Below, piece by piece: positions 1 to 64,000 of a DNA stretch of 64,000 nt. How positions within the stretch are numbered: the first letter of the stretch is position 1; each line of letters opens with the position of its first letter. Source of the DNA: a virus. The stretch lies in the IMG/VR virus record IMGVR_UViG_3300014720_000016. The stretch is one strand, 5' to 3'. The notes under the pieces were generated by a model. The model did no database searches, had not been told where the DNA came from, and was given only the letters and a program-made list of their open reading frames with translations. The position numbers and the translations under genes are program-made.

Positions 1-934
1 CCTTGTCGATAACAGCCTGTGCTGGCCCCTTTGGGTCGACATAGTGCGATGTGCCCTCGTCACTCCCGACATATCCCCGCCACTCAAGCTGGCTCTCTGG
101 GCTGGCCATGCCTCGGAATACAACTTTTTCAACGCCGTCTACAATAATGCGGCGACCGGGCGACTCGTCTGTTCCAGCAAACATGCTGCCCATCATGACG
201 GCCTGCGCACCAACAGCAAGAGCCTTCACGATATCGCCAGGATTCCTGATGCCCCCATCAAGAATAATGCCTGCAGGATATATCGGCCTGCCGTTAGCAT
301 TTGTACCACCGGTATAAGCATTTTGCACGACATCCATAACGCTGTGGAGTGCCGGCACTCCATGCCCTGTATTGACCCTGGTTTCACAGCAGGAGCCGCT
401 ACCAATAGAAACACGCAGGGAGTCGGCCCCCCATGCAACCAAATCATTGTATGCTTCGGCAGTCGCAATATTGCCCGCCATAATATGCAGATCGGGGTAA
501 GCTGCTCGAATGGCCTTAATTGCGTCTCTGGCCGCATACGAATGCCCGTGCGCCATATCTACGCATACTACTTTCGCTCCTGCAGTTACTAGGGCAGCAG
601 TCCTCTCTAGAAAGTCTCCGGTCGCTCCGACTGCGCCGCCGATTTGGAAGCGTAGCTTGTCGGTAGCCAACTCCCGAGCAGCTGTGACCTGGGTCGCCTG
701 CTCGGCAATAGACAGATAGCGATGCAGGATGCAAATACCGCCGGCATCGCTCAGCACTGCAGCTAGTGCAGGGCTGCTTACCGTATCCATCGGGGCGCTA
801 ATAATAGGAAGCCGCAAGCACAGTGGACGGACTGAGCCGAGTACGGTGTGCAGCTGTACTTCCGACCGGCTCTTGATTGTACTGAGTCGTGGTATTAGGG
901 ATATATCATCAAAGGTTAGGCTGACGCTACTCAT
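1..934 (-). CDS. IMP dehydrogenase / GMP reductase family protein, no CBS domain; runs off the window edge
   Basis: Translated by hand, not in the ORF track. [15 protein letters not shown]...[10 protein letters not shown]...GGICILHR, catalytic loop [11 protein letters not shown], then [38 protein letters not shown]...FRGMAS. GGAG lies before the ATG at 934. Confidence 0.9.
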
Positions 935-994
935 TTTGACTCCATTCTTTCTGAACAGGGCACAGACATGGTGCCGCGAAAGCGCCAGACAAGC

Positions 995-1018
995 AAAAGG
1001 CGCATTCCAGCGCCTTTT
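995..1018. terminator. Intrinsic terminator, probably bidirectional
   Basis: AAAAGGCGC-attcca-GCGCCTTTT. Confidence 0.65.
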
Positions 1019-1041
1019 ATTTACAGTCTGCAGAGTAAGCG

Positions 1042-1368
1042 TCAGTCCTTTTTATCCTCGTCGATCTGCCGCATATACTGTGCTACGCTATTCATGTAAT
1101 CTGAGGCCAGTGTAATATAGCCCGAGACCCAGCCTGGTAGCTCATCGTCGGCACCAATGCGGTCGCGCAGCTCTTCGGCGTTCCTAAGCAAGGAGCCGAG
1201 CTCACCACGAGCCATGGTTCCCTCGTGATCGTGCTCCACCTCCCGTGGCTCGCTCTCTAGCTTGCGGAACCGGCGAGCCATGTCCGCGGCTTCGGCAGCA
1301 CGCCCATCATCACCCATCTGCGAAAATTTGCGCGAAAGATCCCAGCACATAGCACATTTCGAGTTCAT
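1042..1368 (-). CDS. Conserved phage hypothetical protein
   Basis: EGTMARGEL...ELPGWVSGYITLASDYM resembles a recurring large-phage domain; GGAGG RBS. Confidence 0.65.
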   Translation of the reverse strand: MNSKCAMCWDLSRKFSQMGDDGRAAEAADMARRFRKLESEPREVEHDHEGTMARGELGSLLRNAEELRDRIGADDELPGWVSGYITLASDYMNSVAQYMRQIDEDKKD

Positions 1369-1435
1369 ATTGCCTCCAAGGTTATAACAGCAATTTGCTA
1401 TATTGATACCTAGATATAAACATAGCCCGATTCGA

Positions 1436-2275
1436 CTATCGCATGGCTACTGTTACGTCATCGATAAAGTTCCTGAGGCCGGTCATTCCTTGGTCGCTCG
1501 GCCGGGCCTCGTAGCTCAAGCCTATTTCCATCTTGATTGCCGCCGATATAAAGCTGCTTTCGCTGCCATCATATGGCAGTAGGTTTGGAACCGAGATGTG
1601 GCCGCGCTTTATATAGGCGCTGCCGGACTCCAGCACAGATAGCGGATCGTCGCCCGCCAATCTAAGGCATCCGGTATCTATATGAAATACTACATTTGGC
1701 AAATTTACCAACTTTACTATATCCAGGGCCTCTTCAGCATTAACTGCCACGTTCGCACCGTACTGTACGGGGTTGGCTTCGAGTCCTAGAAATATATCTG
1801 GATTTGCGGTTGCCACCGAGTGCAGCGCGCAGGCCAGCTCTCTGTCAGCGACCGATATGCCGCCGCCTGGCCTGACTCGCACGGCATCTGGTGGGGCCAG
1901 ACGAGCAGCTGGACTGCCAACCACTAGGTATGGACAGCCTATCCCTCTCGAAAATGCGGCCACGGCATTTAAATGATCAAGCCATTCGCCATAGCCAGTG
2001 TATAGGTTGTGCTTTGTTTTGAAGAAAATACTTTGCAGAGCAACCGGGCTGAATCCTATCGAATGGCGGCCTGCAAACAGATCCTCCCACTCTCCAAACA
2101 TGGTAGGAGCAATCTCCATGCTTTCGTAATTTAAACCGGTTATGCTACATACTGCGATACGACTCAGCGTATTTTCTGATTCGCTCAATAACTTGCTCTT
2201 TAGAGAATCTGTAGCCATTCCTGCTCCGCATATCATATTTAACAGCACTAGTTCCAGTGCATTTTTCAATAACAT
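1436..2275 (-). CDS. Sugar phosphate isomerase/epimerase (xylose-isomerase-like TIM barrel); true start probably near 2170-2220
   Basis: EIAPT, LQSIFF, VVGSPAAR, GLEANPVQYG, HIDTGC, HISVPNL, SYE metal-binding pattern. Confidence 0.8.
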   Translation of the reverse strand: MLLKNALELVLLNMICGAGMATDSLKSKLLSESENTLSRIAVCSITGLNYESMEIAPTMFGEWEDLFAGRHSIGFSPVALQSIFFKTKHNLYTGYGEWLDHLNAVAAFSRGIGCPYLVVGSPAARLAPPDAVRVRPGGGISVADRELACALHSVATANPDIFLGLEANPVQYGANVAVNAEEALDIVKLVNLPNVVFHIDTGCLRLAGDDPLSVLESGSAYIKRGHISVPNLLPYDGSESSFISAAIKMEIGLSYEARPSDQGMTGLRNFIDDVTVAMR

Positions 2276-2879
2276 CTGGAAAAATTTTGGAAACTATGTC
2301 AGATGTCTGAACTGGCTCGACTGCAACGTTAATTATCGTGTGCTTTTCGTTATTTATTTCTGAAATGAGATTGGGCAGATCGCCAAGATCGTACCACTGG
2401 TATGCGCTGGCCAGAGATATGTTCTCATAGTTGCGACCCTCAAGAAGATCAAAAATAATGTTTTTCTTTAGCCCTTTGCCAAAAAGACCAGGAAGTCTGA
2501 CTGCCTGGACAACATCTGCCTCCCAGCTTTTCTCAAGAAACAGGCGGTGACTGCCATAAGGACAATCCGACTGGGGGTCGCTGTCCTCTGATGGCCCAGT
2601 GGCCAGTTGCTGGCCTCCGTAAACATCGACCGTGCTGAAGTGGACTATCCGGCGAGCATGAGCAGTACTGACAAGATTTAGCAAGTAGAATATACCATTC
2701 ATGTCGGCTTCGGGGTCTGCGTTTGCTTTCCACTTCACCGCAGATGGAGCTGCGACCCAAATCGTATCAAACCTCATGCCGGCAATTTCTCCTATGTTGG
2801 AGGAATTATAGCAGTGGGCCGAAAATATTTCCCGTAGCAGCGAGCCGACCAGCCCTGAGGCACCAACAATAGCATCCAC
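2145..2879 (-). CDS. NAD-dependent epimerase/dehydratase-like protein
   Basis: GASGLVG Rossmann motif, STVDVYG, YGSHR, RLPGLFG. Confidence 0.85.
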   Translation of the reverse strand: MDAIVGASGLVGSLLREIFSAHCYNSSNIGEIAGMRFDTIWVAAPSAVKWKANADPEADMNGIFYLLNLVSTAHARRIVHFSTVDVYGGQQLATGPSEDSDPQSDCPYGSHRLFLEKSWEADVVQAVRLPGLFGKGLKKNIIFDLLEGRNYENISLASAYQWYDLGDLPNLISEINNEKHTIINVAVEPVQTSDIVSKIFPDVIEKCTGTSAVKYDMRSRNGYRFSKEQVIERIRKYAESYRSM

Positions 2880-3887
2880 TTAAACACCTATCTTCTTTAC
2901 TATGTCTCGTGCTGCAAGAAAGGCACACGATATTTTTCCAGGCAGTACCGCAATAATATTGTTTTCTTGAAAAACGGCTGTTCCACGAAAATCGTTGGTA
3001 TCCTTTTCCATCTTGGTCTTGATCGTGAGATACCTGCCTACAATCTTAAAGTCGTCAATATTTACCATTTTTGATGCATGAGATAAAATCTTTGCGTCTA
3101 TGTAGTTCCAGTCTTCCTCGTCAAGCTTGCCGCAGATCTTTTCAAGCATGCGGCTGCTAGAGCTTTTAAGAGCAGGGGTATAAGCCACAGAACTAATAGT
3201 GTGTATATTTTTACCGGCAGGATATATGCTGCAAAATAGCCCATCCATTATAGTTATAGCCTTGCCGTGCCACGAGTCAGGAGTCTCGGCCAGCAGCATT
3301 ACTGCAAGCTCAGACTTTGTCTGAAGGGATATGTCGGCACCGGGCTCGGTATAGGTACAGTTAATGACAAAATCGTATGAGCCGGTCAGATCAGCGGGAC
3401 GGCGATCTGCACATGTTATAACATTTACCGATGACAGCGCGATCTGCTCTGCAACTTTTTTGCGCAGCTCTAGTAGGTTAATCATCTTCTCCGGCACAAG
3501 CACTGTTAGCTCGATAGAAGACGGGTCCCTGACATGCTCCGGAGTAGGGACCTCGGTGAACTTTAGGTTGTGACTGGACATCTTCTCGGCGTACTCTTGT
3601 CCTGATACAAAACCATCAGAGTGTACACAGTAAAAATTCTCAGGAATGTCCTCTACTGCGCTCGGATATTCTGCGCAGAACTCATCAAATGATTCTTTTG
3701 CCTGTGAAATGGTAAAGTCGCACCTGGGGTAATGAAACCCAAGGTGCAACCGGTGTTGATTTGCTAGTATCGCTCCTTTGAGTATTTCCGGAGATCTCTC
3801 AAAGAGGTCTACCTGGACGCTCCGCCGACTCAGTTGCAGGGCAATCACACATCCGTAGAACCCGCCCCCGATGACTGCAACGCGCAT
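2880..3887 (-). CDS. FAD-dependent oxidoreductase
   Basis: VAVIGGGFYG, NQHRLHLGFHYPR, IMDG, GKI. Confidence 0.85.
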   Translation of the reverse strand: MRVAVIGGGFYGCVIALQLSRRSVQVDLFERSPEILKGAILANQHRLHLGFHYPRCDFTISQAKESFDEFCAEYPSAVEDIPENFYCVHSDGFVSGQEYAEKMSSHNLKFTEVPTPEHVRDPSSIELTVLVPEKMINLLELRKKVAEQIALSSVNVITCADRRPADLTGSYDFVINCTYTEPGADISLQTKSELAVMLLAETPDSWHGKAITIMDGLFCSIYPAGKNIHTISSVAYTPALKSSSSRMLEKICGKLDEEDWNYIDAKILSHASKMVNIDDFKIVGRYLTIKTKMEKDTNDFRGTAVFQENNIIAVLPGKISCAFLAARDIVKKIGV

Positions 3888-4576
3888 ACGGCCCTCACCT
3901 TTTCAACGTCAGTAGCAAAGTCTTTTGCCAGGTACTGCCGATATGCTGCTTCATCGCTACCCATCAGCGCCGCGACCTCGCGGTACTGAGCATCTACTTG
4001 CGCCTTCCCATTTGAAAAATGCAAGTGCTCAATGATTATGTCCGGGTAATACTTAATTATTGACAACGCCTCGCCAAGGTCTTTCCAAAAGTTATCCGCA
4101 TACATATGCTGAATGCACGGAGGAGCCATGTAGCCAAGAGCTTTTGTTATGGCAGTTCCAATGAAAACGGCGGTTGGCAAAGATTGCCTCTGCAGCAGGT
4201 CATTACCATATAGAATGGCAACTCCTTTCAAGGCATCGCCATCCCGCACAAAAGCCTCTTCCCAGAGCGGAGTTACAAAGCGGTGATCATCTCCAATAAA
4301 TAGCAGGTAATCATATTGATCCTGAAGCTGAGCGGCCATTAGATTTAGCTTTGGGACAAGGCGCACCCGGGGGTTCACGAGCTGCTTGGCGTAGCTCGGA
4401 ACTTCGTAGTTAGCCAGGTCGTCGTCATCCATGCCATAGTAAAAATCGGAGAGACCCGAAGTAGTGGCAAACCAACTGGCCGCGGCAGCTGCTGCACCTG
4501 AGTTGCGTATGCCGCCCGCGGATCGAGTTGGCATAATGACTGCAATTTTGCGAGAGTTATCTTTATCTTTCAACAT
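3845..4576 (-). CDS. Glycosyltransferase, GT-A fold (GT2-like)
   Basis: IAVIMPTR, MDDDD, FIGDDH, YGNDL, HMYADN, IEHLH. Confidence 0.8.
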   Translation of the reverse strand: MLKDKDNSRKIAVIMPTRSAGGIRNSGAAAAAASWFATTSGLSDFYYGMDDDDLANYEVPSYAKQLVNPRVRLVPKLNLMAAQLQDQYDYLLFIGDDHRFVTPLWEEAFVRDGDALKGVAILYGNDLLQRQSLPTAVFIGTAITKALGYMAPPCIQHMYADNFWKDLGEALSIIKYYPDIIIEHLHFSNGKAQVDAQYREVAALMGSDEAAYRQYLAKDFATDVEKVRAVCALQSSGAGSTDV

Positions 4577-4831
4577 GTTTGCCTATGCTCCTGGTTACTT
4601 GGCACATCGCACAAGCATGTATTTTTATAGGCATAGACCATTTATACAGGCAGGCTGCCACGCAAAAATAATTACCTTTTCCGCGCTGCCTGCGTATTTT
4701 GCGGGCTCCATTAAATCGCATCTTGTCAAATTTTTTATGCAATCTGTGCATACTGCGCTACTCTTATATTTTTCTGCCTGTCAATTAATCACTATTTTTG
4801 TGCGCCTTAGAGCGCTTGCTTGGGAGAAGGC

Positions 4832-5496
4832 ATGACTGCGCAAAATCACAGATTAGCTATAATTGTCCCTTACCGAGACCGGGCCGAGCACCTGGCTCAG
4901 TTTTTGCCACACATGGCATCATACCTCGCTAAACTAGAAAATCAGCATACGATTTATATAATCGAGCAGCTGGAGGGCAAGCCCTTTAACCGCGCAAAGC
5001 TATTGAATATTGGCTTTTTAGAATCCAAGGCTGATCATGATTATTTTATTTTTCATGACGTCGATATGCTGCCTCACGGAGTTGACTACAGCTATCGAGA
5101 GTGTCCAACTCACATGGCCTCTGGAGCTAGTCAGTTTGGTGGCACAATGCCGTATCCGGACTACTTCGGTGGAGTTACTATGTTCAATAGAGAGTCCGCT
5201 GAGCTAGTAAATGGTTTTAGCAATGAGTACTGGGGATGGGGTCTGAGGATGACGATCTGCTGCTTCGCTGCAAATACGCCAACATCCGGGTTGAGCGTAT
5301 CGCATCTGGTCAAATGACTTCTCTTTCTCACAAGAAAAGCACAGACCGAGAGGCACATAATCGAAACTTTGAGAAGCTTACGGCAATGAGGAACGGCGTC
5401 GCCGACTGGCGAAATCACGGCTTGAACTCCTGCTCATACACAGTCGTGGAGCGGCGACTAGAGGCGGGTGTGGTATTTATAAAGGTCAATCTATAA
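4832..5496 (+). pseudogene. GT7 beta-1,4-galactosyltransferase-like gene with a single-base frameshift (or sequencing error)
   Basis: IIVPYRDR, FNRAKLLNIG, FHDVD, YFGGV, NGFSNEYWGWG in one frame; GSEDDD continues in another frame across GGGG at 5238-5241. Confidence 0.85.
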
Positions 5497-5609
5497 ATAC
5501 TATTTCTTAAGTCTATTTTTCAAACCAGTTGTCCACCGCTGCACCTAGATTTCGCACATTATTCACATATCAAGTTGGAATAACGGCTGCATTTTTACGA
5601 CAGCCATGT

Positions 5610-6248
5610 TCATTGTGTTTCTCCAAATTCAGAAATCAGATGATCTCTTAACCTAATATACTCAGGGTCCTCTTTTGACCCATGACGGGAATAGTATGTC
5701 TCAAGATCCTGTCGCATTGTACGAGCATATATCTTTCTAATCATAGGGTCGTTTCGGGACGAGCTCGCACTTAGATGTGCGATGCCGCGACCATCAACAA
5801 TATCCCTGTGAAGTATGTCCATCGTTAGTCCGGCCGGACCCAGCCGATTATAAAGATCAAGATCCATCCAGGAGTTGCCAAATGCCTCGTCCCATCCTCC
5901 GATCTTGCGAATATTGCTGGGTACAACCAGCATTAAAAGATCAACAATCGCACAGTGCGCAACTATTGCGCAAGTGCTGTCCCGATTAAAGTTTAGTAGA
6001 TTTTCTATCGCAGTCCTGGATTCAAGGACTGCATCGAAGTGCGAGAACAGATAGGGCTCGTCATTTATCTTGAGTATCTCGTTCAGGCATGTGCTGAACT
6101 TCCTGGGCTTGTGAGAGTAGTGCACTCTGATATCGATAATATCCCCAGCGACAGAGTCATAGGATTCTATGGCCCTGTCCAGGAGGTCGCGCTGCGCGCC
6201 CACGTAGTTGAAATAAAGCGGGACCTTCTTCATCTGATTACTCTGCAC
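5610..6248 (-). CDS. Putative glycosyltransferase (GT2-like)
   Basis: SHFDA, IGGWDEAF...WMDLDLYNRL, IAHL. Confidence 0.6.
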   Translation of the reverse strand: MQSNQMKKVPLYFNYVGAQRDLLDRAIESYDSVAGDIIDIRVHYSHKPRKFSTCLNEILKINDEPYLFSHFDAVLESRTAIENLLNFNRDSTCAIVAHCAIVDLLMLVVPSNIRKIGGWDEAFGNSWMDLDLYNRLGPAGLTMDILHRDIVDGRGIAHLSASSSRNDPMIRKIYARTMRQDLETYYSRHGSKEDPEYIRLRDHLISEFGETQ

Positions 6249-7099
6249 ACCATGTTAGCCGCTCGGAGATGCCAGCCTTCAAGGTATAGTCTGAAAATGC
6301 GCTCTGGATAAAAACAGTGTAGCCGGTGTGTCTCGGGATTGTGCCAAATGGGCACGGCTACATGACCATCTACTAGGCCATGGTGCGCTGTTGTATTCTT
6401 TATATTAACCGCGTTTTCCTCGCACATGCGAGCGTAAACTGCATCCAGATTTCTCCATACCGAGCAGTAATGGCCCATTGCCGCCCGCCCGCCATACGCA
6501 TAGACGTCGCAAACATCAGCTGCGTGGCGCCCCTCATGCGGGCCTCGGGCACATGCAAAGCACAGGGGGTGGCCGTGATTGCTATTAGGCGGTGACGGCA
6601 CCCACAGACTATCCGGCCTAATTGCATCTCCCGCAATCTCATAGCGACTGACCTCCATATCTGAGCGCAGCTTGATAACAACGTCGTACTTCTTGCCGAT
6701 CTTTTCCTCGTGCCGCTCCATTAGATTGAACGCCTCATTAAGGCTGTACAGCTGGCTCTCAATAAAAACCGGTTTTGCGCTAAGCATGTGCCACGAAGCC
6801 CCTCTTCCGCCTCCATAGACGTAAGGCTTGCTGCTTGCGGTCTTAGCGCTATCGATGAATCTCGCGTTGTTCTCTACTTTTAAGTCAATTGTCTCAGGCA
6901 TTAGCTGATATACTTCTGTCAGATTTACTGCCTGTGATTCATTTGGGATTGGGCCATACTTGCGATCCAGGGACTGCATACCGATAGAGTCCCAGGTGTG
7001 TATAAATACGTCTGCCTTCATAGGCAAAACCATATTTTGTCTAATCCTGGGATACGTTTGCTTAAATGTTCTTAAGTGGCCGCACAACAGGATTGCCAC
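6230..7099 (-). CDS. Putative glycosyltransferase-like protein of a viral glycan-cluster family
   Basis: AILLCGHLRTF, DVFIHTWD, YDVVIKLRSD, DVYAYG, PE; GGAGAGG before the GTG start. Confidence 0.6.
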   Translation of the reverse strand: MAILLCGHLRTFKQTYPRIRQNMVLPMKADVFIHTWDSIGMQSLDRKYGPIPNESQAVNLTEVYQLMPETIDLKVENNARFIDSAKTASSKPYVYGGGRGASWHMLSAKPVFIESQLYSLNEAFNLMERHEEKIGKKYDVVIKLRSDMEVSRYEIAGDAIRPDSLWVPSPPNSNHGHPLCFACARGPHEGRHAADVCDVYAYGGRAAMGHYCSVWRNLDAVYARMCEENAVNIKNTTAHHGLVDGHVAVPIWHNPETHRLHCFYPERIFRLYLEGWHLRAANMVCRVIR

Positions 7100-7114
7100 T
7101 CGGGCCTCTCCAGT

Positions 7115-7858
7115 TTACTTGCAAGGTCCTGGCGGGTCAGCAGGAGGAAATCTAAAGCAGCGCGAACGACGAAAAGATTCTGTGCCATAAGCAAAATCAT
7201 CATTAAATTGCTCGCGCGTGCTGCTTTGCAGGATTCTTAGATAACCGCTTAGTTCTGACATGTTTGGAATTCTGCCGTAGAAATCTAAAAACTGACGCGA
7301 TACAAATTGCTCATCGTTAAGTTCTTCGTACATAATACTGTCCTCGGTCTCGACCGTAGCGGGGGTAGGCTCCGCTTCGTCCTGAGTATTTGCAGAAGGG
7401 GCGGCGGGGCCCCCAACGATCTGCCCTCCTACTTGCGCCGCTCCTCCCGCGTCATCCAAGGTAATAGTACTCAACTGCGGCGCAGGACGCACCACAAGTA
7501 GTCCATGTTTTGCAAATATTTTGCCGTACAGCTCTTCTTTTGCCTCAAGAGGTACGCCGCTCGGCACACTAGGAAAATTTGTACAAAGGCAGCAGTTGAT
7601 TACTTTAGAGTAGCCTCTCGCCAAACCCTCGACCACTTTCCGAGGAATCTTGCGCGCCACCATATTATCGGGAATCCCAAAGTCAGAATTAAATAGAAAT
7701 GTCCTGACGGCTGGATGGCCCAGTAGATCGTTAGCTATTGCACGCGGCAGCATGACGTCGATCTGTATGCCCGGGTTGCACTCCCTTAGCGTTGATATTG
7801 GTCTGTGTAGGGCGCCTATGTCTGTGCCAGTGCCATAAATATAAAGCAAAATTCTCAC
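7115..7858 (-). CDS. Hypothetical protein: GT9-like N-terminus, Ala/Pro linker, DUF4214-like C-terminus
   Basis: MRILLY...DI...PISTLRECNPGIQIDV...LLGHPAV; EQFVSRQFLDFYGRIP..SELSGYL. Confidence 0.5.
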   Translation of the reverse strand: MRILLYIYGTGTDIGALHRPISTLRECNPGIQIDVMLPRAIANDLLGHPAVRTFLFNSDFGIPDNMVARKIPRKVVEGLARGYSKVINCCLCTNFPSVPSGVPLEAKEELYGKIFAKHGLLVVRPAPQLSTITLDDAGGAAQVGGQIVGGPAAPSANTQDEAEPTPATVETEDSIMYEELNDEQFVSRQFLDFYGRIPNMSELSGYLRILQSSTREQFNDDFAYGTESFRRSRCFRFPPADPPGPCK

Positions 7859-8247
7859 AATAGTGCCTCTATTTTAAAAACAAAACATTCTGTCCACTCT
7901 GGGTTATAGGAGAATGAATGAATAGTCGGAGTATGACCAAGCGCCCGAAATTCTTCAGACGCCCTGCTGTTACGATAAACAGAAATTACAAGTGACTCGG
8001 GCGAGTGCGGCCTAAGCTCGCCTGGCTCAGGACCAATGATCAATAAGCCTCGTCCCGACCAAAAAATCGAGCGCGCCCAACTACCACTGCGAAAAATCTC
8101 CATTTCACGAATTTCCCGCTTCAGCAGGGCGGCGCAGAACACAGCCAGGTCTATTCCGCAAACCGTACGCGGAAAAGAAGAGGTATTTGCCAGGTACTCA
8201 GAGAGTTCACCGGGACCCAGCAGATGGAGGCAATGGTCAAGCTTCAT
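7855..8247 (-). CDS. Hypothetical protein (MKLD-start group)
   Basis: Stop overlaps the next gene's start. Confidence 0.6.
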   Translation of the reverse strand: MKLDHCLHLLGPGELSEYLANTSSFPRTVCGIDLAVFCAALLKREIREMEIFRSGSWARSIFWSGRGLLIIGPEPGELRPHSPESLVISVYRNSRASEEFRALGHTPTIHSFSYNPEWTECFVFKIEALL

Positions 8248-8249
8248 CC

Positions 8250-8600
8250 CTATTATGTAACCTTATTAAGCAAGAAAGAGGACAAATAAGACAGACCAGT
8301 CATCTGAACAGAAGAACACATCAGAAGGTAATAAAAAAATGACAGAAGAAAGATGCGGATCATCAACGCAGGACACAGAAAGAAAGATGGCTAACACCGC
8401 TAGCAGACACTACAATCATAATAAAAAAAAAAAAACCTAAGACTACCCATCTGTTTACCTATGGAGTACGCTAAGGGTTGGAGGGATTTGGAGCCGCTCG
8501 CGGCTTGGAGGTTTTGGCGCATTGCGGAGTATTTTCACGGCCTTCTATCGTGCTGGTTTTGCCTGTTTTTCGACTAAAAACGACAAAGCAGAAACACAAA
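8250..8600. other. Strand-asymmetric non-coding region; candidate replication origin
   Basis: Left half A/C-rich with ACAGAAG(A)AAGATG-like repeats (8308, 8342, 8375) and an A13 run (8423-8435); right half G/T-rich with TTGGAG three times. Confidence 0.4.
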
Positions 8601-8601
8601 T

Positions 8602-8623
8602 AGCCGCCTTGTCTCGGGCGGCT
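8602..8623 (-). terminator. Terminator of the polymerase-like gene
   Basis: AGCCGCC...GGCGGCT stem followed by a T-rich tail on the minus strand. Confidence 0.5.
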
Positions 8624-8630
8624 GGCCAGA

Positions 8631-10361
8631 CTAAGATTGTTTTAAGCAGGGAGGACCTGTTGAGTACGTTGTCTTGCAGCACCCAAGTGCCGCGCCATAA
8701 TCGGCAGATATCTTGATTTCCGCAAAATGACTGACGGATGGAATGCGAATCTCTTCGGCCAGATCCAACCCCTTTGCCTCTAGGCGGGACTGGATGCCAA
8801 GCCGACTAAGCTCTGCGCTCATTACGCGCTGGCATTTCCGATAGAAGCGGCGCCCGATACGCGGCGACCGCGCCCAGACCGAAACCCCGTCATGACTGTG
8901 GACGGTTATGCACAAGTGCTTGCGGCTGTACTGACCTGCAATAGAATAGATTTTTTTAACGAGATCAGTTTCAACGGCCTGGCACTTTATGGCCAGCGAA
9001 CTGGAGTCTAGGGCTCCGGCCTCGCAGTGCGCTCGCATGCCATCGTAAATAGTGCGCAACAAGGAGGTCTCTGACCACAGATTGCCGAGTACAGTGACTT
9101 CGACTTCCTCTAGGCCAAGGTTGAGTAGGTCCATGGTAAATGCCCGCCGGGCAGCCGGGGCCTCCATGCCGAATTGCAGACTGTAGAGACTGGCCTTCAG
9201 CGCCTTCTTGGTCTTGCTCAGATCAATGCGCCTCTCAGGCAGGCGTAAGCTACGCGAGTCACCGCTGTTAAGCGAGCCGTTGAAGAGATAGGCGAGCCCG
9301 CAGGCATCCAGCTGGTCAGCAGCTTCAGAGCGGTCCTGCAGATCATATATGCGATCTAGCTTCACGCGCCACTCGTCAAAAATTTGATCCCAAATGGATC
9401 GGGATAGGTCTAGTCCCAGTCCAGCCTGCGCATTTAGGATGCTAAGGTGCATATTTGAGAAGTCAATTTCAAACCAGCTAGGAAACAGCTCATTACGCAA
9501 CCAGCCCGGCATGAATTGCAAGCTTTGACCAGTTGCAAAAACCCGGGGGCTGTTCTCGGATGGATCACGATAATGGGAGAAGAAGCCGTTGCCTAGCCCG
9601 TCTGCAACGGCTTCGCGCAGAACGGCGCGGTACGGATTACCACCGTATGCCCGGTCAATCTTGTGAAAAATGCGCTTTTTATTTGCGGCTGATCGTAGTC
9701 GCTCTGCTGGGAGAGAGTTCATGTAGCGCTGCACATGGTTCGTGGCCTTTGCAGCGACCGGCTGCTCATCACCTGTTGTGTCGTCTGCCGTGTACACGTC
9801 GTGCAGCGCAGCGAGTGCAACGAGATTCTGCCCCGTAGGCAGTAGCACTATTTGCGTTCCATTGGCGTTCGCAAAAATTGAAACACTAACCATGCCGCCG
9901 AGGCCGATGTTGTTCACGGCATCCCGGAGCATGCAGGCTGCACTGCTGCCACGCTTCCTGCGGATAAGGAATTGCTTTGCTCGCGCACCTTCCGATAGGT
10001 AGTCCTTGCGGGCGATCTGCTTGAAGCCGAGCGTGGCAGCAGCATAGAGAAAAACTTCTGATGCGGGGATCTTAACCGCCGCACCAGTAGTGGCAGCTTT
10101 GCTAGCGGCCAGCAGTATGCGGGTGGCAAATTCGGTGCCGATAACTGCAGCCCCTCGCCCGAATAGCGGGAACAGCTTCGCGATATTCTCGTAGAAAAAA
10201 ACAGACCGCGGAATGCTCCGCGGCCATGGTTGCAGACCCGTTTGGATTGACGCGACGACCTTGTCAAATGACTCAGTAGAGAAGGACATCGTGCCCTTCT
10301 TGCCGAGGTGCTTGTTAGGGTTCTTCGGACTAGCCAGTATTGGCAGCCATTGCGCGCTCAT
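8631..10361 (-). CDS. PolA-superfamily polymerase, TV-Pol-like (possible primase-polymerase)
   Basis: RVFATGQSLQ..P.WLR; motif A EIDFSNMHLSIL; motif B KASLYSLQFG; CQAVE; motif C HSHDGVSV. Confidence 0.65.
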   Translation of the reverse strand: MSAQWLPILASPKNPNKHLGKKGTMSFSTESFDKVVASIQTGLQPWPRSIPRSVFFYENIAKLFPLFGRGAAVIGTEFATRILLAASKAATTGAAVKIPASEVFLYAAATLGFKQIARKDYLSEGARAKQFLIRRKRGSSAACMLRDAVNNIGLGGMVSVSIFANANGTQIVLLPTGQNLVALAALHDVYTADDTTGDEQPVAAKATNHVQRYMNSLPAERLRSAANKKRIFHKIDRAYGGNPYRAVLREAVADGLGNGFFSHYRDPSENSPRVFATGQSLQFMPGWLRNELFPSWFEIDFSNMHLSILNAQAGLGLDLSRSIWDQIFDEWRVKLDRIYDLQDRSEAADQLDACGLAYLFNGSLNSGDSRSLRLPERRIDLSKTKKALKASLYSLQFGMEAPAARRAFTMDLLNLGLEEVEVTVLGNLWSETSLLRTIYDGMRAHCEAGALDSSSLAIKCQAVETDLVKKIYSIAGQYSRKHLCITVHSHDGVSVWARSPRIGRRFYRKCQRVMSAELSRLGIQSRLEAKGLDLAEEIRIPSVSHFAEIKISADYGAALGCCKTTYSTGPPCLKQS

Positions 10362-10405
10362 ACCTATCCTATCATTTTTCTAATTTTTACCAGACAGTGC
10401 GCGGC

Positions 10406-11017
10406 TTATATATGAGCTGAAATATATTTGTTGCGATGACAGGGCGCTGGGCCAAACGTCTTTAGTGCTTTAATGTGCTCTTCTGTTAAGTACCCGCTGT
10501 GATTGTTAAATCCGTAATCCGGATATTTCTCATGCAGTTCTTTACATTCTAAATCTTTAGCATGTTTGGCCAGAATAGATGCAGCGGCAATGCTGATGCT
10601 GATCGCATCTCCTTTTACTTGGCAGGTGTTGCGATGTTTATTATTCTTCAGGCAGACATTGCCATCGAAGCAGGTGACAAGCGGAGGTAGGTCGGCCAGG
10701 CCTGCGTCAGCGGCTTCGAAGCGAAGCCAATAAGGATTGCCCGAATTAATCTGGTCGACTGTGACTTCCCACAAGAACCACTGACAGCTGTCTTTAATCA
10801 GCTTAACTAGTTCTTCTCGCTGAGCGGATGTGGTTTTCTTGCTGTCTTTTATACCTGCCATCGATGGCAGAGTAGCGCTATTCTTTGGCCAGATTGTTGC
10901 GGCAACCCACATGCTCGCGCTAGCGCACCCATAACCGGATTCGTCGCAACCAGCAAAAAGCAAATCCTCAGACCAGGCCGAGGACTCGAGGACAAATGTT
11001 GGTTTTTGTTTACTCAT
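10406..11017 (-). CDS. rnhB: Ribonuclease HII
   Basis: AGCDESGYG, KDSKK, FDG, VKGDA..ISIAAASILAK, YPDYGF..HSGYLT.EH...GP...HR. Confidence 0.92.
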   Translation of the reverse strand: MSKQKPTFVLESSAWSEDLLFAGCDESGYGCASASMWVAATIWPKNSATLPSMAGIKDSKKTTSAQREELVKLIKDSCQWFLWEVTVDQINSGNPYWLRFEAADAGLADLPPLVTCFDGNVCLKNNKHRNTCQVKGDAISISIAAASILAKHAKDLECKELHEKYPDYGFNNHSGYLTEEHIKALKTFGPAPCHRNKYISAHI

Positions 11018-11096
11018 GCGGCACTGATGCCGCAGGAAAATGCATCAGACCTGTGGCACGCAAACCGGGCTATTACTTGTATTGCTGTTTAAACAA

Positions 11097-11703
11097 ATGT
11101 CACTTAAAAACCTTAGAGCTGCTGGTCGGAAGGTGGGCAAGAAGTTGTCGCACCATATCGCGACATCGCTTAAAAACTACAAGATCCCCGAGCTCGCTGA
11201 GCGCTACCCGGCCTGGCTTACCTCGCATGCTGCTATATGTAGAGGCCTTGTGGTCACGCAGCATCAGGGAGGCCGAAGAGATTCTATTGTGCGAACAGCG
11301 TGCTAGCTCATTTAATAACATCATTGCAAATACGGAAGGCGACGTAGTAAGCCTCGAAGCAAGCGCCAAGCATTCCGCAAAAGTCTTCCATGATGGCGCC
11401 GCATCGGCACACACAAATCACTTTATTTTTTTGCCAGAGATGGAGGCCAGGAAGGGCGCTTCTTTGGATGGGTCCCGTGATCGCCTGGAGCGCGCCTTCA
11501 AGGAAATAGGCGACGCTGGTGCACATGTATCAGTAAAAGATATAATGCTAATGCTTGCAACTCACGGCAAAGGAGGGCTGTGTAGGCACGGCGACAACTC
11601 ATCGCACACAGTTTTTTCAGTTGTGTTCCTGCCTACCGAGCGCGCCTTTATATATGGCAAGGGAAATCCCTGCTCTGGCGATTTTAGCATTTATCGCTAC
11701 TGA
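11097..11703 (+). pseudogene. C45 (Ntn-hydrolase) peptidase remnant with internal deletion and frameshift
   Basis: N-terminus MSLKNLRAAGRKVG in one frame; C-terminal GLPRMLL..RASSFN, SLEAS, AHTNHF, SRDRLER, LCRH, TVFSVVF in another; the catalytic Cys segment is absent. Confidence 0.6.
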
Positions 11704-11800
11704 TGTAGCTCAGCCCTGCGGGTAGGCAGGCGCCAGGCCGACGGCGGTGTCTGCGGCGAGTTTAGTGACAGAGGCTTTCACGGAGTCTTCTTTATGGTTC

Positions 11801-12397
11801 TCAGGGCTGGGGCACGACGATGATTGCAGGGGCCACGCGGTTCACAAACCCCGCGCCGCCGATAGGGGCCGCGCCTGCGGGGAACGTCCCGGGCATCCCA
11901 GACGCATAGCTGCTTGCGACAGTCAGTGTATTTGCGCCTGTGCTTGATGCGGGAAGCCACCCGAGTACGCCTGCTGGGAAGTTGAGCGCCAGTCCAGTGA
12001 ACGCGCTGGCGTGAGCCCCTGTCCCGCCGTCCGTGTTCGTCACAAGCCAGTAAAGTTTGCCAGCGGCGAAGCTCTGCGCGACAGTTCGCAACACAGGCCC
12101 CAGCACCCCGTAGTTGATCGGCGTCGACGACTGCCAAATGCGATTGCTCGGATAGATGTCACGCTCGCTTGTGGCCTCGTAGACCGCTAGGTCGACGTTG
12201 GCCAAGCCTACCGTAGTGACACGAAGTCCGAAACTGGCCACGTTCAGCGGCAAGTCTCCGGTGAACCACGGCTGCGCGTACAGCGTGTTCGCGCCGCTCG
12301 ACGGATTCCCGGTTCCGTTCTCTGTGCGCGACAGATAGTTCTCGACGGTCAGACCCGCACTGCCGGGCAAGTGCATGTAGTCCCACGGCTGTACCAT
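11801..12397 (-). CDS. Paralogue 3 of a GC-rich cassette; putative beta-sandwich virion or receptor-binding protein
   Basis: QPWDYMH...PWFTG...FGLRV...LAVY...YPSN...LYWL. Confidence 0.7.
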   Translation of the reverse strand: MVQPWDYMHLPGSAGLTVENYLSRTENGTGNPSSGANTLYAQPWFTGDLPLNVASFGLRVTTVGLANVDLAVYEATSERDIYPSNRIWQSSTPINYGVLGPVLRTVAQSFAAGKLYWLVTNTDGGTGAHASAFTGLALNFPAGVLGWLPASSTGANTLTVASSYASGMPGTFPAGAAPIGGAGFVNRVAPAIIVVPQP

Positions 12398-13329
12398 TAG
12401 ATCACCACCTCAATAGCCGTTGCTGGGAAGTAGTTTCCCACCTGCGTTGCGAGTGTCTGCAACGGGCCGCCTGCTTGGAGCGTCGTGATGCCGCTCGACC
12501 CTGCGTTCGGCATCGTCGTCGTGGCGCCGACGTTGAAGACTCGCCCGTCTCGGATATGTGCGGACCCCTCAAACGCTGTCATCACCGTCGAGACAAGCGT
12601 GTCGGGGCCGTAAGTGACGGTCACTTGCGCCGCAGTGTCAGTCGTCCTTGTGGCGACACCGGGAGTGGCTACCCCGCTGTAGACCCACGAAATCTGCACC
12701 GAGCCGCTCGTTAACACGTTTGACTCCATGTAGATGGCCGTCGGCGGGTTGGTGCTGTTCATTGCAACACCGTAGTTGCGCGGGCAAATCGCAGGGAATG
12801 TAGCAGGCAGAGGACCGGATGGATTGTAGGCAGAGAACCCGATGTAGCCGACGCCCGTCACTTGGTTGAACCCCAGCGGGTATCCCGGCCCGCCGACCTC
12901 GGCCTCGCCGTGGACGCTTCCGACGACGGGGTTACTGGCTCCGGGGTTGTAGCACCTCGTCGCGACGTAGTAGAAGCCGGGGTCGAGTTCGACGGGTGTG
13001 CCAGCAGCGATGTAGGGATTCTGTGTCCCTGCGAGGCTCAAGTCGCCGAGGTCAGCGACCAGTGTCGACGGGAACATGTTGTGCGTGCTTGGTGGCGGGC
13101 AGGCATAGATTCCTACCCTGCACAAGCCCGTGTAAGTCGCGGCAGAAAGCCGAAGACCAATCCGACTGACTTTCAAGCCGTTGTCGCCGACAAAGAATGG
13201 CCGCGCAGTCAGCATCCCCCACGCATATTGGGCGGTAGACACGGCGGGCGAAGTCCACTCGCGGCCTTGGAACGGTAGCGTCAATCCGCTGGCGGTCTGG
13301 ACGTGCCAGTAGTCATAGGGCTGCGTCAC
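12397..13329 (-). CDS. Paralogue 2 of the cassette, with an extra internal segment
   Basis: QPYDYWH...PFFVG...IGLRL...VGIY...FPSTLVADLG...PGFYYVA; TAATG coupling to the next gene. Confidence 0.7.
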   Translation of the reverse strand: MTQPYDYWHVQTASGLTLPFQGREWTSPAVSTAQYAWGMLTARPFFVGDNGLKVSRIGLRLSAATYTGLCRVGIYACPPPSTHNMFPSTLVADLGDLSLAGTQNPYIAAGTPVELDPGFYYVATRCYNPGASNPVVGSVHGEAEVGGPGYPLGFNQVTGVGYIGFSAYNPSGPLPATFPAICPRNYGVAMNSTNPPTAIYMESNVLTSGSVQISWVYSGVATPGVATRTTDTAAQVTVTYGPDTLVSTVMTAFEGSAHIRDGRVFNVGATTTMPNAGSSGITTLQAGGPLQTLATQVGNYFPATAIEVVI

Positions 13330-13982
13330 GCGATCTCCACTTGAGGATTATTCGCCGTAGACAGCGTCAAACCAGCCGGGGCTGTTGCGGGCAGCTGTGA
13401 AGCGTTCGGCAGCGACAGCACAAGCCGCGTGTTGGAAGCCGTCGGCGTCGTTGCGTTCCACTGGAGCGGATTCCGCTCTGCAGTCAGCGCGAAGCCGTTG
13501 GCGTTGATCGCCCGACAAGTGACAGCATTGGCGGTTCTGCCTACCGCGATCCAATACAGTCCGTTTGACAGCGACACGGGCGACGCGAGGGTCGCAACCT
13601 GCCTGCCCGTCGACGCCGCGAAGGTCACGGTCACGGAGGCCACGAGATTCTGCGGGTAAACGTTGTACGCCGAGGCTGGCAAGCAATCATAGATGCCCAG
13701 CTTCGCGCCCGCAGGCAGCGTGGGAGCGACGGTCAAAAGAAGTCCCATCTCTGTCACAATGCGCCCAAGCCGCCCCACGAAGAACGGCAAGAACACGACT
13801 CCATTGAGCGCCAGCCCGTAGGACGAACCACCTGTTCCGATGTAATCCTGCTGCGGCGTGTAGGGACTCGCCGTGTAATCAGCGTTGCTGAGGTGCCAGT
13901 AGTCCGACGGCAGCGGGATGGGCTGAGTGCTCTCTGTCTGTATGACAGCTGGTGCAAACGAGTTAATAAACCCTGGTCGCAT
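13326..13982 (-). CDS. Paralogue 1 of the cassette
   Basis: QP...SDYWH...PFFVG...MGLLL...LGIY...YPQNLVA...GLYWIA; AGGAG RBS; GTGA coupling. Confidence 0.7.
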   Translation of the reverse strand: MRPGFINSFAPAVIQTESTQPIPLPSDYWHLSNADYTASPYTPQQDYIGTGGSSYGLALNGVVFLPFFVGRLGRIVTEMGLLLTVAPTLPAGAKLGIYDCLPASAYNVYPQNLVASVTVTFAASTGRQVATLASPVSLSNGLYWIAVGRTANAVTCRAINANGFALTAERNPLQWNATTPTASNTRLVLSLPNASQLPATAPAGLTLSTANNPQVEIA

Positions 13983-14144
13983 TTTTCTCCTAGATATTCT
14001 GCAGATAACTCATTGCGCAAGACTTTTGCAGAAGATGCAAATCTATTTAATAGATATTGTACACATGCAGCTCTATCGCAGCTAAAACTATGGCTTTGTT
14101 TATATTGGGCTTGTTGGCGTGCGGCTGGAACCGAGAGGTTTAGG

Positions 14145-16541
14145 ATGACTCAGAAAAAGCTTACAGTTCCCTTTTTAACCCTTCGACCAGGGGAGTATTC
14201 TTCTGTATCGGATGCTGCCACCGCTATAATTAGATATAATCTTCTACTCAACCGGTTAGAGGTATCACTCGATTCGTCACCATATACCCCGTTTGGAGCG
14301 GGCGGAGATGGCTATTTGTATGATCAGCTAGTCGCCGCACCACAAACAGAACCACTTTTGGATGGCTATGTTGCGTACATAGACGGCTACTCTACCGAAC
14401 TAAACAAGGTCTCAATAGAAGATATCCTGTCGCTAGGAGTAGGGGGCGGAGTCGCATCTGTTAGTGCCTCGTCGCCTCTTGTTTCGAGCGGAGGTGCAAA
14501 TCCTGTTGTCAGCTTCCCGACTTGGCCAGCTAATGCCTCAGGGGCACTTAGCAACGATGGGTATGGCAACTTGTCGTGGTCATCTTCTCCTGGAGGAGGA
14601 ATATCGGGAACAATAGCCGCCACGCAGATTGCATTCGGCACGGGCACGGATACGCTTGGAGGCGAGAGCGGTCTGACCTGGGACACTGCACAAAAGCTGG
14701 CAAGGGTTTCAAATTCAGGCAATTACACCGATTTACTGTCTACAGGTGTCTTTGCTAAAGCAGCTGGAGTTGGCAGCAATGAGGTAGAGATAAGCATTGA
14801 CGATGGCAGCGGCCTGCCAGTGATCACTGCATTGAACGGAGCCACCGGAGGGATCGTAGACCTTACCCCGGGCTCAATAAGATTTAGGGAGCAGTCTGCT
14901 GCACCCGCGCCATCTCCTTTTGTTATAGATGTGGATTCTAACACGCTAAAGCTGGGTACAGTAGATGCACTAGGCGTCGAGATAGGCTCTACTTTGGCCG
15001 CAGTTACCATAAGTGGCGCTTTTACTCTTCCAGTCGTAGATGGCGCGAACGGAGAGGTGCTAACGACAGATGGTACCGGAGCGGTGTCATGGGCAGCTGT
15101 GCCGTCAACTCCTTCTGGTGGTCCAACGGATTCGGTCCAGATAAATGACGGCTACGGCGGTTTTATTGGCTATTCTGGTCTGACATGGAATAATTCGCAA
15201 TCGACATTGACTGCGCCCGTATTGGCCCTTGCAGAAGGAACTGCACCAGCCGGCACGTCCGCTCGTGGAAAGCTGTGGGCGAACAGTGCTGCGAATGCCA
15301 GGCCATATTGGACAGATGGTACAGGTCAGACATACAATCTTACGCTGGATAGATTTAATACCCTAACTCCTGCGGCAACTGTCGTCATAGACGCGAGCCC
15401 AGATCTACCTGTATTCAATAGCCTTTCTGTAGACCAAAATACTACATTTACTACCGCAAATCTAGGCCCTGGCCGCTCGGCGTCTGTGCGGGTGGTTTGC
15501 GACGGCACTACCCGCAGTCTGACATTTCCTACGGGTCCTGGCGGCTGGACCTGGCTAGGTTCAGGTCCGCCTTCAGTGCTCGCGGCTGGCGACGTCGGAT
15601 ATCTATCGATCACCGCCTATGGCACAACTGATGCAGATGTTGTTGCGGCATGGAGCTATGAAAATATGCCAGCGGGCATATCTGGCATGGGCACAGATAA
15701 TCAAGTTGTCATTTGGTCTGGATCTTATACGCAAGACGGCTCTGCAAATTTTACTTTTAATGGAACAACCCTTGGCCTAGTAGGAGGACTATCGCAATCG
15801 GCAGGTGCCGTGAACCTAACCGCAAATGCAGCCTCAAGTCTAACGACGTCATCTGGATCCCTTACCCTAACGTCAGCTGCTGCAGCAACCTGGTCAACTA
15901 CTGCCGGCAATCTGGCAATTACAAGTGCATCGTCACTGCAGTTGGCAGCAGCGGCAGCTAGCGAAGTTGTTGTCAATGACAGCGGCCTAGCGTCTAATTT
16001 CCGTGTAGAAAGCGATACTAATGCCAACATGTTGTTTGTGGATGGTACAAATAACCGCGTCGGTTTTGGCACCGCTACTCCTTCCGCGCTGCTAAGCGTT
16101 GGCGCCTCGTCGCAATTCCAGGTAGATTCTAGCGGCAACTTGGCACGGATAAATAATATTCCATATACATTCCCGGCGACACAAGGAGCTGCCGGCACAA
16201 TTCTAACCAACGACGGATACGGCGCCCTTTCCTGGGCTGAAAACGCTGCACAGGCAACCTCGGCTCCCATTTCGACCAAGAGTTCGAATTACACACTGAC
16301 AACTGCAGATGGCACAATTCTAGTTGATGCGACCTCTGGTGGCATCACCATAACGCTACCCGCTGCAGCGTCAGCGACCGAGAGCATCTTTACGATAAAG
16401 AAAAAAGATGTTACTTTTCAGACGGTTACGATTGATGCAAGCGGGGCCGAGCTAATCGATGGAGCCGCGACATACGTCTTGAGCACTCAGTATGAGGCAA
16501 TTAAAATTCAATCCGATGGCAGCGCCTGGTGGATAATCTGA
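14145..16541 (+). CDS. Tail fibre-like virion protein
   Basis: Likely start MTQKKL at 14145 after GAGG. Gly/Ser/Thr-rich, repeats of LT[TN]DG.G..SW, NNRVGFGTATPS, C-terminal YTLT..D.TILVDA..GGITITLP.A. Confidence 0.75.
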   Translation: MTQKKLTVPFLTLRPGEYSSVSDAATAIIRYNLLLNRLEVSLDSSPYTPFGAGGDGYLYDQLVAAPQTEPLLDGYVAYIDGYSTELNKVSIEDILSLGVGGGVASVSASSPLVSSGGANPVVSFPTWPANASGALSNDGYGNLSWSSSPGGGISGTIAATQIAFGTGTDTLGGESGLTWDTAQKLARVSNSGNYTDLLSTGVFAKAAGVGSNEVEISIDDGSGLPVITALNGATGGIVDLTPGSIRFREQSAAPAPSPFVIDVDSNTLKLGTVDALGVEIGSTLAAVTISGAFTLPVVDGANGEVLTTDGTGAVSWAAVPSTPSGGPTDSVQINDGYGGFIGYSGLTWNNSQSTLTAPVLALAEGTAPAGTSARGKLWANSAANARPYWTDGTGQTYNLTLDRFNTLTPAATVVIDASPDLPVFNSLSVDQNTTFTTANLGPGRSASVRVVCDGTTRSLTFPTGPGGWTWLGSGPPSVLAAGDVGYLSITAYGTTDADVVAAWSYENMPAGISGMGTDNQVVIWSGSYTQDGSANFTFNGTTLGLVGGLSQSAGAVNLTANAASSLTTSSGSLTLTSAAAATWSTTAGNLAITSASSLQLAAAAASEVVVNDSGLASNFRVESDTNANMLFVDGTNNRVGFGTATPSALLSVGASSQFQVDSSGNLARINNIPYTFPATQGAAGTILTNDGYGALSWAENAAQATSAPISTKSSNYTLTTADGTILVDATSGGITITLPAAASATESIFTIKKKDVTFQTVTIDASGAELIDGAATYVLSTQYEAIKIQSDGSAWWII

Positions 16542-16558
16542 TCTAAGTCGGAGTAGTT

Positions 16559-17590
16559 ATGTCACACAATCCAAACGTCAGAACAATATATGGGATGTCA
16601 AATGAGCCGACCGGCTTTCACAATAGAACAGACTCCGCGATAAGTTTTGACAACGGCACTCGTACGCTTACCGTTGCTCCAAATACCCCAACCAGCAGCC
16701 AGTTCGAGTACTACGCACAAGGAATAAAATATACGCATCTTTCATCTGCATCGAAGCAGATCACAGATACAGAAGGGCTGTGGCATTTCTACTTTGACGG
16801 GTACACTCTAGAGGCCGCTCAGTCGTTCGATATAAGCATGATTACGAGCAAGGCCTATGTAGCTATTTTGTACTGGAATGCGTCTGATAATGAGGCGGTA
16901 TACTTTGGAGAGGAGCGCCATGGCCTAACGATGGACGGGGCTACGCATAGATGCTTGCACAATCTTAATGGCGCAGTTTATATAAACGGCCTAGGGTTAG
17001 ATGACTTTGTCGTAGATGGCACGGGAAACAATGATTCGCACGCTCACCTCTCGGTCGCAGATGGCACAATTTATGATGAAGATATAGTTCATTCTATAGT
17101 GGACGGCTCCCCGCAGACGCTTTCGACTATCGCCGAGCTACCAGTGCTATACCGTCTCGGAGCAGCCGGCAACTGGAGAAAGAAAACGGCTGATACTTTT
17201 CCAGTGATATACCCCGGCACAGTGGCTAGCTACGGACTAACCAATACCCTGCTGGCATATAATGATTTTGATGGCACGACATGGAGCTTGCAAGAAGTGT
17301 CAAGCGGTAACTATGTGCTCGTGCACATAGTGGCAACTAACGACATAGACACGCCAATGATTGCGATTCTCGGCACAAATGAATATGCCAACAAAAATGA
17401 TGCGAGGGCAGGGGCTAGGGTTGAGCTAGCATCTCTGACAGGGCTGCCGTTTGCAGAGCTAGTTCCAGTGGGTACCGTTATCTTCGAAGTGTCAAGTGGT
17501 TATACAAATGCCGTAAAGGCTCGAATAGTATCGGCCGACACCGGCGTTAATTATGTAGACTTCAGGCCCGCCGGCTTCTTTAGCAAGTAG
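16559..17590 (+). CDS. Putative virion structural protein
   Basis: Co-oriented between the two fibre genes; GGAG RBS; beta-rich sequence. Confidence 0.55.
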   Translation: MSHNPNVRTIYGMSNEPTGFHNRTDSAISFDNGTRTLTVAPNTPTSSQFEYYAQGIKYTHLSSASKQITDTEGLWHFYFDGYTLEAAQSFDISMITSKAYVAILYWNASDNEAVYFGEERHGLTMDGATHRCLHNLNGAVYINGLGLDDFVVDGTGNNDSHAHLSVADGTIYDEDIVHSIVDGSPQTLSTIAELPVLYRLGAAGNWRKKTADTFPVIYPGTVASYGLTNTLLAYNDFDGTTWSLQEVSSGNYVLVHIVATNDIDTPMIAILGTNEYANKNDARAGARVELASLTGLPFAELVPVGTVIFEVSSGYTNAVKARIVSADTGVNYVDFRPAGFFSK

Positions 17591-17673
17591 CCACCTGGTT
17601 GCGCAAGTGCTTTTCTGGCTAGTACTAATAATGCAGCCAAGCTTTGCGAGCGCATTGCAATCAGGGGTAGCCC

Positions 17674-20600
17674 GTGACATTTAATCCTATAACTCCAGTT
17701 CTTGTTATAAGAAATATCTCTAAGTCTGACGTCAATATTCTTGGCGTCAAGATTCGTCCAGGCCAGCAGAAGGATATTTATCAGGAGCTGGAGTACGACG
17801 AAAATGGATCGCTGACAACTACCGTACTTAAAGAGCTAGAGACACCTAATGGTAAAATCTACCGCTTGTGGAAGGTTCTTGACGTTATTCGCATCATTCA
17901 GTGTGTAAATCCAACGCACTTCGGCTCTGGCCTTACCCCCGACTCTATAACTGCATCAAACGCTTATTTTGAAGGAGCGGTTCTCGGTTATGAAAATGGG
18001 GAGTTTAAGTGGCTCTCAGGCGGTGGCGGAGGTGGCGTTTCAGCTGTCACGGCTAGCTCTCCGCTCGCCTCAAGCGGCGGCTCTACTCCAAATCTTACAA
18101 TCGGCGGAGGCACCCCCGGCCAGGTACTGACATCTGACGGCGGCACCTCGCCTACTTGGGAAGATCTGCCTGCGCCTCCTGCGGCGGATTGGACTCGTAC
18201 TGGCACGGTACTAAGCCCGACAGCTGCTGGCGATACGGTTTCGGTTGAGATTCCATTTGGAACGGTGGGCCTAGTTGTAGAAGAATCTGCTGCAGCTTTC
18301 CGTACATCTGTGTCGCCCGCAGTGGTAACTCTCGAGGATAATCTAAAGCGGGCAGAGCTAAATGCTAATTCAGCATCTCTGACGTTGAAAGGCGATACTG
18401 CCGAAGCTGTTGCTCCGGCTATAGTTGCGCAGGATGAGACCGGCTCTCCATATGCCCTTGATCTACAGATGCTAGAGCTCGCAGTAAATGGCGATGTAGG
18501 CGCTGCCGGCCAGGTCCTTACCTCCGGCGGTCCTGGCGCAGCTCCTACGTGGACCGCGGCGTCTAGCGACTTTGCATATGATCAAGAAGTTTTTGTAGCC
18601 AAGAATGGCAGCGATGTCACTGGTACTGGTTCTGTTTTAAATCCGTTTGCATCGGTTGGCGCCGCTATGGCTGCAATTACCGACTCTTCACCATCAAAGA
18701 GATATGCAATTAGGGTTGAGGCCGGAGCCTACACCGAGTCATCTGCTCTAAATATCAAACCCGATGTCTATATCATAGGTGCGCTGAAAGACGCAGTTCG
18801 AATTACCGCCCCATCGTTCGGCCTAGATGCATTATTTACGGGAGCAGGCGACAAGCGGTCTGGTGTTGCACAAGCGATTCTTATTGGAACCTGTGCATTT
18901 AACATGACATCTGTGACCTCTAACGAGGGCAAACTTTCATTTCACGGAGTATCTTTTAACAGTCCAATATCAATCACTGGCTTCACCGGTACAAACCAGG
19001 CTCAGTTCGACAGCTGTCTGTTTTTTGGAGCTATCTCATTCAGCGGCGTTAATGTCGGTTCATTTGTTAACAATCGCTGTTTCACATCTATTTCACTGTC
19101 CCAGCACCCAAGCCTTCCAACAATACTAAACGCTGCAGGTGGTTTCGCAGATAGCCTGACCGCTACTGCCGCAGTAAATAACTTCAGTCGCCGCTGCAGC
19201 GTCTTTGCTCGTAGCATGAAATTTGATGGAACAGTTACTGTAGACGGACCTTCAGCATACTTTGACTATACCGTATGCAGCCTGCCACAAGCAGGTCCCG
19301 TTTCACTAAATGGTGGCAATTTGGTAAGCGTAGACTGGGGCGCGAATAAGGAACTCTCAAATCTCGTATTCCCAACCAAAGTCAACAATCCAATTATTCC
19401 TGCTTCTACCAATGCCACAAACCACGGTGACTGGGGGTATCAGTGGTTCTGGAATTTTGGCTATCTTCACGCGTCTACAGGCACAGATTGCTACCTAGTC
19501 TCGTACCCATCTGCATTCGGAGCCGAAACAGATGCAGGTAAAAATGTATACCTTGTTGCTGATGCTGCAGGTCTCGCTGCCGATATCGATGGCGGTGGCG
19601 TCGGCATGTACAGCAGCAATGCGTCCGGCACCGGGGACAGCGGTCCAATTGTGGCAGAAACTGGTACTGCCGTAGACGGATATAGTGGCGACATAACGCT
19701 GACTACTGGGTCAGTATCTGGTACCGGTACGCGAGGCGTCATTAGCCTGAATGGCCGACATATAAATGCGAACAGCACAAAGATCGCAAATCTCGCTGAT
19801 GGTACAGATCCAAGCGATGCAGTAAACAAGGGCCAGCTTGACGCGCTTGCTACCACCAGCTCTTTCCTTGTACCAGCAGCGGTTAAATACGACTTCCCTG
19901 GTGCTGCCGGACCTACTGTCATTGATCCGGTGGCGCCCCCGACGGCAACCGGCTCTACATTTACGGTAGGCACGCTCGGAGGAGAAGACTTTACAGATCT
20001 AGCAACTGCCCTTGCAGATTCTTCAGTGGTGAATGGCAGTCGCCTCCTATTGTCTGCTCAGGAATTTACACTGACTTCGCAGCTGAATATTGGCAAGCAA
20101 GTAATAATTCAGGGCGCTGGTCGGTCTAGCACGACAATCAAAACCACTGGTCTTGGAACCGGGGTTTTCTACATGCTTAATATCACTACAAGCAATGTTG
20201 TTCTACGCGACATGACCATTAGTGATCTGAGAGCCGCGCCTACCTCTAATGATTCGGCGATCAACATCTCTGCAGGAGCTGGGTCGTCTGGGCACTACCT
20301 TGAGAATGTAGTCGTAAACTTCGGGGAATTCGGCGTAATTATAAAGAGCGATGGCTGGCAGATTAACAATTGTCACATCGCATACGTAGGACCTAACAAT
20401 GCTACGCGCCGAGGTATTGGCATCTACAGGTCCGCTGGACAGGGCTTGTTTACCAATAGTACGTATGATTCAGGTCAAAATGGTGTTATAACAGGAAACA
20501 CTCGGCTGATAGCGATAGTAACCGGAGCAGCCCCTCCCGACGAGGTTCTTGGAGGCTATCTCCGAATTGGAAATATTACTCCGTCAAATGCATTTCCAAT

Positions 20601-21654
20601 ACACCAGTTTTTTAACTGTGAATATTTCGCACCAGCTGCAACCCCACTGACGTTCTGTGTAGACGGATGCACTGCGGCAGAAACCAGTGCCTTCGTTGTA
20701 TTTGCCAACGCAGTAACGCAGCCAGTTCTTAGTCAGTGTCAAGAGATAGTATTCCAGAACAATACATTCACAAATGCGCATGGAAAGGGCGGATTTGCTC
20801 TGAACGGCGCAACCGGCGGCCCCGCGAGCCCTGGAATCACTACATTCTATGCTAGCGGTAATACGATATCCTCTACTGGATTTCTTGGTAACTTTGCTAC
20901 CGCTATCGACGGCAGCGCTGATCCAGCCGTCCTTGCTCAAATGGGTTACGATACCTTGCGCTGGACAGACCCAAATCAAACTGTCTCAGCAGTTAGCTCA
21001 GGCTTGGCCGGTCTATTGACGGTAGACGGTGTTTCACTATCAGATGGTGAACGTGTATTTGTAGTTGACGCTAGTGATGGCATAAATAGCGGCATCTATA
21101 TCGCAAGCGCATCAGAATGGGCAAGGTCGGCGGACTTTGACGACGGCAAAAATGCACGCGGCACATTTTTCTTTGTTAACAAGGGAGATGTCTACTCAAA
21201 TACAGCCTGGCTATGCACAAACACAGATGGGCTAGATGTAGTGGCAACGGACGCACTCACGTTCGAGCAGTTTGGAAATACTGCTGGCAATGATCCAGAT
21301 GCCATTGTCATAAGTCTAAATACCTCGACTAATGCAGTTGTTGCAGGCGAAGCTGTGTGCGCAGATTCTGCTGCCGCGCGGACTGTCAAAAAAGCAGATG
21401 TTTCTGCACTAGCAACTGCTCGAGTAATCGGAATTGCAGTAGGCGACGGCAAGGTACAGACTGCCGGCATAGCCCTTGCCAAGTTTACATCAGCGCCATC
21501 AATAGGCGATGCTGCTTATCTATCTGCAACTACTGGTCAGCTCACTGGTACAGCTCCAGTTTCAGGTATTGAAGCGGAAGTAGGTATAGTTGTGGACAAT
21601 GTAGCAGTTGACGGCAAGTATGCGGTAGCGCTTCAGATCAAGAAGCCGGTTTGA
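17674..21654 (+). CDS. Tail fibre/spike with a beta-helix (possible depolymerase) domain
   Basis: GQVLTS repeats; FVAKNGSD..GTGS...PF; IANLADGT..SDAVNKGQLD; VIIQGAG...SNVVLRDMTI; TVDGV.L.DGERV...NSGIY...WARS.D. Confidence 0.75.
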   Translation: MTFNPITPVLVIRNISKSDVNILGVKIRPGQQKDIYQELEYDENGSLTTTVLKELETPNGKIYRLWKVLDVIRIIQCVNPTHFGSGLTPDSITASNAYFEGAVLGYENGEFKWLSGGGGGGVSAVTASSPLASSGGSTPNLTIGGGTPGQVLTSDGGTSPTWEDLPAPPAADWTRTGTVLSPTAAGDTVSVEIPFGTVGLVVEESAAAFRTSVSPAVVTLEDNLKRAELNANSASLTLKGDTAEAVAPAIVAQDETGSPYALDLQMLELAVNGDVGAAGQVLTSGGPGAAPTWTAASSDFAYDQEVFVAKNGSDVTGTGSVLNPFASVGAAMAAITDSSPSKRYAIRVEAGAYTESSALNIKPDVYIIGALKDAVRITAPSFGLDALFTGAGDKRSGVAQAILIGTCAFNMTSVTSNEGKLSFHGVSFNSPISITGFTGTNQAQFDSCLFFGAISFSGVNVGSFVNNRCFTSISLSQHPSLPTILNAAGGFADSLTATAAVNNFSRRCSVFARSMKFDGTVTVDGPSAYFDYTVCSLPQAGPVSLNGGNLVSVDWGANKELSNLVFPTKVNNPIIPASTNATNHGDWGYQWFWNFGYLHASTGTDCYLVSYPSAFGAETDAGKNVYLVADAAGLAADIDGGGVGMYSSNASGTGDSGPIVAETGTAVDGYSGDITLTTGSVSGTGTRGVISLNGRHINANSTKIANLADGTDPSDAVNKGQLDALATTSSFLVPAAVKYDFPGAAGPTVIDPVAPPTATGSTFTVGTLGGEDFTDLATALADSSVVNGSRLLLSAQEFTLTSQLNIGKQVIIQGAGRSSTTIKTTGLGTGVFYMLNITTSNVVLRDMTISDLRAAPTSNDSAINISAGAGSSGHYLENVVVNFGEFGVIIKSDGWQINNCHIAYVGPNNATRRGIGIYRSAGQGLFTNSTYDSGQNGVITGNTRLIAIVTGAAPPDEVLGGYLRIGNITPSNAFPIHQFFNCEYFAPAATPLTFCVDGCTAAETSAFVVFANAVTQPVLSQCQEIVFQNNTFTNAHGKGGFALNGATGGPASPGITTFYASGNTISSTGFLGNFATAIDGSADPAVLAQMGYDTLRWTDPNQTVSAVSSGLAGLLTVDGVSLSDGERVFVVDASDGINSGIYIASASEWARSADFDDGKNARGTFFFVNKGDVYSNTAWLCTNTDGLDVVATDALTFEQFGNTAGNDPDAIVISLNTSTNAVVAGEAVCADSAAARTVKKADVSALATARVIGIAVGDGKVQTAGIALAKFTSAPSIGDAAYLSATTGQLTGTAPVSGIEAEVGIVVDNVAVDGKYAVALQIKKPV

Positions 21655-21691
21655 ATTAGACAGCAAAGCTTGACACAAACAGGAGAAAACG

Positions 21692-21799
21692 ATGAAAACT
21701 CTTAAGCCAAATCCGCCTGTACCGCCACCGTCTCCAGCGCCCGGCCCTGCCGGGCCTGGGCCAACTCCCGTTCCTGATCCAGAAAAGGAAAACGAGTGA
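21692..21799 (+). CDS. Small Pro-rich protein, 35 aa (MKTLKPNPPVPPPSPAPGPAGPGPTPVPDPEKENE)
   Basis: AGGAG RBS; lies between the fibre gene and a terminator; too short for the ORF track. Confidence 0.55.
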   Translation: MKTLKPNPPVPPPSPAPGPAGPGPTPVPDPEKENE

Positions 21800-21818
21800 T
21801 ATAGTTGAGTACAAAAGA

Positions 21819-21844
21819 AAGAGGGGCGGTTTTCCGCCCCTCTT
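21819..21844. terminator. Bidirectional terminator between convergent operons
   Basis: AAGAGGGGCGG-tttt-CCGCCCCTCTT. Confidence 0.8.
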
Positions 21845-21862
21845 GTCTATTATTGCCGAATG

Positions 21863-22444
21863 TCAGCCTACGTCAGCGCTGATGATAAAGCCGTGCGCGT
21901 CAGTCGTCAGCAGGATGCGGCTGGTGTTGGTATCACCGGGCATAGCAGAGCCAGGAGGAAGAACTCGGAAATCCGAGATCGTGCCCTTGGTCTGCAGATC
22001 CTGCAGGCGCATGCGAGCTGAGGTGACGTTGACGCCCTCGAACTCCCGAGCAAGCTGCTCTAGGCGGCCCGGCTCCGCAGCCTTGCGGACGCGGCCATTG
22101 GCACGGCTAGCTGCATCACGCTGGCGCTTTTCCTGTAGCTCCGAGTACTTGACAAGGACATCTGGAGCGAGAGCGGCACCGCCTAGGGTTGGATTAAAAC
22201 CACCATCAGCAGTGGCTCCACCAGTCGCCTCGGCAGCAGCTTTGGCAGCGGTACGACGAGCAGCAGCGCGGTCACGCGGAGCATCGCTGCTCTGCTTGTC
22301 GGCAAGGGCCGTCTCTAGGGCCGAGACACGAGCCTCAAGGGCCTCGACAAGAGCCGAGAGATCGGCAAAGCGGGTGTCAGCGGTATCGCCCGTTTGCGCT
22401 GCCACTGTCTCTGTAGCGGTTTCGGTCTTCTTTGACTTAGTCAT
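21863..22444 (-). CDS. Hypothetical protein with a short coiled coil
   Basis: AGGAG RBS; LSALVEALEARVSALE. Confidence 0.7.
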   Translation of the reverse strand: MTKSKKTETATETVAAQTGDTADTRFADLSALVEALEARVSALETALADKQSSDAPRDRAAARRTAAKAAAEATGGATADGGFNPTLGGAALAPDVLVKYSELQEKRQRDAASRANGRVRKAAEPGRLEQLAREFEGVNVTSARMRLQDLQTKGTISDFRVLPPGSAMPGDTNTSRILLTTDAHGFIISADVG

Positions 22445-23537
22445 TCACTTTCTCCTTTGGGCAGTACGCCCGTAACATACGATCCGTTTTCTTTACAATC
22501 TCTAGCGCGTCTAACAAGTCACAGTCTTTTGTCAAGCGATCCCAACTTAGCCTCAGGCTGCAGCCAGCCCTATCCTCTCCTAGCATTGCCGTTATCACAT
22601 GAGAACCGGCAGCCATCCCAGAGTTACAGGCAGATCCCGCACTTATACTTAGCCCAGCGTCACTAGCCTCTTGGACAAAAAGATCAGACGGCAAGCCGGT
22701 ATAATAGTTGGCAATAAATGAACCACTGCCATTTAGCTGCCAGCCAAGATCGGCTGCAGCCTCTTCTATAGTCGCAAGAAACCGGCTATTTTTTTCTGCT
22801 AGGGCAACCCCGTGCGGGCTGGCAATCCAGTCCATAGCATCTGCCAGGCATGATATGCCGATCATGTTTGGGCTGCCACCAACAACCCCGCCGAGGCCTT
22901 CGGTAGGTTGGTCGTCCCACAGGTCTTTCGTACCACACAGTAGTCCAAGGCCGGGTAAGCCATGCCACTTGCCAGCTGAAGCAAAAATATAATCTGCTTC
23001 GGAAAGCAGAGGGTCTCTCCAGTCGCCGCCGGTTGCATCTACGACCAGGCGCATACCACGCCGCCGAGCAGCCGTGATTCCCGCACGTACCTTTTCTCCC
23101 GGTACGATGCCGGTCTCATTGTTCTTTAGACTAATTACGAGTACGTCTCCATCCCCGCATCGACCAAGTCCATATCGGCTCGTGGGATCTAAAGCACTAT
23201 CGCTCAGCTGCCCATCTGCACCTACCTGTAGCGTAAAGTCTGCAACCGATAGCGAGCAGTTGTGTTCGGTGGCAGGCACATAAAAAGCAAAACCCTTCTC
23301 TGCGCGCAACTTCGTGCTTAAAAACCGAATTGCCGCAGTGCCAGAGCCAAGGAAACTTAGATCGATTGGATCCCGGCCCAGATGCCCTGCAATCCTGCTC
23401 TTACATGAAGCCAAGAAGTCACGACTCTCTACTCCAAGGGCATTGCCAGATGGTCGATGGAGACGCAGTGCCCGCGTAATGCTGCCGTCTACTCGTGGGT
23501 GTGGGGCATTTAGTGCAGCTCGATCTAGGTTTATCAT
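22437..23537 (-). CDS. Cysteine desulfurase (IscS/NifS-like, PLP class V)
   Basis: TEH, NNETG, DATG, SAGKWHG, GGSPN, ISAGSAC, SLRLSW. Confidence 0.85.
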   Translation of the reverse strand: MINLDRAALNAPHPRVDGSITRALRLHRPSGNALGVESRDFLASCKSRIAGHLGRDPIDLSFLGSGTAAIRFLSTKLRAEKGFAFYVPATEHNCSLSVADFTLQVGADGQLSDSALDPTSRYGLGRCGDGDVLVISLKNNETGIVPGEKVRAGITAARRRGMRLVVDATGGDWRDPLLSEADYIFASAGKWHGLPGLGLLCGTKDLWDDQPTEGLGGVVGGSPNMIGISCLADAMDWIASPHGVALAEKNSRFLATIEEAAADLGWQLNGSGSFIANYYTGLPSDLFVQEASDAGLSISAGSACNSGMAAGSHVITAMLGEDRAGCSLRLSWDRLTKDCDLLDALEIVKKTDRMLRAYCPKEKVND

Positions 23538-23561
23538 CTCTCACCGTTCAGCATTTTAAGT

Positions 23562-23590
23562 AGAATAATGCAGAATTCCGCTCACGTCAA
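23562..23590 (-). promoter_or_regulatory. Sigma70-like promoter for the desulfurase gene
   Basis: TTGACG-17 nt-TATTCT, immediately after the groEL terminator. Confidence 0.6.
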
Positions 23591-23600
23591 CAAAAGAAGA

Positions 23601-23618
23601 AGGCCGGTTGCCCGGCCT
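23601..23618 (-). terminator. groEL terminator
   Basis: AGGCCGG/CCGGCCT stem followed by TCTTCTTTT. Confidence 0.7.
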
Positions 23619-23622
23619 CTCT

Positions 23623-25335
23623 TCAACCCGCCTGCCCTTTTGCTGCAGACAGCGCTTTGATCAGATCTGTTTCTTCCGCAAAGCCGATCACAACATCCGT
23701 GCTTAGCAGCAGACCGGCCATACTACAAGCATGCTCTACCTCGCTGGTAATTACGCGGGCTGGATCAATGATTCCGCGCTCCAGAAGATTGCAGTACTCA
23801 TTACGATTGCTATCATAACCAGTATGCTCATCGGTCGACTCGCGCACATTGTGCAGGACGACTTCGGCAGAACCACCTCCATTCTTGATAATTTCCTGGA
23901 ATGGAACCAGGAGAGCCTTGCGCAGGATATGAATGCCTACGTTTTGCTCTTCATTGCCCGTGTCAAAGTCGCGGAGCGAATCTGCGGCACGAATGAGCAT
24001 CGTGCCCGCGCCTGGAACAATTCCCGACGAAGCAGCCGCCCGGGCAGCGAGCAGGGCATCCTCGTACAGATCGCGCTTCTCGCGTACCTCGGCGTCGGAG
24101 CGACCACCAACGATAATGTTGGCTACTCCTCCAGTGAGCATCGAGCGACGGCGGGTAAGAATATGACGGAAATCCTCTTCTGTCGTAACAGCAAGCTTTG
24201 CGTCAATCTCTTCTACTCGGCGCTCGATGTTTTCGGCCTGAGAGTCTGGCGGGATAATGATCGTCTTATCTAGACCAACCTGGATAAAACGAGCAGTACC
24301 GAGCTCGGCAAGCGAGAAACCCTCAAAGAGCGAATCACCGGCATCTGTTCGGCGAACCTTGGCGCCCGTGGCGGTAGCAAGATCCTCCATCAGATCGCGT
24401 CGGTCCTGACCGAAACCAGGTGCACGCACAGCGACTACATTAAGGATGCCGCGCATAGCGTTCTGCGCAAGGAGCTTGAGCGCGTCGCCTTCGATAGCTT
24501 CGGCAACAATAAGTAGAGGAACATTGGTCTGGTGAACCATGTTGAGAATCGCCGTAAAAGATTCGCGAACTTCTGCCTGAGCCAAACTGCCAAGGCGACC
24601 ATTGATAAGCCAGATGTAGGCGCTGCGAGGATCCTCTGGGTTGCCGAATCGTGGATCAAGCTGGCTGAGGACGCCATCTTCAATCCCGTCGCCATACACG
24701 GTACGCTGCTTCTCGAAGTCGCGCAGGAAGTGTTCGGTCACCATGCCACGGTCGAACTCGAAGCCCTTTGTAAGAGTGACCTTTGTGCTACTGCCCTTGC
24801 CCTCTTCCAGGGTAACAGTTGCGTCAGTGCCAACCTTGTCAAGAGTATCTGCGATAATACGACCGATTTCAGCATCACCGTTAGCAGAGATAGTAGCTAC
24901 GCGCAACAGGTCTTCGATGCCCTTGACGGGTACAGCTTGGTTCTCAACCCACTTGACAATACGCGAGCATGCGGCATCGATGCCACGGCGCAGGCTCATG
25001 GGGTCTGTACCGAGGCTGATTTGCCGCTTGCCTTCCTGTACGATAGCATTGAGAAGGGTGATCGTACTCGAGGTCCCGTCGCCTGCAGCGCGAACAGACC
25101 GATTGCCGGCCTCGCGAGCGAGCTGAGCTCCCATGTTCTCAAGCGGATCCGAGAGTTCTACGTTCTTAGCAACCGTGATGCCGTCCTTGGTAAACTGATA
25201 ACCCGTTGGGGTTTGGATCAGGACGTTGCGACCGCGTGGACCGAGCGTGCTCTTTACGGCAGCAGCAGTCTTCTCCAGGCCCCGTGTAATCTTATCCTGG
25301 GCATCTTTTCCGAATACAATGTCTCTTGCTTTCAT
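23623..25335 (-). CDS. groEL: Phage chaperonin GroEL, divergent
   Basis: TLGPRGRNV, TKDGITVA, AGDGT, ATISANGD, FDRG, RAPGFG, GIVPGAG, GIIDP; no GGM tail. Confidence 0.95.
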   Translation of the reverse strand: MKARDIVFGKDAQDKITRGLEKTAAAVKSTLGPRGRNVLIQTPTGYQFTKDGITVAKNVELSDPLENMGAQLAREAGNRSVRAAGDGTSSTITLLNAIVQEGKRQISLGTDPMSLRRGIDAACSRIVKWVENQAVPVKGIEDLLRVATISANGDAEIGRIIADTLDKVGTDATVTLEEGKGSSTKVTLTKGFEFDRGMVTEHFLRDFEKQRTVYGDGIEDGVLSQLDPRFGNPEDPRSAYIWLINGRLGSLAQAEVRESFTAILNMVHQTNVPLLIVAEAIEGDALKLLAQNAMRGILNVVAVRAPGFGQDRRDLMEDLATATGAKVRRTDAGDSLFEGFSLAELGTARFIQVGLDKTIIIPPDSQAENIERRVEEIDAKLAVTTEEDFRHILTRRRSMLTGGVANIIVGGRSDAEVREKRDLYEDALLAARAAASSGIVPGAGTMLIRAADSLRDFDTGNEEQNVGIHILRKALLVPFQEIIKNGGGSAEVVLHNVRESTDEHTGYDSNRNEYCNLLERGIIDPARVITSEVEHACSMAGLLLSTDVVIGFAEETDLIKALSAAKGQAG

Positions 25336-25345
25336 CTACTCTCCG

Positions 25346-25762
25346 TTATACCGCAAAGGTATATTTATCAAACTTTAGATAACGATCTTTTAGGCGTTCG
25401 GCCCGACCTCGCATCTCATTATAAGCATCTTTACCAATAATGTCAATGGCTGGCTCCAAGATTCTTCCGATATTTATTCTCAGACTGCCATCTTCGTATC
25501 GGCTTAGCAGGCACTCTAACCGCTGCATTCCTGCATTCCTGAAAGCATATCCGCGCAAGGCATCCAGAATAGTTTGATCGAATTCTAAAATTCCCCAGCT
25601 GCGTTCATCAACTAGCCAAACAAGCGAGCCGTACAGGATGTGTGACCCGCTAGCAGTCACGAGCAGGGCGTCATCTACTGGTACCTCTGCTGGAGGAAAA
25701 GGAAACATCACTGGCAGAAGTTTGCCAGTGACGATTTCCTCATTTATCCTGCGGATGCTCAT
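25346..25762 (-). CDS. Hypothetical protein
   Basis: Overlap-coupled within the operon. Confidence 0.65.
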   Translation of the reverse strand: MSIRRINEEIVTGKLLPVMFPFPPAEVPVDDALLVTASGSHILYGSLVWLVDERSWGILEFDQTILDALRGYAFRNAGMQRLECLLSRYEDGSLRINIGRILEPAIDIIGKDAYNEMRGRAERLKDRYLKFDKYTFAV

Positions 25763-26064
25763 TCCGCCGCTACCGTCTGCGTATCGCTGGCTTCGGCCAC
25801 GACCGCTTTTTCAGCATCGTCATCCTCAATCTCAAGCAAGCTGACTTCAAAGGCATCGTCAGCGCCGGCGTCTACTCCTGCGATAACCTGCTCGCGCTCG
25901 CTTACGCGGCGACGGGTATCAGCGAGCAGGCGCTCGCCCTTCTCCTGAAGCAGGTGCAGCCGGTAGTAGGCGGCCAGAGGGTAGTTCTTTGGGAGGCGCT
26001 TGTTCTTCTTTAGCTCTTTGAGGGCAGCCTTGGCACGTTCACGGGACATTCTACGGTCAGTCAT
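25759..26064 (-). CDS. Hypothetical protein, basic N-terminus and acidic C-terminus
   Basis: GGAG RBS, coupled. Confidence 0.65.
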   Translation of the reverse strand: MTDRRMSRERAKAALKELKKNKRLPKNYPLAAYYRLHLLQEKGERLLADTRRRVSEREQVIAGVDAGADDAFEVSLLEIEDDDAEKAVVAEASDTQTVAAE

Positions 26065-26492
26065 TATACTCTCCTTTTGTGCATTGTAATTCCATCAAGA
26101 TGATCCAGCTCGTGCTGGAATGCAACGGCTTCGATACCGGTCAGAATTTCATCAGGACCGCTATCGCTACGAATCTTTATGCGGCTGAACCGGCGAGTGC
26201 AGTAAATTTCGCCAGGAAATGACAGGCAGCCTTCGCCGTCAAAAACGAAATCACCGCTCTGTTCAAGTATTTCGGGATTGACATACGCTCGGATGCCGTT
26301 AAAATTTAGAACAAAAACGCGCAGGTCGCTGCCGATCTGGTTTTCCGCTAGACCTAGGCCACGCTCCTGTTCGCATATGTTTCTAAGAGCTGCTAGCAAG
26401 CCGGAGACGTCATCGTCCATACCTACTTCCCTGCAGCGTTCTTGCAGTAGTGGGCTATCACTTGGCAACAACTTGTATTCTGAATTACTCAT
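26064..26492 (-). CDS. def: Peptide deformylase
   Basis: GLGLAENQIG, EGCLS, QHELDHLDG; start MSNSEY at 26492 (ATGA overlap). Confidence 0.92.
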   Translation of the reverse strand: MSNSEYKLLPSDSPLLQERCREVGMDDDVSGLLAALRNICEQERGLGLAENQIGSDLRVFVLNFNGIRAYVNPEILEQSGDFVFDGEGCLSFPGEIYCTRRFSRIKIRSDSGPDEILTGIEAVAFQHELDHLDGITMHKRRV

Positions 26493-27076
26493 GGTGCCAT
26501 CCTCTCGATCAGCTTGCGCCCCAGCAGCTCTTCGATCCAGTGAATTAGCACAAAGCCATGTCCCATGGAGCGCGTTTCGTCGGCCACAATGCTCTCCCAA
26601 GAGCCTGCATGATTGTTTGTAACATCAAAATCCCAAATCCACAGGTCGCCCTTGCGAATTTCGCCTATAAGCATCTCGGTCTCTTTCCAGCAAAAACGCT
26701 GTAGTTTTTGAAGGTATGCCGGAATGTATATCGCCTTTCTTGCTGGCACCAGTCCCATTCTTCCTAACGACCTTGTAATGAAGGAGAACTCTGGCACCGC
26801 ACCACGGCCCATAGGATAGCGCACACCGCGCTCGTTCGAGTATCCGGCGATTCTCCATTCGTTCCATACGTGGGGATCATCTTGACCTGGGTACTTCCTA
26901 GAGTACTGCCATAAGTTTTCAACAGTCCACGATTCGTAGCCGTATAGCTGAAGAGGTAGCTCATCTCGGACCATAGGGCTGAAACGCCTTGTCCAGGTTT
27001 TGGATCGCGACGTTACATTTAGAACATTGGAGCCTGGCGGAGCAGGGGTCGCAGGATTACAGAAAAAAACTGCCAT
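26489..27076 (-). CDS. DUF6939-like protein
   Basis: NVTSRS..W..RFSP, TVENLWQYSRKY, ARKAIYIPAY, DFD, GHGFVL. Confidence 0.55.
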   Translation of the reverse strand: MAVFFCNPATPAPPGSNVLNVTSRSKTWTRRFSPMVRDELPLQLYGYESWTVENLWQYSRKYPGQDDPHVWNEWRIAGYSNERGVRYPMGRGAVPEFSFITRSLGRMGLVPARKAIYIPAYLQKLQRFCWKETEMLIGEIRKGDLWIWDFDVTNNHAGSWESIVADETRSMGHGFVLIHWIEELLGRKLIERMAP

Positions 27077-27079
27077 GCT

Positions 27080-27685
27080 CTATCCTACTGCGGCACGCAC
27101 GCGCTGCGCGACCTCTTCTGGAGTGCCGCTGCCGTCAACCGCGATCCCGCCGACCATGTCCAGCATATTTTTATAGTTGGCATGAATTCGCTTTTGGGAT
27201 TCTAATTTGTCAAAGATCTCTTCGACAGCAGTCCCCGATTTGAGCCGCCGCTGTATGCGCTCCCATGCCACGTCAAACGGCAGCGATATCAAAACGGTGA
27301 CATCGGCTGGCACAGCTACGGCATTAAACGATTTTACCAGGTCTAACGGCATATCAAGCGACTGGTATACGTAACTAGATAGGAGATAGCGATCAGACAC
27401 CACGTCAATACCAGCCTGCAACGCAGGCCTGATTACGTTGTTATAGTGCTCTAGCCGATCAGCTGCAAAAAGCAGAGCAAGGGTAGCAGGGTTTGTTTCG
27501 CCGCCAGATCGCAGCAGCTCCCGCGCCAGACGACCGATTTCACCGCTGGATGGCTCCCCGGTGAGCATAGCTATCCGGCCTTCGGCCTTAAGAGTATCTA
27601 CCAGAATGCCGCACTGCGTGCTAGACCCAACTCCGTCAGCACCTTCGATAACAATAAATCTTCCGTGTTCTACTTCGGTTGTCAT
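27080..27685 (-). CDS. tmk: Thymidylate kinase
   Basis: [39 protein letters not shown]. Confidence 0.92.
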
Positions 27686-27733
27686 GGCAAGCCCTCCCGG
27701 TACGGATCAGCTAGCGGAAATGAAAAGACACAA

Positions 27734-27759
27734 AAAAGGCCCGGTTTCCCGGGCCTTTT
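27734..27759 (-). terminator. lon terminator
   Basis: AAAAGGCCCGG-tttc-CCGGGCCTTTT. Confidence 0.8.
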
Positions 27760-27768
27760 CTTAATTCA

Positions 27769-30186
27769 TCAGGCTTCTGCGACTGGTACTCCGCCTGCAG
27801 AAAGCTTGAAGGCAAATCCGCCTTCAAGTGCATTCGACAGAACGGTGTCTACGGTCTTGGCGAAGATGAACTCCATCTCTTCGCGAACAACTGGTGGGAT
27901 ATCCGCAAGATCCTTCTCGTTGCGAGCGGGTAGGATGACGCGACGGATACCACCGCGATGCGCGGCAAGTACCTTCTCCTTAATGCCTCCGACCGGAAGA
28001 ACGTGGCCACGCAGCGTGACCTCTCCACTCATGGCCGTATCAGCGCGAACATTACGACCAGTCAGCAGCGAGACAAGTGCGGTCGTAATGGTTACGCCAG
28101 CCGAGGGACCGTCCTTTGGAATAGCGCCCGCCGGGAAGTGAATGTGTAGATCATTCTTATCCAAGAAGTGCTCATCCAGTGATCCGGCTAGCCCTAGGTC
28201 TACGGCCTTGCTGCGAATCCAGCTCATGGCAGCCTGAGCTGACTCCTTCATGACGTCACCCAGTTGACCAGTTAGGGTTAGCGAACCCTTGCCGCCCATG
28301 CGCGTTGCCTCGATAAACAGCAGATCTCCGCCAGCAGCAGTCCAGGCAAGACCGGTCGCAACACCCGGCAGGGACGTGCGCTCAGCTGTTTCGTTAAAGT
28401 AGCGCTCCGCTCCAAGGATCTTGTCTAGGCGCTCTACATCGACGACTACTTTGTCAAAAGTCTTTTCAGCCGTATTTGTTAGTGCAACATCTACTGCGAT
28501 AGAGCGACAGACGCCAGCCACTTCGCGCTCAAGGTTGCGAACTCCAGCCTCCCGGGTGTAGCTCATTGCGAGCTTCAGCAGGGTAGCGTCTGGAATCTCT
28601 ACATGGTCGCTTGAAATGCCGTGCTCACGCAGCTGCTTTGGCACAAGGTGCTGCCGGGCGATAGCGAGCTTTTCTTCAAAAGTATAGCCAGGAACCTCGA
28701 TAATCTCCATGCGATCCCGCAGGGGGGCAGGGATGGTGTCCAGCTGGTTGGCGGTGGCGATAAACAGAACCTTTGACAGGTCGTATGGCACATCAAGGTA
28801 GTGATCCGCGAACGTGTTGTTCTGCTCTGGGTCAAGAACCTCGAGGAGTGCGGCGGCGGGATCACCACGAACGTCATGACCTAGCTTGTCGATCTCGTCA
28901 AGAAGCACTACCGGGTTGCTTGTACCCGACTTCTTCATACCCTGGATAATACGACCGGGCAGGGCGCCGATATACGTGCGACGGTGGCCTCGGATCTCGG
29001 CTTCGTCACGGACGCCGCCAAGCGCAATACGATGGAACTTGCGACCAAGGGCATCGGCAATAGAACGGCCAAGTGAAGTCTTACCAACGCCAGGTGGGCC
29101 TACAAAGCATAGGATTGGACCCTTCATATCGCTCTTGAGCTTGCGAACGGCGAGATACTCGACGATGCGCTTTTTAATCTTTTCTAGACCGTAGTGGTCT
29201 TCGTCGAGCTGCCGTTGAGCATTGCTGATATCAAGATTGTCGGTAGAAACCTTTGACCACGGCAGGTCCGCGAGCCATTCAAGATATGTACGTGCAACGG
29301 TGTACTCGGCCTGGCTGGGCTGCATATTGCGGATACGGCGCAGCTCACGATTAGCGGCTTTCTCCGCATCCTCTGGCATATTGGCGTTGCGCAACCGGCG
29401 CTCAAGCTCTTCGATGCCGTTCTCATCGTCTTCGCGCTCGCCCAGCTCTTCCTTGATGGCCTTCATCTGCTGGCGGAGGTAGTAGTCGCGCTGCGTCTTG
29501 CTCATCTCGCCCTTGACATGCGAGTTAATCTTGTTGGAGATTTTGGTAACTTCGGCCTGCCGAGTAATTAGCTCAAGTACTCGCTTAAGGCGAACCTTAA
29601 GGTGCGCGGCTTCTAGTACTTCCTGCTTCTCTTCGATACCGGCGTCGATATTAGCCGTAATAAGATCAGCCAGATGGCCCGGGTCGCTGATGTTGTCCAG
29701 CAGCTGCTTTGCCATTACGGGCAGATCAGGGAGCATGTCGATGACCTCGCGAGCGGTCTCTTTTAGGTTGGCGGCGAGAGCATCTACCTCTACTTCTCTA
29801 GCGCCCTCGTCTTCGATAAGCTCGATTCGAGCACGCAGGAATGGATCGGTCTGCGTAACTTCCGCTAGGCGGAAGCGCGCAAGGCCCTCTACAACAACCG
29901 AAAATCCGTCTTTGCCAGTGCGAGTAAGCTTGATTACCCGCGCAACAGTTCCTACCTTATAGAGGTCCATTGGAGCAGGATCGTCAACCTCGGGGGACTG
30001 CTGAGCTACAATTGCAATAAGAGAGCTCTCTTCGATAGTGTCCTCAATAAGCCGAATAGTGCGAGCTCGGCCAATTGTAAGCGGCATTACTGCGCCCGGG
30101 AAAAATACGCTATTTCGCAGAGGCAGCAGCGGCAGATCCTCTGGAAGATCGCGTAGATCAAACTTGGGCTTGTTACTGAGTGTCAT
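27769..30186 (-). CDS. lon: ATP-dependent Lon protease (resembles myxobacterial LonD/BsgA)
   Basis: [45 protein letters not shown]; N-domain [26 protein letters not shown]. Confidence 0.97.
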
Positions 30187-30289
30187 TCAAACTCCTATTG
30201 CTTTCTCTTTAGAACCACCCCGAATATAGCTTACAAACTAAACTCGGTCGGGTCTAGCGATGATGGTCTTACATAAAAAAAGCAGACAC

Positions 30290-30610
30290 CTATGTGCCTG
30301 CTGGTGGATCGATCATGCTCTCGGACGGTGGACTGGGTGTTGCCGGAGGCGTAGGAACAGGGCCGCGCAGTGATATTCGCTGTTTGCCGGCAGGATCAAT
30401 TTCTAAGTCGTAAAGCCAGCTGGCAGAGTCGTATTCACGAAGTAGCTGGTTCGCAGTCATTCGCAACTCATTATCAGGGAGGAATTCGAAGAAATGCTGC
30501 CATGGAACTTCATAAAGGGAGAACCGCACTGGGCCTTCCATTGGTATTTCGTTACAGAGGAAACTTATCGTACACACAGCCCCTGGTATCAGGATGTCTG
30601 TCGCGGGCAT
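30290..30610 (-). CDS. Hypothetical protein
   Basis: GAGG RBS; Pro-rich tail. Confidence 0.55.
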   Translation of the reverse strand: MPATDILIPGAVCTISFLCNEIPMEGPVRFSLYEVPWQHFFEFLPDNELRMTANQLLREYDSASWLYDLEIDPAGKQRISLRGPVPTPPATPSPPSESMIDPPAGT

Positions 30611-30626
30611 AGCTTCCTCGCTGCTT

Positions 30627-31094
30627 TCATGATTTAAAGTATAAATCTGCTTCCTCCGCTCGTCTTTTTGTAAGGCCCTTCATTACTCGACCAGCTGCTT
30701 TGTTCCAGCGCAAGAACTCGTCCCTTATGGTCGGATCTTTTGTATTTGCATTAAGTTTCTTCAGTAGCGTGCTGCCCTTTAGCGCGCCTAGGCCCACGTT
30801 GTAGGCGAAGCAAACCAGAGCGTCGAACTGGTTTTGATTAATGTCGTCACGGCACAGCGAGTCAACTCCGCGCTCGTAGTGATCGAGCAGCTGAGCCAGG
30901 AGCTGCGTTGCTCGATCTTCTGTGATGGGTGGGTCCGCCATTGTTACTTTGCGCCCGTCCTCGTAGTAAGTGGACCCATATCCGATGGTAAAAGGAACTC
31001 CGCCAGTTGCAGGATCAGGATATGGCTTGGCGCTAAAGCCTTCAAACTTTTTAATTAGGTTGATTCCAGCAGCTGAAGTTTTGGTAATTTTCAT
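30627..31094 (-). CDS. Phage lysozyme / endolysin (GH24)
   Basis: IKKFEG..PYPD..TIGYG, NQFDALV.F.YNVG, WNKA.G..M.GL..RR..E. Confidence 0.93.
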   Translation of the reverse strand: MKITKTSAAGINLIKKFEGFSAKPYPDPATGGVPFTIGYGSTYYEDGRKVTMADPPITEDRATQLLAQLLDHYERGVDSLCRDDINQNQFDALVCFAYNVGLGALKGSTLLKKLNANTKDPTIRDEFLRWNKAAGRVMKGLTKRRAEEADLYFKS

Positions 31095-31097
31095 GGT

Positions 31098-32207
31098 TCA
31101 CTCATAATCTCTAATGGCGACAACATACGGAAATCGTGGTACGCCATCAGGCGTTAGGTTGAAGTATTTTACAGTAGCTAGTTTGCCGACTAGCTCGTCT
31201 TTGCCTGCCAGCAGGCCGCGCAAGTAGTCGCGGTCGCCCTTGATGTTCGAGTTGAACTCTGTGCCTGCGGCATTCTTGAAGAGCATGGACGCTGCCATTC
31301 CGGTCTTATTGCCTTCGCCCTCTACTACTCCCAAGATAGTGAATTCCTCGTCACGAAACTCTTTGCGCTTGAGCAGGCTGCGGCTGCGCTTGAACTCGTA
31401 GGGCGTATTTAGCCGCACCATTTGCCCTTCGTAGCCGTCGTTCATATACTTTTCGTATAGGGCGTCAAGTGCGGGTGCATCGGCAACCAGCTCAGTAGGC
31501 ACGCGGCGGATAGCCGGATGGTCTGGCAGGTTATCGAGTAACCACTGGTTCCGCTCAGAAAAGCGCATGGCGGGGTCTGCAACATCGTAGATCCAGTACT
31601 GAATAGTAGCAGCACTCTCTTTGAGATCAGCGCCGTTGGGCTTGGTCTTTTTTACAAGAGAGCAAATCTTGTTAAAATCATTTGCTAGTTTGTCGCAGTA
31701 AAGCTCGCCATCTAGTACCACATTTGGAAATTTTTGAAAAAGTCCAGCGAGGGCCTCACGGATATGAGGGGCACTGACGATAGGCTTGCCGTTGCGGGAG
31801 TTGATTGAATCCGCAGTAACGACGCACCGGATGCCGTCGTATTTGGGTTGGCTATAGATCGGGAATGCGATGTCGTCGGCATAATCGTCATAGCTCTTGG
31901 CCAGCATTGGCTCTACGAACTTGCGCTGATCAATGTCTGCGACATTTTCTCTGTAGCCTGAATCCAGCTTCTTTTTCCACTTAGCCTGGGCTTCCAGAAG
32001 CGCCTGCTGCTCGTCAGTTGTAGCGTTTTTGCGGCCAGTGTTTTTGCCGTGACAGACAGTCCACTCGGAAGTTATCTTTTTGCCATCTACCTGGCCCGAG
32101 ATTGTTCTAAAGCGTGGTCCCTGGACTTCGGCGATCCATACTTGGACGGCTCCTGTCTCGGTGCGTGCATACAGGGGAGCGAGCTGCGTAATATCGCAAT
32201 CTGACAT
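31098..32207 (-). CDS. ATP-dependent DNA ligase
   Basis: PMLA, QPKYDGIR, SRNGK, LDGELY, YEGQMVR, LLKRK, GVPRFP. Confidence 0.93.
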   Translation of the reverse strand: MSDCDITQLAPLYARTETGAVQVWIAEVQGPRFRTISGQVDGKKITSEWTVCHGKNTGRKNATTDEQQALLEAQAKWKKKLDSGYRENVADIDQRKFVEPMLAKSYDDYADDIAFPIYSQPKYDGIRCVVTADSINSRNGKPIVSAPHIREALAGLFQKFPNVVLDGELYCDKLANDFNKICSLVKKTKPNGADLKESAATIQYWIYDVADPAMRFSERNQWLLDNLPDHPAIRRVPTELVADAPALDALYEKYMNDGYEGQMVRLNTPYEFKRSRSLLKRKEFRDEEFTILGVVEGEGNKTGMAASMLFKNAAGTEFNSNIKGDRDYLRGLLAGKDELVGKLATVKYFNLTPDGVPRFPYVVAIRDYE

Positions 32208-32233
32208 TTTTTTGTTTCCTTTGGTGATTTTTT

Positions 32234-32316
32234 CCGGCGCGGCGCGGCGGACCGGATCGGGCGGCGCGGGGCGCGGCGGCGGCCCCCGCCCGGGCGCGCG
32301 GGCGCGGGCGCGCGCG
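32234..32316. other. Extreme-GC intergenic tract containing a degenerate CCGATCC motif copy
   Basis: 80 of 83 bases are G or C. Confidence 0.7.
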
Positions 32317-32327
32317 TTACCCGTGGT

Positions 32328-32834
32328 CTATTTGCGCGTTCGTTTATAGAAAGCAGCTGCAATAGCGCTGCCTTTTTCCTTAAGTCCATCTGTGATCAGT
32401 ATTGCTGGCACAAGAAACGGGGCGGCTGCAAAGAAAGCAACTACATTCGCCCGTTCCCTTGGATTATGCCAGGCGCCTACCGTCAGAGACCTAGAAGTAC
32501 TAGGTTCCATCCAATAGCCTGTTCGAAAAAAGATATTGACTTGCCAGAATATAAACTTAAATGTGCTGTACTTTGAAAGATGGTGAGGTACGAGTGTTCC
32601 ATCGGGTCGCGAGTACACGAAGGCACCTTGCTCGGTTACTATATCTACTCTGTATGTTTTCTTTTCAAAGCCATTTCTGCTGTGTGTCTCGTTGACATAA
32701 GGAGTTGCCTCAGTGACCATGCCCCTTATCTCAGGAGGCAGAGCCAAGATGGCATGAATTGCCTCTGCAGAATGACCCTCAGCCGCGAGGTCTTCCTCTG
32801 TCCCATATCGGAGAATATAGGATTCTAGCTTCAT
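32328..32834 (-). CDS. Hypothetical protein (MKL group; possible C-terminal TM helix)
   Basis: MKLESYILRY...G.S.E; VVAFFAAAPFLVPAILI. Confidence 0.6.
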   Translation of the reverse strand: MKLESYILRYGTEEDLAAEGHSAEAIHAILALPPEIRGMVTEATPYVNETHSRNGFEKKTYRVDIVTEQGAFVYSRPDGTLVPHHLSKYSTFKFIFWQVNIFFRTGYWMEPSTSRSLTVGAWHNPRERANVVAFFAAAPFLVPAILITDGLKEKGSAIAAAFYKRTRK

Positions 32835-32836
32835 AT

Positions 32837-33388
32837 TTATTTTGAAATAATCTTTTCGACATAGCCGAGGCGGGCGAGGCGCTTCTTGTGGCGAGCTAGA
32901 TCATAGGCAGTTATGGATTTAGGGTAGAATCTGTTAAGAGCCTTTCCACTCATACCCTCAACATACATCATCGACTTAGCCTTATCAGAAGGCCTGTGAA
33001 CAAGTACGAACTTATAGTTCCCGCTAGCCATCCTCTTTTCGCAGAAAAAGTCAACATGTGGCAGAATATTAACGTGCTTTAGATCGGACTGAATATCATC
33101 AGGCTGGGCCGCCACGGTCTGCTTAACCAGTACAAAGTCCCCGATCTTTGATGGCAGAGCAGGGATAAAGACAGTCTTGTCCATGTCCGTCCAGAAACTC
33201 AGTGTCTTGATTTTTTCAGGCTCAAGGAAGCTGCGACAGATAAGCAGCCCGCAGCGGTTGTTGTTTTCAGCAGTTTTAGTAATCACTTCGTGTAGCTCGA
33301 AAGCGCCGTCCCTTTCAAGACCGATTAGACAGTTCTCTTCGACTTTGTCGGCATCTAGTTCGCCAAAGGTTACGACGCTTCCGTTCAT
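32837..33388 (-). CDS. Hypothetical protein
   Basis: Position within the operon. Confidence 0.65.
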   Translation of the reverse strand: MNGSVVTFGELDADKVEENCLIGLERDGAFELHEVITKTAENNNRCGLLICRSFLEPEKIKTLSFWTDMDKTVFIPALPSKIGDFVLVKQTVAAQPDDIQSDLKHVNILPHVDFFCEKRMASGNYKFVLVHRPSDKAKSMMYVEGMSGKALNRFYPKSITAYDLARHKKRLARLGYVEKIISK

Positions 33389-33389
33389 A

Positions 33390-34085
33390 TCATTCCTCGA
33401 TCTTAAATTCCTGTGGAGGGCCGTTCCACATAGGATTTGCTACGTACATAGCATCGTCTCGGTGGGCGCGATAATGCGTACCGCCTTCCCGGCCAATGTG
33501 ATGCGAGCGTGAGATTCGTGGCTGCAAAACACGCAGACCAGAAGCGATCAGGCCGGTAATGCTAAAATCCCAACCGCGTGCATCGCGTTTCCAAGCTGGC
33601 TCAAAATGCGTCGCCCATTGCTCTTTTGTAATAGCGAAGCCTAGAGCAGAAAATTTAGATCCTGCAAAGGTAGCGGCTGGATCAGCGTCAGCCCGGCTAT
33701 CATGATTATAAAGATTCATGCACAGGAATTCATTGCGCCGTGGGTGATTCAGATACCAGGTAGCTAAACCGACGGCATCGGTGGAGATCACGATATCATC
33801 CTCTAGGTAAAGGACACCATCTACTCCGCTGTTAAATGTGCGCTTTAGCAATTCATAAGGGTTATCTCGAACACCGAGCTGGCGAGAATTTACTACTGCG
33901 TTGCTCTGCATGAAGCTTACGCTTTTGCAAATCTTTATGACTTCTTCATTACCTGGCTCAATACCGAAATTAAGTACATAGTCATCTAGATCGCCGTTCT
34001 TGCTCAGGCTATCTAGCGCAGTCTGTAGATACTTGGGTCGCTTAAAAGCGGTCATAGTCATTGCAAATTTCAAGCTATACTCCAT
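33390..34085 (-). CDS. Glycosyltransferase, GT-A fold
   Basis: TAFKRPKYL..ALDSL, YLEDDI, GWD, PRISRSHHIG..GG. Confidence 0.8.
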   Translation of the reverse strand: MEYSLKFAMTMTAFKRPKYLQTALDSLSKNGDLDDYVLNFGIEPGNEEVIKICKSVSFMQSNAVVNSRQLGVRDNPYELLKRTFNSGVDGVLYLEDDIVISTDAVGLATWYLNHPRRNEFLCMNLYNHDSRADADPAATFAGSKFSALGFAITKEQWATHFEPAWKRDARGWDFSITGLIASGLRVLQPRISRSHHIGREGGTHYRAHRDDAMYVANPMWNGPPQEFKIEE

Positions 34086-35166
34086 GCAGGCTGCGGTTTA
34101 TTGCGCTAAATGTACTTTCCTCTGTATAGGTCTCTAGTATTTCCGTGCGCCGGGCTTCTGCTACCTGACACGCATCAGAATAATTATTGAAAACGTATCG
34201 CAGCTTATCTATCGCATCATCCAAGTGAGGTTCGGCCCAGTTCATTTCGGCATTGAAGAACGGCGAAATCTTCGGATTAACGCCGGCAACTGGGGTCATG
34301 TTATGCTTAACCAGAAATGGATAACCAGATCCTAGCCACTCAGCAGGCGCAGACCAGCCAGTGGTAATTACCGGTCTGCCTGCGATAGCTGCCTCCCATG
34401 GCGGCAGACCCCAGCCCTCCCCATGCGTAAGGCTTATGTGGGCGTGCGATGATTCATTTAGCTTGTGAATATCGGCAGTGGAGGAAATCTTTGCCACTAG
34501 TTGAATGTCAGGAGCCCTGCGTAGCTTCATGCCGCCAACAATCCCAGCTATTTCTTTGCTAATGATTGCAGCAGACTCGTTAGCATTAGCAGTAACGTGG
34601 CTTTTTAGTACCAGCTGTACGTCGGGATTGCCGTTAAAAGCGGCACAGAAAGCGCGAACAAGGGCAGATGGATTCTTGCGCTCGCTCCACTGAAACGACG
34701 AAAGAAAGCGGAATTTTCCAGACCTTGGGGCTTGCTTAAGATGCCCAGTGCTTTTCGCAATAGGCATGACAGCGTGCACTGGAACGGTAACGCCAGAACT
34801 GATCATTACCTCTTTGTTCCAGTGAGAAGTGGTCCAGCAGGCATCATACTCGTTAATCTTCTTTGCCCAGCCATCTGGCAAGCGATCAGCTTCAAAAGTA
34901 GTGTAGCCAATATTCCTACTGCTGCCTCTTATCCCGTCCCATAGAATCGGGACCATGTTTATCACAGTGGCATCCGGCGCATCGAATGGCTTGGCAGCGA
35001 GCATTTCCTTGGCTACCTGGCCCATGTCTGCGCTATTGCTCTGTAGTCTTATATCTAAGCAGCCGACATTCCCCGCCCGCCGCAGGGCGGGCCATATCAG
35101 CCGACCCATCTCGGCATAGCCCATGTGGGTAGATATGGGGCTAGCAAAGTTTATATTACTAGCCAT
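34075..35166 (-). CDS. Glycosyltransferase family 4 (GT-B)
   Basis: GYAE, YTTFE, ERKN, GEGWGLPPWEA..AG.PVITT. Confidence 0.88.
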   Translation of the reverse strand: MASNINFASPISTHMGYAEMGRLIWPALRRAGNVGCLDIRLQSNSADMGQVAKEMLAAKPFDAPDATVINMVPILWDGIRGSSRNIGYTTFEADRLPDGWAKKINEYDACWTTSHWNKEVMISSGVTVPVHAVMPIAKSTGHLKQAPRSGKFRFLSSFQWSERKNPSALVRAFCAAFNGNPDVQLVLKSHVTANANESAAIISKEIAGIVGGMKLRRAPDIQLVAKISSTADIHKLNESSHAHISLTHGEGWGLPPWEAAIAGRPVITTGWSAPAEWLGSGYPFLVKHNMTPVAGVNPKISPFFNAEMNWAEPHLDDAIDKLRYVFNNYSDACQVAEARRTEILETYTEESTFSAINRSLHGV

Positions 35167-36550
35167 CAGTGCTAAACCCTTTGCGCTTTACTTTCTTGCT
35201 TACCGTAGCAGGTTTTGCTCGCTTTGTCCTCGTTGCTCTGCGTGGCTTAGGCCCTGCTTCATCAGCCGGATAATCGCCTACGATGGGATCACTTTCTATA
35301 TCCGCAGATTCGGCATCATCCTCGTCTGGATGAAATGCCCGCAAATCATCAAGAATATCCCGGATATTTGAGGTCGGGCGCAGCTTTAGACGAAGGACTA
35401 CTTCCTTGCATTCTGCCGGAGTAAACCTGCGACCAGCCATTGCAGCTTTTACGTCGCTGCTGCTAATCTGGACATCCATGCTCTTGGCGTAAGACTGCAT
35501 GATCTCCAAGCATGAATCGGCGCTAGGCAGCGAGAACTGGAATTTCTCATCAAACCTGCCCGGTCGCAGCAGGGCTTCCCCAAGCTCCTCTGTGTCGTTA
35601 ACTGTGGCGAAGAAGGAAATCTTTGGGTACTTGCGCTTTAGATTTTCCGTAATGTAGAGGAACTTGCCCTCGTATTCGTCAAAGTCTACGCGGTCAAAAT
35701 CATCGAAAAGCACGATCTCGGGCTTAAGAATCGATAGTATCTGCTCAATCTCCTTGTTGTCAACGCTCTCTAGGAATGAGGCATCAACCTTTACCAGCCT
35801 ATTGCCAAATTCTTGCGAGATGCGCTCGCACCAGCTGGTCTTGCCGGTGCCAGGCTTGCCGTACAGCAAAAAGCTGCGGCTAATAGACATGCTCTTGGAA
35901 AGGTTGAGGTATGCAACCATGTCTGCAATAGGATGCGTGGACATGTCAGTATACTGGTTTGAGCCGGGCAGCGCAGAGATCTCTACCTCTACTTTGGAGT
36001 CACCAGAGCTTTTACCATACGAGAGATTGATGCCTGTTGGGTATTTGTTCCAAAAGAAATCGTGGATAAGCGCGTGGTCAAAATCTGGCGATAGCCAGTA
36101 TTGACTTACGATCTCTTCGGGGCTGGCAAAGACATCAAAGCGATCTACTTGTGCAGCCCTGTGAATCCAATACATTTCCGAGTTGTCCGCAACAGTCATG
36201 CGGATCATGCTCATGTTGTCCAGCTTCATAACTGTACCAACAGAGAAGACTGACTCTGCTCCAGACTTAATTAGGAGCTTGTGCAGTTCGCCGTTATGGA
36301 CTTTCAAGTTATGCTTCTCAACATAGAAGTTGATTGGATTCACAAACTCGATATTCAGGGCATCCGCAATTACGTTAGCACCAGCCATAACAGCTGATCC
36401 GATACTAAGCGGGTTGCGATTGTGGGCGAGGCTGGCAGTAATGTTAAGGACTTCCTGCCCCAGAGAAGAGGCCTGCTGAACATAAGGATGCCCGAGAACT
36501 TCGCCGGCCTTCTTCTTAAACTTGTCAAAAAAGCTCTTCTCTGACATCAT
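35159..36550 (-). CDS. AAA+ ATPase
   Basis: YGKPGTGKT, LFDDFD, TVN, ALLRPGRFD. Confidence 0.88.
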   Translation of the reverse strand: MMSEKSFFDKFKKKAGEVLGHPYVQQASSLGQEVLNITASLAHNRNPLSIGSAVMAGANVIADALNIEFVNPINFYVEKHNLKVHNGELHKLLIKSGAESVFSVGTVMKLDNMSMIRMTVADNSEMYWIHRAAQVDRFDVFASPEEIVSQYWLSPDFDHALIHDFFWNKYPTGINLSYGKSSGDSKVEVEISALPGSNQYTDMSTHPIADMVAYLNLSKSMSISRSFLLYGKPGTGKTSWCERISQEFGNRLVKVDASFLESVDNKEIEQILSILKPEIVLFDDFDRVDFDEYEGKFLYITENLKRKYPKISFFATVNDTEELGEALLRPGRFDEKFQFSLPSADSCLEIMQSYAKSMDVQISSSDVKAAMAGRRFTPAECKEVVLRLKLRPTSNIRDILDDLRAFHPDEDDAESADIESDPIVGDYPADEAGPKPRRATRTKRAKPATVSKKVKRKGFSTDG

Positions 36551-38118
36551 TCCTCCGACTTCACTGCGATCTCGCCACCGATTGCGCCTGATTGCAGAGC
36601 GGCCTTTAGTTTTTCCCAGGCGCCCATCCTGACAGCTTTTGCAAAATACGAGTCAATACTTTCTAGCATAAAACGCAAACTACCATCGAGCACATAGGTG
36701 TGAGCCCAGTCCTTATCTGATCTTACCGCTCGTCCATAGGCTTGTACAAGAGAATTTCTTGTTGCCATTTCATACAGCCCAGGCATAGCGCTATTTAGAG
36801 CTTCCATGTATTCAGACTTTGCCGGGAATGGTACCTTCATAATTACCTGGAAGCGACCCAGATCATCAGCCAAGTCCACGCCCTCCATCATAGATGGGCT
36901 TACTAGTATTGAGTCTGCTTGCTGCTTGTGATGCGCAAGTGCAATGCTTTTATTGGCGCCCTGCTCTACCCAGGTAAACCGGGGATTCTTGCCGTATATT
37001 GTCTGAAGGGCGCTGAAAACCCTGTAGTTAGAAGTGTGAATAATCCCACGCTGATTCCGATGCCGCTGCACAATGGCGTCAAGCAGCTGAATCGCCGGCA
37101 TATCCCTGCCGAATTTTGTAGCGTAATTTATCGTAGGAATATCTTTCGGAAAATAGATCGGCCTGTGCTCAACCGGGAAAGAACTCTCTAGATTGAATTC
37201 GACAGTCTTATCTGGATCTAATCCCAGGATCTTGGCAAAATTAACATCAATCGTAGCCGATAGGAAGTAAATCTTGCGGAATCGCGAAAGAAACTTGTGA
37301 GCCATCGTGGCAGGGTAGATGGGCTTGATCTGGACCTTTTCGTTTTCGGTATCGACATAGAAGTCGCCGGGCAACCGTGCCTCCTGGAGAATGGCGCCTA
37401 CCCGATCAGAGATCTGCTTGCACTGCTCCAGAGTCTTAGAGTCTGAAGACGATTCAGCCCGCATGCCTGCAGCAGTCTTAACCCGCTTGAGCCAATCAAC
37501 GTAGTTTGTTTGATTGGGCAAGTCGCGGATTTTCAGAAGGTTGAAGATTCGTTTTGTGGGAATTTCTAGAGAATAGAAATCCAGAACCTTGTCGATGAAG
37601 TTGTGGGCCTCGTCAAGCACAATAGCGCCGCTCGTAAAGCCGCTAGAGAAAGCCAGATCGTAGTTAAGAATACCGCCAGATGTATGTGGCAGGGCGTACT
37701 TCTTTTTGTAGTATTCGCACTTGTTATTCTTGGCACAGCTCTGCCGCAACTCTGGCGGAGTTTTCTCAGGGATGTCGTACTTAGACTTGGCGATTTGTAA
37801 CAGCTTCCTGCTGGCACAAGGCGCATCTCCGGTAGATCCACCGGAGATCGAACAGCTGTAGTTACTCTTGCCTTTTAGTACAAACTCAGAATTAAATTGG
37901 GAGGTTGAGGCGTACTGATCTTGCAGCAACTTTGTGGCAGTAAGGACGTGGGTATGGTGCTTGCGCGAAAGTGCCACTGCCAGTCCGCTTTTCCCTAGCC
38001 CTGTAGGCGCCCGTATAATGAAGTACTGCTTATCTTCATTCTCATCCAGCTTGTCCAGCAAATCCTCGATACCTGGCCGATAGCTAGGAAACGGGTAGTG
38101 ACTTTTGAGCGGTTCCAT
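36547..38118 (-). CDS. DinG/YoaA-like SF2 helicase
   Basis: APTGLGKS, LQDQY, Cys cluster, DEAH, LSAT, EGVDL, QAYGRAVRS..D. Confidence 0.9.
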   Translation of the reverse strand: MEPLKSHYPFPSYRPGIEDLLDKLDENEDKQYFIIRAPTGLGKSGLAVALSRKHHTHVLTATKLLQDQYASTSQFNSEFVLKGKSNYSCSISGGSTGDAPCASRKLLQIAKSKYDIPEKTPPELRQSCAKNNKCEYYKKKYALPHTSGGILNYDLAFSSGFTSGAIVLDEAHNFIDKVLDFYSLEIPTKRIFNLLKIRDLPNQTNYVDWLKRVKTAAGMRAESSSDSKTLEQCKQISDRVGAILQEARLPGDFYVDTENEKVQIKPIYPATMAHKFLSRFRKIYFLSATIDVNFAKILGLDPDKTVEFNLESSFPVEHRPIYFPKDIPTINYATKFGRDMPAIQLLDAIVQRHRNQRGIIHTSNYRVFSALQTIYGKNPRFTWVEQGANKSIALAHHKQQADSILVSPSMMEGVDLADDLGRFQVIMKVPFPAKSEYMEALNSAMPGLYEMATRNSLVQAYGRAVRSDKDWAHTYVLDGSLRFMLESIDSYFAKAVRMGAWEKLKAALQSGAIGGEIAVKSEE

Positions 38119-38173
38119 TTGCTTCCTTTTGCGCCACTAGCGCCGCGATAAATAACTGGACAAGCTGGCTGAA

Positions 38174-38680
38174 TCAGATGCCGCTGCTGCCAAAGCCGCC
38201 TGTGCCACGGGTATTGTGCCGGGCCTTGCTTTGGTTATCAAACTCTTCATCAGAAACCCAGAAGCAATCCATCTGCTCTAGGCGCATTGGAATAAGCTGA
38301 CCAACCCGGTCGCCATGGTTGATGGTAATCGTCGCTTCATTTGGCGGAAGATACTTGCCGGCCAACATCATGGCGCCCTCATAACCATTGTCTACTACTC
38401 CTACTAGGCATACTAGATGTAGCTTAGCAAAGGTGCTGCTGCGGGGATTCAGCTGTAGCCACCAGCCCGGGGGCGCAATGGTGCGAATTCCTAGGTCAAT
38501 CTTGAAGGCCTGATCAGGATGCAGGGTGATAGAGCTCGGCTGGCCCTGATCATCTAGGATGCACGCCTTTACGTCATAGCCGGTATCATTAGCGTTCTGC
38601 TTGCTTGGCAGGAAGCTGCCATCAACGTGGTCGCTTAGGACTGAGCGGCAAAAGATAAATTGTGGTACTAGCTGGCTCAA
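38174..38680 (-). CDS. dut: dUTPase
   Basis: GYDV, PRSS, GVVDNGYEG, GDRVGQL, RGTGGFGSSG. Confidence 0.93.
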   Translation of the reverse strand: MSQLVPQFIFCRSVLSDHVDGSFLPSKQNANDTGYDVKACILDDQGQPSSITLHPDQAFKIDLGIRTIAPPGWWLQLNPRSSTFAKLHLVCLVGVVDNGYEGAMMLAGKYLPPNEATITINHGDRVGQLIPMRLEQMDCFWVSDEEFDNQSKARHNTRGTGGFGSSGI

Positions 38681-39138
38681 ATCAAACTCCTATCTAACAT
38701 CATGGTGAAATACAAAACGCTGCTGTTGTCGTAAAATGAGTTATGGCCTACTAGATTGCCTAGGACAACTACGCTCGCCCCATCTAGTGTGCCCAGGCGA
38801 ATAGAGTCGAATGCATCTTGTACTGGAGATAGCCTTAGCAGCTTGCCTTCATCAGTGCGAAGCCAGCATGTATGTTTTCTGCTTGCGCCTTCGCCATGGC
38901 TGTGAACTTCGACCTTGCCAAGATATGCTCGGGCAAGCTTGGGCTCGGACTCTGAGTTCCAATGATCAAATGCTTCTTTCGAGCCGTATAGTGGGCAAGC
39001 GGGATCATGCCACAGGTGTTTCTCGTAAACATCTTCTTCGCTTAGTGGCGCGTTCCACGTATCCTTGCTGCACAGATCGCAGCAAATAGCCATGTCGGCT
39101 ACGTATAGCCATCGGCTTAGATATTTTACATTTAGCAT
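38677..39138 (-). CDS. Hypothetical protein
   Basis: CDLC and H.P.CP possible Zn ligands. Confidence 0.55.
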   Translation of the reverse strand: MLNVKYLSRWLYVADMAICCDLCSKDTWNAPLSEEDVYEKHLWHDPACPLYGSKEAFDHWNSESEPKLARAYLGKVEVHSHGEGASRKHTCWLRTDEGKLLRLSPVQDAFDSIRLGTLDGASVVVLGNLVGHNSFYDNSSVLYFTMMLDRSLI

Positions 39139-39153
39139 GTTTTTAATTCTGTG

Positions 39154-39492
39154 TCACTCTGGTGCGTCGAACGGATCAACCCAGGTGTCATTCTCGTAAA
39201 AGGTATTCTTCATCTTCTCGTCGCCTACAAGATTCTGAAGAGTGTTGACATCGCCATTAACCATTTCTGTGCCGATCTTTTCGTAAGTGCGCATTACAGC
39301 TGGATCGATCTCATGCTCCATGATCTCTTCCATGGTCTGGTAGTTGACGTGTGTATTAAATGTGCCGATCTTCCGCGTATAGCCTTCTACTTCTCCGCAG
39401 CGGGCACAGGACAGGGACCGTTTGCCATCTGGGTTAAAGTAGTGCTTCTTCTTGAAACCGCACTTTTCGCAAGCATATAGGAACTGTGGCAT
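39154..39492 (-). CDS. FmdB-like zinc-ribbon protein
   Basis: MPQFLYACEKCG...CARCG. Confidence 0.7.
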   Translation of the reverse strand: MPQFLYACEKCGFKKKHYFNPDGKRSLSCARCGEVEGYTRKIGTFNTHVNYQTMEEIMEHEIDPAVMRTYEKIGTEMVNGDVNTLQNLVGDEKMKNTFYENDTWVDPFDAPE

Positions 39493-39683
39493 TAGGCATC
39501 CTCGTCTGGAAGTTCTGCTTCTAGTCGCTCTCCAATTAAATTGAGGGCGATATCTTCTCTGCCGGCTACCCGGAGTGCAAAGTCCTTGTACTTGTTATCA
39601 AATACTTCAAACTTTAGAAACACTTTGTCTGATTCTTTGTCCCATTCGACGCAGACGAGACTCGCAATCTGTACGTTCTTCAT
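39492..39683 (-). CDS. Hypothetical protein (start MKNVQIA)
   Basis: Overlap-coupled on both sides. Confidence 0.55.
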   Translation of the reverse strand: MKNVQIASLVCVEWDKESDKVFLKFEVFDNKYKDFALRVAGREDIALNLIGERLEAELPDEDA

Positions 39684-40054
39684 TCTTCGTCCTCTGGCAA
39701 ATCTGGCAGTACATTGCGCAGTGCGCAAAACAGCCGGCAACTAACTCGCTCTTTAATTTCTTTTACAAGAGGATCAGCTATGAGATCCATATCAGACACG
39801 AGAATTTCTGACAAGAAGTCTATTACCGAATCGCGAACATCCTCTATCGAGGAATGCTGGTTAACATTCAGGTGAAGCAGCCAGCTTAGTTTTGAATTGC
39901 TGTCCTTTTCCAGACACGAAGTGGGGCCAGAGCTGCCAACCCTTACGCTAAACCGCAACAGGGGGTCGATTACAAGCACCCCGCGATAAGCGTCTAGGTA
40001 GGTGTTGGCTATATTTATAATGTCCGCTTCGCTTAGCATCTTCGCTCCTGCCAT
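39680..40054 (-). CDS. Hypothetical protein
   Basis: Directly downstream of motif copy 1. Confidence 0.6.
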   Translation of the reverse strand: MAGAKMLSEADIINIANTYLDAYRGVLVIDPLLRFSVRVGSSGPTSCLEKDSNSKLSWLLHLNVNQHSSIEDVRDSVIDFLSEILVSDMDLIADPLVKEIKERVSCRLFCALRNVLPDLPEDEE

Positions 40055-40062
40055 GCACCACC

Positions 40063-40100
40063 GGATCGGGGCAACCCGGCTTTAGGCCAGGCCCGTGCTG
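40063..40100 (-). promoter_or_regulatory. Repeated 38-nt hairpin motif, copy 1
   Basis: CAGCA-CGGGCCTGGC-CTAAA-GCCGGGTTGCC-CCGATCC. Confidence 0.75.
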
Positions 40101-40333
40101 CCTGGTGCCTGTCGAAACTCAACCTCTGGACGCAGCCTCTCTACAAGGGCCTGCAAGTACTCTCTTTTCTTATCCATCATCAGCGCCTTGTTCAGGTGTG
40201 CGCGAACAGCCTCGATCTGCTCCGCAGAAGGGATCGGCTTGGCTGCCTTGCCCGTGCCCTGTGTCCAGCCATCTGGAGCTACTGCATTGGCAATGGTACG
40301 GAATTCTTTTTCGCTTAGTCCCAGGTAGTTCAT
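40082..40333 (-). CDS. Hypothetical protein
   Basis: ATGA coupling; its stop codon lies in the motif loop. Confidence 0.6.
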   Translation of the reverse strand: MNYLGLSEKEFRTIANAVAPDGWTQGTGKAAKPIPSAEQIEAVRAHLNKALMMDKKREYLQALVERLRPEVEFRQAPGSTGLA

Positions 40334-41202
40334 CGCTTATCCTTTCCAAGTTTCATTCGCGGAATCCTCTTCTGGAGGCCACCCTGGTAGCCAAAGAAGT
40401 AGCGGTACATTCGACGCTGGATAGCCATGCCAGCATGGCTAAGGCAGATGTCCGAAATCCGGCTGGCTACTGCGGGTGACTGCTCGGCAAGGGCAGCCTG
40501 AGACATGTAGAAGAGGACTCGAGGCGTAAGCATATCTCGAAATTCAGAGTCGAAATAGTTCTTGTTGTGTTCGCATCCGATATAGGGAATGACAGGATCG
40601 CTGTGCCAGAACTGGCCAAGATTTAGCAGGGATAGGCGAAGAGCCTCAAGAAACGCCACGTTTGCTAGGTCAACGGCGAGGACCGCTCCGCGCTTTGCTT
40701 TTTCAAGGTCAGCGCATACGACGGCTAGCAGATCAGGGATATTGCCTGAGTCAGAAACCGTGTCTGCTGCTGGTGGAACCACTCCGCACAGATAATCTTC
40801 CATGCTGGAGTTGCCTTCTTCGCCGCCATTGCCAGCGGAAGATTTTTCTACGATATCGGCGATATAGCGCGTTCGCTTGCGGGATGAATACTCGCGATTG
40901 AGATCATTCTTGAAGGAAATCTTCAGATAAGACTTGAATACTTTTAGAAAATCAATATCTGCGTCGGCGACTTCGACAAGCCCCTTGATAGTCTCGTCCG
41001 CTAGCTGCTTCGTATGGAGCACCCCGTCATCAAACTTCTTGGAGATAAAGAAAGCTTTGGCCTGCCATTCGTCTACGCACGCCCGCGCATCAGGCACCCG
41101 GTAGCCAAGGGCAATCTTGATCAGGGCTGGTCGGATAGATTCGAAGATGTTTGGAATCTCTTCCGCCAAGCGGATGCCGTTGTTCTTTGAGCTTACTGTC
41201 AT
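40330..41202 (-). CDS. Hypothetical protein; possible divergent sigma factor
   Basis: IRPALIKIALGY..D...DE..KAF...KKFD...FKSYLKISFKNDLNREY..RKR resembles sigma70 region 2. Confidence 0.4.
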   Translation of the reverse strand: MTVSSKNNGIRLAEEIPNIFESIRPALIKIALGYRVPDARACVDEWQAKAFFISKKFDDGVLHTKQLADETIKGLVEVADADIDFLKVFKSYLKISFKNDLNREYSSRKRTRYIADIVEKSSAGNGGEEGNSSMEDYLCGVVPPAADTVSDSGNIPDLLAVVCADLEKAKRGAVLAVDLANVAFLEALRLSLLNLGQFWHSDPVIPYIGCEHNKNYFDSEFRDMLTPRVLFYMSQAALAEQSPAVASRISDICLSHAGMAIQRRMYRYFFGYQGGLQKRIPRMKLGKDKR

Positions 41203-41441
41203 TTTTCCTCATTCATTTTAACTGATTTCAGATAGAAGTTAATAATTCCTTCTTCTAGAAAGGCATCATCGGAGCCTCGAGTAATAGCGGATTTCCTGCT
41301 GGCGAGCGCAGACACCACTTCTTCATCAGAAGCAGCGAGCGCTACTAGCTCAGCTAGTGACTGCACTATGGCCGCACTCCTGAGCGCATGATTTTTGGCA
41401 AACCCGGCGTCAGCGGCAATAGTCTGTTTTAGTTCGCTCAC
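41199..41441 (-). CDS. Hypothetical protein
   Basis: Overlap-coupled. Confidence 0.55.
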   Translation of the reverse strand: MSELKQTIAADAGFAKNHALRSAAIVQSLAELVALAASDEEVVSALASRKSAITRGSDDAFLEEGIINFYLKSVKMNEEK

Positions 41442-41737
41442 ACCAAGCCGCCTTCCCGCAAATCATCCAGCACGCCGCTTACCTTTAACGCTGCGTCCGT
41501 TCCGCCATCTTCTATAACGCAGCCTTGCGCCTCCATCCAAAGGAAGGCATATTCTGCCGCCAGCAGCGCATCGGTAGTCGCCTGCAGTGTGTTTGCCAGT
41601 GACGCAATTAGCGAGGCTTGCTGGATATTACCGGATTGCAACGGCACCGAGCCGCCATTTGCATCTGTTATGCGAGCCTGGCTGCCATCAGATACAGCAT
41701 TCCACGGCAGTGGGTGATTTACGAAAATTCCCATCAT
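41438..41737 (-). CDS. Hypothetical phage protein
   Basis: HPLPW...ITDANG pattern; coupled. Confidence 0.6.
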
Positions 41738-41982
41738 TTTGCGTGCCGGTATACGATCCTACCCTTGGTAAGGTCGTAAGGGCTAACCTCTACGTCTACC
41801 GTATCTCCTAGGGTAATCATGATTGAGTTCTTGCGTAGCTTGCCGCCAGGATAAGCGGTGATACTAAATTGGCTATCCCCGTGCTTAACGTCAACGAAAA
41901 TGATCGAGTTGTTGACGTTTGTTACGGTTCCTGTTAGGCGTACTTTATCGCTATTGCTATTGTCCATTGATCTCTCTTTCAT
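41734..41982 (-). CDS. infA: Translation initiation factor IF-1
   Basis: [28 protein letters not shown]. Confidence 0.92.
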
Positions 41983-42335
41983 ACGAAAATCTTGTTATTT
42001 ACAAGCCTGGCAAAGCTAGCGGCTGTGATTGGTTCCGCGTTTTCTGCCAGACAAAAGCAGTCCATTTTATACGGGTTGTAGCTGACTTGCCGGCTAGCCG
42101 CGGGGGCGCTGCCGGTAACGGTACCCACTACAAAGGCGTGTACATTCTTCCTCTTCTCTGCCAACACCTTTAGCCGGCCCGCTTGGCGAACAACAAATTG
42201 GACATTTGCCAGCTCGATGCTCGCCACCAGGGCAATTACTAGCCCGGTTTTGCAGCACTGTACAGAGAAATTGCCGGTGTGCAGGTTTCTATAAACCCGA
42301 ACTCGGGTGCCAGGCTGTACGGGGTCAGTCGTCAT
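41979..42335 (-). CDS. Conserved phage hypothetical protein
   Basis: [33 protein letters not shown]. Confidence 0.7.
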
Positions 42336-42672
42336 GGATTTCCTCGGCTGTAATTTCATCACTATCGCCTTCGGAGTCTGAATCATCCTCCGAGGATTCT
42401 TCTGGCAGGGAAGCGAAATACTGATCTAGCAGCTCTACCGCTCGCAGGAATTTTTTTGCATGCTGTACGGTATTGGGGGTAAATACCGAGTGCAGAGGGT
42501 TTAGCCCGTTTTCACCGCCATCGTCTTGTTCGAGGAGTCTGGCAAAATTAATGATATCAAACCCAGGATCCGATACTTGACGAATAATTCCCTCAAGCAG
42601 GATCTTTTTGCTCAATTCTTTAGCAGAGGAGTAAAGAGTCAGCTCTTCTTTGTCATCTAACTTGTTTTCCAT
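42325..42672 (-). CDS. Hypothetical protein with an acidic tail
   Basis: ORF in operon. Confidence 0.55.
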   Translation of the reverse strand: MENKLDDKEELTLYSSAKELSKKILLEGIIRQVSDPGFDIINFARLLEQDDGGENGLNPLHSVFTPNTVQHAKKFLRAVELLDQYFASLPEESSEDDSDSEGDSDEITAEEIHDD

Positions 42673-42683
42673 AATGAGGCCCT

Positions 42684-42977
42684 ATGTTGAATTTTAAACT
42701 GTTTGTCAAAGCCGATGATGAAGCTGCCGCTCCGGCACCCGAGGCTCCTGCTGATTTACCGCTTGCTGATCCTGCCGCAGAAGCTGGTTTACCGCCCGAC
42801 ATGGCAGCTGGGATGCCGCCTATGCCACCTGGAGCTGCTGTACCTGAGGTGCCAGAGAAAGATCCTATCGAGGCGATCAGGGCTCGTTTAAAGGGAGCGC
42901 TTGGCAAAGAGGCAGAAGATGAAGATCTGGATATTGCATCTGAAGACGTAACTGAAAGCGGGGTTTTCAACGGTTAG
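42684..42977 (+). CDS. Pro/Ala/acidic low-complexity protein; possible internal virion protein
   Basis: GAGG RBS; MLNFKLFVKA N-terminus. Confidence 0.6.
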   Translation: MLNFKLFVKADDEAAAPAPEAPADLPLADPAAEAGLPPDMAAGMPPMPPGAAVPEVPEKDPIEAIRARLKGALGKEAEDEDLDIASEDVTESGVFNG

Positions 42978-43389
42978 AAATCTCCTCCTGGCACATTTTT
43001 AGCAGCCGACTGAGCACCGGAATACGGTGCTCTGTTTTTTGCTCCGCGACATGCAGCATCCCGATGCCGGCGCTTTTCAGCATGTCAAGTGCATTACTTA
43101 CTGCTTGATTTTCTAGTAAGCCTTCGATTGCAGGCGACCGCATGGCCAACTGGCCAGTAAGGGCCGGAGTGGTTATCAGTAGCCGGGCCACGTCACGCAG
43201 AACCTGCTCATTCTCTAGCGAGATATCACTAAGTAGCGCCGCGATTCGCTGCGCGTCCTCTCTCATGCTTGCAGGAGGTTCCTCGTCCGCAGACTCAAGA
43301 GCAGCAACAATACGCGGGAGAGGAAACTCTTTCATAAGGGCATATGCAATCTTCAAACTCACGACTTTCGTTCCTTTATCATTTGCCAA
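42967..43389 (-). CDS. Hypothetical protein
   Basis: Follows the FtsK-like gene. Confidence 0.55.
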   Translation of the reverse strand: MANDKGTKVVSLKIAYALMKEFPLPRIVAALESADEEPPASMREDAQRIAALLSDISLENEQVLRDVARLLITTPALTGQLAMRSPAIEGLLENQAVSNALDMLKSAGIGMLHVAEQKTEHRIPVLSRLLKMCQEEISNR

Positions 43390-44375
43390 ATCGACTTGGG
43401 TGCGACCTCAATCGCACCTGAATTCATCATGTAGCCACGGAATCGCAGGCTTTCGCCTGACTCAGAAATACAAATTCCATCGCCCATCCCAGATAGATTT
43501 TCTGCTCCAGCAGTATCTAAGATAACCCGACTTGCGACAGCACTAGCTGTTCTAAATGCAACCCTGACAGGGAAGTTGGCTTTAAGTTCGCCGTTAAGCA
43601 GTTTGGCGGTTGGCGTCTGGGTTGCGCATATGGTATGGATCCCTGCTGCCCGCCCCTTCTGAGCCAGCCGCTGCATTGGTTCAAGGAACCGCTCTTTGTG
43701 TCGCCCAACTAGGTCAGCCAGCTCGTCCACTACCAGTACGACTGGATCCATTTTTTTGCCGGTTGTTTCATTCAGCCGGATTATGTCGGCTACACCAAGT
43801 TCAGCCATTTTCTGATACCGCAACTCCATGCGACCTACCAGGTCGTTCATTGCAGTAAGCACCTGGGCATCGGTCGTCAAGTGCTGGAACTTGCCGTTAC
43901 CTTTGTAGCCAGCGAACTCGCCCCATTTTGGGTCAATAGCAATAACGCTCATCTGCTGCTTAAGCGCCCACCGGATTGCCCCATTCATCCAATAGGTCTT
44001 GCCGCTGCCAGTGGTGCCCGCGACCATAATATGCGGAGCCTTGGGCAGATAGATGTTGCGATGAGTGCCGTTGGTCGCGACTCCCAGCGGAACGCAATAA
44101 AACGAAGGCCGGATCGGCAGCAGCATGCTGCTAATTCCGGTATGAAGCCAGCTGATCTTTATCTTGCCTTCGCTATAGACTGGAGATACCTGAGCCACGC
44201 CGACGCTGCTGACGAACAGTGAAAAGTCTTTTGCAATACGCTCGACTGAGGCCAGCTTGGTGCCGACGTCAGGGCAAAAGGTAAGAGTATTTTCGTATTT
44301 TTCCTGTACCAGATTGAAGTCCCGCCCCTGTATCTTATTTAGCCTCAAAAAGGCAATCAGTTTATCCATTGACAC
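43359..44375 (-). CDS. FtsK/SpoIIIE-family ATPase (motor domain only)
   Basis: PHIMVAGTTGSGKT, IDPK, MELRY, VVDELADL, AQKGRAAGIH, ATQ, SRVILD..GAE.L.G.GD. Confidence 0.9.
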   Translation of the reverse strand: MSMDKLIAFLRLNKIQGRDFNLVQEKYENTLTFCPDVGTKLASVERIAKDFSLFVSSVGVAQVSPVYSEGKIKISWLHTGISSMLLPIRPSFYCVPLGVATNGTHRNIYLPKAPHIMVAGTTGSGKTYWMNGAIRWALKQQMSVIAIDPKWGEFAGYKGNGKFQHLTTDAQVLTAMNDLVGRMELRYQKMAELGVADIIRLNETTGKKMDPVVLVVDELADLVGRHKERFLEPMQRLAQKGRAAGIHTICATQTPTAKLLNGELKANFPVRVAFRTASAVASRVILDTAGAENLSGMGDGICISESGESLRFRGYMMNSGAIEVAPKSIWQMIKERKS

Positions 44376-44532
44376 CTTGAACGCACCAAGTGCGCATCTC
44401 TAACACTGAGATTATTCTCCAGATAAAGTCGCCGTTAATCGTAAAAGCCCTTTGCAAAGCCATTTGGTGACTTGCTGGTTTTCATTCAATAGAATGACAA
44501 TCGGTAAAATCTCATTCCAAGGCGGAGTCGCA

Positions 44533-45699
44533 ATGTTTACTCTATTTAAAAAAGCAAATGATGCCACGAATCCTGGGCGAACAAATATTAAGCGCACTCC
44601 GTATGTAGACGAAGAAAAACAAGAGATCCGTAGTATACTATCTGAATACTCCGCCTCTGACGCACAAATAGGTAGCCCGTCATCTTTTGGAAAACTTTAC
44701 TCCGGCACAAAAAATGGCAATCAGGTGGCCATAAAAATAGAACCGCGCGACACTGATTCTCATGAGCACGACACACTAAAGCTTGTTCAGCATTTGCGCA
44801 CAATAGCACCAGAGAACATTAAAAAGCATCTGCCCATAGTCTATAAAGTTGCCGGCGGCAAGCGTTTCACATGGTATGTCATGGAGCTGCTACAAAAACT
44901 GCCAGAAGGCATACAGGAAGAACTGGCCGGAATAGAGTACGAGCTTAACCACTCTGGCATACAAATTAGAAAAAAACCGAACGAGAGCGAGGACGATTTC
45001 TTAAAAAGACTCGAGCAATACAAGCAAGACATACACGATGCATTGCACGCTGGCCCCGAAGAGATAAATGTTAATTCCGATTCTATCAACATCAACCTGG
45101 CCGACCCACGCTTGGCCGATGTCAGACTGGTCGAAGCAGCATTTGACAAGTGGTATACTACAAACGAGCAGCGCAGAGAGGTGTTTGATTCTGTTTGGTT
45201 TGAGCAGGATCCCGATGATTATACCTCGGCCTCCACTACCGGTGCTGACAAGGAAGGCGTGTTCCGTGACAAAATAAAAAAGGCAATCGTTGCCGATCTA
45301 ACTAATCATAGCACAAGCGGAATGATCAGTATCAAGGCTTTTGCAAAGCGGGTAACTGATGCTGTGGCGGCTACGATGAGTGGGCCGGTAGAAGCTGAAG
45401 CATGGGAAGAGATCCGATCAACAATTCCAGAGCTAATATTCGCGATAGTTAGGACCAACTGGATTCCTAGGTTCGACCCTAGCCATAATGCAGGTGGCAG
45501 GTACGAGTCGCTAGGTCGATCCATGGATCATTTACCCGAAGACGATCTTAAATCTAGGCTTCTCACTACACTTATGTGGCTGTCCGGGCACGGCTTAAAA
45601 TGGGGCGATGTTCACTCCGGCAATATAATGATGAGACCATCAACTGGTGATGTAGTAATCATTGATTACGGCCTGTATCGATTTGTCGTTCCAGGTTAA
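44533..45699 (+). CDS. Ser/Thr protein kinase-like protein with a large insertion
   Basis: GSPSSFGKLY, VAIKI, YVMELL, GDVHSGNIM, IIDYG; GGAG RBS before MFTLFKKA. Confidence 0.75.
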   Translation: MFTLFKKANDATNPGRTNIKRTPYVDEEKQEIRSILSEYSASDAQIGSPSSFGKLYSGTKNGNQVAIKIEPRDTDSHEHDTLKLVQHLRTIAPENIKKHLPIVYKVAGGKRFTWYVMELLQKLPEGIQEELAGIEYELNHSGIQIRKKPNESEDDFLKRLEQYKQDIHDALHAGPEEINVNSDSININLADPRLADVRLVEAAFDKWYTTNEQRREVFDSVWFEQDPDDYTSASTTGADKEGVFRDKIKKAIVADLTNHSTSGMISIKAFAKRVTDAVAATMSGPVEAEAWEEIRSTIPELIFAIVRTNWIPRFDPSHNAGGRYESLGRSMDHLPEDDLKSRLLTTLMWLSGHGLKWGDVHSGNIMMRPSTGDVVIIDYGLYRFVVPG

Positions 45700-45715
45700 A
45701 AGGCGCCGCCCACCT

Positions 45716-46432
45716 TTAATACAGATAAAAAGCCGTGCAGCTAGTTATGCGCATCCCATCAGGCCCGTCACCGGACGTACAGGACCAGACAACAAAACAA
45801 CCGTCTGTGCAATAAACATTAACTAGCTTTACCTGCTCTCCGGGAAATTTCTCTTTTGCAAGACGACCTAGATTATAGATATAGGTCTTGCTTATCTTCC
45901 CAGGATACTGCTTTGCGCTAATAAGCAGGATGCAGTCTTTTCCGTTATCGTCGTGACCGGATGCTAGACCATCAATCTCAACCTGTCCAAAGCTACAAGT
46001 AGTTCGCCAGTGATCCTGTAGCCGCTGGACATTCTTTAATCCAGGCAACATGTTAAAGCAACCACTGCTCATTAGTCGGGTCATCGCCGACTGCTCATCA
46101 TTAGATAGGTACTTCTTTGCAAACTCTGGCGTCTTGTCCTGTGCCGCAATAGCAGCATCTATCTGCGGCATCTCGATCAGGTTTTGATCAACTGGGACGA
46201 ACGCATATTTGCCCTTACCCACTTGCAATATGCCGTAGTCGGAAGAAAAAGGCAGCTGCTCCCGCGAGTCAAACGTATAGCGTATATCTGCGATGTTCTT
46301 GATCGACAGTCCCAGCTCAGAGCATGAGTTCTCGAGGTCAGCTTTTGAGAAGAAATAGGAGCCTCCGGTTGGAGCGTGCCCTCCGATTAGCTTTTCCCAG
46401 CAGTGCTGAATCACTCGAGAATAATGACTCAT
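45716..46432 (-). CDS. Putative PD-(D/E)XK endonuclease
   Basis: KNIADIRY.F..R..LP, DEQ, LQDH.RT, GQVEIDG, SAK. Confidence 0.55.
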   Translation of the reverse strand: MSHYSRVIQHCWEKLIGGHAPTGGSYFFSKADLENSCSELGLSIKNIADIRYTFDSREQLPFSSDYGILQVGKGKYAFVPVDQNLIEMPQIDAAIAAQDKTPEFAKKYLSNDEQSAMTRLMSSGCFNMLPGLKNVQRLQDHWRTTCSFGQVEIDGLASGHDDNGKDCILLISAKQYPGKISKTYIYNLGRLAKEKFPGEQVKLVNVYCTDGCFVVWSCTSGDGPDGMRITSCTAFYLY

Positions 46433-46836
46433 GTTGGATCTACACCTTTCTGCGAACCGGGCCAGATTGCTGATGCGCCAGATGGTGTGCCAGCAATTTC
46501 TACGATTGAATCCCAGCTAATATAGACAAAATGCAATTTCGAGCTAAAGCTCAGGCTGCCGTATACTCCAGACTCGTCAATGCCAAAGTCTGGTATGGAG
46601 TATTTCTTGTTCCACTTCAGAGTGCCTACGCCATATTGCATCATGCTATCTGGCATTTTATTGCGTGGGTGATCGGTACGAAAGACTGTTACAACAGTGT
46701 CGCCCTTCATCAATAGGCGTTCAAACATCACGCCTTGTGGCGGCATCTCGTGAGTTTCTTCTAGCAGGAATTCTATGCTAGACAGCACCCGCCGATCCCA
46801 ATCAACATGATATACACGAGTGCCATCTTTAGTCAT
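46429..46836 (-). CDS. SspB-like ClpXP adaptor
   Basis: IPDF.IDE.GV.GSLSFS....VYISWDSI...WP. Confidence 0.6.
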   Translation of the reverse strand: MTKDGTRVYHVDWDRRVLSSIEFLLEETHEMPPQGVMFERLLMKGDTVVTVFRTDHPRNKMPDSMMQYGVGTLKWNKKYSIPDFGIDESGVYGSLSFSSKLHFVYISWDSIVEIAGTPSGASAIWPGSQKGVDPT

Positions 46837-46839
46837 TCT

Positions 46840-47277
46840 TCACTTCACCAGATCTGAAATAGCGCCTGTTGGCTTAAGTTTTACCTGACGTCTCCAGGCC
46901 TGCGTTCCGTTGACAGTAATTGCAATCTTTAATCCGCTGACATAAGGTAACAATCCGGCCACTGCACCAAGATCGCTTACAGCGGCGTCTGTCAACTCGC
47001 GACTGACTTCGTAAGATAGGCTCTCTCTCTGAGTGGCACGCCAAGGCGAGTAATAAGTCACCCCGATACTTACCTGGACAGAGGTGATGTCCCGCGGCTT
47101 ATTTACCTGCCACCTATTGTGGCGGGCGCGGGTCATCGCATACTTCATGCGTTCGTCAAAGTCTTTTTGTGACCGCAGCTTAATTTTAAGCTTGCTGGCA
47201 ATGCCGCTCACTGCGGCATATGCTAGCTTTACTGTTTCTTCTGGTTCCTGGTTGTACAGGAAGTCTTTCATCTTCAT
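46840..47277 (-). CDS. Hypothetical protein (MK-start group)
   Basis: MKMKDFLY; coupled. Confidence 0.6.
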   Translation of the reverse strand: MKMKDFLYNQEPEETVKLAYAAVSGIASKLKIKLRSQKDFDERMKYAMTRARHNRWQVNKPRDITSVQVSIGVTYYSPWRATQRESLSYEVSRELTDAAVSDLGAVAGLLPYVSGLKIAITVNGTQAWRRQVKLKPTGAISDLVK

Positions 47278-47765
47278 CAGCAGATACCGACTTTCTTGCC
47301 CGAAGCTTTCCAGCTCTCTTCATAGGCTTCCTGCGAGTGCTCGCCATGGAGCGCAAACCACGCATCCTCAGCTTCCTTGGCCTCTTTGTCGGCTACGAGG
47401 TTGCTAAGCAGGTCTGTGGCCTCCTGCTTATCTACCAGGATATTGCAGATTTCTGACTCTAGAACTGACAAGCCTTCGCTCCCAGCAGCCAGGCGCAATT
47501 GGAACTCCAAGGCAGTGCGGTCGCAAACAAGGTACTTTAGATGCACTTCGCCCGCTTTTAGATCTAGTCGGAGCAGGGGGTCGATGATCGGGTTGCTCTC
47601 ATCGAATACTGGATTTGCATCGAAGTATTTTGCGGATTCTTCAATCTTTGGCACATCGTGAAAGTGCTCAAGCAGAGCTTCCTTTTTAAAGGCCGCCCAG
47701 ACAACTCCATTGTACTTTACGGCATAGCAGCCTGGCAACTTCTCATCTGTTTCCGAAGAATGCAT
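47277..47765 (-). CDS. Hypothetical protein
   Basis: AGGAG RBS. Confidence 0.6.
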   Translation of the reverse strand: MHSSETDEKLPGCYAVKYNGVVWAAFKKEALLEHFHDVPKIEESAKYFDANPVFDESNPIIDPLLRLDLKAGEVHLKYLVCDRTALEFQLRLAAGSEGLSVLESEICNILVDKQEATDLLSNLVADKEAKEAEDAWFALHGEHSQEAYEESWKASGKKVGIC

Positions 47766-48162
47766 TCATTACTCCTTTGTTCAGGTCACTTGATTTATCT
47801 GAAAGCCAAATCCACTCTCCCCTGAGCGATACGCCGGGCATAGTTTTCGCTTGGCATAAATACTGATCGCTAGGGTCAATTAAACTTCTGCAAAACCACA
47901 GGCCAAGATAGTACTGACTGCCCGTACGAGATTGTCGTATAACATGTTTAGGCCTGCCTTTGGGATCTAGGAACCAGGTATATATGTGTTTGCAATGACT
48001 GGCTGACGGCGAGAAGCCGTAGCCTATGCTCATCTGGAATTTAGGAAATCTTCGGCGGCTAGACAATCCGACTTTTGCAAGCTCTAGCATCTCTGTGCTG
48101 CATCCCGATTGAGATAGCACTAGCAGAGGATCATGCCTCAGCAGGTAATCATCTAGCTTCAT
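47743..48162 (-). CDS. Hypothetical protein (MKL group)
   Basis: MKLDDYLLRH...G.S.E. Confidence 0.6.
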   Translation of the reverse strand: MKLDDYLLRHDPLLVLSQSGCSTEMLELAKVGLSSRRRFPKFQMSIGYGFSPSASHCKHIYTWFLDPKGRPKHVIRQSRTGSQYYLGLWFCRSLIDPSDQYLCQAKTMPGVSLRGEWIWLSDKSSDLNKGVMNAFFGNR

Positions 48163-48635
48163 TCTACACGCTCTATATATACTTTTGCAGACTCGATGTC
48201 GAGTATCCAGTCGAATCGACTTAGATGCTCGAATACTGCATTGGCCGCTGTTATCTCTGCAAGAGCAGTAGTGCGACCTATCTTACGCACACGCATCATG
48301 TGCGCCAGAGCTACTTCAAACTTGCCTTGCAGCGACCAAAAGCCGATGTGGCAAACCATGTGACAGCTCTTGCACAGTGGTAAAACTTTTACCAAGCTTT
48401 GCCTGCCAGTCGTCTCGCCGCTCTCTATCGAGTAGTTCCATATCTCATGGCAATCGAGCGACTTAGGGCGTGCTCCGCAAAAGGCACAGGCATGCCCGTG
48501 CTTTGCAAATACTGACTGCCTAAAATCCCGCCAGCGGGCAGCAGACAGTACTGCGCGAAGATTTGAGTTCCATGCCGAGGCAGGAACTAGCTGTGGACCG
48601 CAGTGATCTGGAAAATCAAAGGTACTTGCGGACAT
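48159..48635 (-). CDS. HNH endonuclease-like protein
   Basis: LVP..W..NLR, CAFCG, CHEIW, LCKSCH..CH.G. Confidence 0.75.
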   Translation of the reverse strand: MSASTFDFPDHCGPQLVPASAWNSNLRAVLSAARWRDFRQSVFAKHGHACAFCGARPKSLDCHEIWNYSIESGETTGRQSLVKVLPLCKSCHMVCHIGFWSLQGKFEVALAHMMRVRKIGRTTALAEITAANAVFEHLSRFDWILDIESAKVYIERVE

Positions 48636-48942
48636 AGATGATCATAGCCTTTGCCAGAGCAATATGCTGCTGCTCGGCTTTGATCTTTACCTTCTTCTTT
48701 GTATCAGCACCGCCCAGATCAATGCTCCACATACCATCACGGAATTCTAGACGACAATCCTCACCGAGGATAGAAACAGCCTCTAGAACCTTGTCTGGAG
48801 CCAGGACTGGGCCGTTCTTTTCAACAGACTCCATGCGCTTGTGAGCTAGTACATCAAGCACATAGCGACGCTCTAGCTCCTCCTGGTCCTGCAACTTGAT
48901 AACAAATTGTTGTTCTGCGCTACTGATCATTCTTCCACCCAC
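48616..48942 (-). CDS. Hypothetical protein
   Basis: ORF in operon. Confidence 0.55.
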   Translation of the reverse strand: MGGRMISSAEQQFVIKLQDQEELERRYVLDVLAHKRMESVEKNGPVLAPDKVLEAVSILGEDCRLEFRDGMWSIDLGGADTKKKVKIKAEQQHIALAKAMIIYVRKYL

Positions 48943-48999
48943 TCGTTATTCTGATGTTTACTCTGTATTCGCCTCCGCCTTCAAAGGCGCAGGAGGCAG

Positions 49000-49407
49000 T
49001 CACTCAGACAGAAAGCTGATGAAGTCTGGCATCAGCTCTGGGCCGACTTCTTCCTCTAGGCGAGCAAAGAGCGCTGGATCAAAAAGGTATCCCATGTGGT
49101 TTGTTTGACCACAGTGTACGTTGTACTTCTGGGAGCGCGAGCTGAGGCTTACCTTAAGTACCTTCTGCGACTCATCTTTTGAAATTGCCAGGTAGTGTAC
49201 CTGATCTGGAACTGCGTCAACAAATGATTTGACATCAGCCAGTGACATTACCCGGAGGGTTGTTGGTTCAGCGTATGGATTCTGCTTATCGCGAATGACG
49301 AATGCTGCGCGAAGCTGGCCGTCCTTTACTGAGAGTTCGGCCATAACACCTGACAGAGCTTCGTTTGCTGACTTCTCACCGTGGTTCATATCTACAATCC
49401 TTTTCAT
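49000..49407 (-). CDS. Hypothetical protein
   Basis: Downstream of motif copy 2. Confidence 0.6.
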   Translation of the reverse strand: MKRIVDMNHGEKSANEALSGVMAELSVKDGQLRAAFVIRDKQNPYAEPTTLRVMSLADVKSFVDAVPDQVHYLAISKDESQKVLKVSLSSRSQKYNVHCGQTNHMGYLFDPALFARLEEEVGPELMPDFISFLSE

Positions 49408-49442
49408 TCAGTCGTGGTTTGCTGCGGGCTTACGCCTCCACC

Positions 49443-49480
49443 GGATCGGCGGGGGCCGGCCTTAGCCCCGGCCCGTTCTG
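49443..49480 (-). promoter_or_regulatory. Repeated 38-nt hairpin motif, copy 2
   Basis: CAGAA-CGGGCCGGGG-CTAAG-GCCGGCCCCCG-CCGATCC. Confidence 0.75.
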
Positions 49481-49720
49481 CTACTCTTCCTCTTCGCAGG
49501 TGCCACCGTCAATTGACGGTATCCAACGCCACCACTGAGTTTTATTACGAATGTCTACTTGCATGCCCATGCTGCCGCCGCCATCGAAAAGCTCTACGAC
49601 TTCTCCATCTATATGGCCGCAATCGGTGCGGAATATTTCGTTAACTCTTGGGCACTTTATTCTAATGCGCCTGCCTACTTGCAGTTCGGAGGGATCGATA
49701 GGACGCAGTGTTTTTCGCAT
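49481..49720 (-). CDS. Hypothetical protein
   Basis: GAGG RBS; preceded by GATTAATA-N4-GCTATTT. Confidence 0.6.
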   Translation of the reverse strand: MRKTLRPIDPSELQVGRRIRIKCPRVNEIFRTDCGHIDGEVVELFDGGGSMGMQVDIRNKTQWWRWIPSIDGGTCEEEE

Positions 49721-49762
49721 TAGAGCCTCTAAAAAATAGCCAAATATTAATCGAGCGCCGCT

Positions 49763-50092
49763 TTATTTCTTGGTGAACGTAAACGCAGAACCCTTCTGGG
49801 AAAAGCCCCAGTCACGGAATTTAAGGGCCTGTTCGCCACCGCGGGTGTGGGCAATGATCCTACATCCTTTGAAAGAGAACTTGAACATATCTTCCTTCAA
49901 CCAGGCAGGACGAACAAGCTCGGGCGCTAGGCGCAGCGCAATAAGATCGTCCTTCGTGCGCACTTCGATCAGGATACGATTCTCTTTGGCGTACTCGACA
50001 ATCTCGTTAATATTCTCATGAACAGGGAAGTCTTTAAGAGCAGATACAATCGTCTCGGTGTCCTTGTCCATGAACCAATCTACAATCTTCAT
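49763..50092 (-). CDS. Hypothetical protein (start MKIVDWF)
   Basis: AGGA RBS. Confidence 0.55.
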   Translation of the reverse strand: MKIVDWFMDKDTETIVSALKDFPVHENINEIVEYAKENRILIEVRTKDDLIALRLAPELVRPAWLKEDMFKFSFKGCRIIAHTRGGEQALKFRDWGFSQKGSAFTFTKK

Positions 50093-50126
50093 CGTCCTAC
50101 CTATCCTAAAGTATTTTGAATGCCTG

Positions 50127-51590
50127 TCACTGAGCCGGAGCCCAAATAGTCTTGCGCTCAAGAAGATCTGGATATTCCGACTTTACCCAGCTCATAAAGC
50201 TTTTGATTTGCTTAGAAATAAAAATATCGACATTATTCAGATCGCTTACTGTTGTAGCCTTCTCTGCTTCCATGCCCGTTATCCGGGCTCGCACCGCATC
50301 AGCTGACGTCTTCTTAAGCGCCTCTACCCGCATATCGCAGATGATGCTTGCCTCGTAATCATCAAGACCGGCCAGGGCTTTTAGGTTGGCGTGGAAATCG
50401 CCTTCAGCCTTAAGCGCGGCAAATACCGCATCTAGATTGTCGCAAGCCTTTAGCTTGGCCCGCTCCCTCTTTAGTGCTTCATCCTGCTGCTTAATACTGG
50501 CGGTAAGAGTCGCGCAAACAATCCGACGACGGATGGCTACCCAGTCTCGGATTACGTCCGGTACGCCTACTGCCCGAGGAACGAGCGACTCCCCTTCCTC
50601 GTAAAGGCAGTTCATGCGGTAGCTAACCTTTTTGCGTAGAAGTTTGCGGATTTTTTCGTAAGCCGAGTCGTCCTTGTATTCAATGACGATCCGATCACCA
50701 TTCGCGCCAGAAGTCTCATTACGAGTGGCTTCGATTACTCCTTCATCCTGTAACTCTGCGCATTTGCTTAGGAAGCCTGATACGCTAAACTCTGGAGCAT
50801 AGCCAGTTACCAGCAGCAGCTTGCGATCACCCTTCTTCTCAAGGCGATGTGCACATTCATAAGTAAGCTGGCCGATGCCGGTTTTCAGCAGGGCTTCTAC
50901 ATCACTCTTGGAGCTAAGTAGATTGCAGCCGAAGCCGTCTGGCGCCCGAATATGCTTAGTAGCCTTGCCCTCATCTCCTTTTGCTAGATAATCAAGAACT
51001 GCTGCGGCAACCTCTAGGATATTAAATCCCGGAAACTTGCTGGTAATCGCCATGGCAATACCGGTGCTTGAGTTGAGCAGGAGCATCGGCAGCACGCTCG
51101 GCAGGTAACGCGGCTGATCCTTTGTATCGTCGTAATTCTTCTCGTATGGAACGCTTGCAAGATCCGGCAGATCGGTGATCATGCGTCGAGCCAGAGGATG
51201 TACCCGGCTCTCAGTATAACGAGCACTGGCCGCCTCTGTAGTTGCTCCGCCAAAGTTGCCCTGACCCTCGATAAGAGGGTGGCGCTCGTTGACCATGCCC
51301 ACTAGGGAGCCGTAGGCGGCAACCTCGCCGTGTGGTGAGTAGGAGGCGATACAGTGACCGGTAATCTTCGCGGACTTAATAAACTTCGCAGTATTCAGGT
51401 CAATGCAGCTCCAGAGCAGCAGGCGCTGGATTGGCTTTAGACCATCCTCTAGCCGGGGCAGAGCGCGGTTTTGGATTACCTCGTCGCCATAGTGCTTCAT
51501 GGCGCGCTTGACGAAGTCAACCGCTGATTGTCCCACTACCACCGACTGACTAGGGGCGGCTGCACGTTGTTCTTTTTTCTTTGTAGCCAT
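50127..51590 (-). CDS. Type IIA DNA topoisomerase subunit A (GyrA/ParC-like, no CTD)
   Basis: RALP..EDGLKP.QR, KSA, YSPHG, GQGNFG, ASARYTE, NYD, P.LLLN...GIA. Confidence 0.93.
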   Translation of the reverse strand: MATKKKEQRAAAPSQSVVVGQSAVDFVKRAMKHYGDEVIQNRALPRLEDGLKPIQRLLLWSCIDLNTAKFIKSAKITGHCIASYSPHGEVAAYGSLVGMVNERHPLIEGQGNFGGATTEAASARYTESRVHPLARRMITDLPDLASVPYEKNYDDTKDQPRYLPSVLPMLLLNSSTGIAMAITSKFPGFNILEVAAAVLDYLAKGDEGKATKHIRAPDGFGCNLLSSKSDVEALLKTGIGQLTYECAHRLEKKGDRKLLLVTGYAPEFSVSGFLSKCAELQDEGVIEATRNETSGANGDRIVIEYKDDSAYEKIRKLLRKKVSYRMNCLYEEGESLVPRAVGVPDVIRDWVAIRRRIVCATLTASIKQQDEALKRERAKLKACDNLDAVFAALKAEGDFHANLKALAGLDDYEASIICDMRVEALKKTSADAVRARITGMEAEKATTVSDLNNVDIFISKQIKSFMSWVKSEYPDLLERKTIWAPAQ

Positions 51591-51592
51591 TT

Positions 51593-53437
51593 TCAGATCC
51601 CCAGCAGTTCTTTGCGGCCCGCAATATCATCGCCCATGATTCTAAGGATTTCTTCTACGTCGGTCTTGCTCCAGTTCAGCTGGATAAGGCGGCGAGTGCT
51701 GCTCATTGCGTATTCTCCAACTTCATCAGGATTAGCTTCGCCGTGGCCCTTTAGTCTTGTCACGTCGCATTTGCTGAAGTGTTTGCCGGCCTTTGCCCGC
51801 ACATCGTCCATTGTATGTCCAAACCAGCGTTGCCGCGTACCTGGCAGCGAAGCCTTGAAAAGTGGCGCGTCTACGGAGTAGATCATTCCACGCTCAAGCA
51901 GTCCTGGCATATACTTGGCAAATAGTCCGATGATCAGACTACTGATATGATGACCGTCGTGATCAGAGTCAGATAGGATTATGAGCTTGCCTATGCGCAC
52001 ATCCCCGATATTAAACTTAGAGCCAAAGCCACCGCCTACGGATGCAACAATTGCGGCGATCTCGTCATTGGCGATTGCATCAGCCTCGGAAGCCTTGAAG
52101 ACGTTAAGGATCTTGCCCTTTAGGGGCAGGATTTCCTGGTAAGATGCGTCCCTGCCCTTAACGGCAGAACCGGCTGCGCTGTCGCCCTCCACTAAATAAA
52201 GCTCGCGGAGATATGGCTTGCAGTCCGCCTCGAATAACTTGTCAGGCAAAATGCCGCGGCTAGAACGCTTAGTGGTCTTAAGATCTTTGAGTGCGGCCTT
52301 TAGATCTTTCTGAGCCTGACGCTGCTCGTATGCGGTGACTGCATTAGCCAGAAAAGCATCAACAGTTGCGGCATTTTTCCGCGCCCAGCTCTTAAGCTGT
52401 GGGACCGCTGCATCAGCAATGCTCTTGCCCAGTCCCTTGTTAATCAGCTTCTCTTTTGTCTGTGAGGAAAACTGTGGGTTCGGGTGGGAGATGTGCAGGG
52501 CGTACTGCAAGTTTTCAGTGATTTCTTTGGCCGAGCACTTGTTTTTGCAGCGTTCGAGCAGGAAGTCTACTAGCGCGCTTTCCCAGCCCGATGCATGTTG
52601 ACCGCCATCGGCTGTACGACTAAGATTGACCAGAGAAACCGAACGACCTTCGTTGGCCCATTTCCAAGCCACTGAAACGCTTGCAGTCTTCTTTTCCCCG
52701 CCTACATCGACCTCTACATCAAAGGCAGTAGAGTAAGCGCTTTCGTCGCCAAGGATGCCGGCCACGCCCTTGCAAGGAAAATCTTCGAGCGTACCACCGT
52801 GCGATAGCGAGATCTTTGTTTTGGGCAACAGGTGTGCCGCATCAGTCAGGCGACCACGAACTTCAGCGAGATTAAAACCAGATACGTCCTTGAATACCTC
52901 TCGATAATCAGGGGTAAAGCGAACAAGCGTGCCGTGCTTTATTTTTGTCGGATTATCGCCTATTTTTGCATCACGGCCCAGCATCTTGCCGCGAGAGAAC
53001 TCTACCGATGCCATTTTTCGACCACGGTATGATTCTGCATAAAAGCTCTCAGACAGAGCGTTTGTGGCAGTAGAGCCTACACCGTGTGTGCCTACCGATG
53101 TACCATAGGTGTCGTTATCAAACTTGCCGCCCGACTTGGCTGTGCCAAATACGGTAGCAAGGGTGCTCAGGCCGGTCTTGGGATGCTTCTCGTGTGGGAT
53201 TCCGCGACCGTTATCAAACACCTCTGCGCTGCGGCAGTCATCAGAGATCTTTACTGAAATGCGATCAGCATGGCCACCTATGGCCTCATCGATGCCATTG
53301 TCGATGATTTCCTTTAAGATGATGAAATGCCCGGTGGCATTCGCACCCCCTACGTACAGGCCTGGCCGCAGTCGGATGTGTGCGATATCATCTAGGACCT
53401 GAATGGAATTTGAGTTGTACTCTTTGCTTTTAGCCAT
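51593..53437 (-). CDS. Type IIA DNA topoisomerase subunit B (GyrB/ParE-like)
   Basis: EIIDNGIDE, DNGRGIP, GGKFD, HGVG, VEGDSA, PLKGKILN, DSDHDG.HI, RLKGHGE; start MAKSKEY. Confidence 0.95.
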   Translation of the reverse strand: MAKSKEYNSNSIQVLDDIAHIRLRPGLYVGGANATGHFIILKEIIDNGIDEAIGGHADRISVKISDDCRSAEVFDNGRGIPHEKHPKTGLSTLATVFGTAKSGGKFDNDTYGTSVGTHGVGSTATNALSESFYAESYRGRKMASVEFSRGKMLGRDAKIGDNPTKIKHGTLVRFTPDYREVFKDVSGFNLAEVRGRLTDAAHLLPKTKISLSHGGTLEDFPCKGVAGILGDESAYSTAFDVEVDVGGEKKTASVSVAWKWANEGRSVSLVNLSRTADGGQHASGWESALVDFLLERCKNKCSAKEITENLQYALHISHPNPQFSSQTKEKLINKGLGKSIADAAVPQLKSWARKNAATVDAFLANAVTAYEQRQAQKDLKAALKDLKTTKRSSRGILPDKLFEADCKPYLRELYLVEGDSAAGSAVKGRDASYQEILPLKGKILNVFKASEADAIANDEIAAIVASVGGGFGSKFNIGDVRIGKLIILSDSDHDGHHISSLIIGLFAKYMPGLLERGMIYSVDAPLFKASLPGTRQRWFGHTMDDVRAKAGKHFSKCDVTRLKGHGEANPDEVGEYAMSSTRRLIQLNWSKTDVEEILRIMGDDIAGRKELLGI

Positions 53438-53520
53438 TTTTGTTGTGCTCCGCATTGCTGTGTGCACAGGCTTTACACCGGGCAGCATTTAAGCCAGACG
53501 ACAGTGCAGATAATCCAGGC

Positions 53521-53976
53521 ATGAAAATAGAGAAGGTTGTGAAGCTTAGCAATCTTGGCATCCGTTTGAATATTGCTTGTGCGGGCCAGGGGGCTGCATT
53601 TATAACCAAGTTTCGCAACTACAGCTACTGGATGGACGGGGATAAGCCAGTCGATGGCAGCAAGATCATGGTGCTGGAAATCTGGGTTAACAACCGCCGG
53701 ATCATCCGCTGCCTCCAAAACGCCAACAGCCGACTGCTTTTCTGCGAAGTTGCCAGCTGGCCCAATGGCAATAAACAACAGATCACAATGGCTGATTTTT
53801 GTAGCGAAGGGGAAATGCTACCCACTGGGACTGTGTTGGAAGTTTACGAGTTCGTACTGCGCCTTTTTGAAGCACAGGCAGCTGCTCTCAAACGTCCGGG
53901 GCGTATACTTAATATAATCAAGAAGATACGCAGTTACGAAAGCCCACTATTTGCCGGCAGCCTTGATCAGTTCTAG
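53521..53976 (+). CDS. Hypothetical protein
   Basis: Start MKIEKVV; fills the gap between minus-strand genes. Confidence 0.45.
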   Translation: MKIEKVVKLSNLGIRLNIACAGQGAAFITKFRNYSYWMDGDKPVDGSKIMVLEIWVNNRRIIRCLQNANSRLLFCEVASWPNGNKQQITMADFCSEGEMLPTGTVLEVYEFVLRLFEAQAAALKRPGRILNIIKKIRSYESPLFAGSLDQF

Positions 53977-54342
53977 CCTACCGTCATCTAACCGTAGCGG
54001 TACCTCTATGCCAGAATTAACTGTTCCTTCGTAGTTCGAGGCCCAGTAAAACGCCGGAAAAGACAGGGTAACTTTCGCCAAGTCTGGGTTATCGCCGTTG
54101 CTAAAAAAAGAGAAAAATACTACCCAGGTAGATGGCTCTGACTTGATGAAGTTGGGAGTGACTATTGTGCCATCTTTATCTACCCCGATGGCGATCCTGC
54201 CGCCCTCTCCGGGCTCAGCCACTCCCCACCTATTCATCTGAGCACCGCTTACTGCCGCGTACAGCTCATCTGCGTGTTCTGGGGCAGTAAATGTGTCGAT
54301 AAATAGCTTAAGATCCCTGAACAGCAGGTCTGCCAGCTTCAT
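53947..54342 (-). CDS. Hypothetical protein (MKL group)
   Basis: MKLADLLFR; ATGA coupling. Confidence 0.6.
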   Translation of the reverse strand: MKLADLLFRDLKLFIDTFTAPEHADELYAAVSGAQMNRWGVAEPGEGGRIAIGVDKDGTIVTPNFIKSEPSTWVVFFSFFSNGDNPDLAKVTLSFPAFYWASNYEGTVNSGIEVPLRLDDGRLELIKAAGK

Positions 54343-55268
54343 ATACGAATACCTAGCTTATCAAGATGGGGGATAAATCCGAGATTTTTGCCTTTGCATT
54401 CCATTTCGATGTCGCACTTTCCAGCGGCATAATAAGCCTTCTGGTAATCGGGGATCGTATGGATCGCCCAACTATGTGCTCGGCGCTCGGTAAAGTTGCC
54501 GCCTTCAAGGCCTGGCTCTGTGTTGCTAAGATGTTGTAGCGGAAGTATGCCAGCCGGCCAGGTAGAGGCCGCTGCAAGCATTGCCTCCTCGCCACTCATA
54601 CCGCCGTCATTGAATACATGATGATGAGAATCAAAAAGGATGGGTACCCCAGATGCTGCGCTAATTGGCATCAGGTCTGCTACTGACCAGCAGTTCTCAT
54701 CATTTTCGAGGGTCAAGCGTGATCGCACATTGTGTGGCAGAGCGTCAATGCCACGAAGTAGGCGATCTGGAGAGCCGCGTTTGCCGCCGTGAATATTTAT
54801 TGCAAAATTGGTACTAAGGGCAGCGCCAAGATTGTCCATAACCATGGCGTGATAAGTCAGTTCCCTGATAGAATTTTGTACTACGGTATCAGAATCGGAA
54901 TTAAGCACTACAAACTGGCCGGGATGCATAGTTAGGCGCAGGCCTGCGAAAGCAGATTGGGCTGATTGCAGAGCGGTGATTGCTTCGCCTACCAGTTCAC
55001 TGTAGCGCGCATCTTCTGCAACCTTATCGAACAGGGGCAGGAGCGTGCTGCCTACTCGAAACAGCCCCACTCCTGAATCCCGCAAGTCGCGCGTAATTGC
55101 AGAAATGCCAGCGATATTACCAAGCCAAACACTGCGAATATGCTCGGCGCTATACTCTCCGGCCTGGAATCGCCCTAGCTGCAAAGCTCGCTCGCCAATT
55201 TTGTTAACGAACTTTGAGCCAGTTTTAGTCTTCTTTTCTTCAAGCCACTGACAGCATACTCCGAGCAT
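54339..55268 (-). CDS. uvsE: UV damage endonuclease
   Basis: FR.GS.LLP, RLTMHPGQFVVLNS, EL.YH, NIHGG, RLTLENDE, FDSHHH, QHLS, RAHS, EMECK.K. Confidence 0.93.
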   Translation of the reverse strand: MLGVCCQWLEEKKTKTGSKFVNKIGERALQLGRFQAGEYSAEHIRSVWLGNIAGISAITRDLRDSGVGLFRVGSTLLPLFDKVAEDARYSELVGEAITALQSAQSAFAGLRLTMHPGQFVVLNSDSDTVVQNSIRELTYHAMVMDNLGAALSTNFAINIHGGKRGSPDRLLRGIDALPHNVRSRLTLENDENCWSVADLMPISAASGVPILFDSHHHVFNDGGMSGEEAMLAAASTWPAGILPLQHLSNTEPGLEGGNFTERRAHSWAIHTIPDYQKAYYAAGKCDIEMECKGKNLGFIPHLDKLGIRI

Positions 55269-55277
55269 TCTTGCCTT

Positions 55278-55577
55278 TCATGCGACTTCAATACGGTATT
55301 TTGACCGCGAAGTTTCGCTTAGCTTAAGTACCAGCACGCCATTTTCTACCTTGGCAGAAACTTCGGGGTTGCCAAGGCGGTGCGTAAAGCGCCACTTGCG
55401 CTTGCTTAGAAATGGGAACTTCCTATTTGCCGTCACCCGAATATCCAGGGATGCTGGACCGGCCTCTATTTCTAGATCTTCTTTTGTGACACCCGGCAGC
55501 GGGATGCTTATAACAGTGGTGCCGTCGATGTTTTCTACGAGATAGTTGTTGTCAAAACCAGAAACAAAGTCAAACAT
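55278..55577 (-). CDS. Small heat-shock protein (Hsp20, alpha-crystallin domain)
   Basis: LPGVTKEDLEI, SAKVENGVLVL. Confidence 0.85.
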   Translation of the reverse strand: MFDFVSGFDNNYLVENIDGTTVISIPLPGVTKEDLEIEAGPASLDIRVTANRKFPFLSKRKWRFTHRLGNPEVSAKVENGVLVLKLSETSRSKYRIEVA

Positions 55578-55578
55578 A

Positions 55579-55640
55579 AATCCTCCTAGTGCAGCTGCCT
55601 GCTGCTAGGAGGATTATATTCCCGAGTTTTTATCGGTAAA
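55579..55640 (-). promoter_or_regulatory. SD-sequestering hairpin of hsp20, overlapped by a sigma70-like promoter
   Basis: AATCCTCCTAG/CTAGGAGGATT 11-bp inverted repeat; TTTACC-16 nt-TATAAT. Confidence 0.65.
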
Positions 55641-55670
55641 GGAGCCCTGTAAAAAAAACTACAGGGCTCC
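55641..55670 (-). terminator. Hairpin with a short U tract (possibly leaky terminator)
   Basis: GGAGCCCTGTA...TACAGGGCTCC followed by TTT. Confidence 0.6.
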
Positions 55671-55677
55671 GCCGGCC

Positions 55678-55911
55678 TCACTCAGCGACGCCAGCATCAG
55701 TCCCGGCAGCAGTCTCGCCCTCGCCTTCACCGGCAGTCCCAGCAGCAGCCTCGGCAGCAGGCTCAGTAGCAGGAGCGTCGCCAGCGACATCCTCCTCTAC
55801 AACTACGGGATCAGAGCCAAGATCCTGCACAACGTTAAAGAGAGTAACGCCGACGACAGCTGCAACAACGACACCGGCAGCAACAAGAAGATTCTTTTTA
55901 GACAGTTCCAT
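55678..55911 (-). CDS. Small membrane-anchored acidic protein
   Basis: KK followed by LLVAAGVVVAAVVGVTLF. Confidence 0.65.
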   Translation of the reverse strand: MELSKKNLLVAAGVVVAAVVGVTLFNVVQDLGSDPVVVEEDVAGDAPATEPAAEAAAGTAGEGEGETAAGTDAGVAE

Positions 55912-55941
55912 GCTTATTTCCTTTCAAATGGGCTAATGCCC

Positions 55942-56301
55942 TCAATCACCAAAAACAACCGCAGCCGGTGATGCCTGAGCGGCCTCATCATCATTGGCAG
56001 GCGGCGGTACAGTTGTTACAACTACCGGAGCAGCAGTAACTGAACGAGTGCGGGCTGATGCACGAGCAGCTCGCAGAGTATTGCGCCGATCCTCGTAGGC
56101 CGCGATAGCAGCAAGGAATTCTGCGCGGTCAAAAAGACGGGGCGGCTTGCCAACCCGACCAGTACGCACATGGCCAGCTGATACAAGACCAGCGTCCTTA
56201 AGAGCCTTGTTCACAAGGAGAACTGGCTTGCCGGTAAGGGCAACGATGTCCTCTACGGTAGCAAGCTTGTCACGATCATAGTTACCATCAAACTGTGTCA
56301 T
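55942..56301 (-). CDS. Hypothetical protein; possible DNA-binding
   Basis: TVEDIVALTGK...RTGRVGKPPRLF. Confidence 0.6.
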   Translation of the reverse strand: MTQFDGNYDRDKLATVEDIVALTGKPVLLVNKALKDAGLVSAGHVRTGRVGKPPRLFDRAEFLAAIAAYEDRRNTLRAARASARTRSVTAAPVVVTTVPPPANDDEAAQASPAAVVFGD

Positions 56302-56335
56302 ATCTCGGTCTTTCTGCCATTAAGGCATGAACATT

Positions 56336-56632
56336 TTATGAATGCCAAGAAGCAGTGATTTTCTTGGATCCAGTATCTGTGATAATCATAACGTCAAACA
56401 GCTCGAGCTTAATTGCCTCGGCAATGCGCTGGAGTTGCTCAACGGTGCAGCTGCCAAATGACCAATCGATCTCCCAAAGGCCTTCTTTAGCTGCTTCATA
56501 AACCAGGGCTACGAACTGGCTGACATGAATACCAAGCTCAGGAAACTCTTCCTCTGTGGCAGCCTGATGCCTTCCAGCGACTGCTGCTTGGGCAGCATCT
56601 CTCAATTCTCGTAATACAGACTTGTTTTGCAA
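56336..56632 (-). CDS. Hypothetical protein
   Basis: ORF in operon. Confidence 0.5.
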   Translation of the reverse strand: MQNKSVLRELRDAAQAAVAGRHQAATEEEFPELGIHVSQFVALVYEAAKEGLWEIDWSFGSCTVEQLQRIAEAIKLELFDVMIITDTGSKKITASWHS

Positions 56633-56634
56633 AG

Positions 56635-56877
56635 CTATACTTCCTGGTTTATAATTGCTTCCATTACTGTTTCAGGTACTAGGTCAATCAATTCATCTTC
56701 TTCATCCTTTGAAAAGTTGTTGTAGCGGCACAGGAACCTCGCTCGATGAGGCGGCTGCGCATAGAACAGGAATACGGCTCCGTCGGGGTAAACCACCGTA
56801 TATGGATCAGCGACGTCTGAGTCCGTGCTCTGGTATACAATAAAGCGCTGCGGGATAGAAATCCACTTTTCTTCCAA
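56635..56877 (-). CDS. Hypothetical protein
   Basis: GGAGG RBS, TTG start. Confidence 0.55.
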   Translation of the reverse strand: MEEKWISIPQRFIVYQSTDSDVADPYTVVYPDGAVFLFYAQPPHRARFLCRYNNFSKDEEDELIDLVPETVMEAIINQEV

Positions 56878-56889
56878 GACATCCTCCTG

Positions 56890-57138
56890 TTACTTTACCT
56901 GTATTTCGGCAAGAAGGCCTTCTGGCCAAAAAGCAAAACGCACCTCAAAGCCTGCGGCTTGTAGTTGCGCTTGAGTATTTCTTTTGCTCAGAGCATCCTC
57001 AAACCGGATGTAGCAATAACTGCCGCCATCACTACGGGTTTCCCAAGTTACCCTCGGGTGTGATGCCATCGAGCAATATCCCGGAATTAGATTGTCTTCT
57101 ATCCAGTTGCGAAGCGAGCGTTTCGTTCGCATCGTCAC
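56890..57138 (-). CDS. Hypothetical protein
   Basis: Downstream of motif copy 3. Confidence 0.55.
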   Translation of the reverse strand: MTMRTKRSLRNWIEDNLIPGYCSMASHPRVTWETRSDGGSYCYIRFEDALSKRNTQAQLQAAGFEVRFAFWPEGLLAEIQVK

Positions 57139-57154
57139 CTCGTCGCTTTCCTCA

Positions 57155-57192
57155 GGATCGGCGGGGGCCGGCTTTAGGCCCGACCCGTCCTG
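57155..57192 (-). promoter_or_regulatory. Repeated 38-nt hairpin motif, copy 3
   Basis: CAGGA-CGGGTCGGGC-CTAAA-GCCGGCCCCCG-CCGATCC. Confidence 0.75.
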
Positions 57193-57194
57193 AC

Positions 57195-57665
57195 TTACTC
57201 TGATTCTTTAAATGCAAAATGTAGAGTATCGATTAGGCATTTGCCAGACGGCAAATTATCGCTATACTCCGCCCCTCGCGGGAGATAACGTAGGGTAGCG
57301 TGTGGTACGAAGTTGGGGAATTTATCATTAATTGAAATATCAAGGTTCGATAAAACTTCTTTGATCACCTCTCGCAGCTCGTGCAGGCGCGGGCTTTCAA
57401 TGTGAACGAACCAAGGCACGCTATCGTCTTTGCCTTTAAAACAGTCAAGTTCTCCGATTTCGGCTGAAAAAGGCTTCAGACGCTGAGCAATCATTTCAAT
57501 AGCCGCTGCTGCACGCAACACTTCGCCTTCCTCTAGGTCAGGCAAGTATATGACAGATACATGCGGAGGAGTAAAGTCGTCATTCCCAATACGGCCAAAG
57601 CGCGGAAAGGCCGCCTCTATCTCCGGCGGAAAGGTACAGTATACAAAGGCATCATACTTCTTCAT
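57195..57665 (-). CDS. 2H phosphoesterase (LigT / Acb1-like)
   Basis: PPHVSV and VPHATL (HxS/HxT pair); start MKKYDA. Confidence 0.8.
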   Translation of the reverse strand: MKKYDAFVYCTFPPEIEAAFPRFGRIGNDDFTPPHVSVIYLPDLEEGEVLRAAAAIEMIAQRLKPFSAEIGELDCFKGKDDSVPWFVHIESPRLHELREVIKEVLSNLDISINDKFPNFVPHATLRYLPRGAEYSDNLPSGKCLIDTLHFAFKESE

Positions 57666-57767
57666 AGTTACTCTTTTTAAATACTGTTGAGCTACCTTTC
57701 CTAGCGGCGCGGCTTCGCGCCCGGCTCCGGGCATGGGAACATAAATAGCATTTATTAATCGGAAGGA

Positions 57768-58094
57768 TCAGGCTGATCCTAGTCCTTTGGGCAGAATTGT
57801 TGCAAACCTTGCCTCGAAATTCCTTTTATTTATCACATCTTCATCACTAAGAGACCACCTGCCAGAGTCAATAGAAACGATATTTAGATTTAGATCTAGT
57901 TCAGCTCTTACTGGTCGCCCATCGAACTTCATAGATATATCAAAATGGTGTGGATGCTTTGTGATGATAATCATCTTGCCTGGCCCTGACAGCACATGGA
58001 CCCGCTGGCCATTTAGCTTTTCAGAACTAATATGATTTTCCATGTCCTGATTTTCAAGTAGGCTGTTTATCAGGTGCATTTCATGTAGTTTCAT
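57768..58094 (-). CDS. Hypothetical protein (MKL group)
   Basis: ORF in operon. Confidence 0.55.
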   Translation of the reverse strand: MKLHEMHLINSLLENQDMENHISSEKLNGQRVHVLSGPGKMIIITKHPHHFDISMKFDGRPVRAELDLNLNIVSIDSGRWSLSDEDVINKRNFEARFATILPKGLGSA

Positions 58095-58586
58095 TCAGTC
58101 ATCCGTAAAGCTAGAAAAGCTAGCTGCAATCAGTTCTTCTACGTCAATAGTATTTGCTTCACGCGATCTCATAGCCCTTGAGACCTGATTGTAGATAGCT
58201 ACAAATAGCTCGCAAACTGTATGATACTCGGTCTTAGATAGGAAGCGCAGCACACGCTTAAAGATGTGGTCATTAGCGCTTTCAAGAGCGCGAATATAAT
58301 TGTCATCGGGCTCAACGCCGTTTTCCGTCGCATTTTTAACGGACTCAGACAGCGCAGCCCAAGATGCATAAAGGTAGCAGCAAATTGCCGGAGCGTAAAT
58401 CTTTTTCCTAAAAGAGGCAAGTGCTCCAGCCTTGCGCAGCATTGTCCTGGAGATAGGATTGCCGCCAGAGTTGTCAGTGGCTCTCGAAAGAAGTAGCGAA
58501 GCCCGTTCGCACTCATCCCAGAAAGCTGGATCAGAGGCGTGAGAAAAGAGTGACGCAAGGCGCATCATTGGCGATACTTTAAGCAA
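58095..58586 (-). CDS. Hypothetical protein (start near 58586 or 58568)
   Basis: GAGGAG RBS downstream of motif copy 4. Confidence 0.55.
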   Translation of the reverse strand: MLKVSPMMRLASLFSHASDPAFWDECERASLLLSRATDNSGGNPISRTMLRKAGALASFRKKIYAPAICCYLYASWAALSESVKNATENGVEPDDNYIRALESANDHIFKRVLRFLSKTEYHTVCELFVAIYNQVSRAMRSREANTIDVEELIAASFSSFTDD

Positions 58587-58620
58587 GTGACTCCTCTTTG
58601 TTCGCGTTGAACGGTCTGGA

Positions 58621-58658
58621 GGATCGGGCGGAGCCGGGTTTAGGCCCGGCCCGCCCTG
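58621..58658 (-). promoter_or_regulatory. Repeated 38-nt hairpin motif, copy 4
   Basis: CAGGG-CGGGCCGGGC-CTAAA-CCCGGCTCCGC-CCGATCC. Confidence 0.75.
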
Positions 58659-58664
58659 GCACAT

Positions 58665-59408
58665 TCAGAATAGCGATTCTCCAGTACTGCCATCATGTAC
58701 GTTGCCCAGCAGCTGAATATCAGCTTCACGGATCACTGTATAACGGCATGTAACAAGCTCTCCTACCGGGCTGCTATAAGCTCCTACAACGTCCGCAGGA
58801 TTTACCTTGACAATCCCAGCCTTTCCTACGAAAGTACTATTGTGATCTACATAGCTCCTGCTGCCAGCAGAAAATCCCTTCTCTGCCCCGCGTCTTGCAT
58901 TCAGATAAATCTTCTCGCGCGGAAACTCGACCGTTGCTCCGGGCTTCGCCAGATAGGTGCCGGTATCTGAATCTACCCAGTCATTGGTGAACAGCTTTAG
59001 AGCCAGTAGGCAGCCGTCCGTTGTAATAGGCAGCCGCTCACATGCCATGAAAGTGTCCAAGCCATTCCTAGCACGGGCCGAAGGATTCCGAGCCCTATTC
59101 CGAACAAAGGCAGATAGCGGACCCCACGGCATCTTCTTGCTGTGAAACAAATTCACCAAATCTGTGCAGTGCTGTCCGATTGGCGAGCCGTCTACCGCAT
59201 AAGATCCATCCGGCTGGAAGGAGATTTCTTCATTTGAGAACTTGCGCAATGAAGCCCTAGGATCCATTAGGAGCCTAAGGCGTTCGATGTCCTGCTCGGC
59301 AAGTGCGGCCAGCGCCTCTGCATACGCAGGAGAACTCTTGTGGATCATCCTGGGACCGTCGCTGAAAACAACGGTTAGCCCAGAATTTGATACGATATTT
59401 GTGATCAT
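58665..59408 (-). CDS. rIIB-like protein
   Basis: NPS..A...L..F, ITTDGCLLALK, D..TG, V.FPR, VKVNPADVV, CRYTV. Confidence 0.8.
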   Translation of the reverse strand: MITNIVSNSGLTVVFSDGPRMIHKSSPAYAEALAALAEQDIERLRLLMDPRASLRKFSNEEISFQPDGSYAVDGSPIGQHCTDLVNLFHSKKMPWGPLSAFVRNRARNPSARARNGLDTFMACERLPITTDGCLLALKLFTNDWVDSDTGTYLAKPGATVEFPREKIYLNARRGAEKGFSAGSRSYVDHNSTFVGKAGIVKVNPADVVGAYSSPVGELVTCRYTVIREADIQLLGNVHDGSTGESLF

Positions 59409-59409
59409 A

Positions 59410-61542
59410 TCACACCTTGCTTTTGTTTACAAGAGACATGTAGTCGATAATATCTTTGCCAAGCGAGCCGCGATCAACCTGCCAAAGATTCATTAGCTTT
59501 AGCAGTGGGAATAGATTGCGGCAGGCTTCGTAGGTTTCTTCCGGTACATTAGAGGCGTGCTCCTTGCTTCCCAGACCAAGGTTTCGGCCCAACCTTGATC
59601 GACGCAGTGTAGCATAGGCAACTGCCTCGGTCTTGCCCTCGGTGCTCTCTGGATCAAAGAACATTGGAGTACCAGCCTTCTTTGCCCAGACCAGAACACG
59701 ACGGCGCTCATCACTGGCATTAATGCCATCGAAAAGAGCGGCTGCTTCGCCGAGCTTTTTTGCTGCCTCTTGGAGCTCTGTTGACAGCAGCCTGCAGCCA
59801 GCCTCCATAGCTTCCTTGATGTCAGATGTACGTACCGCCAGCAAGCGGGCATTCGCCGGAAGAACACCAGCAGTTACTAGAGACGTAAACTCGTTGGCGA
59901 TTGTCCGTGGCTCCATGTTCTCTACGAAATCCTTTGGTGCAAAACTCTCCATCGGGATAATAAGGTTAAGCTTGTTTTCTTCAAACTCTGCTGGCGTCCA
60001 GTTCTTGGACTTGGCAGAACGCTCGTGCGGCCCGCCAGAGGCAGTGAAGTAGATCGCAGCACGCTTGGCGGCATCTACTTTAGTGGGAGCCTTGCGGGGG
60101 CGAACGAGTGGTCGATCATCGTCCTCAGTAGCGTCAGGCATTGCCGGATCTGGCAGAGTACTAGCTAGAACCCAAAGATCTTCTGGCATGGTCTTGCTGA
60201 GCCATGACTTCGACTCCTCCACCTTCGTAGGAGCCGGCACCAGCATGGTAACGCCCGTCCGCAACTCCGCTGCTAGGTTTTTTGCACGGGCTACGCCAGT
60301 CGCCCGGTCTACGTCCAGTAGAACAATAGTATTCTGTACTGGAGAAATTTTTTCCTTGCCAAGTACATCAGCGGGACGTGCAGCATAGCGGCTGCCCGAA
60401 CGGTAAACCTCTACAACGGAGCTGAAGTAGAAGTCGTCAATTGTCGGACGGGTTTCCCACTCTTTGCCCTGCCACTTGATCTTGTCGCCAGTAACAACGC
60501 ACTCGATGCCATCATTAGAGATGTAGCCCAGCTCATGTGCCTTGCGAATAGCCTGGCGCAGATTTGTTTGAGCCAGTACCTCGGTCGTGACTTTTGCGGT
60601 AGCGCGATCCCTGATGCCAGTCAGCTTCTTGATGATTGCCTTAACCGTCGAGTCCTTGTACTCGAGGGCTTCGCGGCTGGCAGCCATCTGTAGCTCGCCG
60701 ATCTCAAAGTTCATAATAAGATTTGAGCAGCGCCATCGCAGCCAGTCACTGTCGGCTGCGTTGAGCCGATTAGCATTGCCCTTCGAGTCATAAGAGTCGT
60801 AGAGCAGCTTGCTGATGTCTACAGGGTATCCGACGTTGCCCATGATAGCAATAGGGTCATCAAGGCGATGCCTTGCGATCTTGACATCGTCCAGATCGAT
60901 GTGGATCTCGGGAATATCAAGGGCAACGGCAGCACCTAGGATGGTGGGCTTGACACGGAACCAGCGGTAGAGATTGCGCGCACGATTGTGGAAGTCATGC
61001 ACATCGCTTGAATCGACCGGGATAACAATCTCGATGCCGGTTTCGGTGGTTGGCTCGCGAGAAAGCTCGCTTACCTCACCCAGACCGCTTTCGTCAAGGA
61101 AGATGCTATAGCAAGTCTTGGTACCGTTACAGTGCGAGTTGATCTGCCAGAAATCCGTGTAGGCAAACGCAGACTTGCTGCCGAAACCCATCTGGCCGTT
61201 GAATGCATTTGAATTACGCTTCGTAGAAGCGCCATACATGCAGTACACTTCGCGAATGCCATCCTCATCCAGGCCGCGACCAAAGTCACGGACTCGGAAG
61301 AATAGATCGCTGTGATTGGGGAGGGTGATCTGGATGGGGGTATCTGGGATGCCGGCATCAATATGGGCATCGCAGGCATTCGTGGCGTACTCGCGGCAAA
61401 CGGCCAATACCTTGTCCGAGTATAGCTTGCTGCGAAGTACTGAGAAGATGTGCACCATATCTGATGCAGTCTTAATACCAAACTTCGATGACTTGAAATC
61501 ACCGTTGCGCTCTACATCAAAACCGATCTCATCTTGCTTCAT
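59410..61542 (-). CDS. rIIA-like protein (GHKL ATPase N-domain)
   Basis: LYSDKVLAVCREY.TNA.DAH, VRDFGRGL, STKRNSN...GQMGFGSKSAFAY, MGNVGYP, SREAL.Y. Confidence 0.85.
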   Translation of the reverse strand: MKQDEIGFDVERNGDFKSSKFGIKTASDMVHIFSVLRSKLYSDKVLAVCREYATNACDAHIDAGIPDTPIQITLPNHSDLFFRVRDFGRGLDEDGIREVYCMYGASTKRNSNAFNGQMGFGSKSAFAYTDFWQINSHCNGTKTCYSIFLDESGLGEVSELSREPTTETGIEIVIPVDSSDVHDFHNRARNLYRWFRVKPTILGAAVALDIPEIHIDLDDVKIARHRLDDPIAIMGNVGYPVDISKLLYDSYDSKGNANRLNAADSDWLRWRCSNLIMNFEIGELQMAASREALEYKDSTVKAIIKKLTGIRDRATAKVTTEVLAQTNLRQAIRKAHELGYISNDGIECVVTGDKIKWQGKEWETRPTIDDFYFSSVVEVYRSGSRYAARPADVLGKEKISPVQNTIVLLDVDRATGVARAKNLAAELRTGVTMLVPAPTKVEESKSWLSKTMPEDLWVLASTLPDPAMPDATEDDDRPLVRPRKAPTKVDAAKRAAIYFTASGGPHERSAKSKNWTPAEFEENKLNLIIPMESFAPKDFVENMEPRTIANEFTSLVTAGVLPANARLLAVRTSDIKEAMEAGCRLLSTELQEAAKKLGEAAALFDGINASDERRRVLVWAKKAGTPMFFDPESTEGKTEAVAYATLRRSRLGRNLGLGSKEHASNVPEETYEACRNLFPLLKLMNLWQVDRGSLGKDIIDYMSLVNKSKV

Positions 61543-61554
61543 TAGGATATCCTG

Positions 61555-61884
61555 TCAAAAATAAATCGAAACGAATCGTTCGTAAGTGATTGAATTACCG
61601 GCGGGGTCAAACCATTCTTCATTTACCCAACCGGCGGAAACTGTTGTTATTTGCCCTACCCGACCATCGGAATAGAACAAGTGCTGCACATAGCCATAAT
61701 CGCTTGGATCCTTATTCCATTTTCTCAGGAGATTAAAATCTGGATAGTAGGCAGCGGCCAGCCGGTCGGGGCCAGCAGGCCGCTGAATAACTGACTCGCC
61801 AACTGGAGAGCTGCCGCATGATGTCGGTGATATACCGTACTCTTCAGATACAGACAGTATCAGCTCTGCTAACCAGAGCTTCAT
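61555..61884 (-). CDS. Hypothetical protein (MKL group)
   Basis: ORF in operon. Confidence 0.55.
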   Translation of the reverse strand: MKLWLAELILSVSEEYGISPTSCGSSPVGESVIQRPAGPDRLAAAYYPDFNLLRKWNKDPSDYGYVQHLFYSDGRVGQITTVSAGWVNEEWFDPAGNSITYERFVSIYF

Positions 61885-61885
61885 G

Positions 61886-62590
61886 TCAGTGAGCCCTGAA
61901 TGCTACATGCTTTGTTGTGCGGGAATCCGTACATAGCCGGCACTTCTCGCAGGCACCAGCGGTTTCCAGCTTGCCTACTGTGGCGGGACAGAAGAAGCTG
62001 CCTTCTGGCTTTTCCTCGTTCTTGGCAATCGGGCCATAGGCATGGCGGAAAAAGCTGTGGTTTTTAACAAAGGCCAGTGCCTCGCTCTCATTAGCCGAGT
62101 CTGTACTGGCCCAGCATGTTACATTGCGCAGGCTCTGCATACCGGAGAAATCCAGAGTAAATGACCGGGTGTAGAACCAGAACTTTGTATTTGGCCGGGC
62201 GGCGATAGCCTCCGCCCAAACATCGACGTACCATTGCGAGAAGAAGTCACCTGACTCGTGAATACGGAAAAGCTCTGCTTTCTCTGGGATCATTTCCAGG
62301 AGAGCCCGGACAGCGCCCTCGTTATCAGCATTGGCCTCGAAGTGCTTGAGCAGCTTCCAGTTGCGGGCGAGCAGATTCTGTACGGCAGGCCAGGTGTGAT
62401 TGCCCTTCTTGGCATAACACTTGCTGGCACATACGTCGGTTTCGCCGATACAGCCGAAGTTCTTGCCAGCCGGGATGGCAAAAGCATTATTCTTTTTCAC
62501 CGAGATCTTGGCAGGGCTAGAAGCCCGCAGTCCTTCTGGGAGATCTCCGTTGTCAAGAATCTTGAGGATGTTCGATACGTACTTTGACAT
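61886..62590 (-). CDS. Phage Gp88-like protein (radical-SAM-like Cys motif)
   Basis: C.G....C...CYA, FRIHESGDF, FWFYTRS, CPA, CEKCRLC. Confidence 0.8.
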   Translation of the reverse strand: MSKYVSNILKILDNGDLPEGLRASSPAKISVKKNNAFAIPAGKNFGCIGETDVCASKCYAKKGNHTWPAVQNLLARNWKLLKHFEANADNEGAVRALLEMIPEKAELFRIHESGDFFSQWYVDVWAEAIAARPNTKFWFYTRSFTLDFSGMQSLRNVTCWASTDSANESEALAFVKNHSFFRHAYGPIAKNEEKPEGSFFCPATVGKLETAGACEKCRLCTDSRTTKHVAFRAH

Positions 62591-62668
62591 TTGCTATTCC
62601 TAGGGATAAAAGGTAAGTGGTTACAGGCGGATGGAAGTGGTTGGCTAGCAATAAAGCGGATTTAGCAT

Positions 62669-63328
62669 ATGGAATTCAATCTGTTTAAGATTGCCAAAAA
62701 AGAGCTGGAGTGTCCTCAGTGCGGGGTGACATTTGTCCCTCGGCATTCAGCCGTGTGGAAGTTGAAAAATGGCTTGACCAAGAAGCTGTTCTGTTCGCGC
62801 GCCTGCCGAGTAAAGAACTACCAGCGGCGCATTACAATGCCGTGTAAGATCTGCGGCAAGTCGGTTACTCGCTTGCTTTCGGAACACCGCAAGTCAAAAA
62901 GCGGGAATATATTCTGCTCTCCAGAATGTGGTACGATTTGGTCTAACTACATGGGAAAGAAGTTCCATACTCGCTCTGCACTAGAAGTTGCTGTCGAGGA
63001 GCAGCTACATCAGGACTTCCCAGATCTAGAAGTCATTTGCGGCTCTAACTCTGCAATCGGCGCTGAGCTGGATATCTACTTCCCAAGCAAGAAGATTGCT
63101 ATTGAAATTCATGGCGCCTATCACTACTACCCTGTTCGGGGTGACTGGGCCAAGTTCATGAAAACGCTGCGGAATGATGCCCGCAAGCTGCGAATGGCTA
63201 AAGACGCTGGCATCAAGCTATATGTGCTTAATGCCAGCAAGCTGCGTGGCAAGCGTGCCTTTAGCAGCTATTATAAGCAGATAGCCGATCTAGTAAGAAA
63301 GGCCATCCTAGAGAGCGACTCTAAATAA
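62669..63328 (+). CDS. Zinc-ribbon plus Vsr/DUF559-like endonuclease
   Basis: CPQCG..FCSRAC, CKICG..FCSPEC, SALE, ELDIYFP..KIAIEIHG.YH, D..K. Confidence 0.75.
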   Translation: MEFNLFKIAKKELECPQCGVTFVPRHSAVWKLKNGLTKKLFCSRACRVKNYQRRITMPCKICGKSVTRLLSEHRKSKSGNIFCSPECGTIWSNYMGKKFHTRSALEVAVEEQLHQDFPDLEVICGSNSAIGAELDIYFPSKKIAIEIHGAYHYYPVRGDWAKFMKTLRNDARKLRMAKDAGIKLYVLNASKLRGKRAFSSYYKQIADLVRKAILESDSK

Positions 63329-63363
63329 AAAGCCACCCGTTTTACTGAGTGGCTCTTGATGCG

Positions 63364-63393
63364 AAAAAGGCGGCGCAGTAGCGCCGTTTTTTT
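63364..63393. terminator. Bidirectional terminator
   Basis: AAAAAGGCGGCGC-agta-GCGCCGTTTTTTT. Confidence 0.75.
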
Positions 63394-63983
63394 CACTTTA
63401 CGGCAGGCGGTACCGGAGCACCCTTAGTGCCAGTGCTCAAGGTACCCGAACCACTACCAGCAGTTGGCGTAGGAATTGAAGCAACCTGCCCATCGGTATC
63501 ACGGCGTTCAATCTTGGCGTCCTGAGGAGAGGCCGCCGGAGCAGAGCCACCAAATGGGCTAGGTGTACCGACTGCAAAGTGCGCAGATGTCTGCGCCTTG
63601 ATGTTGTTAAGGCGCTTCATCAGGTCGTGCCATCCTGTGAGTGGAGCGCCCTGGCCTGCCATCTTTAGAAATTCCAGTATCTGTGGTCCGGTAATCTTGC
63701 TAGCAGGAACAGCCATAGGCGGCTGTTCACCCGCGGCCTTGAACATCTGAACGATCTCTTGCATAACAAGACGAGCGCGCTCATGCATCTTTTCTATTTC
63801 TGCTTTTTTATCGGCTGGAACCGTGACTGCGAGCGGCTCCATAGAGATCTCTTCAGGCTCAGCATGCTCGTCATAAGCTGCAATAACCTTGATCAGATTA
63901 TCAATCTGGTCTGCTACGCGGATGTTACCTTCGGCGTCTGCCTCGTTGGCTAGCGCTGCCAGGCCGTCTAGAATCTTTTTCAT
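63393..63983 (-). CDS. Hypothetical protein; possible internal head protein
   Basis: L..LANEAD.EG....ADQID.L helix; low-complexity tail; GAGG RBS. Confidence 0.65.
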   Translation of the reverse strand: MKKILDGLAALANEADAEGNIRVADQIDNLIKVIAAYDEHAEPEEISMEPLAVTVPADKKAEIEKMHERARLVMQEIVQMFKAAGEQPPMAVPASKITGPQILEFLKMAGQGAPLTGWHDLMKRLNNIKAQTSAHFAVGTPSPFGGSAPAASPQDAKIERRDTDGQVASIPTPTAGSGSGTLSTGTKGAPVPPAVK

Positions 63984-64000
63984 AATTACCTCTAAGAAAA

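Follow-up and report, generated by a model that had tools for sequence, protein, structure and literature searches.

In bacteria, RNase HII, Pol I and ligase together carry out ribonucleotide excision repair and primer removal, and the pairing of a family-A polymerase with an RNase H recurs at the ColE1 origin (Pol I with RNase H) and at the mitochondrial heavy-strand origin (Pol gamma with RNase H1). We know of no accessory divergent phage family-A polymerase, divPolA1 and divPolA2 included, that has been characterised so far. These divergent accessory family-A polymerases of large phages were recognised only recently (Yutin et al. 2024, PMC11348598). For the TV-Pols, a linkage to nucleases is reported never to occur (Iyer, Abhiman and Aravind 2008, PMC2579912).

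The locus described here comes from an uncultured giant phage and pairs a divergent polymerase of 576 aa with an RNase HII. The window, that is, the whole stretch of 64,000 nucleotides that was analysed, contains the following features at this locus:

10406-11017, minus strand: rnhB, RNase HII, 203 aa, first gene of the two-gene unit (PF01351, E 1.2e-24)
8631-10361, minus strand: gene for an exonuclease-less PolA-fold polymerase, 576 aa, divergent family A by structure and motifs
9777-10229, minus strand: N-terminal alpha/beta domain, about residues 45-195, folded in a model of its own (pLDDT 82)
8751-9764, minus strand: core made up of a short thumb plus palm and fingers, carrying motifs A, B and C, residues 200-537 (VIA-align range)
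8634-8750, minus strand: disordered, variable C-terminal tail with a conserved (S/A)TGPP end (pLDDT <50)
8592-8624, minus strand: GC hairpin with T-rich tail, intrinsic-terminator-like in a terminator scan, 7 nt past the polymerase stop
8472-8591, minus strand: A/C-rich spacer with CTCCAA-type words, conserved in the close clade only
8456-8471, minus strand: 16-nt motif GCGTACTCCATAGGTA, family form GCGTACNNCNTAGGTA, one exact copy per locus
8248-8455, minus strand: pyrimidine-rich variable spacer or leader (T/C on the gene-sense strand), composition kept, sequence and length not
7855-8247, minus strand: 130-aa ORFan, first gene past the spacer, syntenic in loci L001-L005 and duplicated in the complete relative G001

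The polymerase carries, in this order, R273-x-F275...S280-L-Q282, E298-I-D300-F-S-N-M-H305, K389...Y393-x-L-x-F397-G398, Q461..E464 and H490-D491-G492. An earlier note on this DNA had listed these five PolA-fold motifs and had seen no recognisable exonuclease or helicase domain; all five are present in the order given, and neither domain was found in the protein. The structure search that the note had proposed as a check of the palm fold bears it out as well, since residues 200-537 match family-A polymerases in both Foldseek and VIA-align. The AF2 model, built from a 14-sequence alignment (mean pLDDT 77), matched a family-A polymerase in the PDB with a Foldseek E value of 3e-5. In VIA-align the model scored Z 13.8 against Klenow (rmsd 4.4, 269 aligned), 13.5 against Pol theta, 13.1 against Pol nu and 12.4 against T7 DNAP; the scores for RNA polymerases were 9.9 (T7), 9.2 (mitochondrial) and 7.2 (N4 RNAPII), and the family-A scores far exceed those of unrelated rows. 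The alignments with the mitochondrial and N4 enzymes start at residue 51, but with an rmsd of 7 Å.

Between the family profile and E. coli Pol I, hhalign gives a weak match (E 7e-4, probability 26%), yet the motifs fall in register: D705 corresponds to D300, E710 to H305, R754 to K385, K758 to K389, F762 to Y393, Y766 to F397 and G767 to G398, with R668/Q677/P680 of the TGR...Q..P template-contact motif matching R273/Q282/P285 and D882 matching D491 by motif. Among 21 diverse family members R273, D300, K385, Y393, E464, D491 and G492 are invariant; D380 is almost invariant, in the close clade only. Motif C reads HDG and is missing the DNAP-type Glu. The steric-gate position is occupied by H305 (H, Q or W over the family), and F397, at the position of Pol I Y766, varies between F, Y and C. 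Motif B follows the family-A pattern basic-x3-K-x3-aromatic-x3-aromatic-G. The modelled fold, a right hand of RRM-type palm, fingers and thumb, and the catalytic motifs place the protein in the family-A (PolA/T7-like) superfamily, and its residues predict a catalytically intact, proofreading-free family-A polymerase. The unusual active site, with a His steric gate, Tyr at F762 and Phe at Y766, may also be of interest for polymerase engineering.

The flanking parts of the protein are less readily placed. The best PDB match of the N-terminal domain reached only Z 4.8, and the search did not assign it to a fold family. The list of weak matches consists mostly of winged-helix proteins (MarR, RepA, Pi, RepE and ORC, Z 3-4.4, not significant). 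A 3'-5' exonuclease remnant was considered for this domain, and no such match appeared in the structure search, which speaks by absence only. A clamp-binding motif in the N-terminal AQWLPIL peptide was dismissed because its Gln varies in the wider family. At the other end of the protein, the terminal GPP is kept even at 22-27% identity.

The family comprises 14 close members and 22 cluster representatives, and no Pfam domain was found in any representative. The window polymerase has no match to PF00476; of 21 family members, a single one reaches this model (E 0.0016). Its sequence gave no match in Pfam, PHROGs or the PDB (phmmer and profile hmmsearch). Megablast and tblastn of 50,697 GenBank phages with P0001, P0018 or P0032 as queries likewise returned no match, two scans of 185,579 species genomes revealed no relative, and the ESM Atlas yielded look-alike clusters only, all unannotated. 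We conclude that these proteins form a new clade of accessory PolA polymerases, similar in kind to divPolA1 and divPolA2. One complete relative (G001, 371,675 bp) served as a whole-genome stand-in for the window; among the distant relatives P0017-P0036, gene context was read for L037 and the truncated locus L038.

The ORF at the head of the unit is, judged by its sequence, a genuine RNase HII. Aligned to the T. maritima enzyme, it keeps the D-E-D-D residues and the junction-sensing Tyr, and the GRG motif has become GYG. In relatives whose polymerases are 49-91% identical the RNase HII is 82-94% identical, and it is under very strongly purifying selection (dN 0.06-0.12 vs dS 1.1-2.2). The polymerase evolves fast (dN ~0.5), and synonymous sites are saturated across the relatives. 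The polymerase gene is co-oriented with rnhB and lies downstream of it, as the earlier note had described, with a gap of 44 nt. The linkage, which the note had suggested following in related phages, persists there: rnhB is directly 5' of the polymerase in all six loci with visible upstream DNA (the window, L001, L002/L003, L004, L006 and L037). At L037, where the polymerase is 27% identical, an overlap of the two genes points to translational coupling. Because the pairing is invariant and the genes overlap at this distance, the two are likely coupled more tightly than by loose co-regulation. A divergently placed gene upstream and the strong hairpin terminator downstream border the two-gene unit. 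All relatives found, down to those with 27% identity, show the same succession of rnhB, polymerase, hairpin terminator and long spacer.

The polymerase gene does point, as the note had it, into one of the longest gene-free stretches of the window (8248-8630, 383 bp; the ranking comes from a crude greedy ORF tiling). The hairpin block is almost invariant between clades and occurs once in the window and once in the 372-kb relative. The 16-nt motif has a single exact occurrence in the window, in each of five loci and in G001; matches with two mismatches are at control level in G001. As both elements are conserved although synonymous sites are saturated, they appear to be under selection. The A/T composition switches at the 16-nt motif, and a polypyrimidine/polypurine tract follows. 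This pyrimidine-rich part measures 208 nt in the window and ~310 nt in L004 and L005, and it is missing in L001-L003, where the motif is found ~20 nt ahead of the ATG of the next gene. At L037 a long spacer follows the polymerase despite a different downstream gene. Rfam gave no match in the spacer or the whole window and no tRNAs were found; a sigma-70 scan of the spacer detected no promoter, and the phage's recurrent two-box promoter, which has a different sequence, does not occur in it.

Two further candidates in this region were set aside. Words of the ACAGAAGAA type in the window resemble iterons, but they are not kept in L004, L005, L003 or L037, and we therefore read them as low-complexity repeats. 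Near the polymerase stop lies a partial direct copy of the motif (8655-8668 in the window; TACAGCTTA in L003); it is probably due to chance, since its position is not conserved and the window copy consists of the codons of the conserved YSTG peptide.

The polymerase has RNase HII, the ORFan, glycosyltransferases and tail-fibre-like genes as neighbours. The 130-aa protein matched nothing in Pfam, the PDB or the Atlas; at L037 an SNase-like (OB-fold) gene, unrelated to it, takes its place. No helicase or OB-fold gene was identified next to the polymerase. Elsewhere in the window are genes for an XPD/DinG-like helicase and, more than 20 kb from the pair, for UvdE and an ATP-dependent ligase; the phage also carries GroEL/GroES. 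The complete relative encodes DnaE, DnaG and DnaB, 30-160 kb from the polymerase locus, and a Pfam search of its genome detected no PolA, PolB or FEN. Its cumulative GC skew is monotonic, with no skew switch and no origin signature at the locus.

The pair may well be a phage substitute for Pol I in which the polymerase extends 3'-OH ends made by RNase HII, and this is the explanation that we tentatively prefer. It builds on the fold, the intact catalytic residues, the absence of an exonuclease domain, the gene pairing, and the presence of DnaE, DnaG and DnaB in the complete relative; from these we infer that the enzyme uses dNTPs and is coupled to RNase HII, physically or in function, as well as the biological setting. 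The two genes would form a self-contained unit of RNase HII and a proofreading-free DNA polymerase. In phage DNA, RNase HII would cut at RNA-DNA junctions, in RNA-DNA hybrids or at embedded ribonucleotides; the polymerase would then add dNTPs to the resulting 3'-OH by gap filling or strand displacement, and the phage ATP-dependent ligase would close the nick. In this way a giant phage with a DnaE-type replicase would have its own replacement for the host pair of Pol I and RNase H, to remove Okazaki primers and to carry out ribonucleotide excision repair and repair synthesis. The hairpin would serve as the operon terminator, and the 16-nt motif would mark the start of the following transcription unit or regulate it; the placement of the motif ~20 nt before an ATG in L001-L003 favours such a promoter or leader role. 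A DNA polymerase is favoured by the rank of DNAPs over RNAPs in the fold search, and a Pol I substitute by the metal-binding Asp, the O-helix Lys residues and both aromatics, all present in Pol I register, as well as by the intact catalytic and junction-sensing residues of the RNase HII. However, RNase HII alone leaves one ribonucleotide, and no 5'-3' nuclease or flap endonuclease that could deal with the displaced strand was detected. Gap filling also leaves unexplained why the N-terminal domain and the N- and C-terminal peptides are conserved, why the 16-nt motif and the hairpin are single-copy in 372 kb, and why a fast-evolving polymerase sits beside a nearly unchanging RNase HII.

Some of these observations would be accounted for if the locus were an origin-specific initiation module of a ColE1-like or mitochondria-like kind, which we consider somewhat unlikely. 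A transcript or R-loop would form in the spacer, RNase HII would trim it to a 3'-OH, the PolA-like enzyme would make the first DNA and hand over to a DnaB/DnaG/DnaE replisome, and the N-terminal domain would recognise the 16-nt motif; in a variant, the enzyme would prime itself with dNTPs in the manner of CcPol-MP. The hairpin and the motif, conserved despite saturation and each unique in the window and the 372-kb genome, are consistent with this, as are the spacer that persists at L037 next to a different gene, the A/T flip at the motif with the polypyrimidine/polypurine tract behind it, and an additional conserved N-terminal domain whose weak winged-helix neighbours include plasmid Rep initiators (Z 3-4.4, not significant). 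The motif core ATAGGTA, moreover, seems to resemble the T7-type TATAGG and yeast mitochondrial ATATAAGTA start sites. On the other side are the monotonic skew of G001, the distance of 30-160 kb to the replisome genes, the lack of the pyrimidine-rich tract in the L001-L003 clade, where the motif looks like a 5' signal of the next gene, and the unconserved iteron-like words. No adjoining helicase or OB-fold partner was identified, the 130-aa neighbour being an ORFan, and a pyrimidine-rich RNA would form a weak hybrid. A-family polymerases can, on the other hand, act as primases (PMC7581432). The earlier note had proposed an origin-priming module in which the polymerase lays an RNA primer or R-loop that RNase HII processes. 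The rnhB linkage and the selected single-copy elements of the spacer agree with its module; the skew and the replisome of the complete relative and the unconserved iteron-like words weaken it. The RNA primer itself is disfavoured: Phe stands at the RNAP Tyr position, a bulky His instead of Gly at the steric gate and an invariant Tyr at the Klenow F762 position, and DNAPs outrank RNAPs in the fold search. An extra primase is not needed either, because the complete relative has its own DnaG, DnaB and DnaE. We regard as unlikely the most specific version, namely a cis-encoded giant-phage origin module in which the N-terminal domain of an initiator polymerase recognises the single-copy GCGTAC-N4-TAGGTA site and RNase HII assists with the first primer, made through R-loop processing and extension or through site-specific de novo priming, before DnaB, DnaG and DnaE take over. 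If the protein were a polymerase for general repair or lesion tolerance, for example one that fills the gaps left by UvdE incision, it would owe its position beside rnhB to a shared DNA-maintenance operon with no direct enzymatic hand-off. The lack of an exonuclease, the truncated thumb and the quick divergence recall specialised repair polymerases, UvdE, ligase and the XPD/DinG-like helicase are encoded in the same window, and divPolA2 has likewise been proposed as a repair DNAP (PMC11348598). Nevertheless, the invariant rnhB pairing with its gene overlap at 27% identity, and the distance of more than 20 kb to UvdE and ligase, make this quite unlikely. As a minimal single-subunit RNA polymerase, the type that published work has proposed for N4 RNAPII and divPolA2, the protein would transcribe from the lone promoter-like motif next to its own gene, either the downstream operon or a primer RNA. 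The fold list does include the T7 (Z 9.9), mitochondrial (Z 9.2, from residue 51) and N4 RNAPII (Z 7.2) enzymes, the HDG of motif C is without the DNAP-type Glu, the single-copy motif seems to resemble T7-like and mitochondrial start sites, and Pfam found no other single-subunit RNAP in G001, in a search that had no positive control and is uninformative. However, DNAP scores exceed RNAP scores, the steric gate is His, Gln or Trp and never Gly (the small residue G542 of T7), and neither a specificity loop nor an RNAP-type N-terminal domain was detected (best Z of the N-terminal domain 4.8). The 2'-OH-sensing Tyr of motif B (T7 Y639), to our knowledge invariant in all known single-subunit RNAPs, is replaced by Phe397 and varies as F, Y or C in the family. 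We therefore hold this last reading to be highly improbable.

The clade makes the function of such polymerases testable, as it offers an invariant RNase HII partner and two adjacent single-copy elements under selection. Its replicase setting of DnaE, DnaG and DnaB is like that of a bacterial cell without Pol I. If the pair is the Pol I and RNase H substitute that we prefer, giant phages own a primer-removal and ribonucleotide-repair system. If it is instead an origin module, this would be a new way of starting phage replication with a new site-specific polymerase, and a cis-encoded module would represent ColE1-like or mitochondria-like initiation in a phage by a new polymerase family.

Of the described systems, divPolA1 and divPolA2 resemble the 576-aa protein in being highly divergent PolA proteins beside a regular replicase; in all of them the palm motifs are intact, the thumb is truncated or replaced, and an active exonuclease is lacking. 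The divPolA1 phages are large and carry GroEL/GroES, as does the phage studied here, and the 'DNA polymerase family A' gene of the immuto-phage, which we take to be divPolA1, has the same D-F-x-x-x-H-L flavour of motif A. However, there is no significant sequence kinship (hhalign E 0.003 over 34 columns and E 0.12, with probabilities of 0.5% and 10.7%), and the family HMM found no match in MG592441 or MW353176. They also have another N-terminal domain, and neither an RNase HII partner nor the downstream elements have been described for them.

The likeness to TV-Pols, which the earlier note had seen in a stand-alone form, extends only to the minimal exonuclease-less PolA architecture: both have a minimal core whose thumb is short and has two helices, with an Arg on a beta-hairpin (R273), a pair of catalytic Asp and a basic-x3-K motif in the fingers helix, and both occur in viruses. 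The contextual hallmarks of TV-Pols are absent, in that there is no fused or neighbouring D5-like helicase and no resolvase, integrase or transposase context. The N-terminal domain of TV-Pols is all-helical and that of the 576-aa protein alpha/beta, the TV-Pol RxxxK corresponds to KxxxK here (K385, K389; compared by published description, not profile), and the link to a nuclease is conserved (RNase HII in six of six informative loci). CcPol-MP/PolA-SSB of SCCmec-like elements (Bebel et al. 2020, PMC7581432; bioRxiv 10.1101/2022.12.02.518924) is likewise a stand-alone truncated A-family polymerase with a dNTP-type active site, and for both proteins a role in starting DNA synthesis on a mobile element has been proposed or shown. 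CcPol, however, closely resembles housekeeping Pol I and retains E710 and F762, where the 576-aa protein has His and Tyr; it also depends on a small OB-fold partner encoded next to it, and its gene belongs to a helicase operon. Neither such a partner nor an adjoining helicase was identified here. In comparison with bacterial Pol I, the protein lacks 5'-3' and 3'-5' exonuclease domains, is extremely divergent (no PF00476 match), and has an additional N-terminal domain, conserved terminal peptides and adjoining single-copy DNA elements. Nevertheless, the system of Pol I, RNase HII and ligase and the RNase H/Pol I pair of ColE1 combine the same two activities that are found here in one operon, in a phage whose genome also has a ligase gene and whose replicase is of the DnaE type.

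The window comes from an uncultured giant phage, with genes for GroEL, topoisomerase II subunits, RIIA, an ATP-dependent ligase, lysozyme, UvdE and an XPD/DinG-like helicase; a search of GenBank phages with the window found no near match. The GroEL gene (23623-25335, minus strand; phrog_5725, E 7e-124) lies close to that of an 805-aa AAA+ protein (27769-30186, minus strand; phrog_15585, E 7e-292). The UV-damage endonuclease UvdE is encoded at 54339-55268 (minus strand; PF03851, E 2e-44), near the helicase (36547-38118) and the ligase (31098-32207). The polymerase, P0001, is embedded in the following arrangement.

10406-11017, minus strand: RNase HII (rnhB), 203 aa (PF01351, E 1e-24)
Gap of 44 nt between rnhB and the polymerase gene
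8631-10361, minus strand: P0001, the 576-aa ORF
8602-8623, then to 8592 in minus-strand order: GC hairpin and then a T-rich tail, 3' of P0001
8248-8630: ORF-free stretch of 383 bp, opening with the hairpin and tail
7855-8247, minus strand: 130-aa ORFan

The earlier note had described the polymerase as co-oriented with rnhB, downstream of it and pointing into one of the window's longest stretches without genes, and this layout is borne out, the length ranking resting on crude ORF tiling. Because the gene upstream of rnhB is divergent, rnhB and the polymerase look like a self-contained two-gene unit. The divergent gene is of the acyl-CoA:6-APA acyltransferase / C45 peptidase type (10996-11703, plus strand; PF03417, E 3e-9); its ORF shares 22 nt with the annotated rnhB start, and in the related locus L006 its tblastn match is split into three separate pieces. 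The 130-aa ORFan has no match in Pfam, PDB or Atlas; its family carries an invariant C-terminal IHP-x-x-Y-x-PEW-x-x-CFV motif and is duplicated in a 372-kb relative (L003, 11893-12279 and 13073-13459).

By sequence, P0001 matches nothing in Pfam or PHROGs and nothing significant in the PDB, where the top matches, at E 2.2 and 0.26, are to unrelated proteins. In an AlphaFold2 model (input alignment of 14 sequences, mean pLDDT 77), residues 200-537 match family-A polymerases: Klenow (Z 13.8, rmsd 4.4 Å over 269 aligned residues), Pol theta (Z 13.5), Pol nu (Z 13.1) and T7 DNAP (Z 12.4) are followed by T7 RNAP (Z 9.9), mitochondrial RNAP (Z 9.2) and N4 RNAPII (Z 7.2). Foldseek, the check proposed for a polymerase fold, agrees (PDB E 3e-5, BFVD E 3e-7). 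The short thumb comprises two helices within residues 228-258. In agreement with the earlier note's reading of the ORF, the analysis detected neither an exonuclease nor a helicase domain. A confident alpha/beta domain spans residues 45-195 (pLDDT 82 when this segment is folded separately) and has no match above Z 4.8 among PDB structures; its weak matches are mostly winged-helix DNA binders, which we do not count as evidence. Both ends of the protein are disordered: the N-terminal peptide M-S-A-Q-W-L-P-(I/V)-L-A-S-P-K (window 10239-10361, minus strand), with the conserved core W-x-x-x-L-x-x-P-K/R, and a C-terminal end with (S/A)TGPP, the extreme terminus being GPP (8634-8750, minus strand). 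Both peptides persist in relatives at 22-27% identity and are probably docking peptides for partners.

The PolA-fold motifs noticed earlier fall in register with E. coli Pol I in a weak profile-to-sequence hhalign of the polymerase family (E 7e-4). Pol I TGRLSS..PNLQNIP corresponds to SPRVFATGQSLQFMP in P0001 (R273, Q282, P285), D705-YSQI-E710 to D300-FSNM-H305, and R754/K758/F762/Y766/G767 to K385/K389/Y393/F397/G398; motif C is H490-D491-G492. R273, D300, W324, K385, Y393, E464, D491 and G492 are invariant in 21 diverse members of the family, so P0001 is very probably an active enzyme. In the family, Tyr is invariant at the F762 position, which is also Tyr in T7 DNAP. The Y766/T7-Y639 position, where to our knowledge all known single-subunit RNAPs keep Tyr, is Phe in P0001 and F/Y/C across the family, and the steric-gate position, Gly in T7 RNAP, is a bulky His in P0001 and H/Q/W across the family. 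Together with the fold ranking, these residues favour a DNA polymerase, its sugar choice being read from sequence.

Fourteen close relatives (49-95% identity) were found in a large protein database, and 22 matches down to about E 1e-3 when each 50%-identity cluster is represented once; all 14 and 10 of the 22 representatives were scanned, and none has a Pfam domain. The ESM Atlas shows about 30 look-alike clusters, all unannotated. Searches of GenBank phages and of 185,579 species genomes yielded no relative, and our literature search found no paper naming both jumbo phages and RNase HII.

IMG/VR and JGI metagenomes supplied the loci of relatives, of which L005 and L038 are cut short. In the window, L001, L002/L003, L004 and L006, the gene directly 5' of the polymerase encodes RNase HII. 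The linkage, whose conservation the earlier note had made a check, extends to L037, a locus with a polymerase only 27% identical, where the polymerase start, at 5833, precedes the RNase HII end, at 5836; this overlap probably reflects translational coupling. The pair is the sole feature conserved through the whole sampled family. RNase HII is 82-94% identical among relatives, far above every neighbouring gene; between the window and G001, a complete relative genome, identity is 89% for RNase HII, 49% for the polymerase and 56-67% for neighbouring genes. Nei-Gojobori estimates are dN 0.06-0.12 and dS 1.1-2.2 for RNase HII, and dN about 0.5 with saturated dS for the polymerase. In the phage enzyme GYG replaces GRG, the canonical substrate-recognition motif, and the DEDD residues and junction Tyr are kept. 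In L037, a treble-clef zinc finger + DUF2726 protein and an R2K-clade ATP-grasp enzyme (3616-5204) precede RNase HII, and a staphylococcal-nuclease-like (SNase-like) gene follows the spacer.

Two blocks of the spacer, the ORF-free DNA 3' of the polymerase gene, stay conserved from one clade to the other even though synonymous sites between the clades are saturated: the hairpin with its tail, CAGCYGCC...GGCGGCTWTTTGTGTTT, and, 109-120 nt downstream, the 16-nt motif GCGTACNNCNTAGGTA. The motif occurs once in the window, once in each of 5 loci and once in all 371,675 bp of G001, where matches at 2 mismatches are at the level of a reversed-pattern control; the hairpin tail, too, has a single copy in the window and in G001. 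The intervening A/C-rich DNA is conserved only within the close clade. In the window clade the motif is followed by a pyrimidine-rich tract of 208-310 nt, kept in composition and not in sequence; L001-L003 lack the tract, and there the motif is about 20 nt 5' of the next gene's ATG. The 355-bp spacer of L037 combines a comparable hairpin with a GGTAAGAGAG element, a run of T and a stretch rich in CT; GCGTAC is missing from it, and the gene downstream is a different one. Iteron-like words are present in the window and are not conserved in relatives. Rfam and sigma-70 scans of the spacer returned nothing, nor does it contain the phage's recurrent two-box promoter.

G001 (IMGVR_UViG_3300035212_003113; terminal repeats, rated complete), in which L003 resides, encodes a DnaE-type Pol III alpha (E 5e-68), a DnaG-type primase and DnaB helicase, which makes the PolA-like enzyme an accessory polymerase beside a bacterial-type replisome. 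With these proteins at hand, an extra dedicated primase, such as the earlier note had inferred, is not required. A Pfam search of G001 found no PolB, PolA, FEN or RNAP beta subunit; the T7-RNAP search had no positive control. About 15 kb of G001 (345-360 kb) has 64% GC, compared with about 50% in the background, and a negative GC skew; this segment looks compositionally foreign.

Family-A polymerases extend RNase HII-type ends in bacterial ribonucleotide excision repair and primer removal, at the ColE1 origin and at the mitochondrial heavy-strand origin. Taken with the conserved pair, these settings suggest that RNase HII would make a 3'-OH where RNA meets DNA, at embedded ribonucleotides or within hybrids, that the PolA-like enzyme would extend it using dNTPs, and that ligase would then seal. 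We lean, tentatively, towards a Pol I substitute beside the DnaE replicase, serving Okazaki-primer removal, ribonucleotide repair and gap filling. The replisome genes of G001, the failure to detect another PolA or FEN, the repair genes of the window and, in one clade, a motif position resembling that of a 5' signal for the gene that follows are all consistent with this role; however, it does not account for the extra domain, the peptides at the two termini or the fact that the DNA elements are unique. The single-copy elements could instead serve an origin-specific initiation module, which we consider unlikely. The origin-priming interpretation is upheld in part, by the RNase HII pairing and the conserved elements. 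The cumulative GC skew of G001 rises monotonically, tracking gene orientation, and shows no switch of the origin type where the locus lies. Less probable than the origin module is a repair polymerase of more general function, and a minimal RNA polymerase, against which the active-site residues and fold ranking argue, is very improbable.

P0001 belongs within the family-A superfamily by fold and motifs, yet fails the curated sequence model. The likeness to TV-Pol drawn in the earlier note holds for minimal architecture only: the contextual hallmarks are absent around P0001, and its nuclease linkage contradicts TV-Pol as published (PMC2579912). CcPol, the sole characterised primase of the superfamily, uses dNTPs (PMC7581432); CcPol-MP differs from P0001 in active-site residues (PMC7581432; bioRxiv 10.1101/2022.12.02.518924), in that no OB-fold partner was identified for P0001, and in that the P0001 gene is not in a helicase operon. 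The nearest concept is that of divPolA1 and divPolA2, divergent accessory PolAs of large phages (PMC11348598). Profile comparison of the P0001 family with divPolA1 and divPolA2 found no significant relationship. The PolA-like gene of immuto-phage, which we provisionally take to be divPolA1, shares with P0001 the His at the steric-gate position. With a new and invariant RNase HII partnership and with single-copy conserved DNA signals next to it, the P0001 family forms a new clade of exo-less accessory PolA.

Follow-up and report, generated by a model that had tools for sequence, protein, structure and literature searches.

Four copies of a repeated element lie on the minus strand of a 64,000-nucleotide stretch of viral DNA, the window of this analysis (Table 1). 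Their coordinates agree exactly with those in the initial annotation. Every copy occupies a junction between co-oriented genes, with an SD and then the next gene's start codon downstream (4/4). The annotation was right to place all four at gene ends, but the next start codon lies about 17-53 nt past GATCC rather than 10-40 nt away. As annotated, the overlap of copy 1 with coding sequence makes the TAA of its CCTAAA the stop codon of the 83-aa ORF. The 82-aa ORF that follows copy 3 starts at GTG 57138 or at the in-frame ATG 57132 and is missing from relatives.

Table 1. Copies of the element in the window, with flanking genes, orthologous copies and predicted hairpin stability, and the gene run beyond the last copy.
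Feature	Position	Strand	Boxes	Gene context	Orthologous copy	Hairpin MFE (kcal/mol)	z vs shuffles
Copy 1	40063-40100	-	box 1 40086-40081; box 2 40067-40063	overlaps 3' end of 83-aa ORF 40082-40333; then 124-aa ORF, likely start ATG 40039	G001 123,237; final copy of arc in window and in G001 alike	-16.8	+0.27
Copy 2	49443-49480	-	variant GCTAAGG; box 1 49466-49461; box 2 49447-49443	directly after TAG of 79-aa ORF 49481-49720; then 135-aa ORF, likely start ATG 49389	G001 115,475 and L008/L023	-24.6	-1.97
Copy 3	57155-57192	-	box 1 57178-57173; box 2 57159-57155	2 nt past TAA of LigT-like ORF 57195-57734; then 82-aa ORF 57138-56890	G001 107,665 and L003:810	-24.4	-2.76
Copy 4	58621-58658	-	CAG...CCTAAAC...CCGATCC; box 1 58644-58639; box 2 58625-58621	6 nt past TGA of rIIB (58665-59408); then 163-aa ORF, start TTG 58586	G001 106,181	-28.0	-3.66
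Gene run	22437..40054	-		co-oriented, past last copy; helicase, AAA, glycosyltransferase, ligase, Lon, GroEL			

A 33-nt degenerate pattern matched these four sites with 0 mismatches and no others in the 64-kb window, and 100 dinucleotide shuffles gave 0 matches. The four repeats are real, non-random and conserved in position. The gaps that hold them contain no sigma-70-like site. None of the four is followed by a T tract, as the annotation had stated, and none qualifies as an intrinsic terminator. Other gaps in the window carry ordinary promoters and canonical terminators, and the co-oriented run past the last copy has ordinary terminators and sigma-70-like promoters in its gaps and 0 copies of the element.

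Occurrence and box architecture in a complete relative genome

As the reference for copy counts we used G001, a complete relative genome of 371,675 bp. The window is about 70% identical to it in nucleotide sequence over the blastn-aligned parts, gene order is collinear, and the orthologous junctions carry a copy for all four window copies. The annotation had named random orientation of further copies as a point against a signal. In G001, CCTAAA-N13-GATCY occurs 75 times in the forward orientation and once in reverse (reversed-pattern control, 0/0). All copies except one fall inside a single arc of ~144 kb, running from 350.8 kb through the end of the sequence to 123.3 kb. The genes in the other ~227 kb are mostly on the plus strand too, yet they carry none apart from the one copy outside the arc. 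Upstream stop codons adjoin the CAG edge of the element, and the next start follows at a variable distance (median 34 nt). In 12 of 74 cases the copy stands 5-29 nt past a strong GC stem with a T tract and 20-50 nt ahead of an SD-ATG; no sigma-70 consensus was found between terminator and SD-ATG in these 12. At one place six copies stand in tandem at intervals of 59-81 nt, with no ORFs among them.

Alignment of the copies resolved a core of CCTAAA, exactly 13 nt, then GATCC. Box 1 reads CGGnCCTAAA(g/a) and box 2 (C/T)(C/T)GATCCTG, with columns C13, C18-A21, C25 and G36-C39 invariant. The spacing is constant while the spacer sequence varies, which is the signature of a DNA reader. Two spacer subclasses can be told apart. 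About half of the G001 copies (~37) have an AT spacer; they keep both boxes and the exact spacing, and they accompany a dense series of small-ORF cassettes, one per ~350 bp. The window's copies are the last four of the GC-spacer subclass, in which CCGG half-sites flank box 1. CCGAT is limited to the GC subclass; the AT subclass reads TTGATCC or CTGATCC, and the invariant core of box 2 is GATC. A Dam-controlled promoter was rejected: no methylase of the Dam type was found, and GATC shows no bias in frequency (ratio 0.96). Occurrences of CCTAAA without the partner box in the late region are coding and form no half-motif class, and no 7-mer is enriched in the late-region gaps.

The element appears confined to this clade. 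A scan of 185,579 species genomes returned single chance-level matches and no repeated element, which rules out a cellular promoter type, and the element was not found as a repeat in viral contigs outside the clade. Megablast found no near relatives among sequenced phages and plasmids, no more distant rIIA loci were found in IMG/VR, and the topoisomerase II is only ~30% identical to that of Erwinia jumbo phages.

One possibility is that the element is a DNA site for a role other than initiation, either recombination and cassette shuffling (PeSL-style mini-circle exchange) or binding of a repressor or nucleoid-type protein at an operator, and that its promoter-like placement is secondary. The dense AT-spacer cassettes, the ORF-less array, the CCGG half-sites and the window-specific ORF directly after copy 3 could all be read in this way. 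We regard this as improbable, however. Copy 3 is the only one of the four to adjoin a window-specific ORF, and the window/G001 indels at 45716-44375, 42970-42653, 41737-41199 and 55911-55678 do not adjoin any copy, in genomes that are collinear and share all four junctions. The 75:1 orientation bias and the constant site upstream of SD-ATG fit a directional transcription signal, and recombination between promoters is compatible with promoter function, from which it derives in PeSLs.

Folding of the element

The annotation had described a stem formed by the flanks of box 1. This is borne out for copies 2-4 (z -1.97 to -3.66), which fold better than shuffles, but not for copy 1, whose hairpin (z +0.27) is no better than chance. 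Among the 49 GC-type copies the mean z is -1.8, and z falls below -2 in 21. Box 1 lies within an enclosed loop in 34 of the 49, loops measure 6-8 nt, and the stem is weak or absent in 15 of the 49. AT-spacer copies have little capacity to form a hairpin (mean MFE -7.7 vs -17.8 for the GC type). Native arms paired better than chimeric arms by 1.2 kcal/mol (49/5000 permutations).

Covariation, which the annotation had proposed as a check, was assessed on the 49 GC-type copies. Paired cells amounted to 62.6%, compared to 61.5 +/- 1.2% after shuffling (92/500) and 61.6% with the register slid by +1. RNAalifold returned 0 consensus pairs, and mutual information identified no stem pair. The fixed-register pair count, RNAalifold and mutual information therefore all give no support for a conserved RNA structure. 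The G-U pairs noted on the minus strand are weak evidence: they make up 3 of 53 predicted pairs in the window copies, whose antisense strand folds equally well. Over the GC-type copies the antisense strand is at least as stable (mean MFE -19.6 vs -17.8), so there is no G-U signature.

These results bear on whether the element acts mainly as RNA, the second of two roles the annotation had offered. A hairpin with a CCUAAAG loop, followed by CCGAUCC, on long early transcripts could be a processing site, a 3'-end stabilizer, a factor-dependent terminator or a cistron-separating protein-binding site. The excess stability of many copies, the enclosed position of box 1, the slight advantage of native arms and the start of the element directly at the upstream stop codon are consistent with such a role. 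On the other hand, pairs do not covary in any register, ~37 copies with identical boxes have little to fold, and the antisense strand folds at least as well. A fixed spacing around a free spacer sequence also speaks against it, as do the lack of a T tract in a genome that uses canonical terminators and the 12 copies 3' of a strong terminator, where scant read-through RNA is expected. We consider this explanation unlikely.

It could also be speculated that the element is a hairpin promoter on extruded single-stranded DNA, read by a phage RNA polymerase that enters with the virion, like the early promoters of N4. The looped position of box 1 in most copies of the GC type, the early-type genes in the arc and the presence in G001 of several giant ORFs without known function would suit this model. 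It is nevertheless very improbable, as half of the family lacks the hairpin, no covariation is seen, loops have 6-8 nt and not 3, and the copies number 76 instead of a few. No multisubunit RNA polymerase domain (PF00562, PF00623) and no T7/N4-type domain (PF00940) was detected in G001, the latter being a weak point because its positive control was also silent. The giant ORFs lack DxDGD; of three scanned against PHROG, two had no match and the third matched tail-fibre families only.

Most likely, the hairpin accompanies many copies without being essential and is not the recognition determinant. Of the annotation's hairpin-element promoter, the phage-specific promoter is supported and the N4-like recognition of the hairpin is not, given the ~37 AT-spacer copies and the lack of covariation.

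The promoter reading and its candidate readers

We think it probable that the element is a clade-specific early/middle promoter of an uncultured jumbo phage of ~370 kb, a bipartite DNA signal to which the hairpin is accessory. A phage-specific promoter has good support at the level of sequence, from the distribution, orientation and context of the copies and from their conservation in relatives. Such promoters would stand ahead of co-oriented early/middle blocks that include small ORFs, tRNAs, rIIA/rIIB and topoisomerase II, among others. Transcription would probably start ~8-9 nt past GATCC, at a conserved C-purine step, leaving a leader of 10-45 nt with an SD. In the GC subclass, a GC-rich sequence after the upstream stop and a GC-rich spacer can pair around box 1. 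By analogy with T4-type PeSL/PmSL elements, this hairpin probably has an accessory role as a T-tract-less 3'-end structure or an insulator for the upstream message.

Several observations fit the promoter reading less comfortably. With TAAA as the -35, the boxes stand ~5 bp nearer to each other than those of the sigma-70 and sigma-28 families; an ECF-like geometry results only from placing the -35 at GGnCC. Hairpins also occur more often than promoter function alone would require. The ORF-less array of six is unusual for promoters; T7 A1-A3 offer a precedent for tandem promoters.

The two boxes would be read by the core RNA polymerase of the host, carrying a specificity factor from the phage. 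G001 encodes one clear sigma factor, a 262-aa protein that matches TIGR02937 (E 3e-6) and whose leading Foldseek matches consist almost wholly of sigma factors (best E 4.3e-4). Its gene lies outside the arc, amid replication and recombination genes; the protein may therefore be a late sigma. A contig of 241,925 bp in ENA carries a 47%-identical sigma. In the window, the 290-aa ORF 40330-41202 is suggested as a candidate sigma by a language-model neighbour that carries the label "sigma-70 family" (score 0.95), which is its sole support. The ORF had no match in Pfam, PHROG or NCBIfam, hhalign against the G001 sigma gave a probability of 0.3%, and its AF2 model (pLDDT 48.6) was too poor for a structure search.

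A further possibility, to which we give a small chance, is that the two boxes are read by an unrecognised specificity system present at the very start of infection, with the geometry of no known sigma family. In that case one reader would have two temporal classes of sites, the GC and the AT subclass, and the overlapping hairpin would couple the upstream 3' end to firing of the downstream promoter. Such a system may be a sigma-like or sigma-4-type adaptor brought in with the virion, or a polymerase that one of the giant ORFs encodes.

If the element is a promoter, ~76 sites in G001 and four in the window make up a near-complete and testable promoter map for a clade of uncultured jumbo phages that shares no more than ~30% protein identity with any sequenced phage. 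The element would mark out the early/middle third of the genome, separate two promoter subclasses, and suggest that genes of the early/middle arc are not expressed from host-type promoters. Its reader, once found, would be a promoter-specificity system of a new kind. The element, compact at 40 bp and highly specific, is also a possible orthogonal expression signal and a clean marker for clade members in metagenomes.

Comparison with known systems

Sigma-28/SigD promoters (TAAA-N15-GCCGATAA; CTAAA-N16-CCGATAT) have the boxes TAAA and CCGATA(A/T) 15-16 nt apart. The GC subclass resembles them in having CTAAA and CCGAT, and the annotation had correctly observed that these half-sites are ~5 nt closer (11 nt from TAAA to CCGAT vs 16). 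The likeness is coincidental: the 11-nt gap holds in all copies and the AT subclass has no CCGAT. Spacing and the AT subclass rule out a host sigma-28 promoter.

N4-type hairpin promoters have a short conserved stem and a 3-nt loop in every copy and are read by a virion RNA polymerase of T7-like descent. They share with the element a conserved sequence in a hairpin loop upstream of early genes. In contrast, the hairpin here is neither universal nor covarying, its loop is larger, copies are many and no such polymerase was detected.

In T4 middle promoters, a MotA box centred at -30 lies 11-13 bp from a sigma-70 -10, and MotA and AsiA appropriate sigma. As here, the upstream box is nearer than a normal -35, and the genes belong to the early region of a phage with rII and topoisomerase. 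Box 2, however, is not a sigma-70 -10, and a MotA-like activator was rejected, as PF09158 (MotA C-terminal domain) was not detected in G001.

Phage-encoded sigma factors acting on host RNA polymerase recognize GTAAtg-N16-aCTA (phage 7-11 gp47) and tAATGTAtA (phiEco32 gp36) (PMC8948821). The bipartite gp47 promoters are a precedent for a phage-specific consensus that is unrelated to host sigma-70 and has a fixed spacer (PMC8948821), and this clade likewise encodes a divergent sigma. Unlike those promoters, which are a handful of middle and late sites, the element has ~76 copies over the early-type third of the genome, with a different box spacing and the sigma gene outside the arc.

The PeSL/PmSL elements of T4-type phages are composites of a stem-loop and a promoter (Arbiol 2010, PMC2839356; Comeau 2014, PMC4122927). 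Their boxes are of sigma-70 type (TTGACA/TATAAT, N17) or a Mot box with a -10, not CCTAAA and GATCC. Their stem-loop lies upstream of the promoter, whereas that of the window's subclass overlaps box 1 and the spacer and lacks a T tract; a separate upstream terminator is present in the 12 G001 copies described above. The association with indels looks weak here, at one of four copies with four other indels elsewhere. In other respects the two are alike: both are repeated, co-oriented intergenic cassettes in the early, plastic region of a large myovirus-like genome that encodes rIIA, rIIB and a split topoisomerase II, both form dense runs among small ORFs, and the order of stem-loop at the upstream gene end, promoter boxes, SD and start codon is broadly similar.

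The element at window gene junctions

All four minus-strand copies reported in the initial annotation were present in the window (see table below). A 33-nt pattern, CGGGNCNGGNCTAARNCCGG-N6-CCGATCC, matched the window at exactly these four places and had no match in 100 dinucleotide-preserving shuffles of the window, while a relaxed search of the window for the two boxes of the element (CCTAAA-N13-GATCC) found no further convincing copy. Every copy starts at or just past the stop codon of the upstream minus-strand gene. The reported placement before the next gene was also observed, except that the distance to the start codon was about 17-53 nt and not 10-40 nt. As had been noted, no T tract follows any of the copies, and none of the four has the GC stem with immediate T tract of an intrinsic terminator.

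Element copies and annotated genes in the window
Feature	Position	Strand	Relation to upstream gene
Copy 1	40063-40100	minus	TAA within CCTAAA is the stop codon
Copy 2	49443-49480	minus	directly after TAG
Copy 3	57155-57192	minus	2 nt past TAA
Copy 4	58621-58658	minus	6 nt past TGA of rIIB
rIIA	59410-61542	minus	
rIIB	58665-59408	minus	
2'-5' RNA ligase-like protein	57195-57734	minus	
UvdE	54339-55268	minus	
Split type II topoisomerase	50127-53488	minus	
FtsK-like ATPase	43359-44375	minus	
Helicase	36547-38118	minus	
ATP-dependent ligase	31098-32207	minus	
Lon	27769-30186	minus	
GroEL	23623-25335	minus	

No nucleotide-level relative of the window was found among 50,697 phage records and 72,556 plasmids, and its topoisomerase II shares only ~30% identity with those of Erwinia jumbo phages. 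A motif scan of IMG/VR identified G001 (IMGVR_UViG_3300035212_003113), a complete genome of 371,675 bp that is collinear with the window at ~70% nucleotide identity. The minus strand of the window matches the plus strand of G001 from ~100 kb on, with collinearity checked to ~128 kb. Copies 4, 3, 2 and 1 correspond one-to-one to the G001 copies at 106,181, 107,665, 115,475 and 123,237, and copy 1 is the final copy of the series in both.

Three other window features were compared with G001. A 415-aa ORF on the opposite strand (44452-45699, plus) breaks the minus-strand run and has a weak ABC1 kinase-like match; it is an insertion specific to the window that G001 lacks, its flanking genes adjoining there. 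Right after copy 3 lies an 82-aa ORF (56890-57138, minus) that is missing from both G001 and L003, a relative locus with the orthologue of copy 3; in these two the homologue of window 56635-56877 comes straight after the element. The 82-aa ORF is the sole window indel abutting an element copy, the others lying elsewhere. Finally, the ATP-dependent ligase gene is preceded by ~100 nt of intergenic sequence that is at least 85% G+C (32228-32332, minus) and has kept its position in G001 (130,814-130,938). The window tract contains CCCGATCCGG without a CCTAAA box and, judged by its sequence, may be a decayed element copy or an unrelated structured region.

Distribution of the element

Random orientation of further copies had been named as a finding that would count against the motif. 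In G001, CCTAAA-N13-GATCY occurs 75 times in the forward and once in the reverse orientation, and a reversed (non-complemented) control pattern has no match in either. All but one of the copies lie in a single arc running from 350,795 across the assembly junction to 123,260; the lone copy outside it, at 289,433, is probably due to chance. Because plus-strand genes predominate throughout a crude G001 gene map, 160-350 kb included, gene strand does not account for this restriction, and the element marks one gene class.

The boxes and their exact spacing are common to two subclasses. The GC-spacer subclass, to which the window copies belong, has ~38 G001 copies, one every ~3.5 kb from 362 kb to 123 kb, with the consensus CAG-N11-CCTAAAGCCGG-N6-CCGATCCTG. 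The AT-spacer subclass has ~37, one every ~350 bp at 350.8-365.4 kb, before tiny ORFs, with the consensus CCGGTCCTAAAAACA..CTTTTGATCCTGTTAGAC.

About a dozen copies fall in a mostly non-coding hub at 361,657-363,698, among them the lone reverse copy (361,888) and a tandem array of six at intervals of 59-81 nt. A common sequence, GTCAACGGGACAACCGGGG.., comes after four hub copies and may encode small RNAs; no Rfam or tRNA match was found in the hub. Five tRNA genes lie elsewhere in the arc on the same strand as the elements (12,482 Thr; 18,388 Met; 25,125 Ser; 35,619 Leu; 35,813 Gln), and the window has none.

When genomes of 185,579 species, one per species, were scanned, 55 single matches were obtained in unrelated taxa, which is about the chance level for 17 specified bases. 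Multiple copies occurred in IMG/VR only in G001 and four partial relatives. On these counts the element is not a cellular signal.

The hairpin

The initial annotation had proposed either a promoter with a hairpin as its upstream element or an RNA hairpin for processing or protein binding. We aligned 49 GC-type copies without gaps (4 from the window, 38 from G001 and 7 from the four partial relatives). Columns C13, C18-T19-A20-A21, C25 and G36-A37-T38-C39 were invariant; G15, C17, A22, G27, C34, C35, C40 and G42 were nearly so, and C48 and G49 were each kept in 41 of 49 copies (84%). The covariation check was negative throughout. In the best register of a 12-bp stem, 62.6% of cells were paired compared with 61.5 ± 1.2% after partner shuffling (92 of 500 shuffles were as high), and sliding the register by one column gave 61.6%. 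RNAalifold predicted no consensus pair in the 49 copies, and mutual information yielded no stem pair.

Under free-register folding the same copies averaged -18.6 kcal/mol in MFE and -1.8 in z, with z below -2 in 21 copies and above -1 in 15; TAAA lay within an enclosed loop in 34. For window copies 1-4, z was +0.27, -1.97, -2.76 and -3.66. Just 3 of 53 predicted window pairs were G-U, so the earlier point that several substitutions give G-U pairs on the minus strand is weak. For 32 G001 GC-type copies, native 5' and 3' arms were only 1.2 kcal/mol better than chimeric arms (49 of 5000 permutations), and the antisense MFE (-19.6) was slightly better than the sense (-17.8). The AT-spacer copies had a mean MFE of -7.7.

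Taken together, the pairing, RNAalifold, folding and AT-spacer results show that the hairpin lacks both structural conservation and specificity for the sense strand and is dispensable for half of the family. Copies of one subclass often have it, largely as a product of conserved CCGG half-sites and GC-rich flanks. A role in recognition is thus unsupported, as is an N4-type hairpin promoter.

Context of the probable promoter, candidate readers and known systems

A canonical intrinsic terminator (strong GC stem and T tract) ends 5-29 nt upstream of CCTAAA at 12 of 74 G001 copies (11 of them AT-type). The same 12 copies have a Shine-Dalgarno sequence and start codon 20-50 nt past GATCC, and the element is the sole conserved sequence between terminator and gene. 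This context, together with the distribution, orientation and orthology of the copies, supports the phage-specific promoter put forward initially, and we consider it probable that the element is such a promoter of this clade.

Window gaps that lack the element contain canonical terminators (~55.65, 30.29, 27.75, 23.60 and 21.8 kb), a sigma-70-like promoter (TTTACC-N16-TATAAT, 55640-55613) and, by eye, a sequence like TTGACG…TATTCT ahead of the ORF that starts at 23537 and lies downstream of GroEL. No sigma-70-like site was found in the four element-bearing gaps. Since the element-free gaps carry ordinary signals, the polymerase that transcribes the phage uses normal signals elsewhere. The terminator gaps (55700-55560, 30310-30170, 27790-27670, 23650-23520 and 21900-21640) surround an hsp20-like gene, Lon and GroEL. 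With terminators of their own and two sigma-70-like promoter sequences in the gaps, these host-like genes for chaperones and protease resemble self-contained transcription units of host type within the phage genome.

A conserved C48-purine49 step lies 8-9 nt past GATCC, and at the G001 copy at 356,014 an ATG without a Shine-Dalgarno sequence begins exactly there. If this step were +1, GATC would occupy -13 to -10, CCTAAA -32 to -27 and CGG -36 to -34.

Searches of G001 for single-subunit or multisubunit RNA polymerase domains (in which the PF00940 control gave no signal) and for the MotA C-terminal domain found neither. G001 177,957-178,745 encodes a 262-aa protein with weak region 2 and region 4 matches (Pfam E 6.6e-4; TIGR02937 E 3e-6, below the TIGR02937 cut-off) and a Cys4 insertion between these regions; its relatives carry the JGI name "sigma24 family". 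Foldseek matches to its AF2 model (pLDDT 67.9) were at the top almost all sigma factors (best E 4.3e-4), with sigma-4 domains at TM 0.8, and these matches identify it as a divergent sigma factor. Its gene lies outside the arc, adjoining a nuclease and followed by a 2,700-aa ORF (178,705-186,807) that has no PHROG match and whose homologue in a relative has no precomputed Pfam family. This gene order is kept in a 47%-identical relative, on whose contig the sigma gene sits in a run including Mre11/Rad50-like genes, trigger factor and Pol III alpha. Contigs of 241,925 and 155,736 bp from more distant clade members encode sigmas with 47-61% identity. The 262-aa protein could just as well be a late sigma. 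Inside the arc, G001 22,499-23,074 encodes a sigma-4-type HTH protein of 191 aa. The 290-aa window ORF at 40330-41202 (minus), earlier suggested as a sigma, is all-helical, and its 13 homologues all belong to this phage clade; the one point in favour of a sigma is a language-model neighbour bearing the sigma-70 family label, set against the lack of any HMM or family match, and the AF2 model of the ORF product (pLDDT 48.6) was unusable.

The likeness to sigma-28 promoters noted initially was correct in that the boxes are 5 nt closer; a sigma-28 promoter was rejected, as this spacing of TAAA and CCGAT is too short and CCGAT is not conserved in the AT subclass. If the boxes are taken as GGnCC-N17-GATC, their layout is similar to that of group-4 (ECF-type) promoters and also to that of T4 middle promoters with their box at -30. 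Bipartite phage-sigma promoters, such as those of phage 7-11 sigma gp47 (GTAAtg-N16-aCTA; PMC8948821), provide a mechanistic precedent for a two-box element. The closest functional analogue is PeSL/PmSL of T4-type phages, in which a stem-loop, an early or middle promoter and a Shine-Dalgarno sequence are repeated between small genes (PMC4122927). Unlike PeSL/PmSL, the element has boxes that are neither sigma-70 nor Mot boxes, its stem overlaps box 1 (CCTAAA), and its link to indels is weak, consisting of the one window-specific ORF after copy 3.
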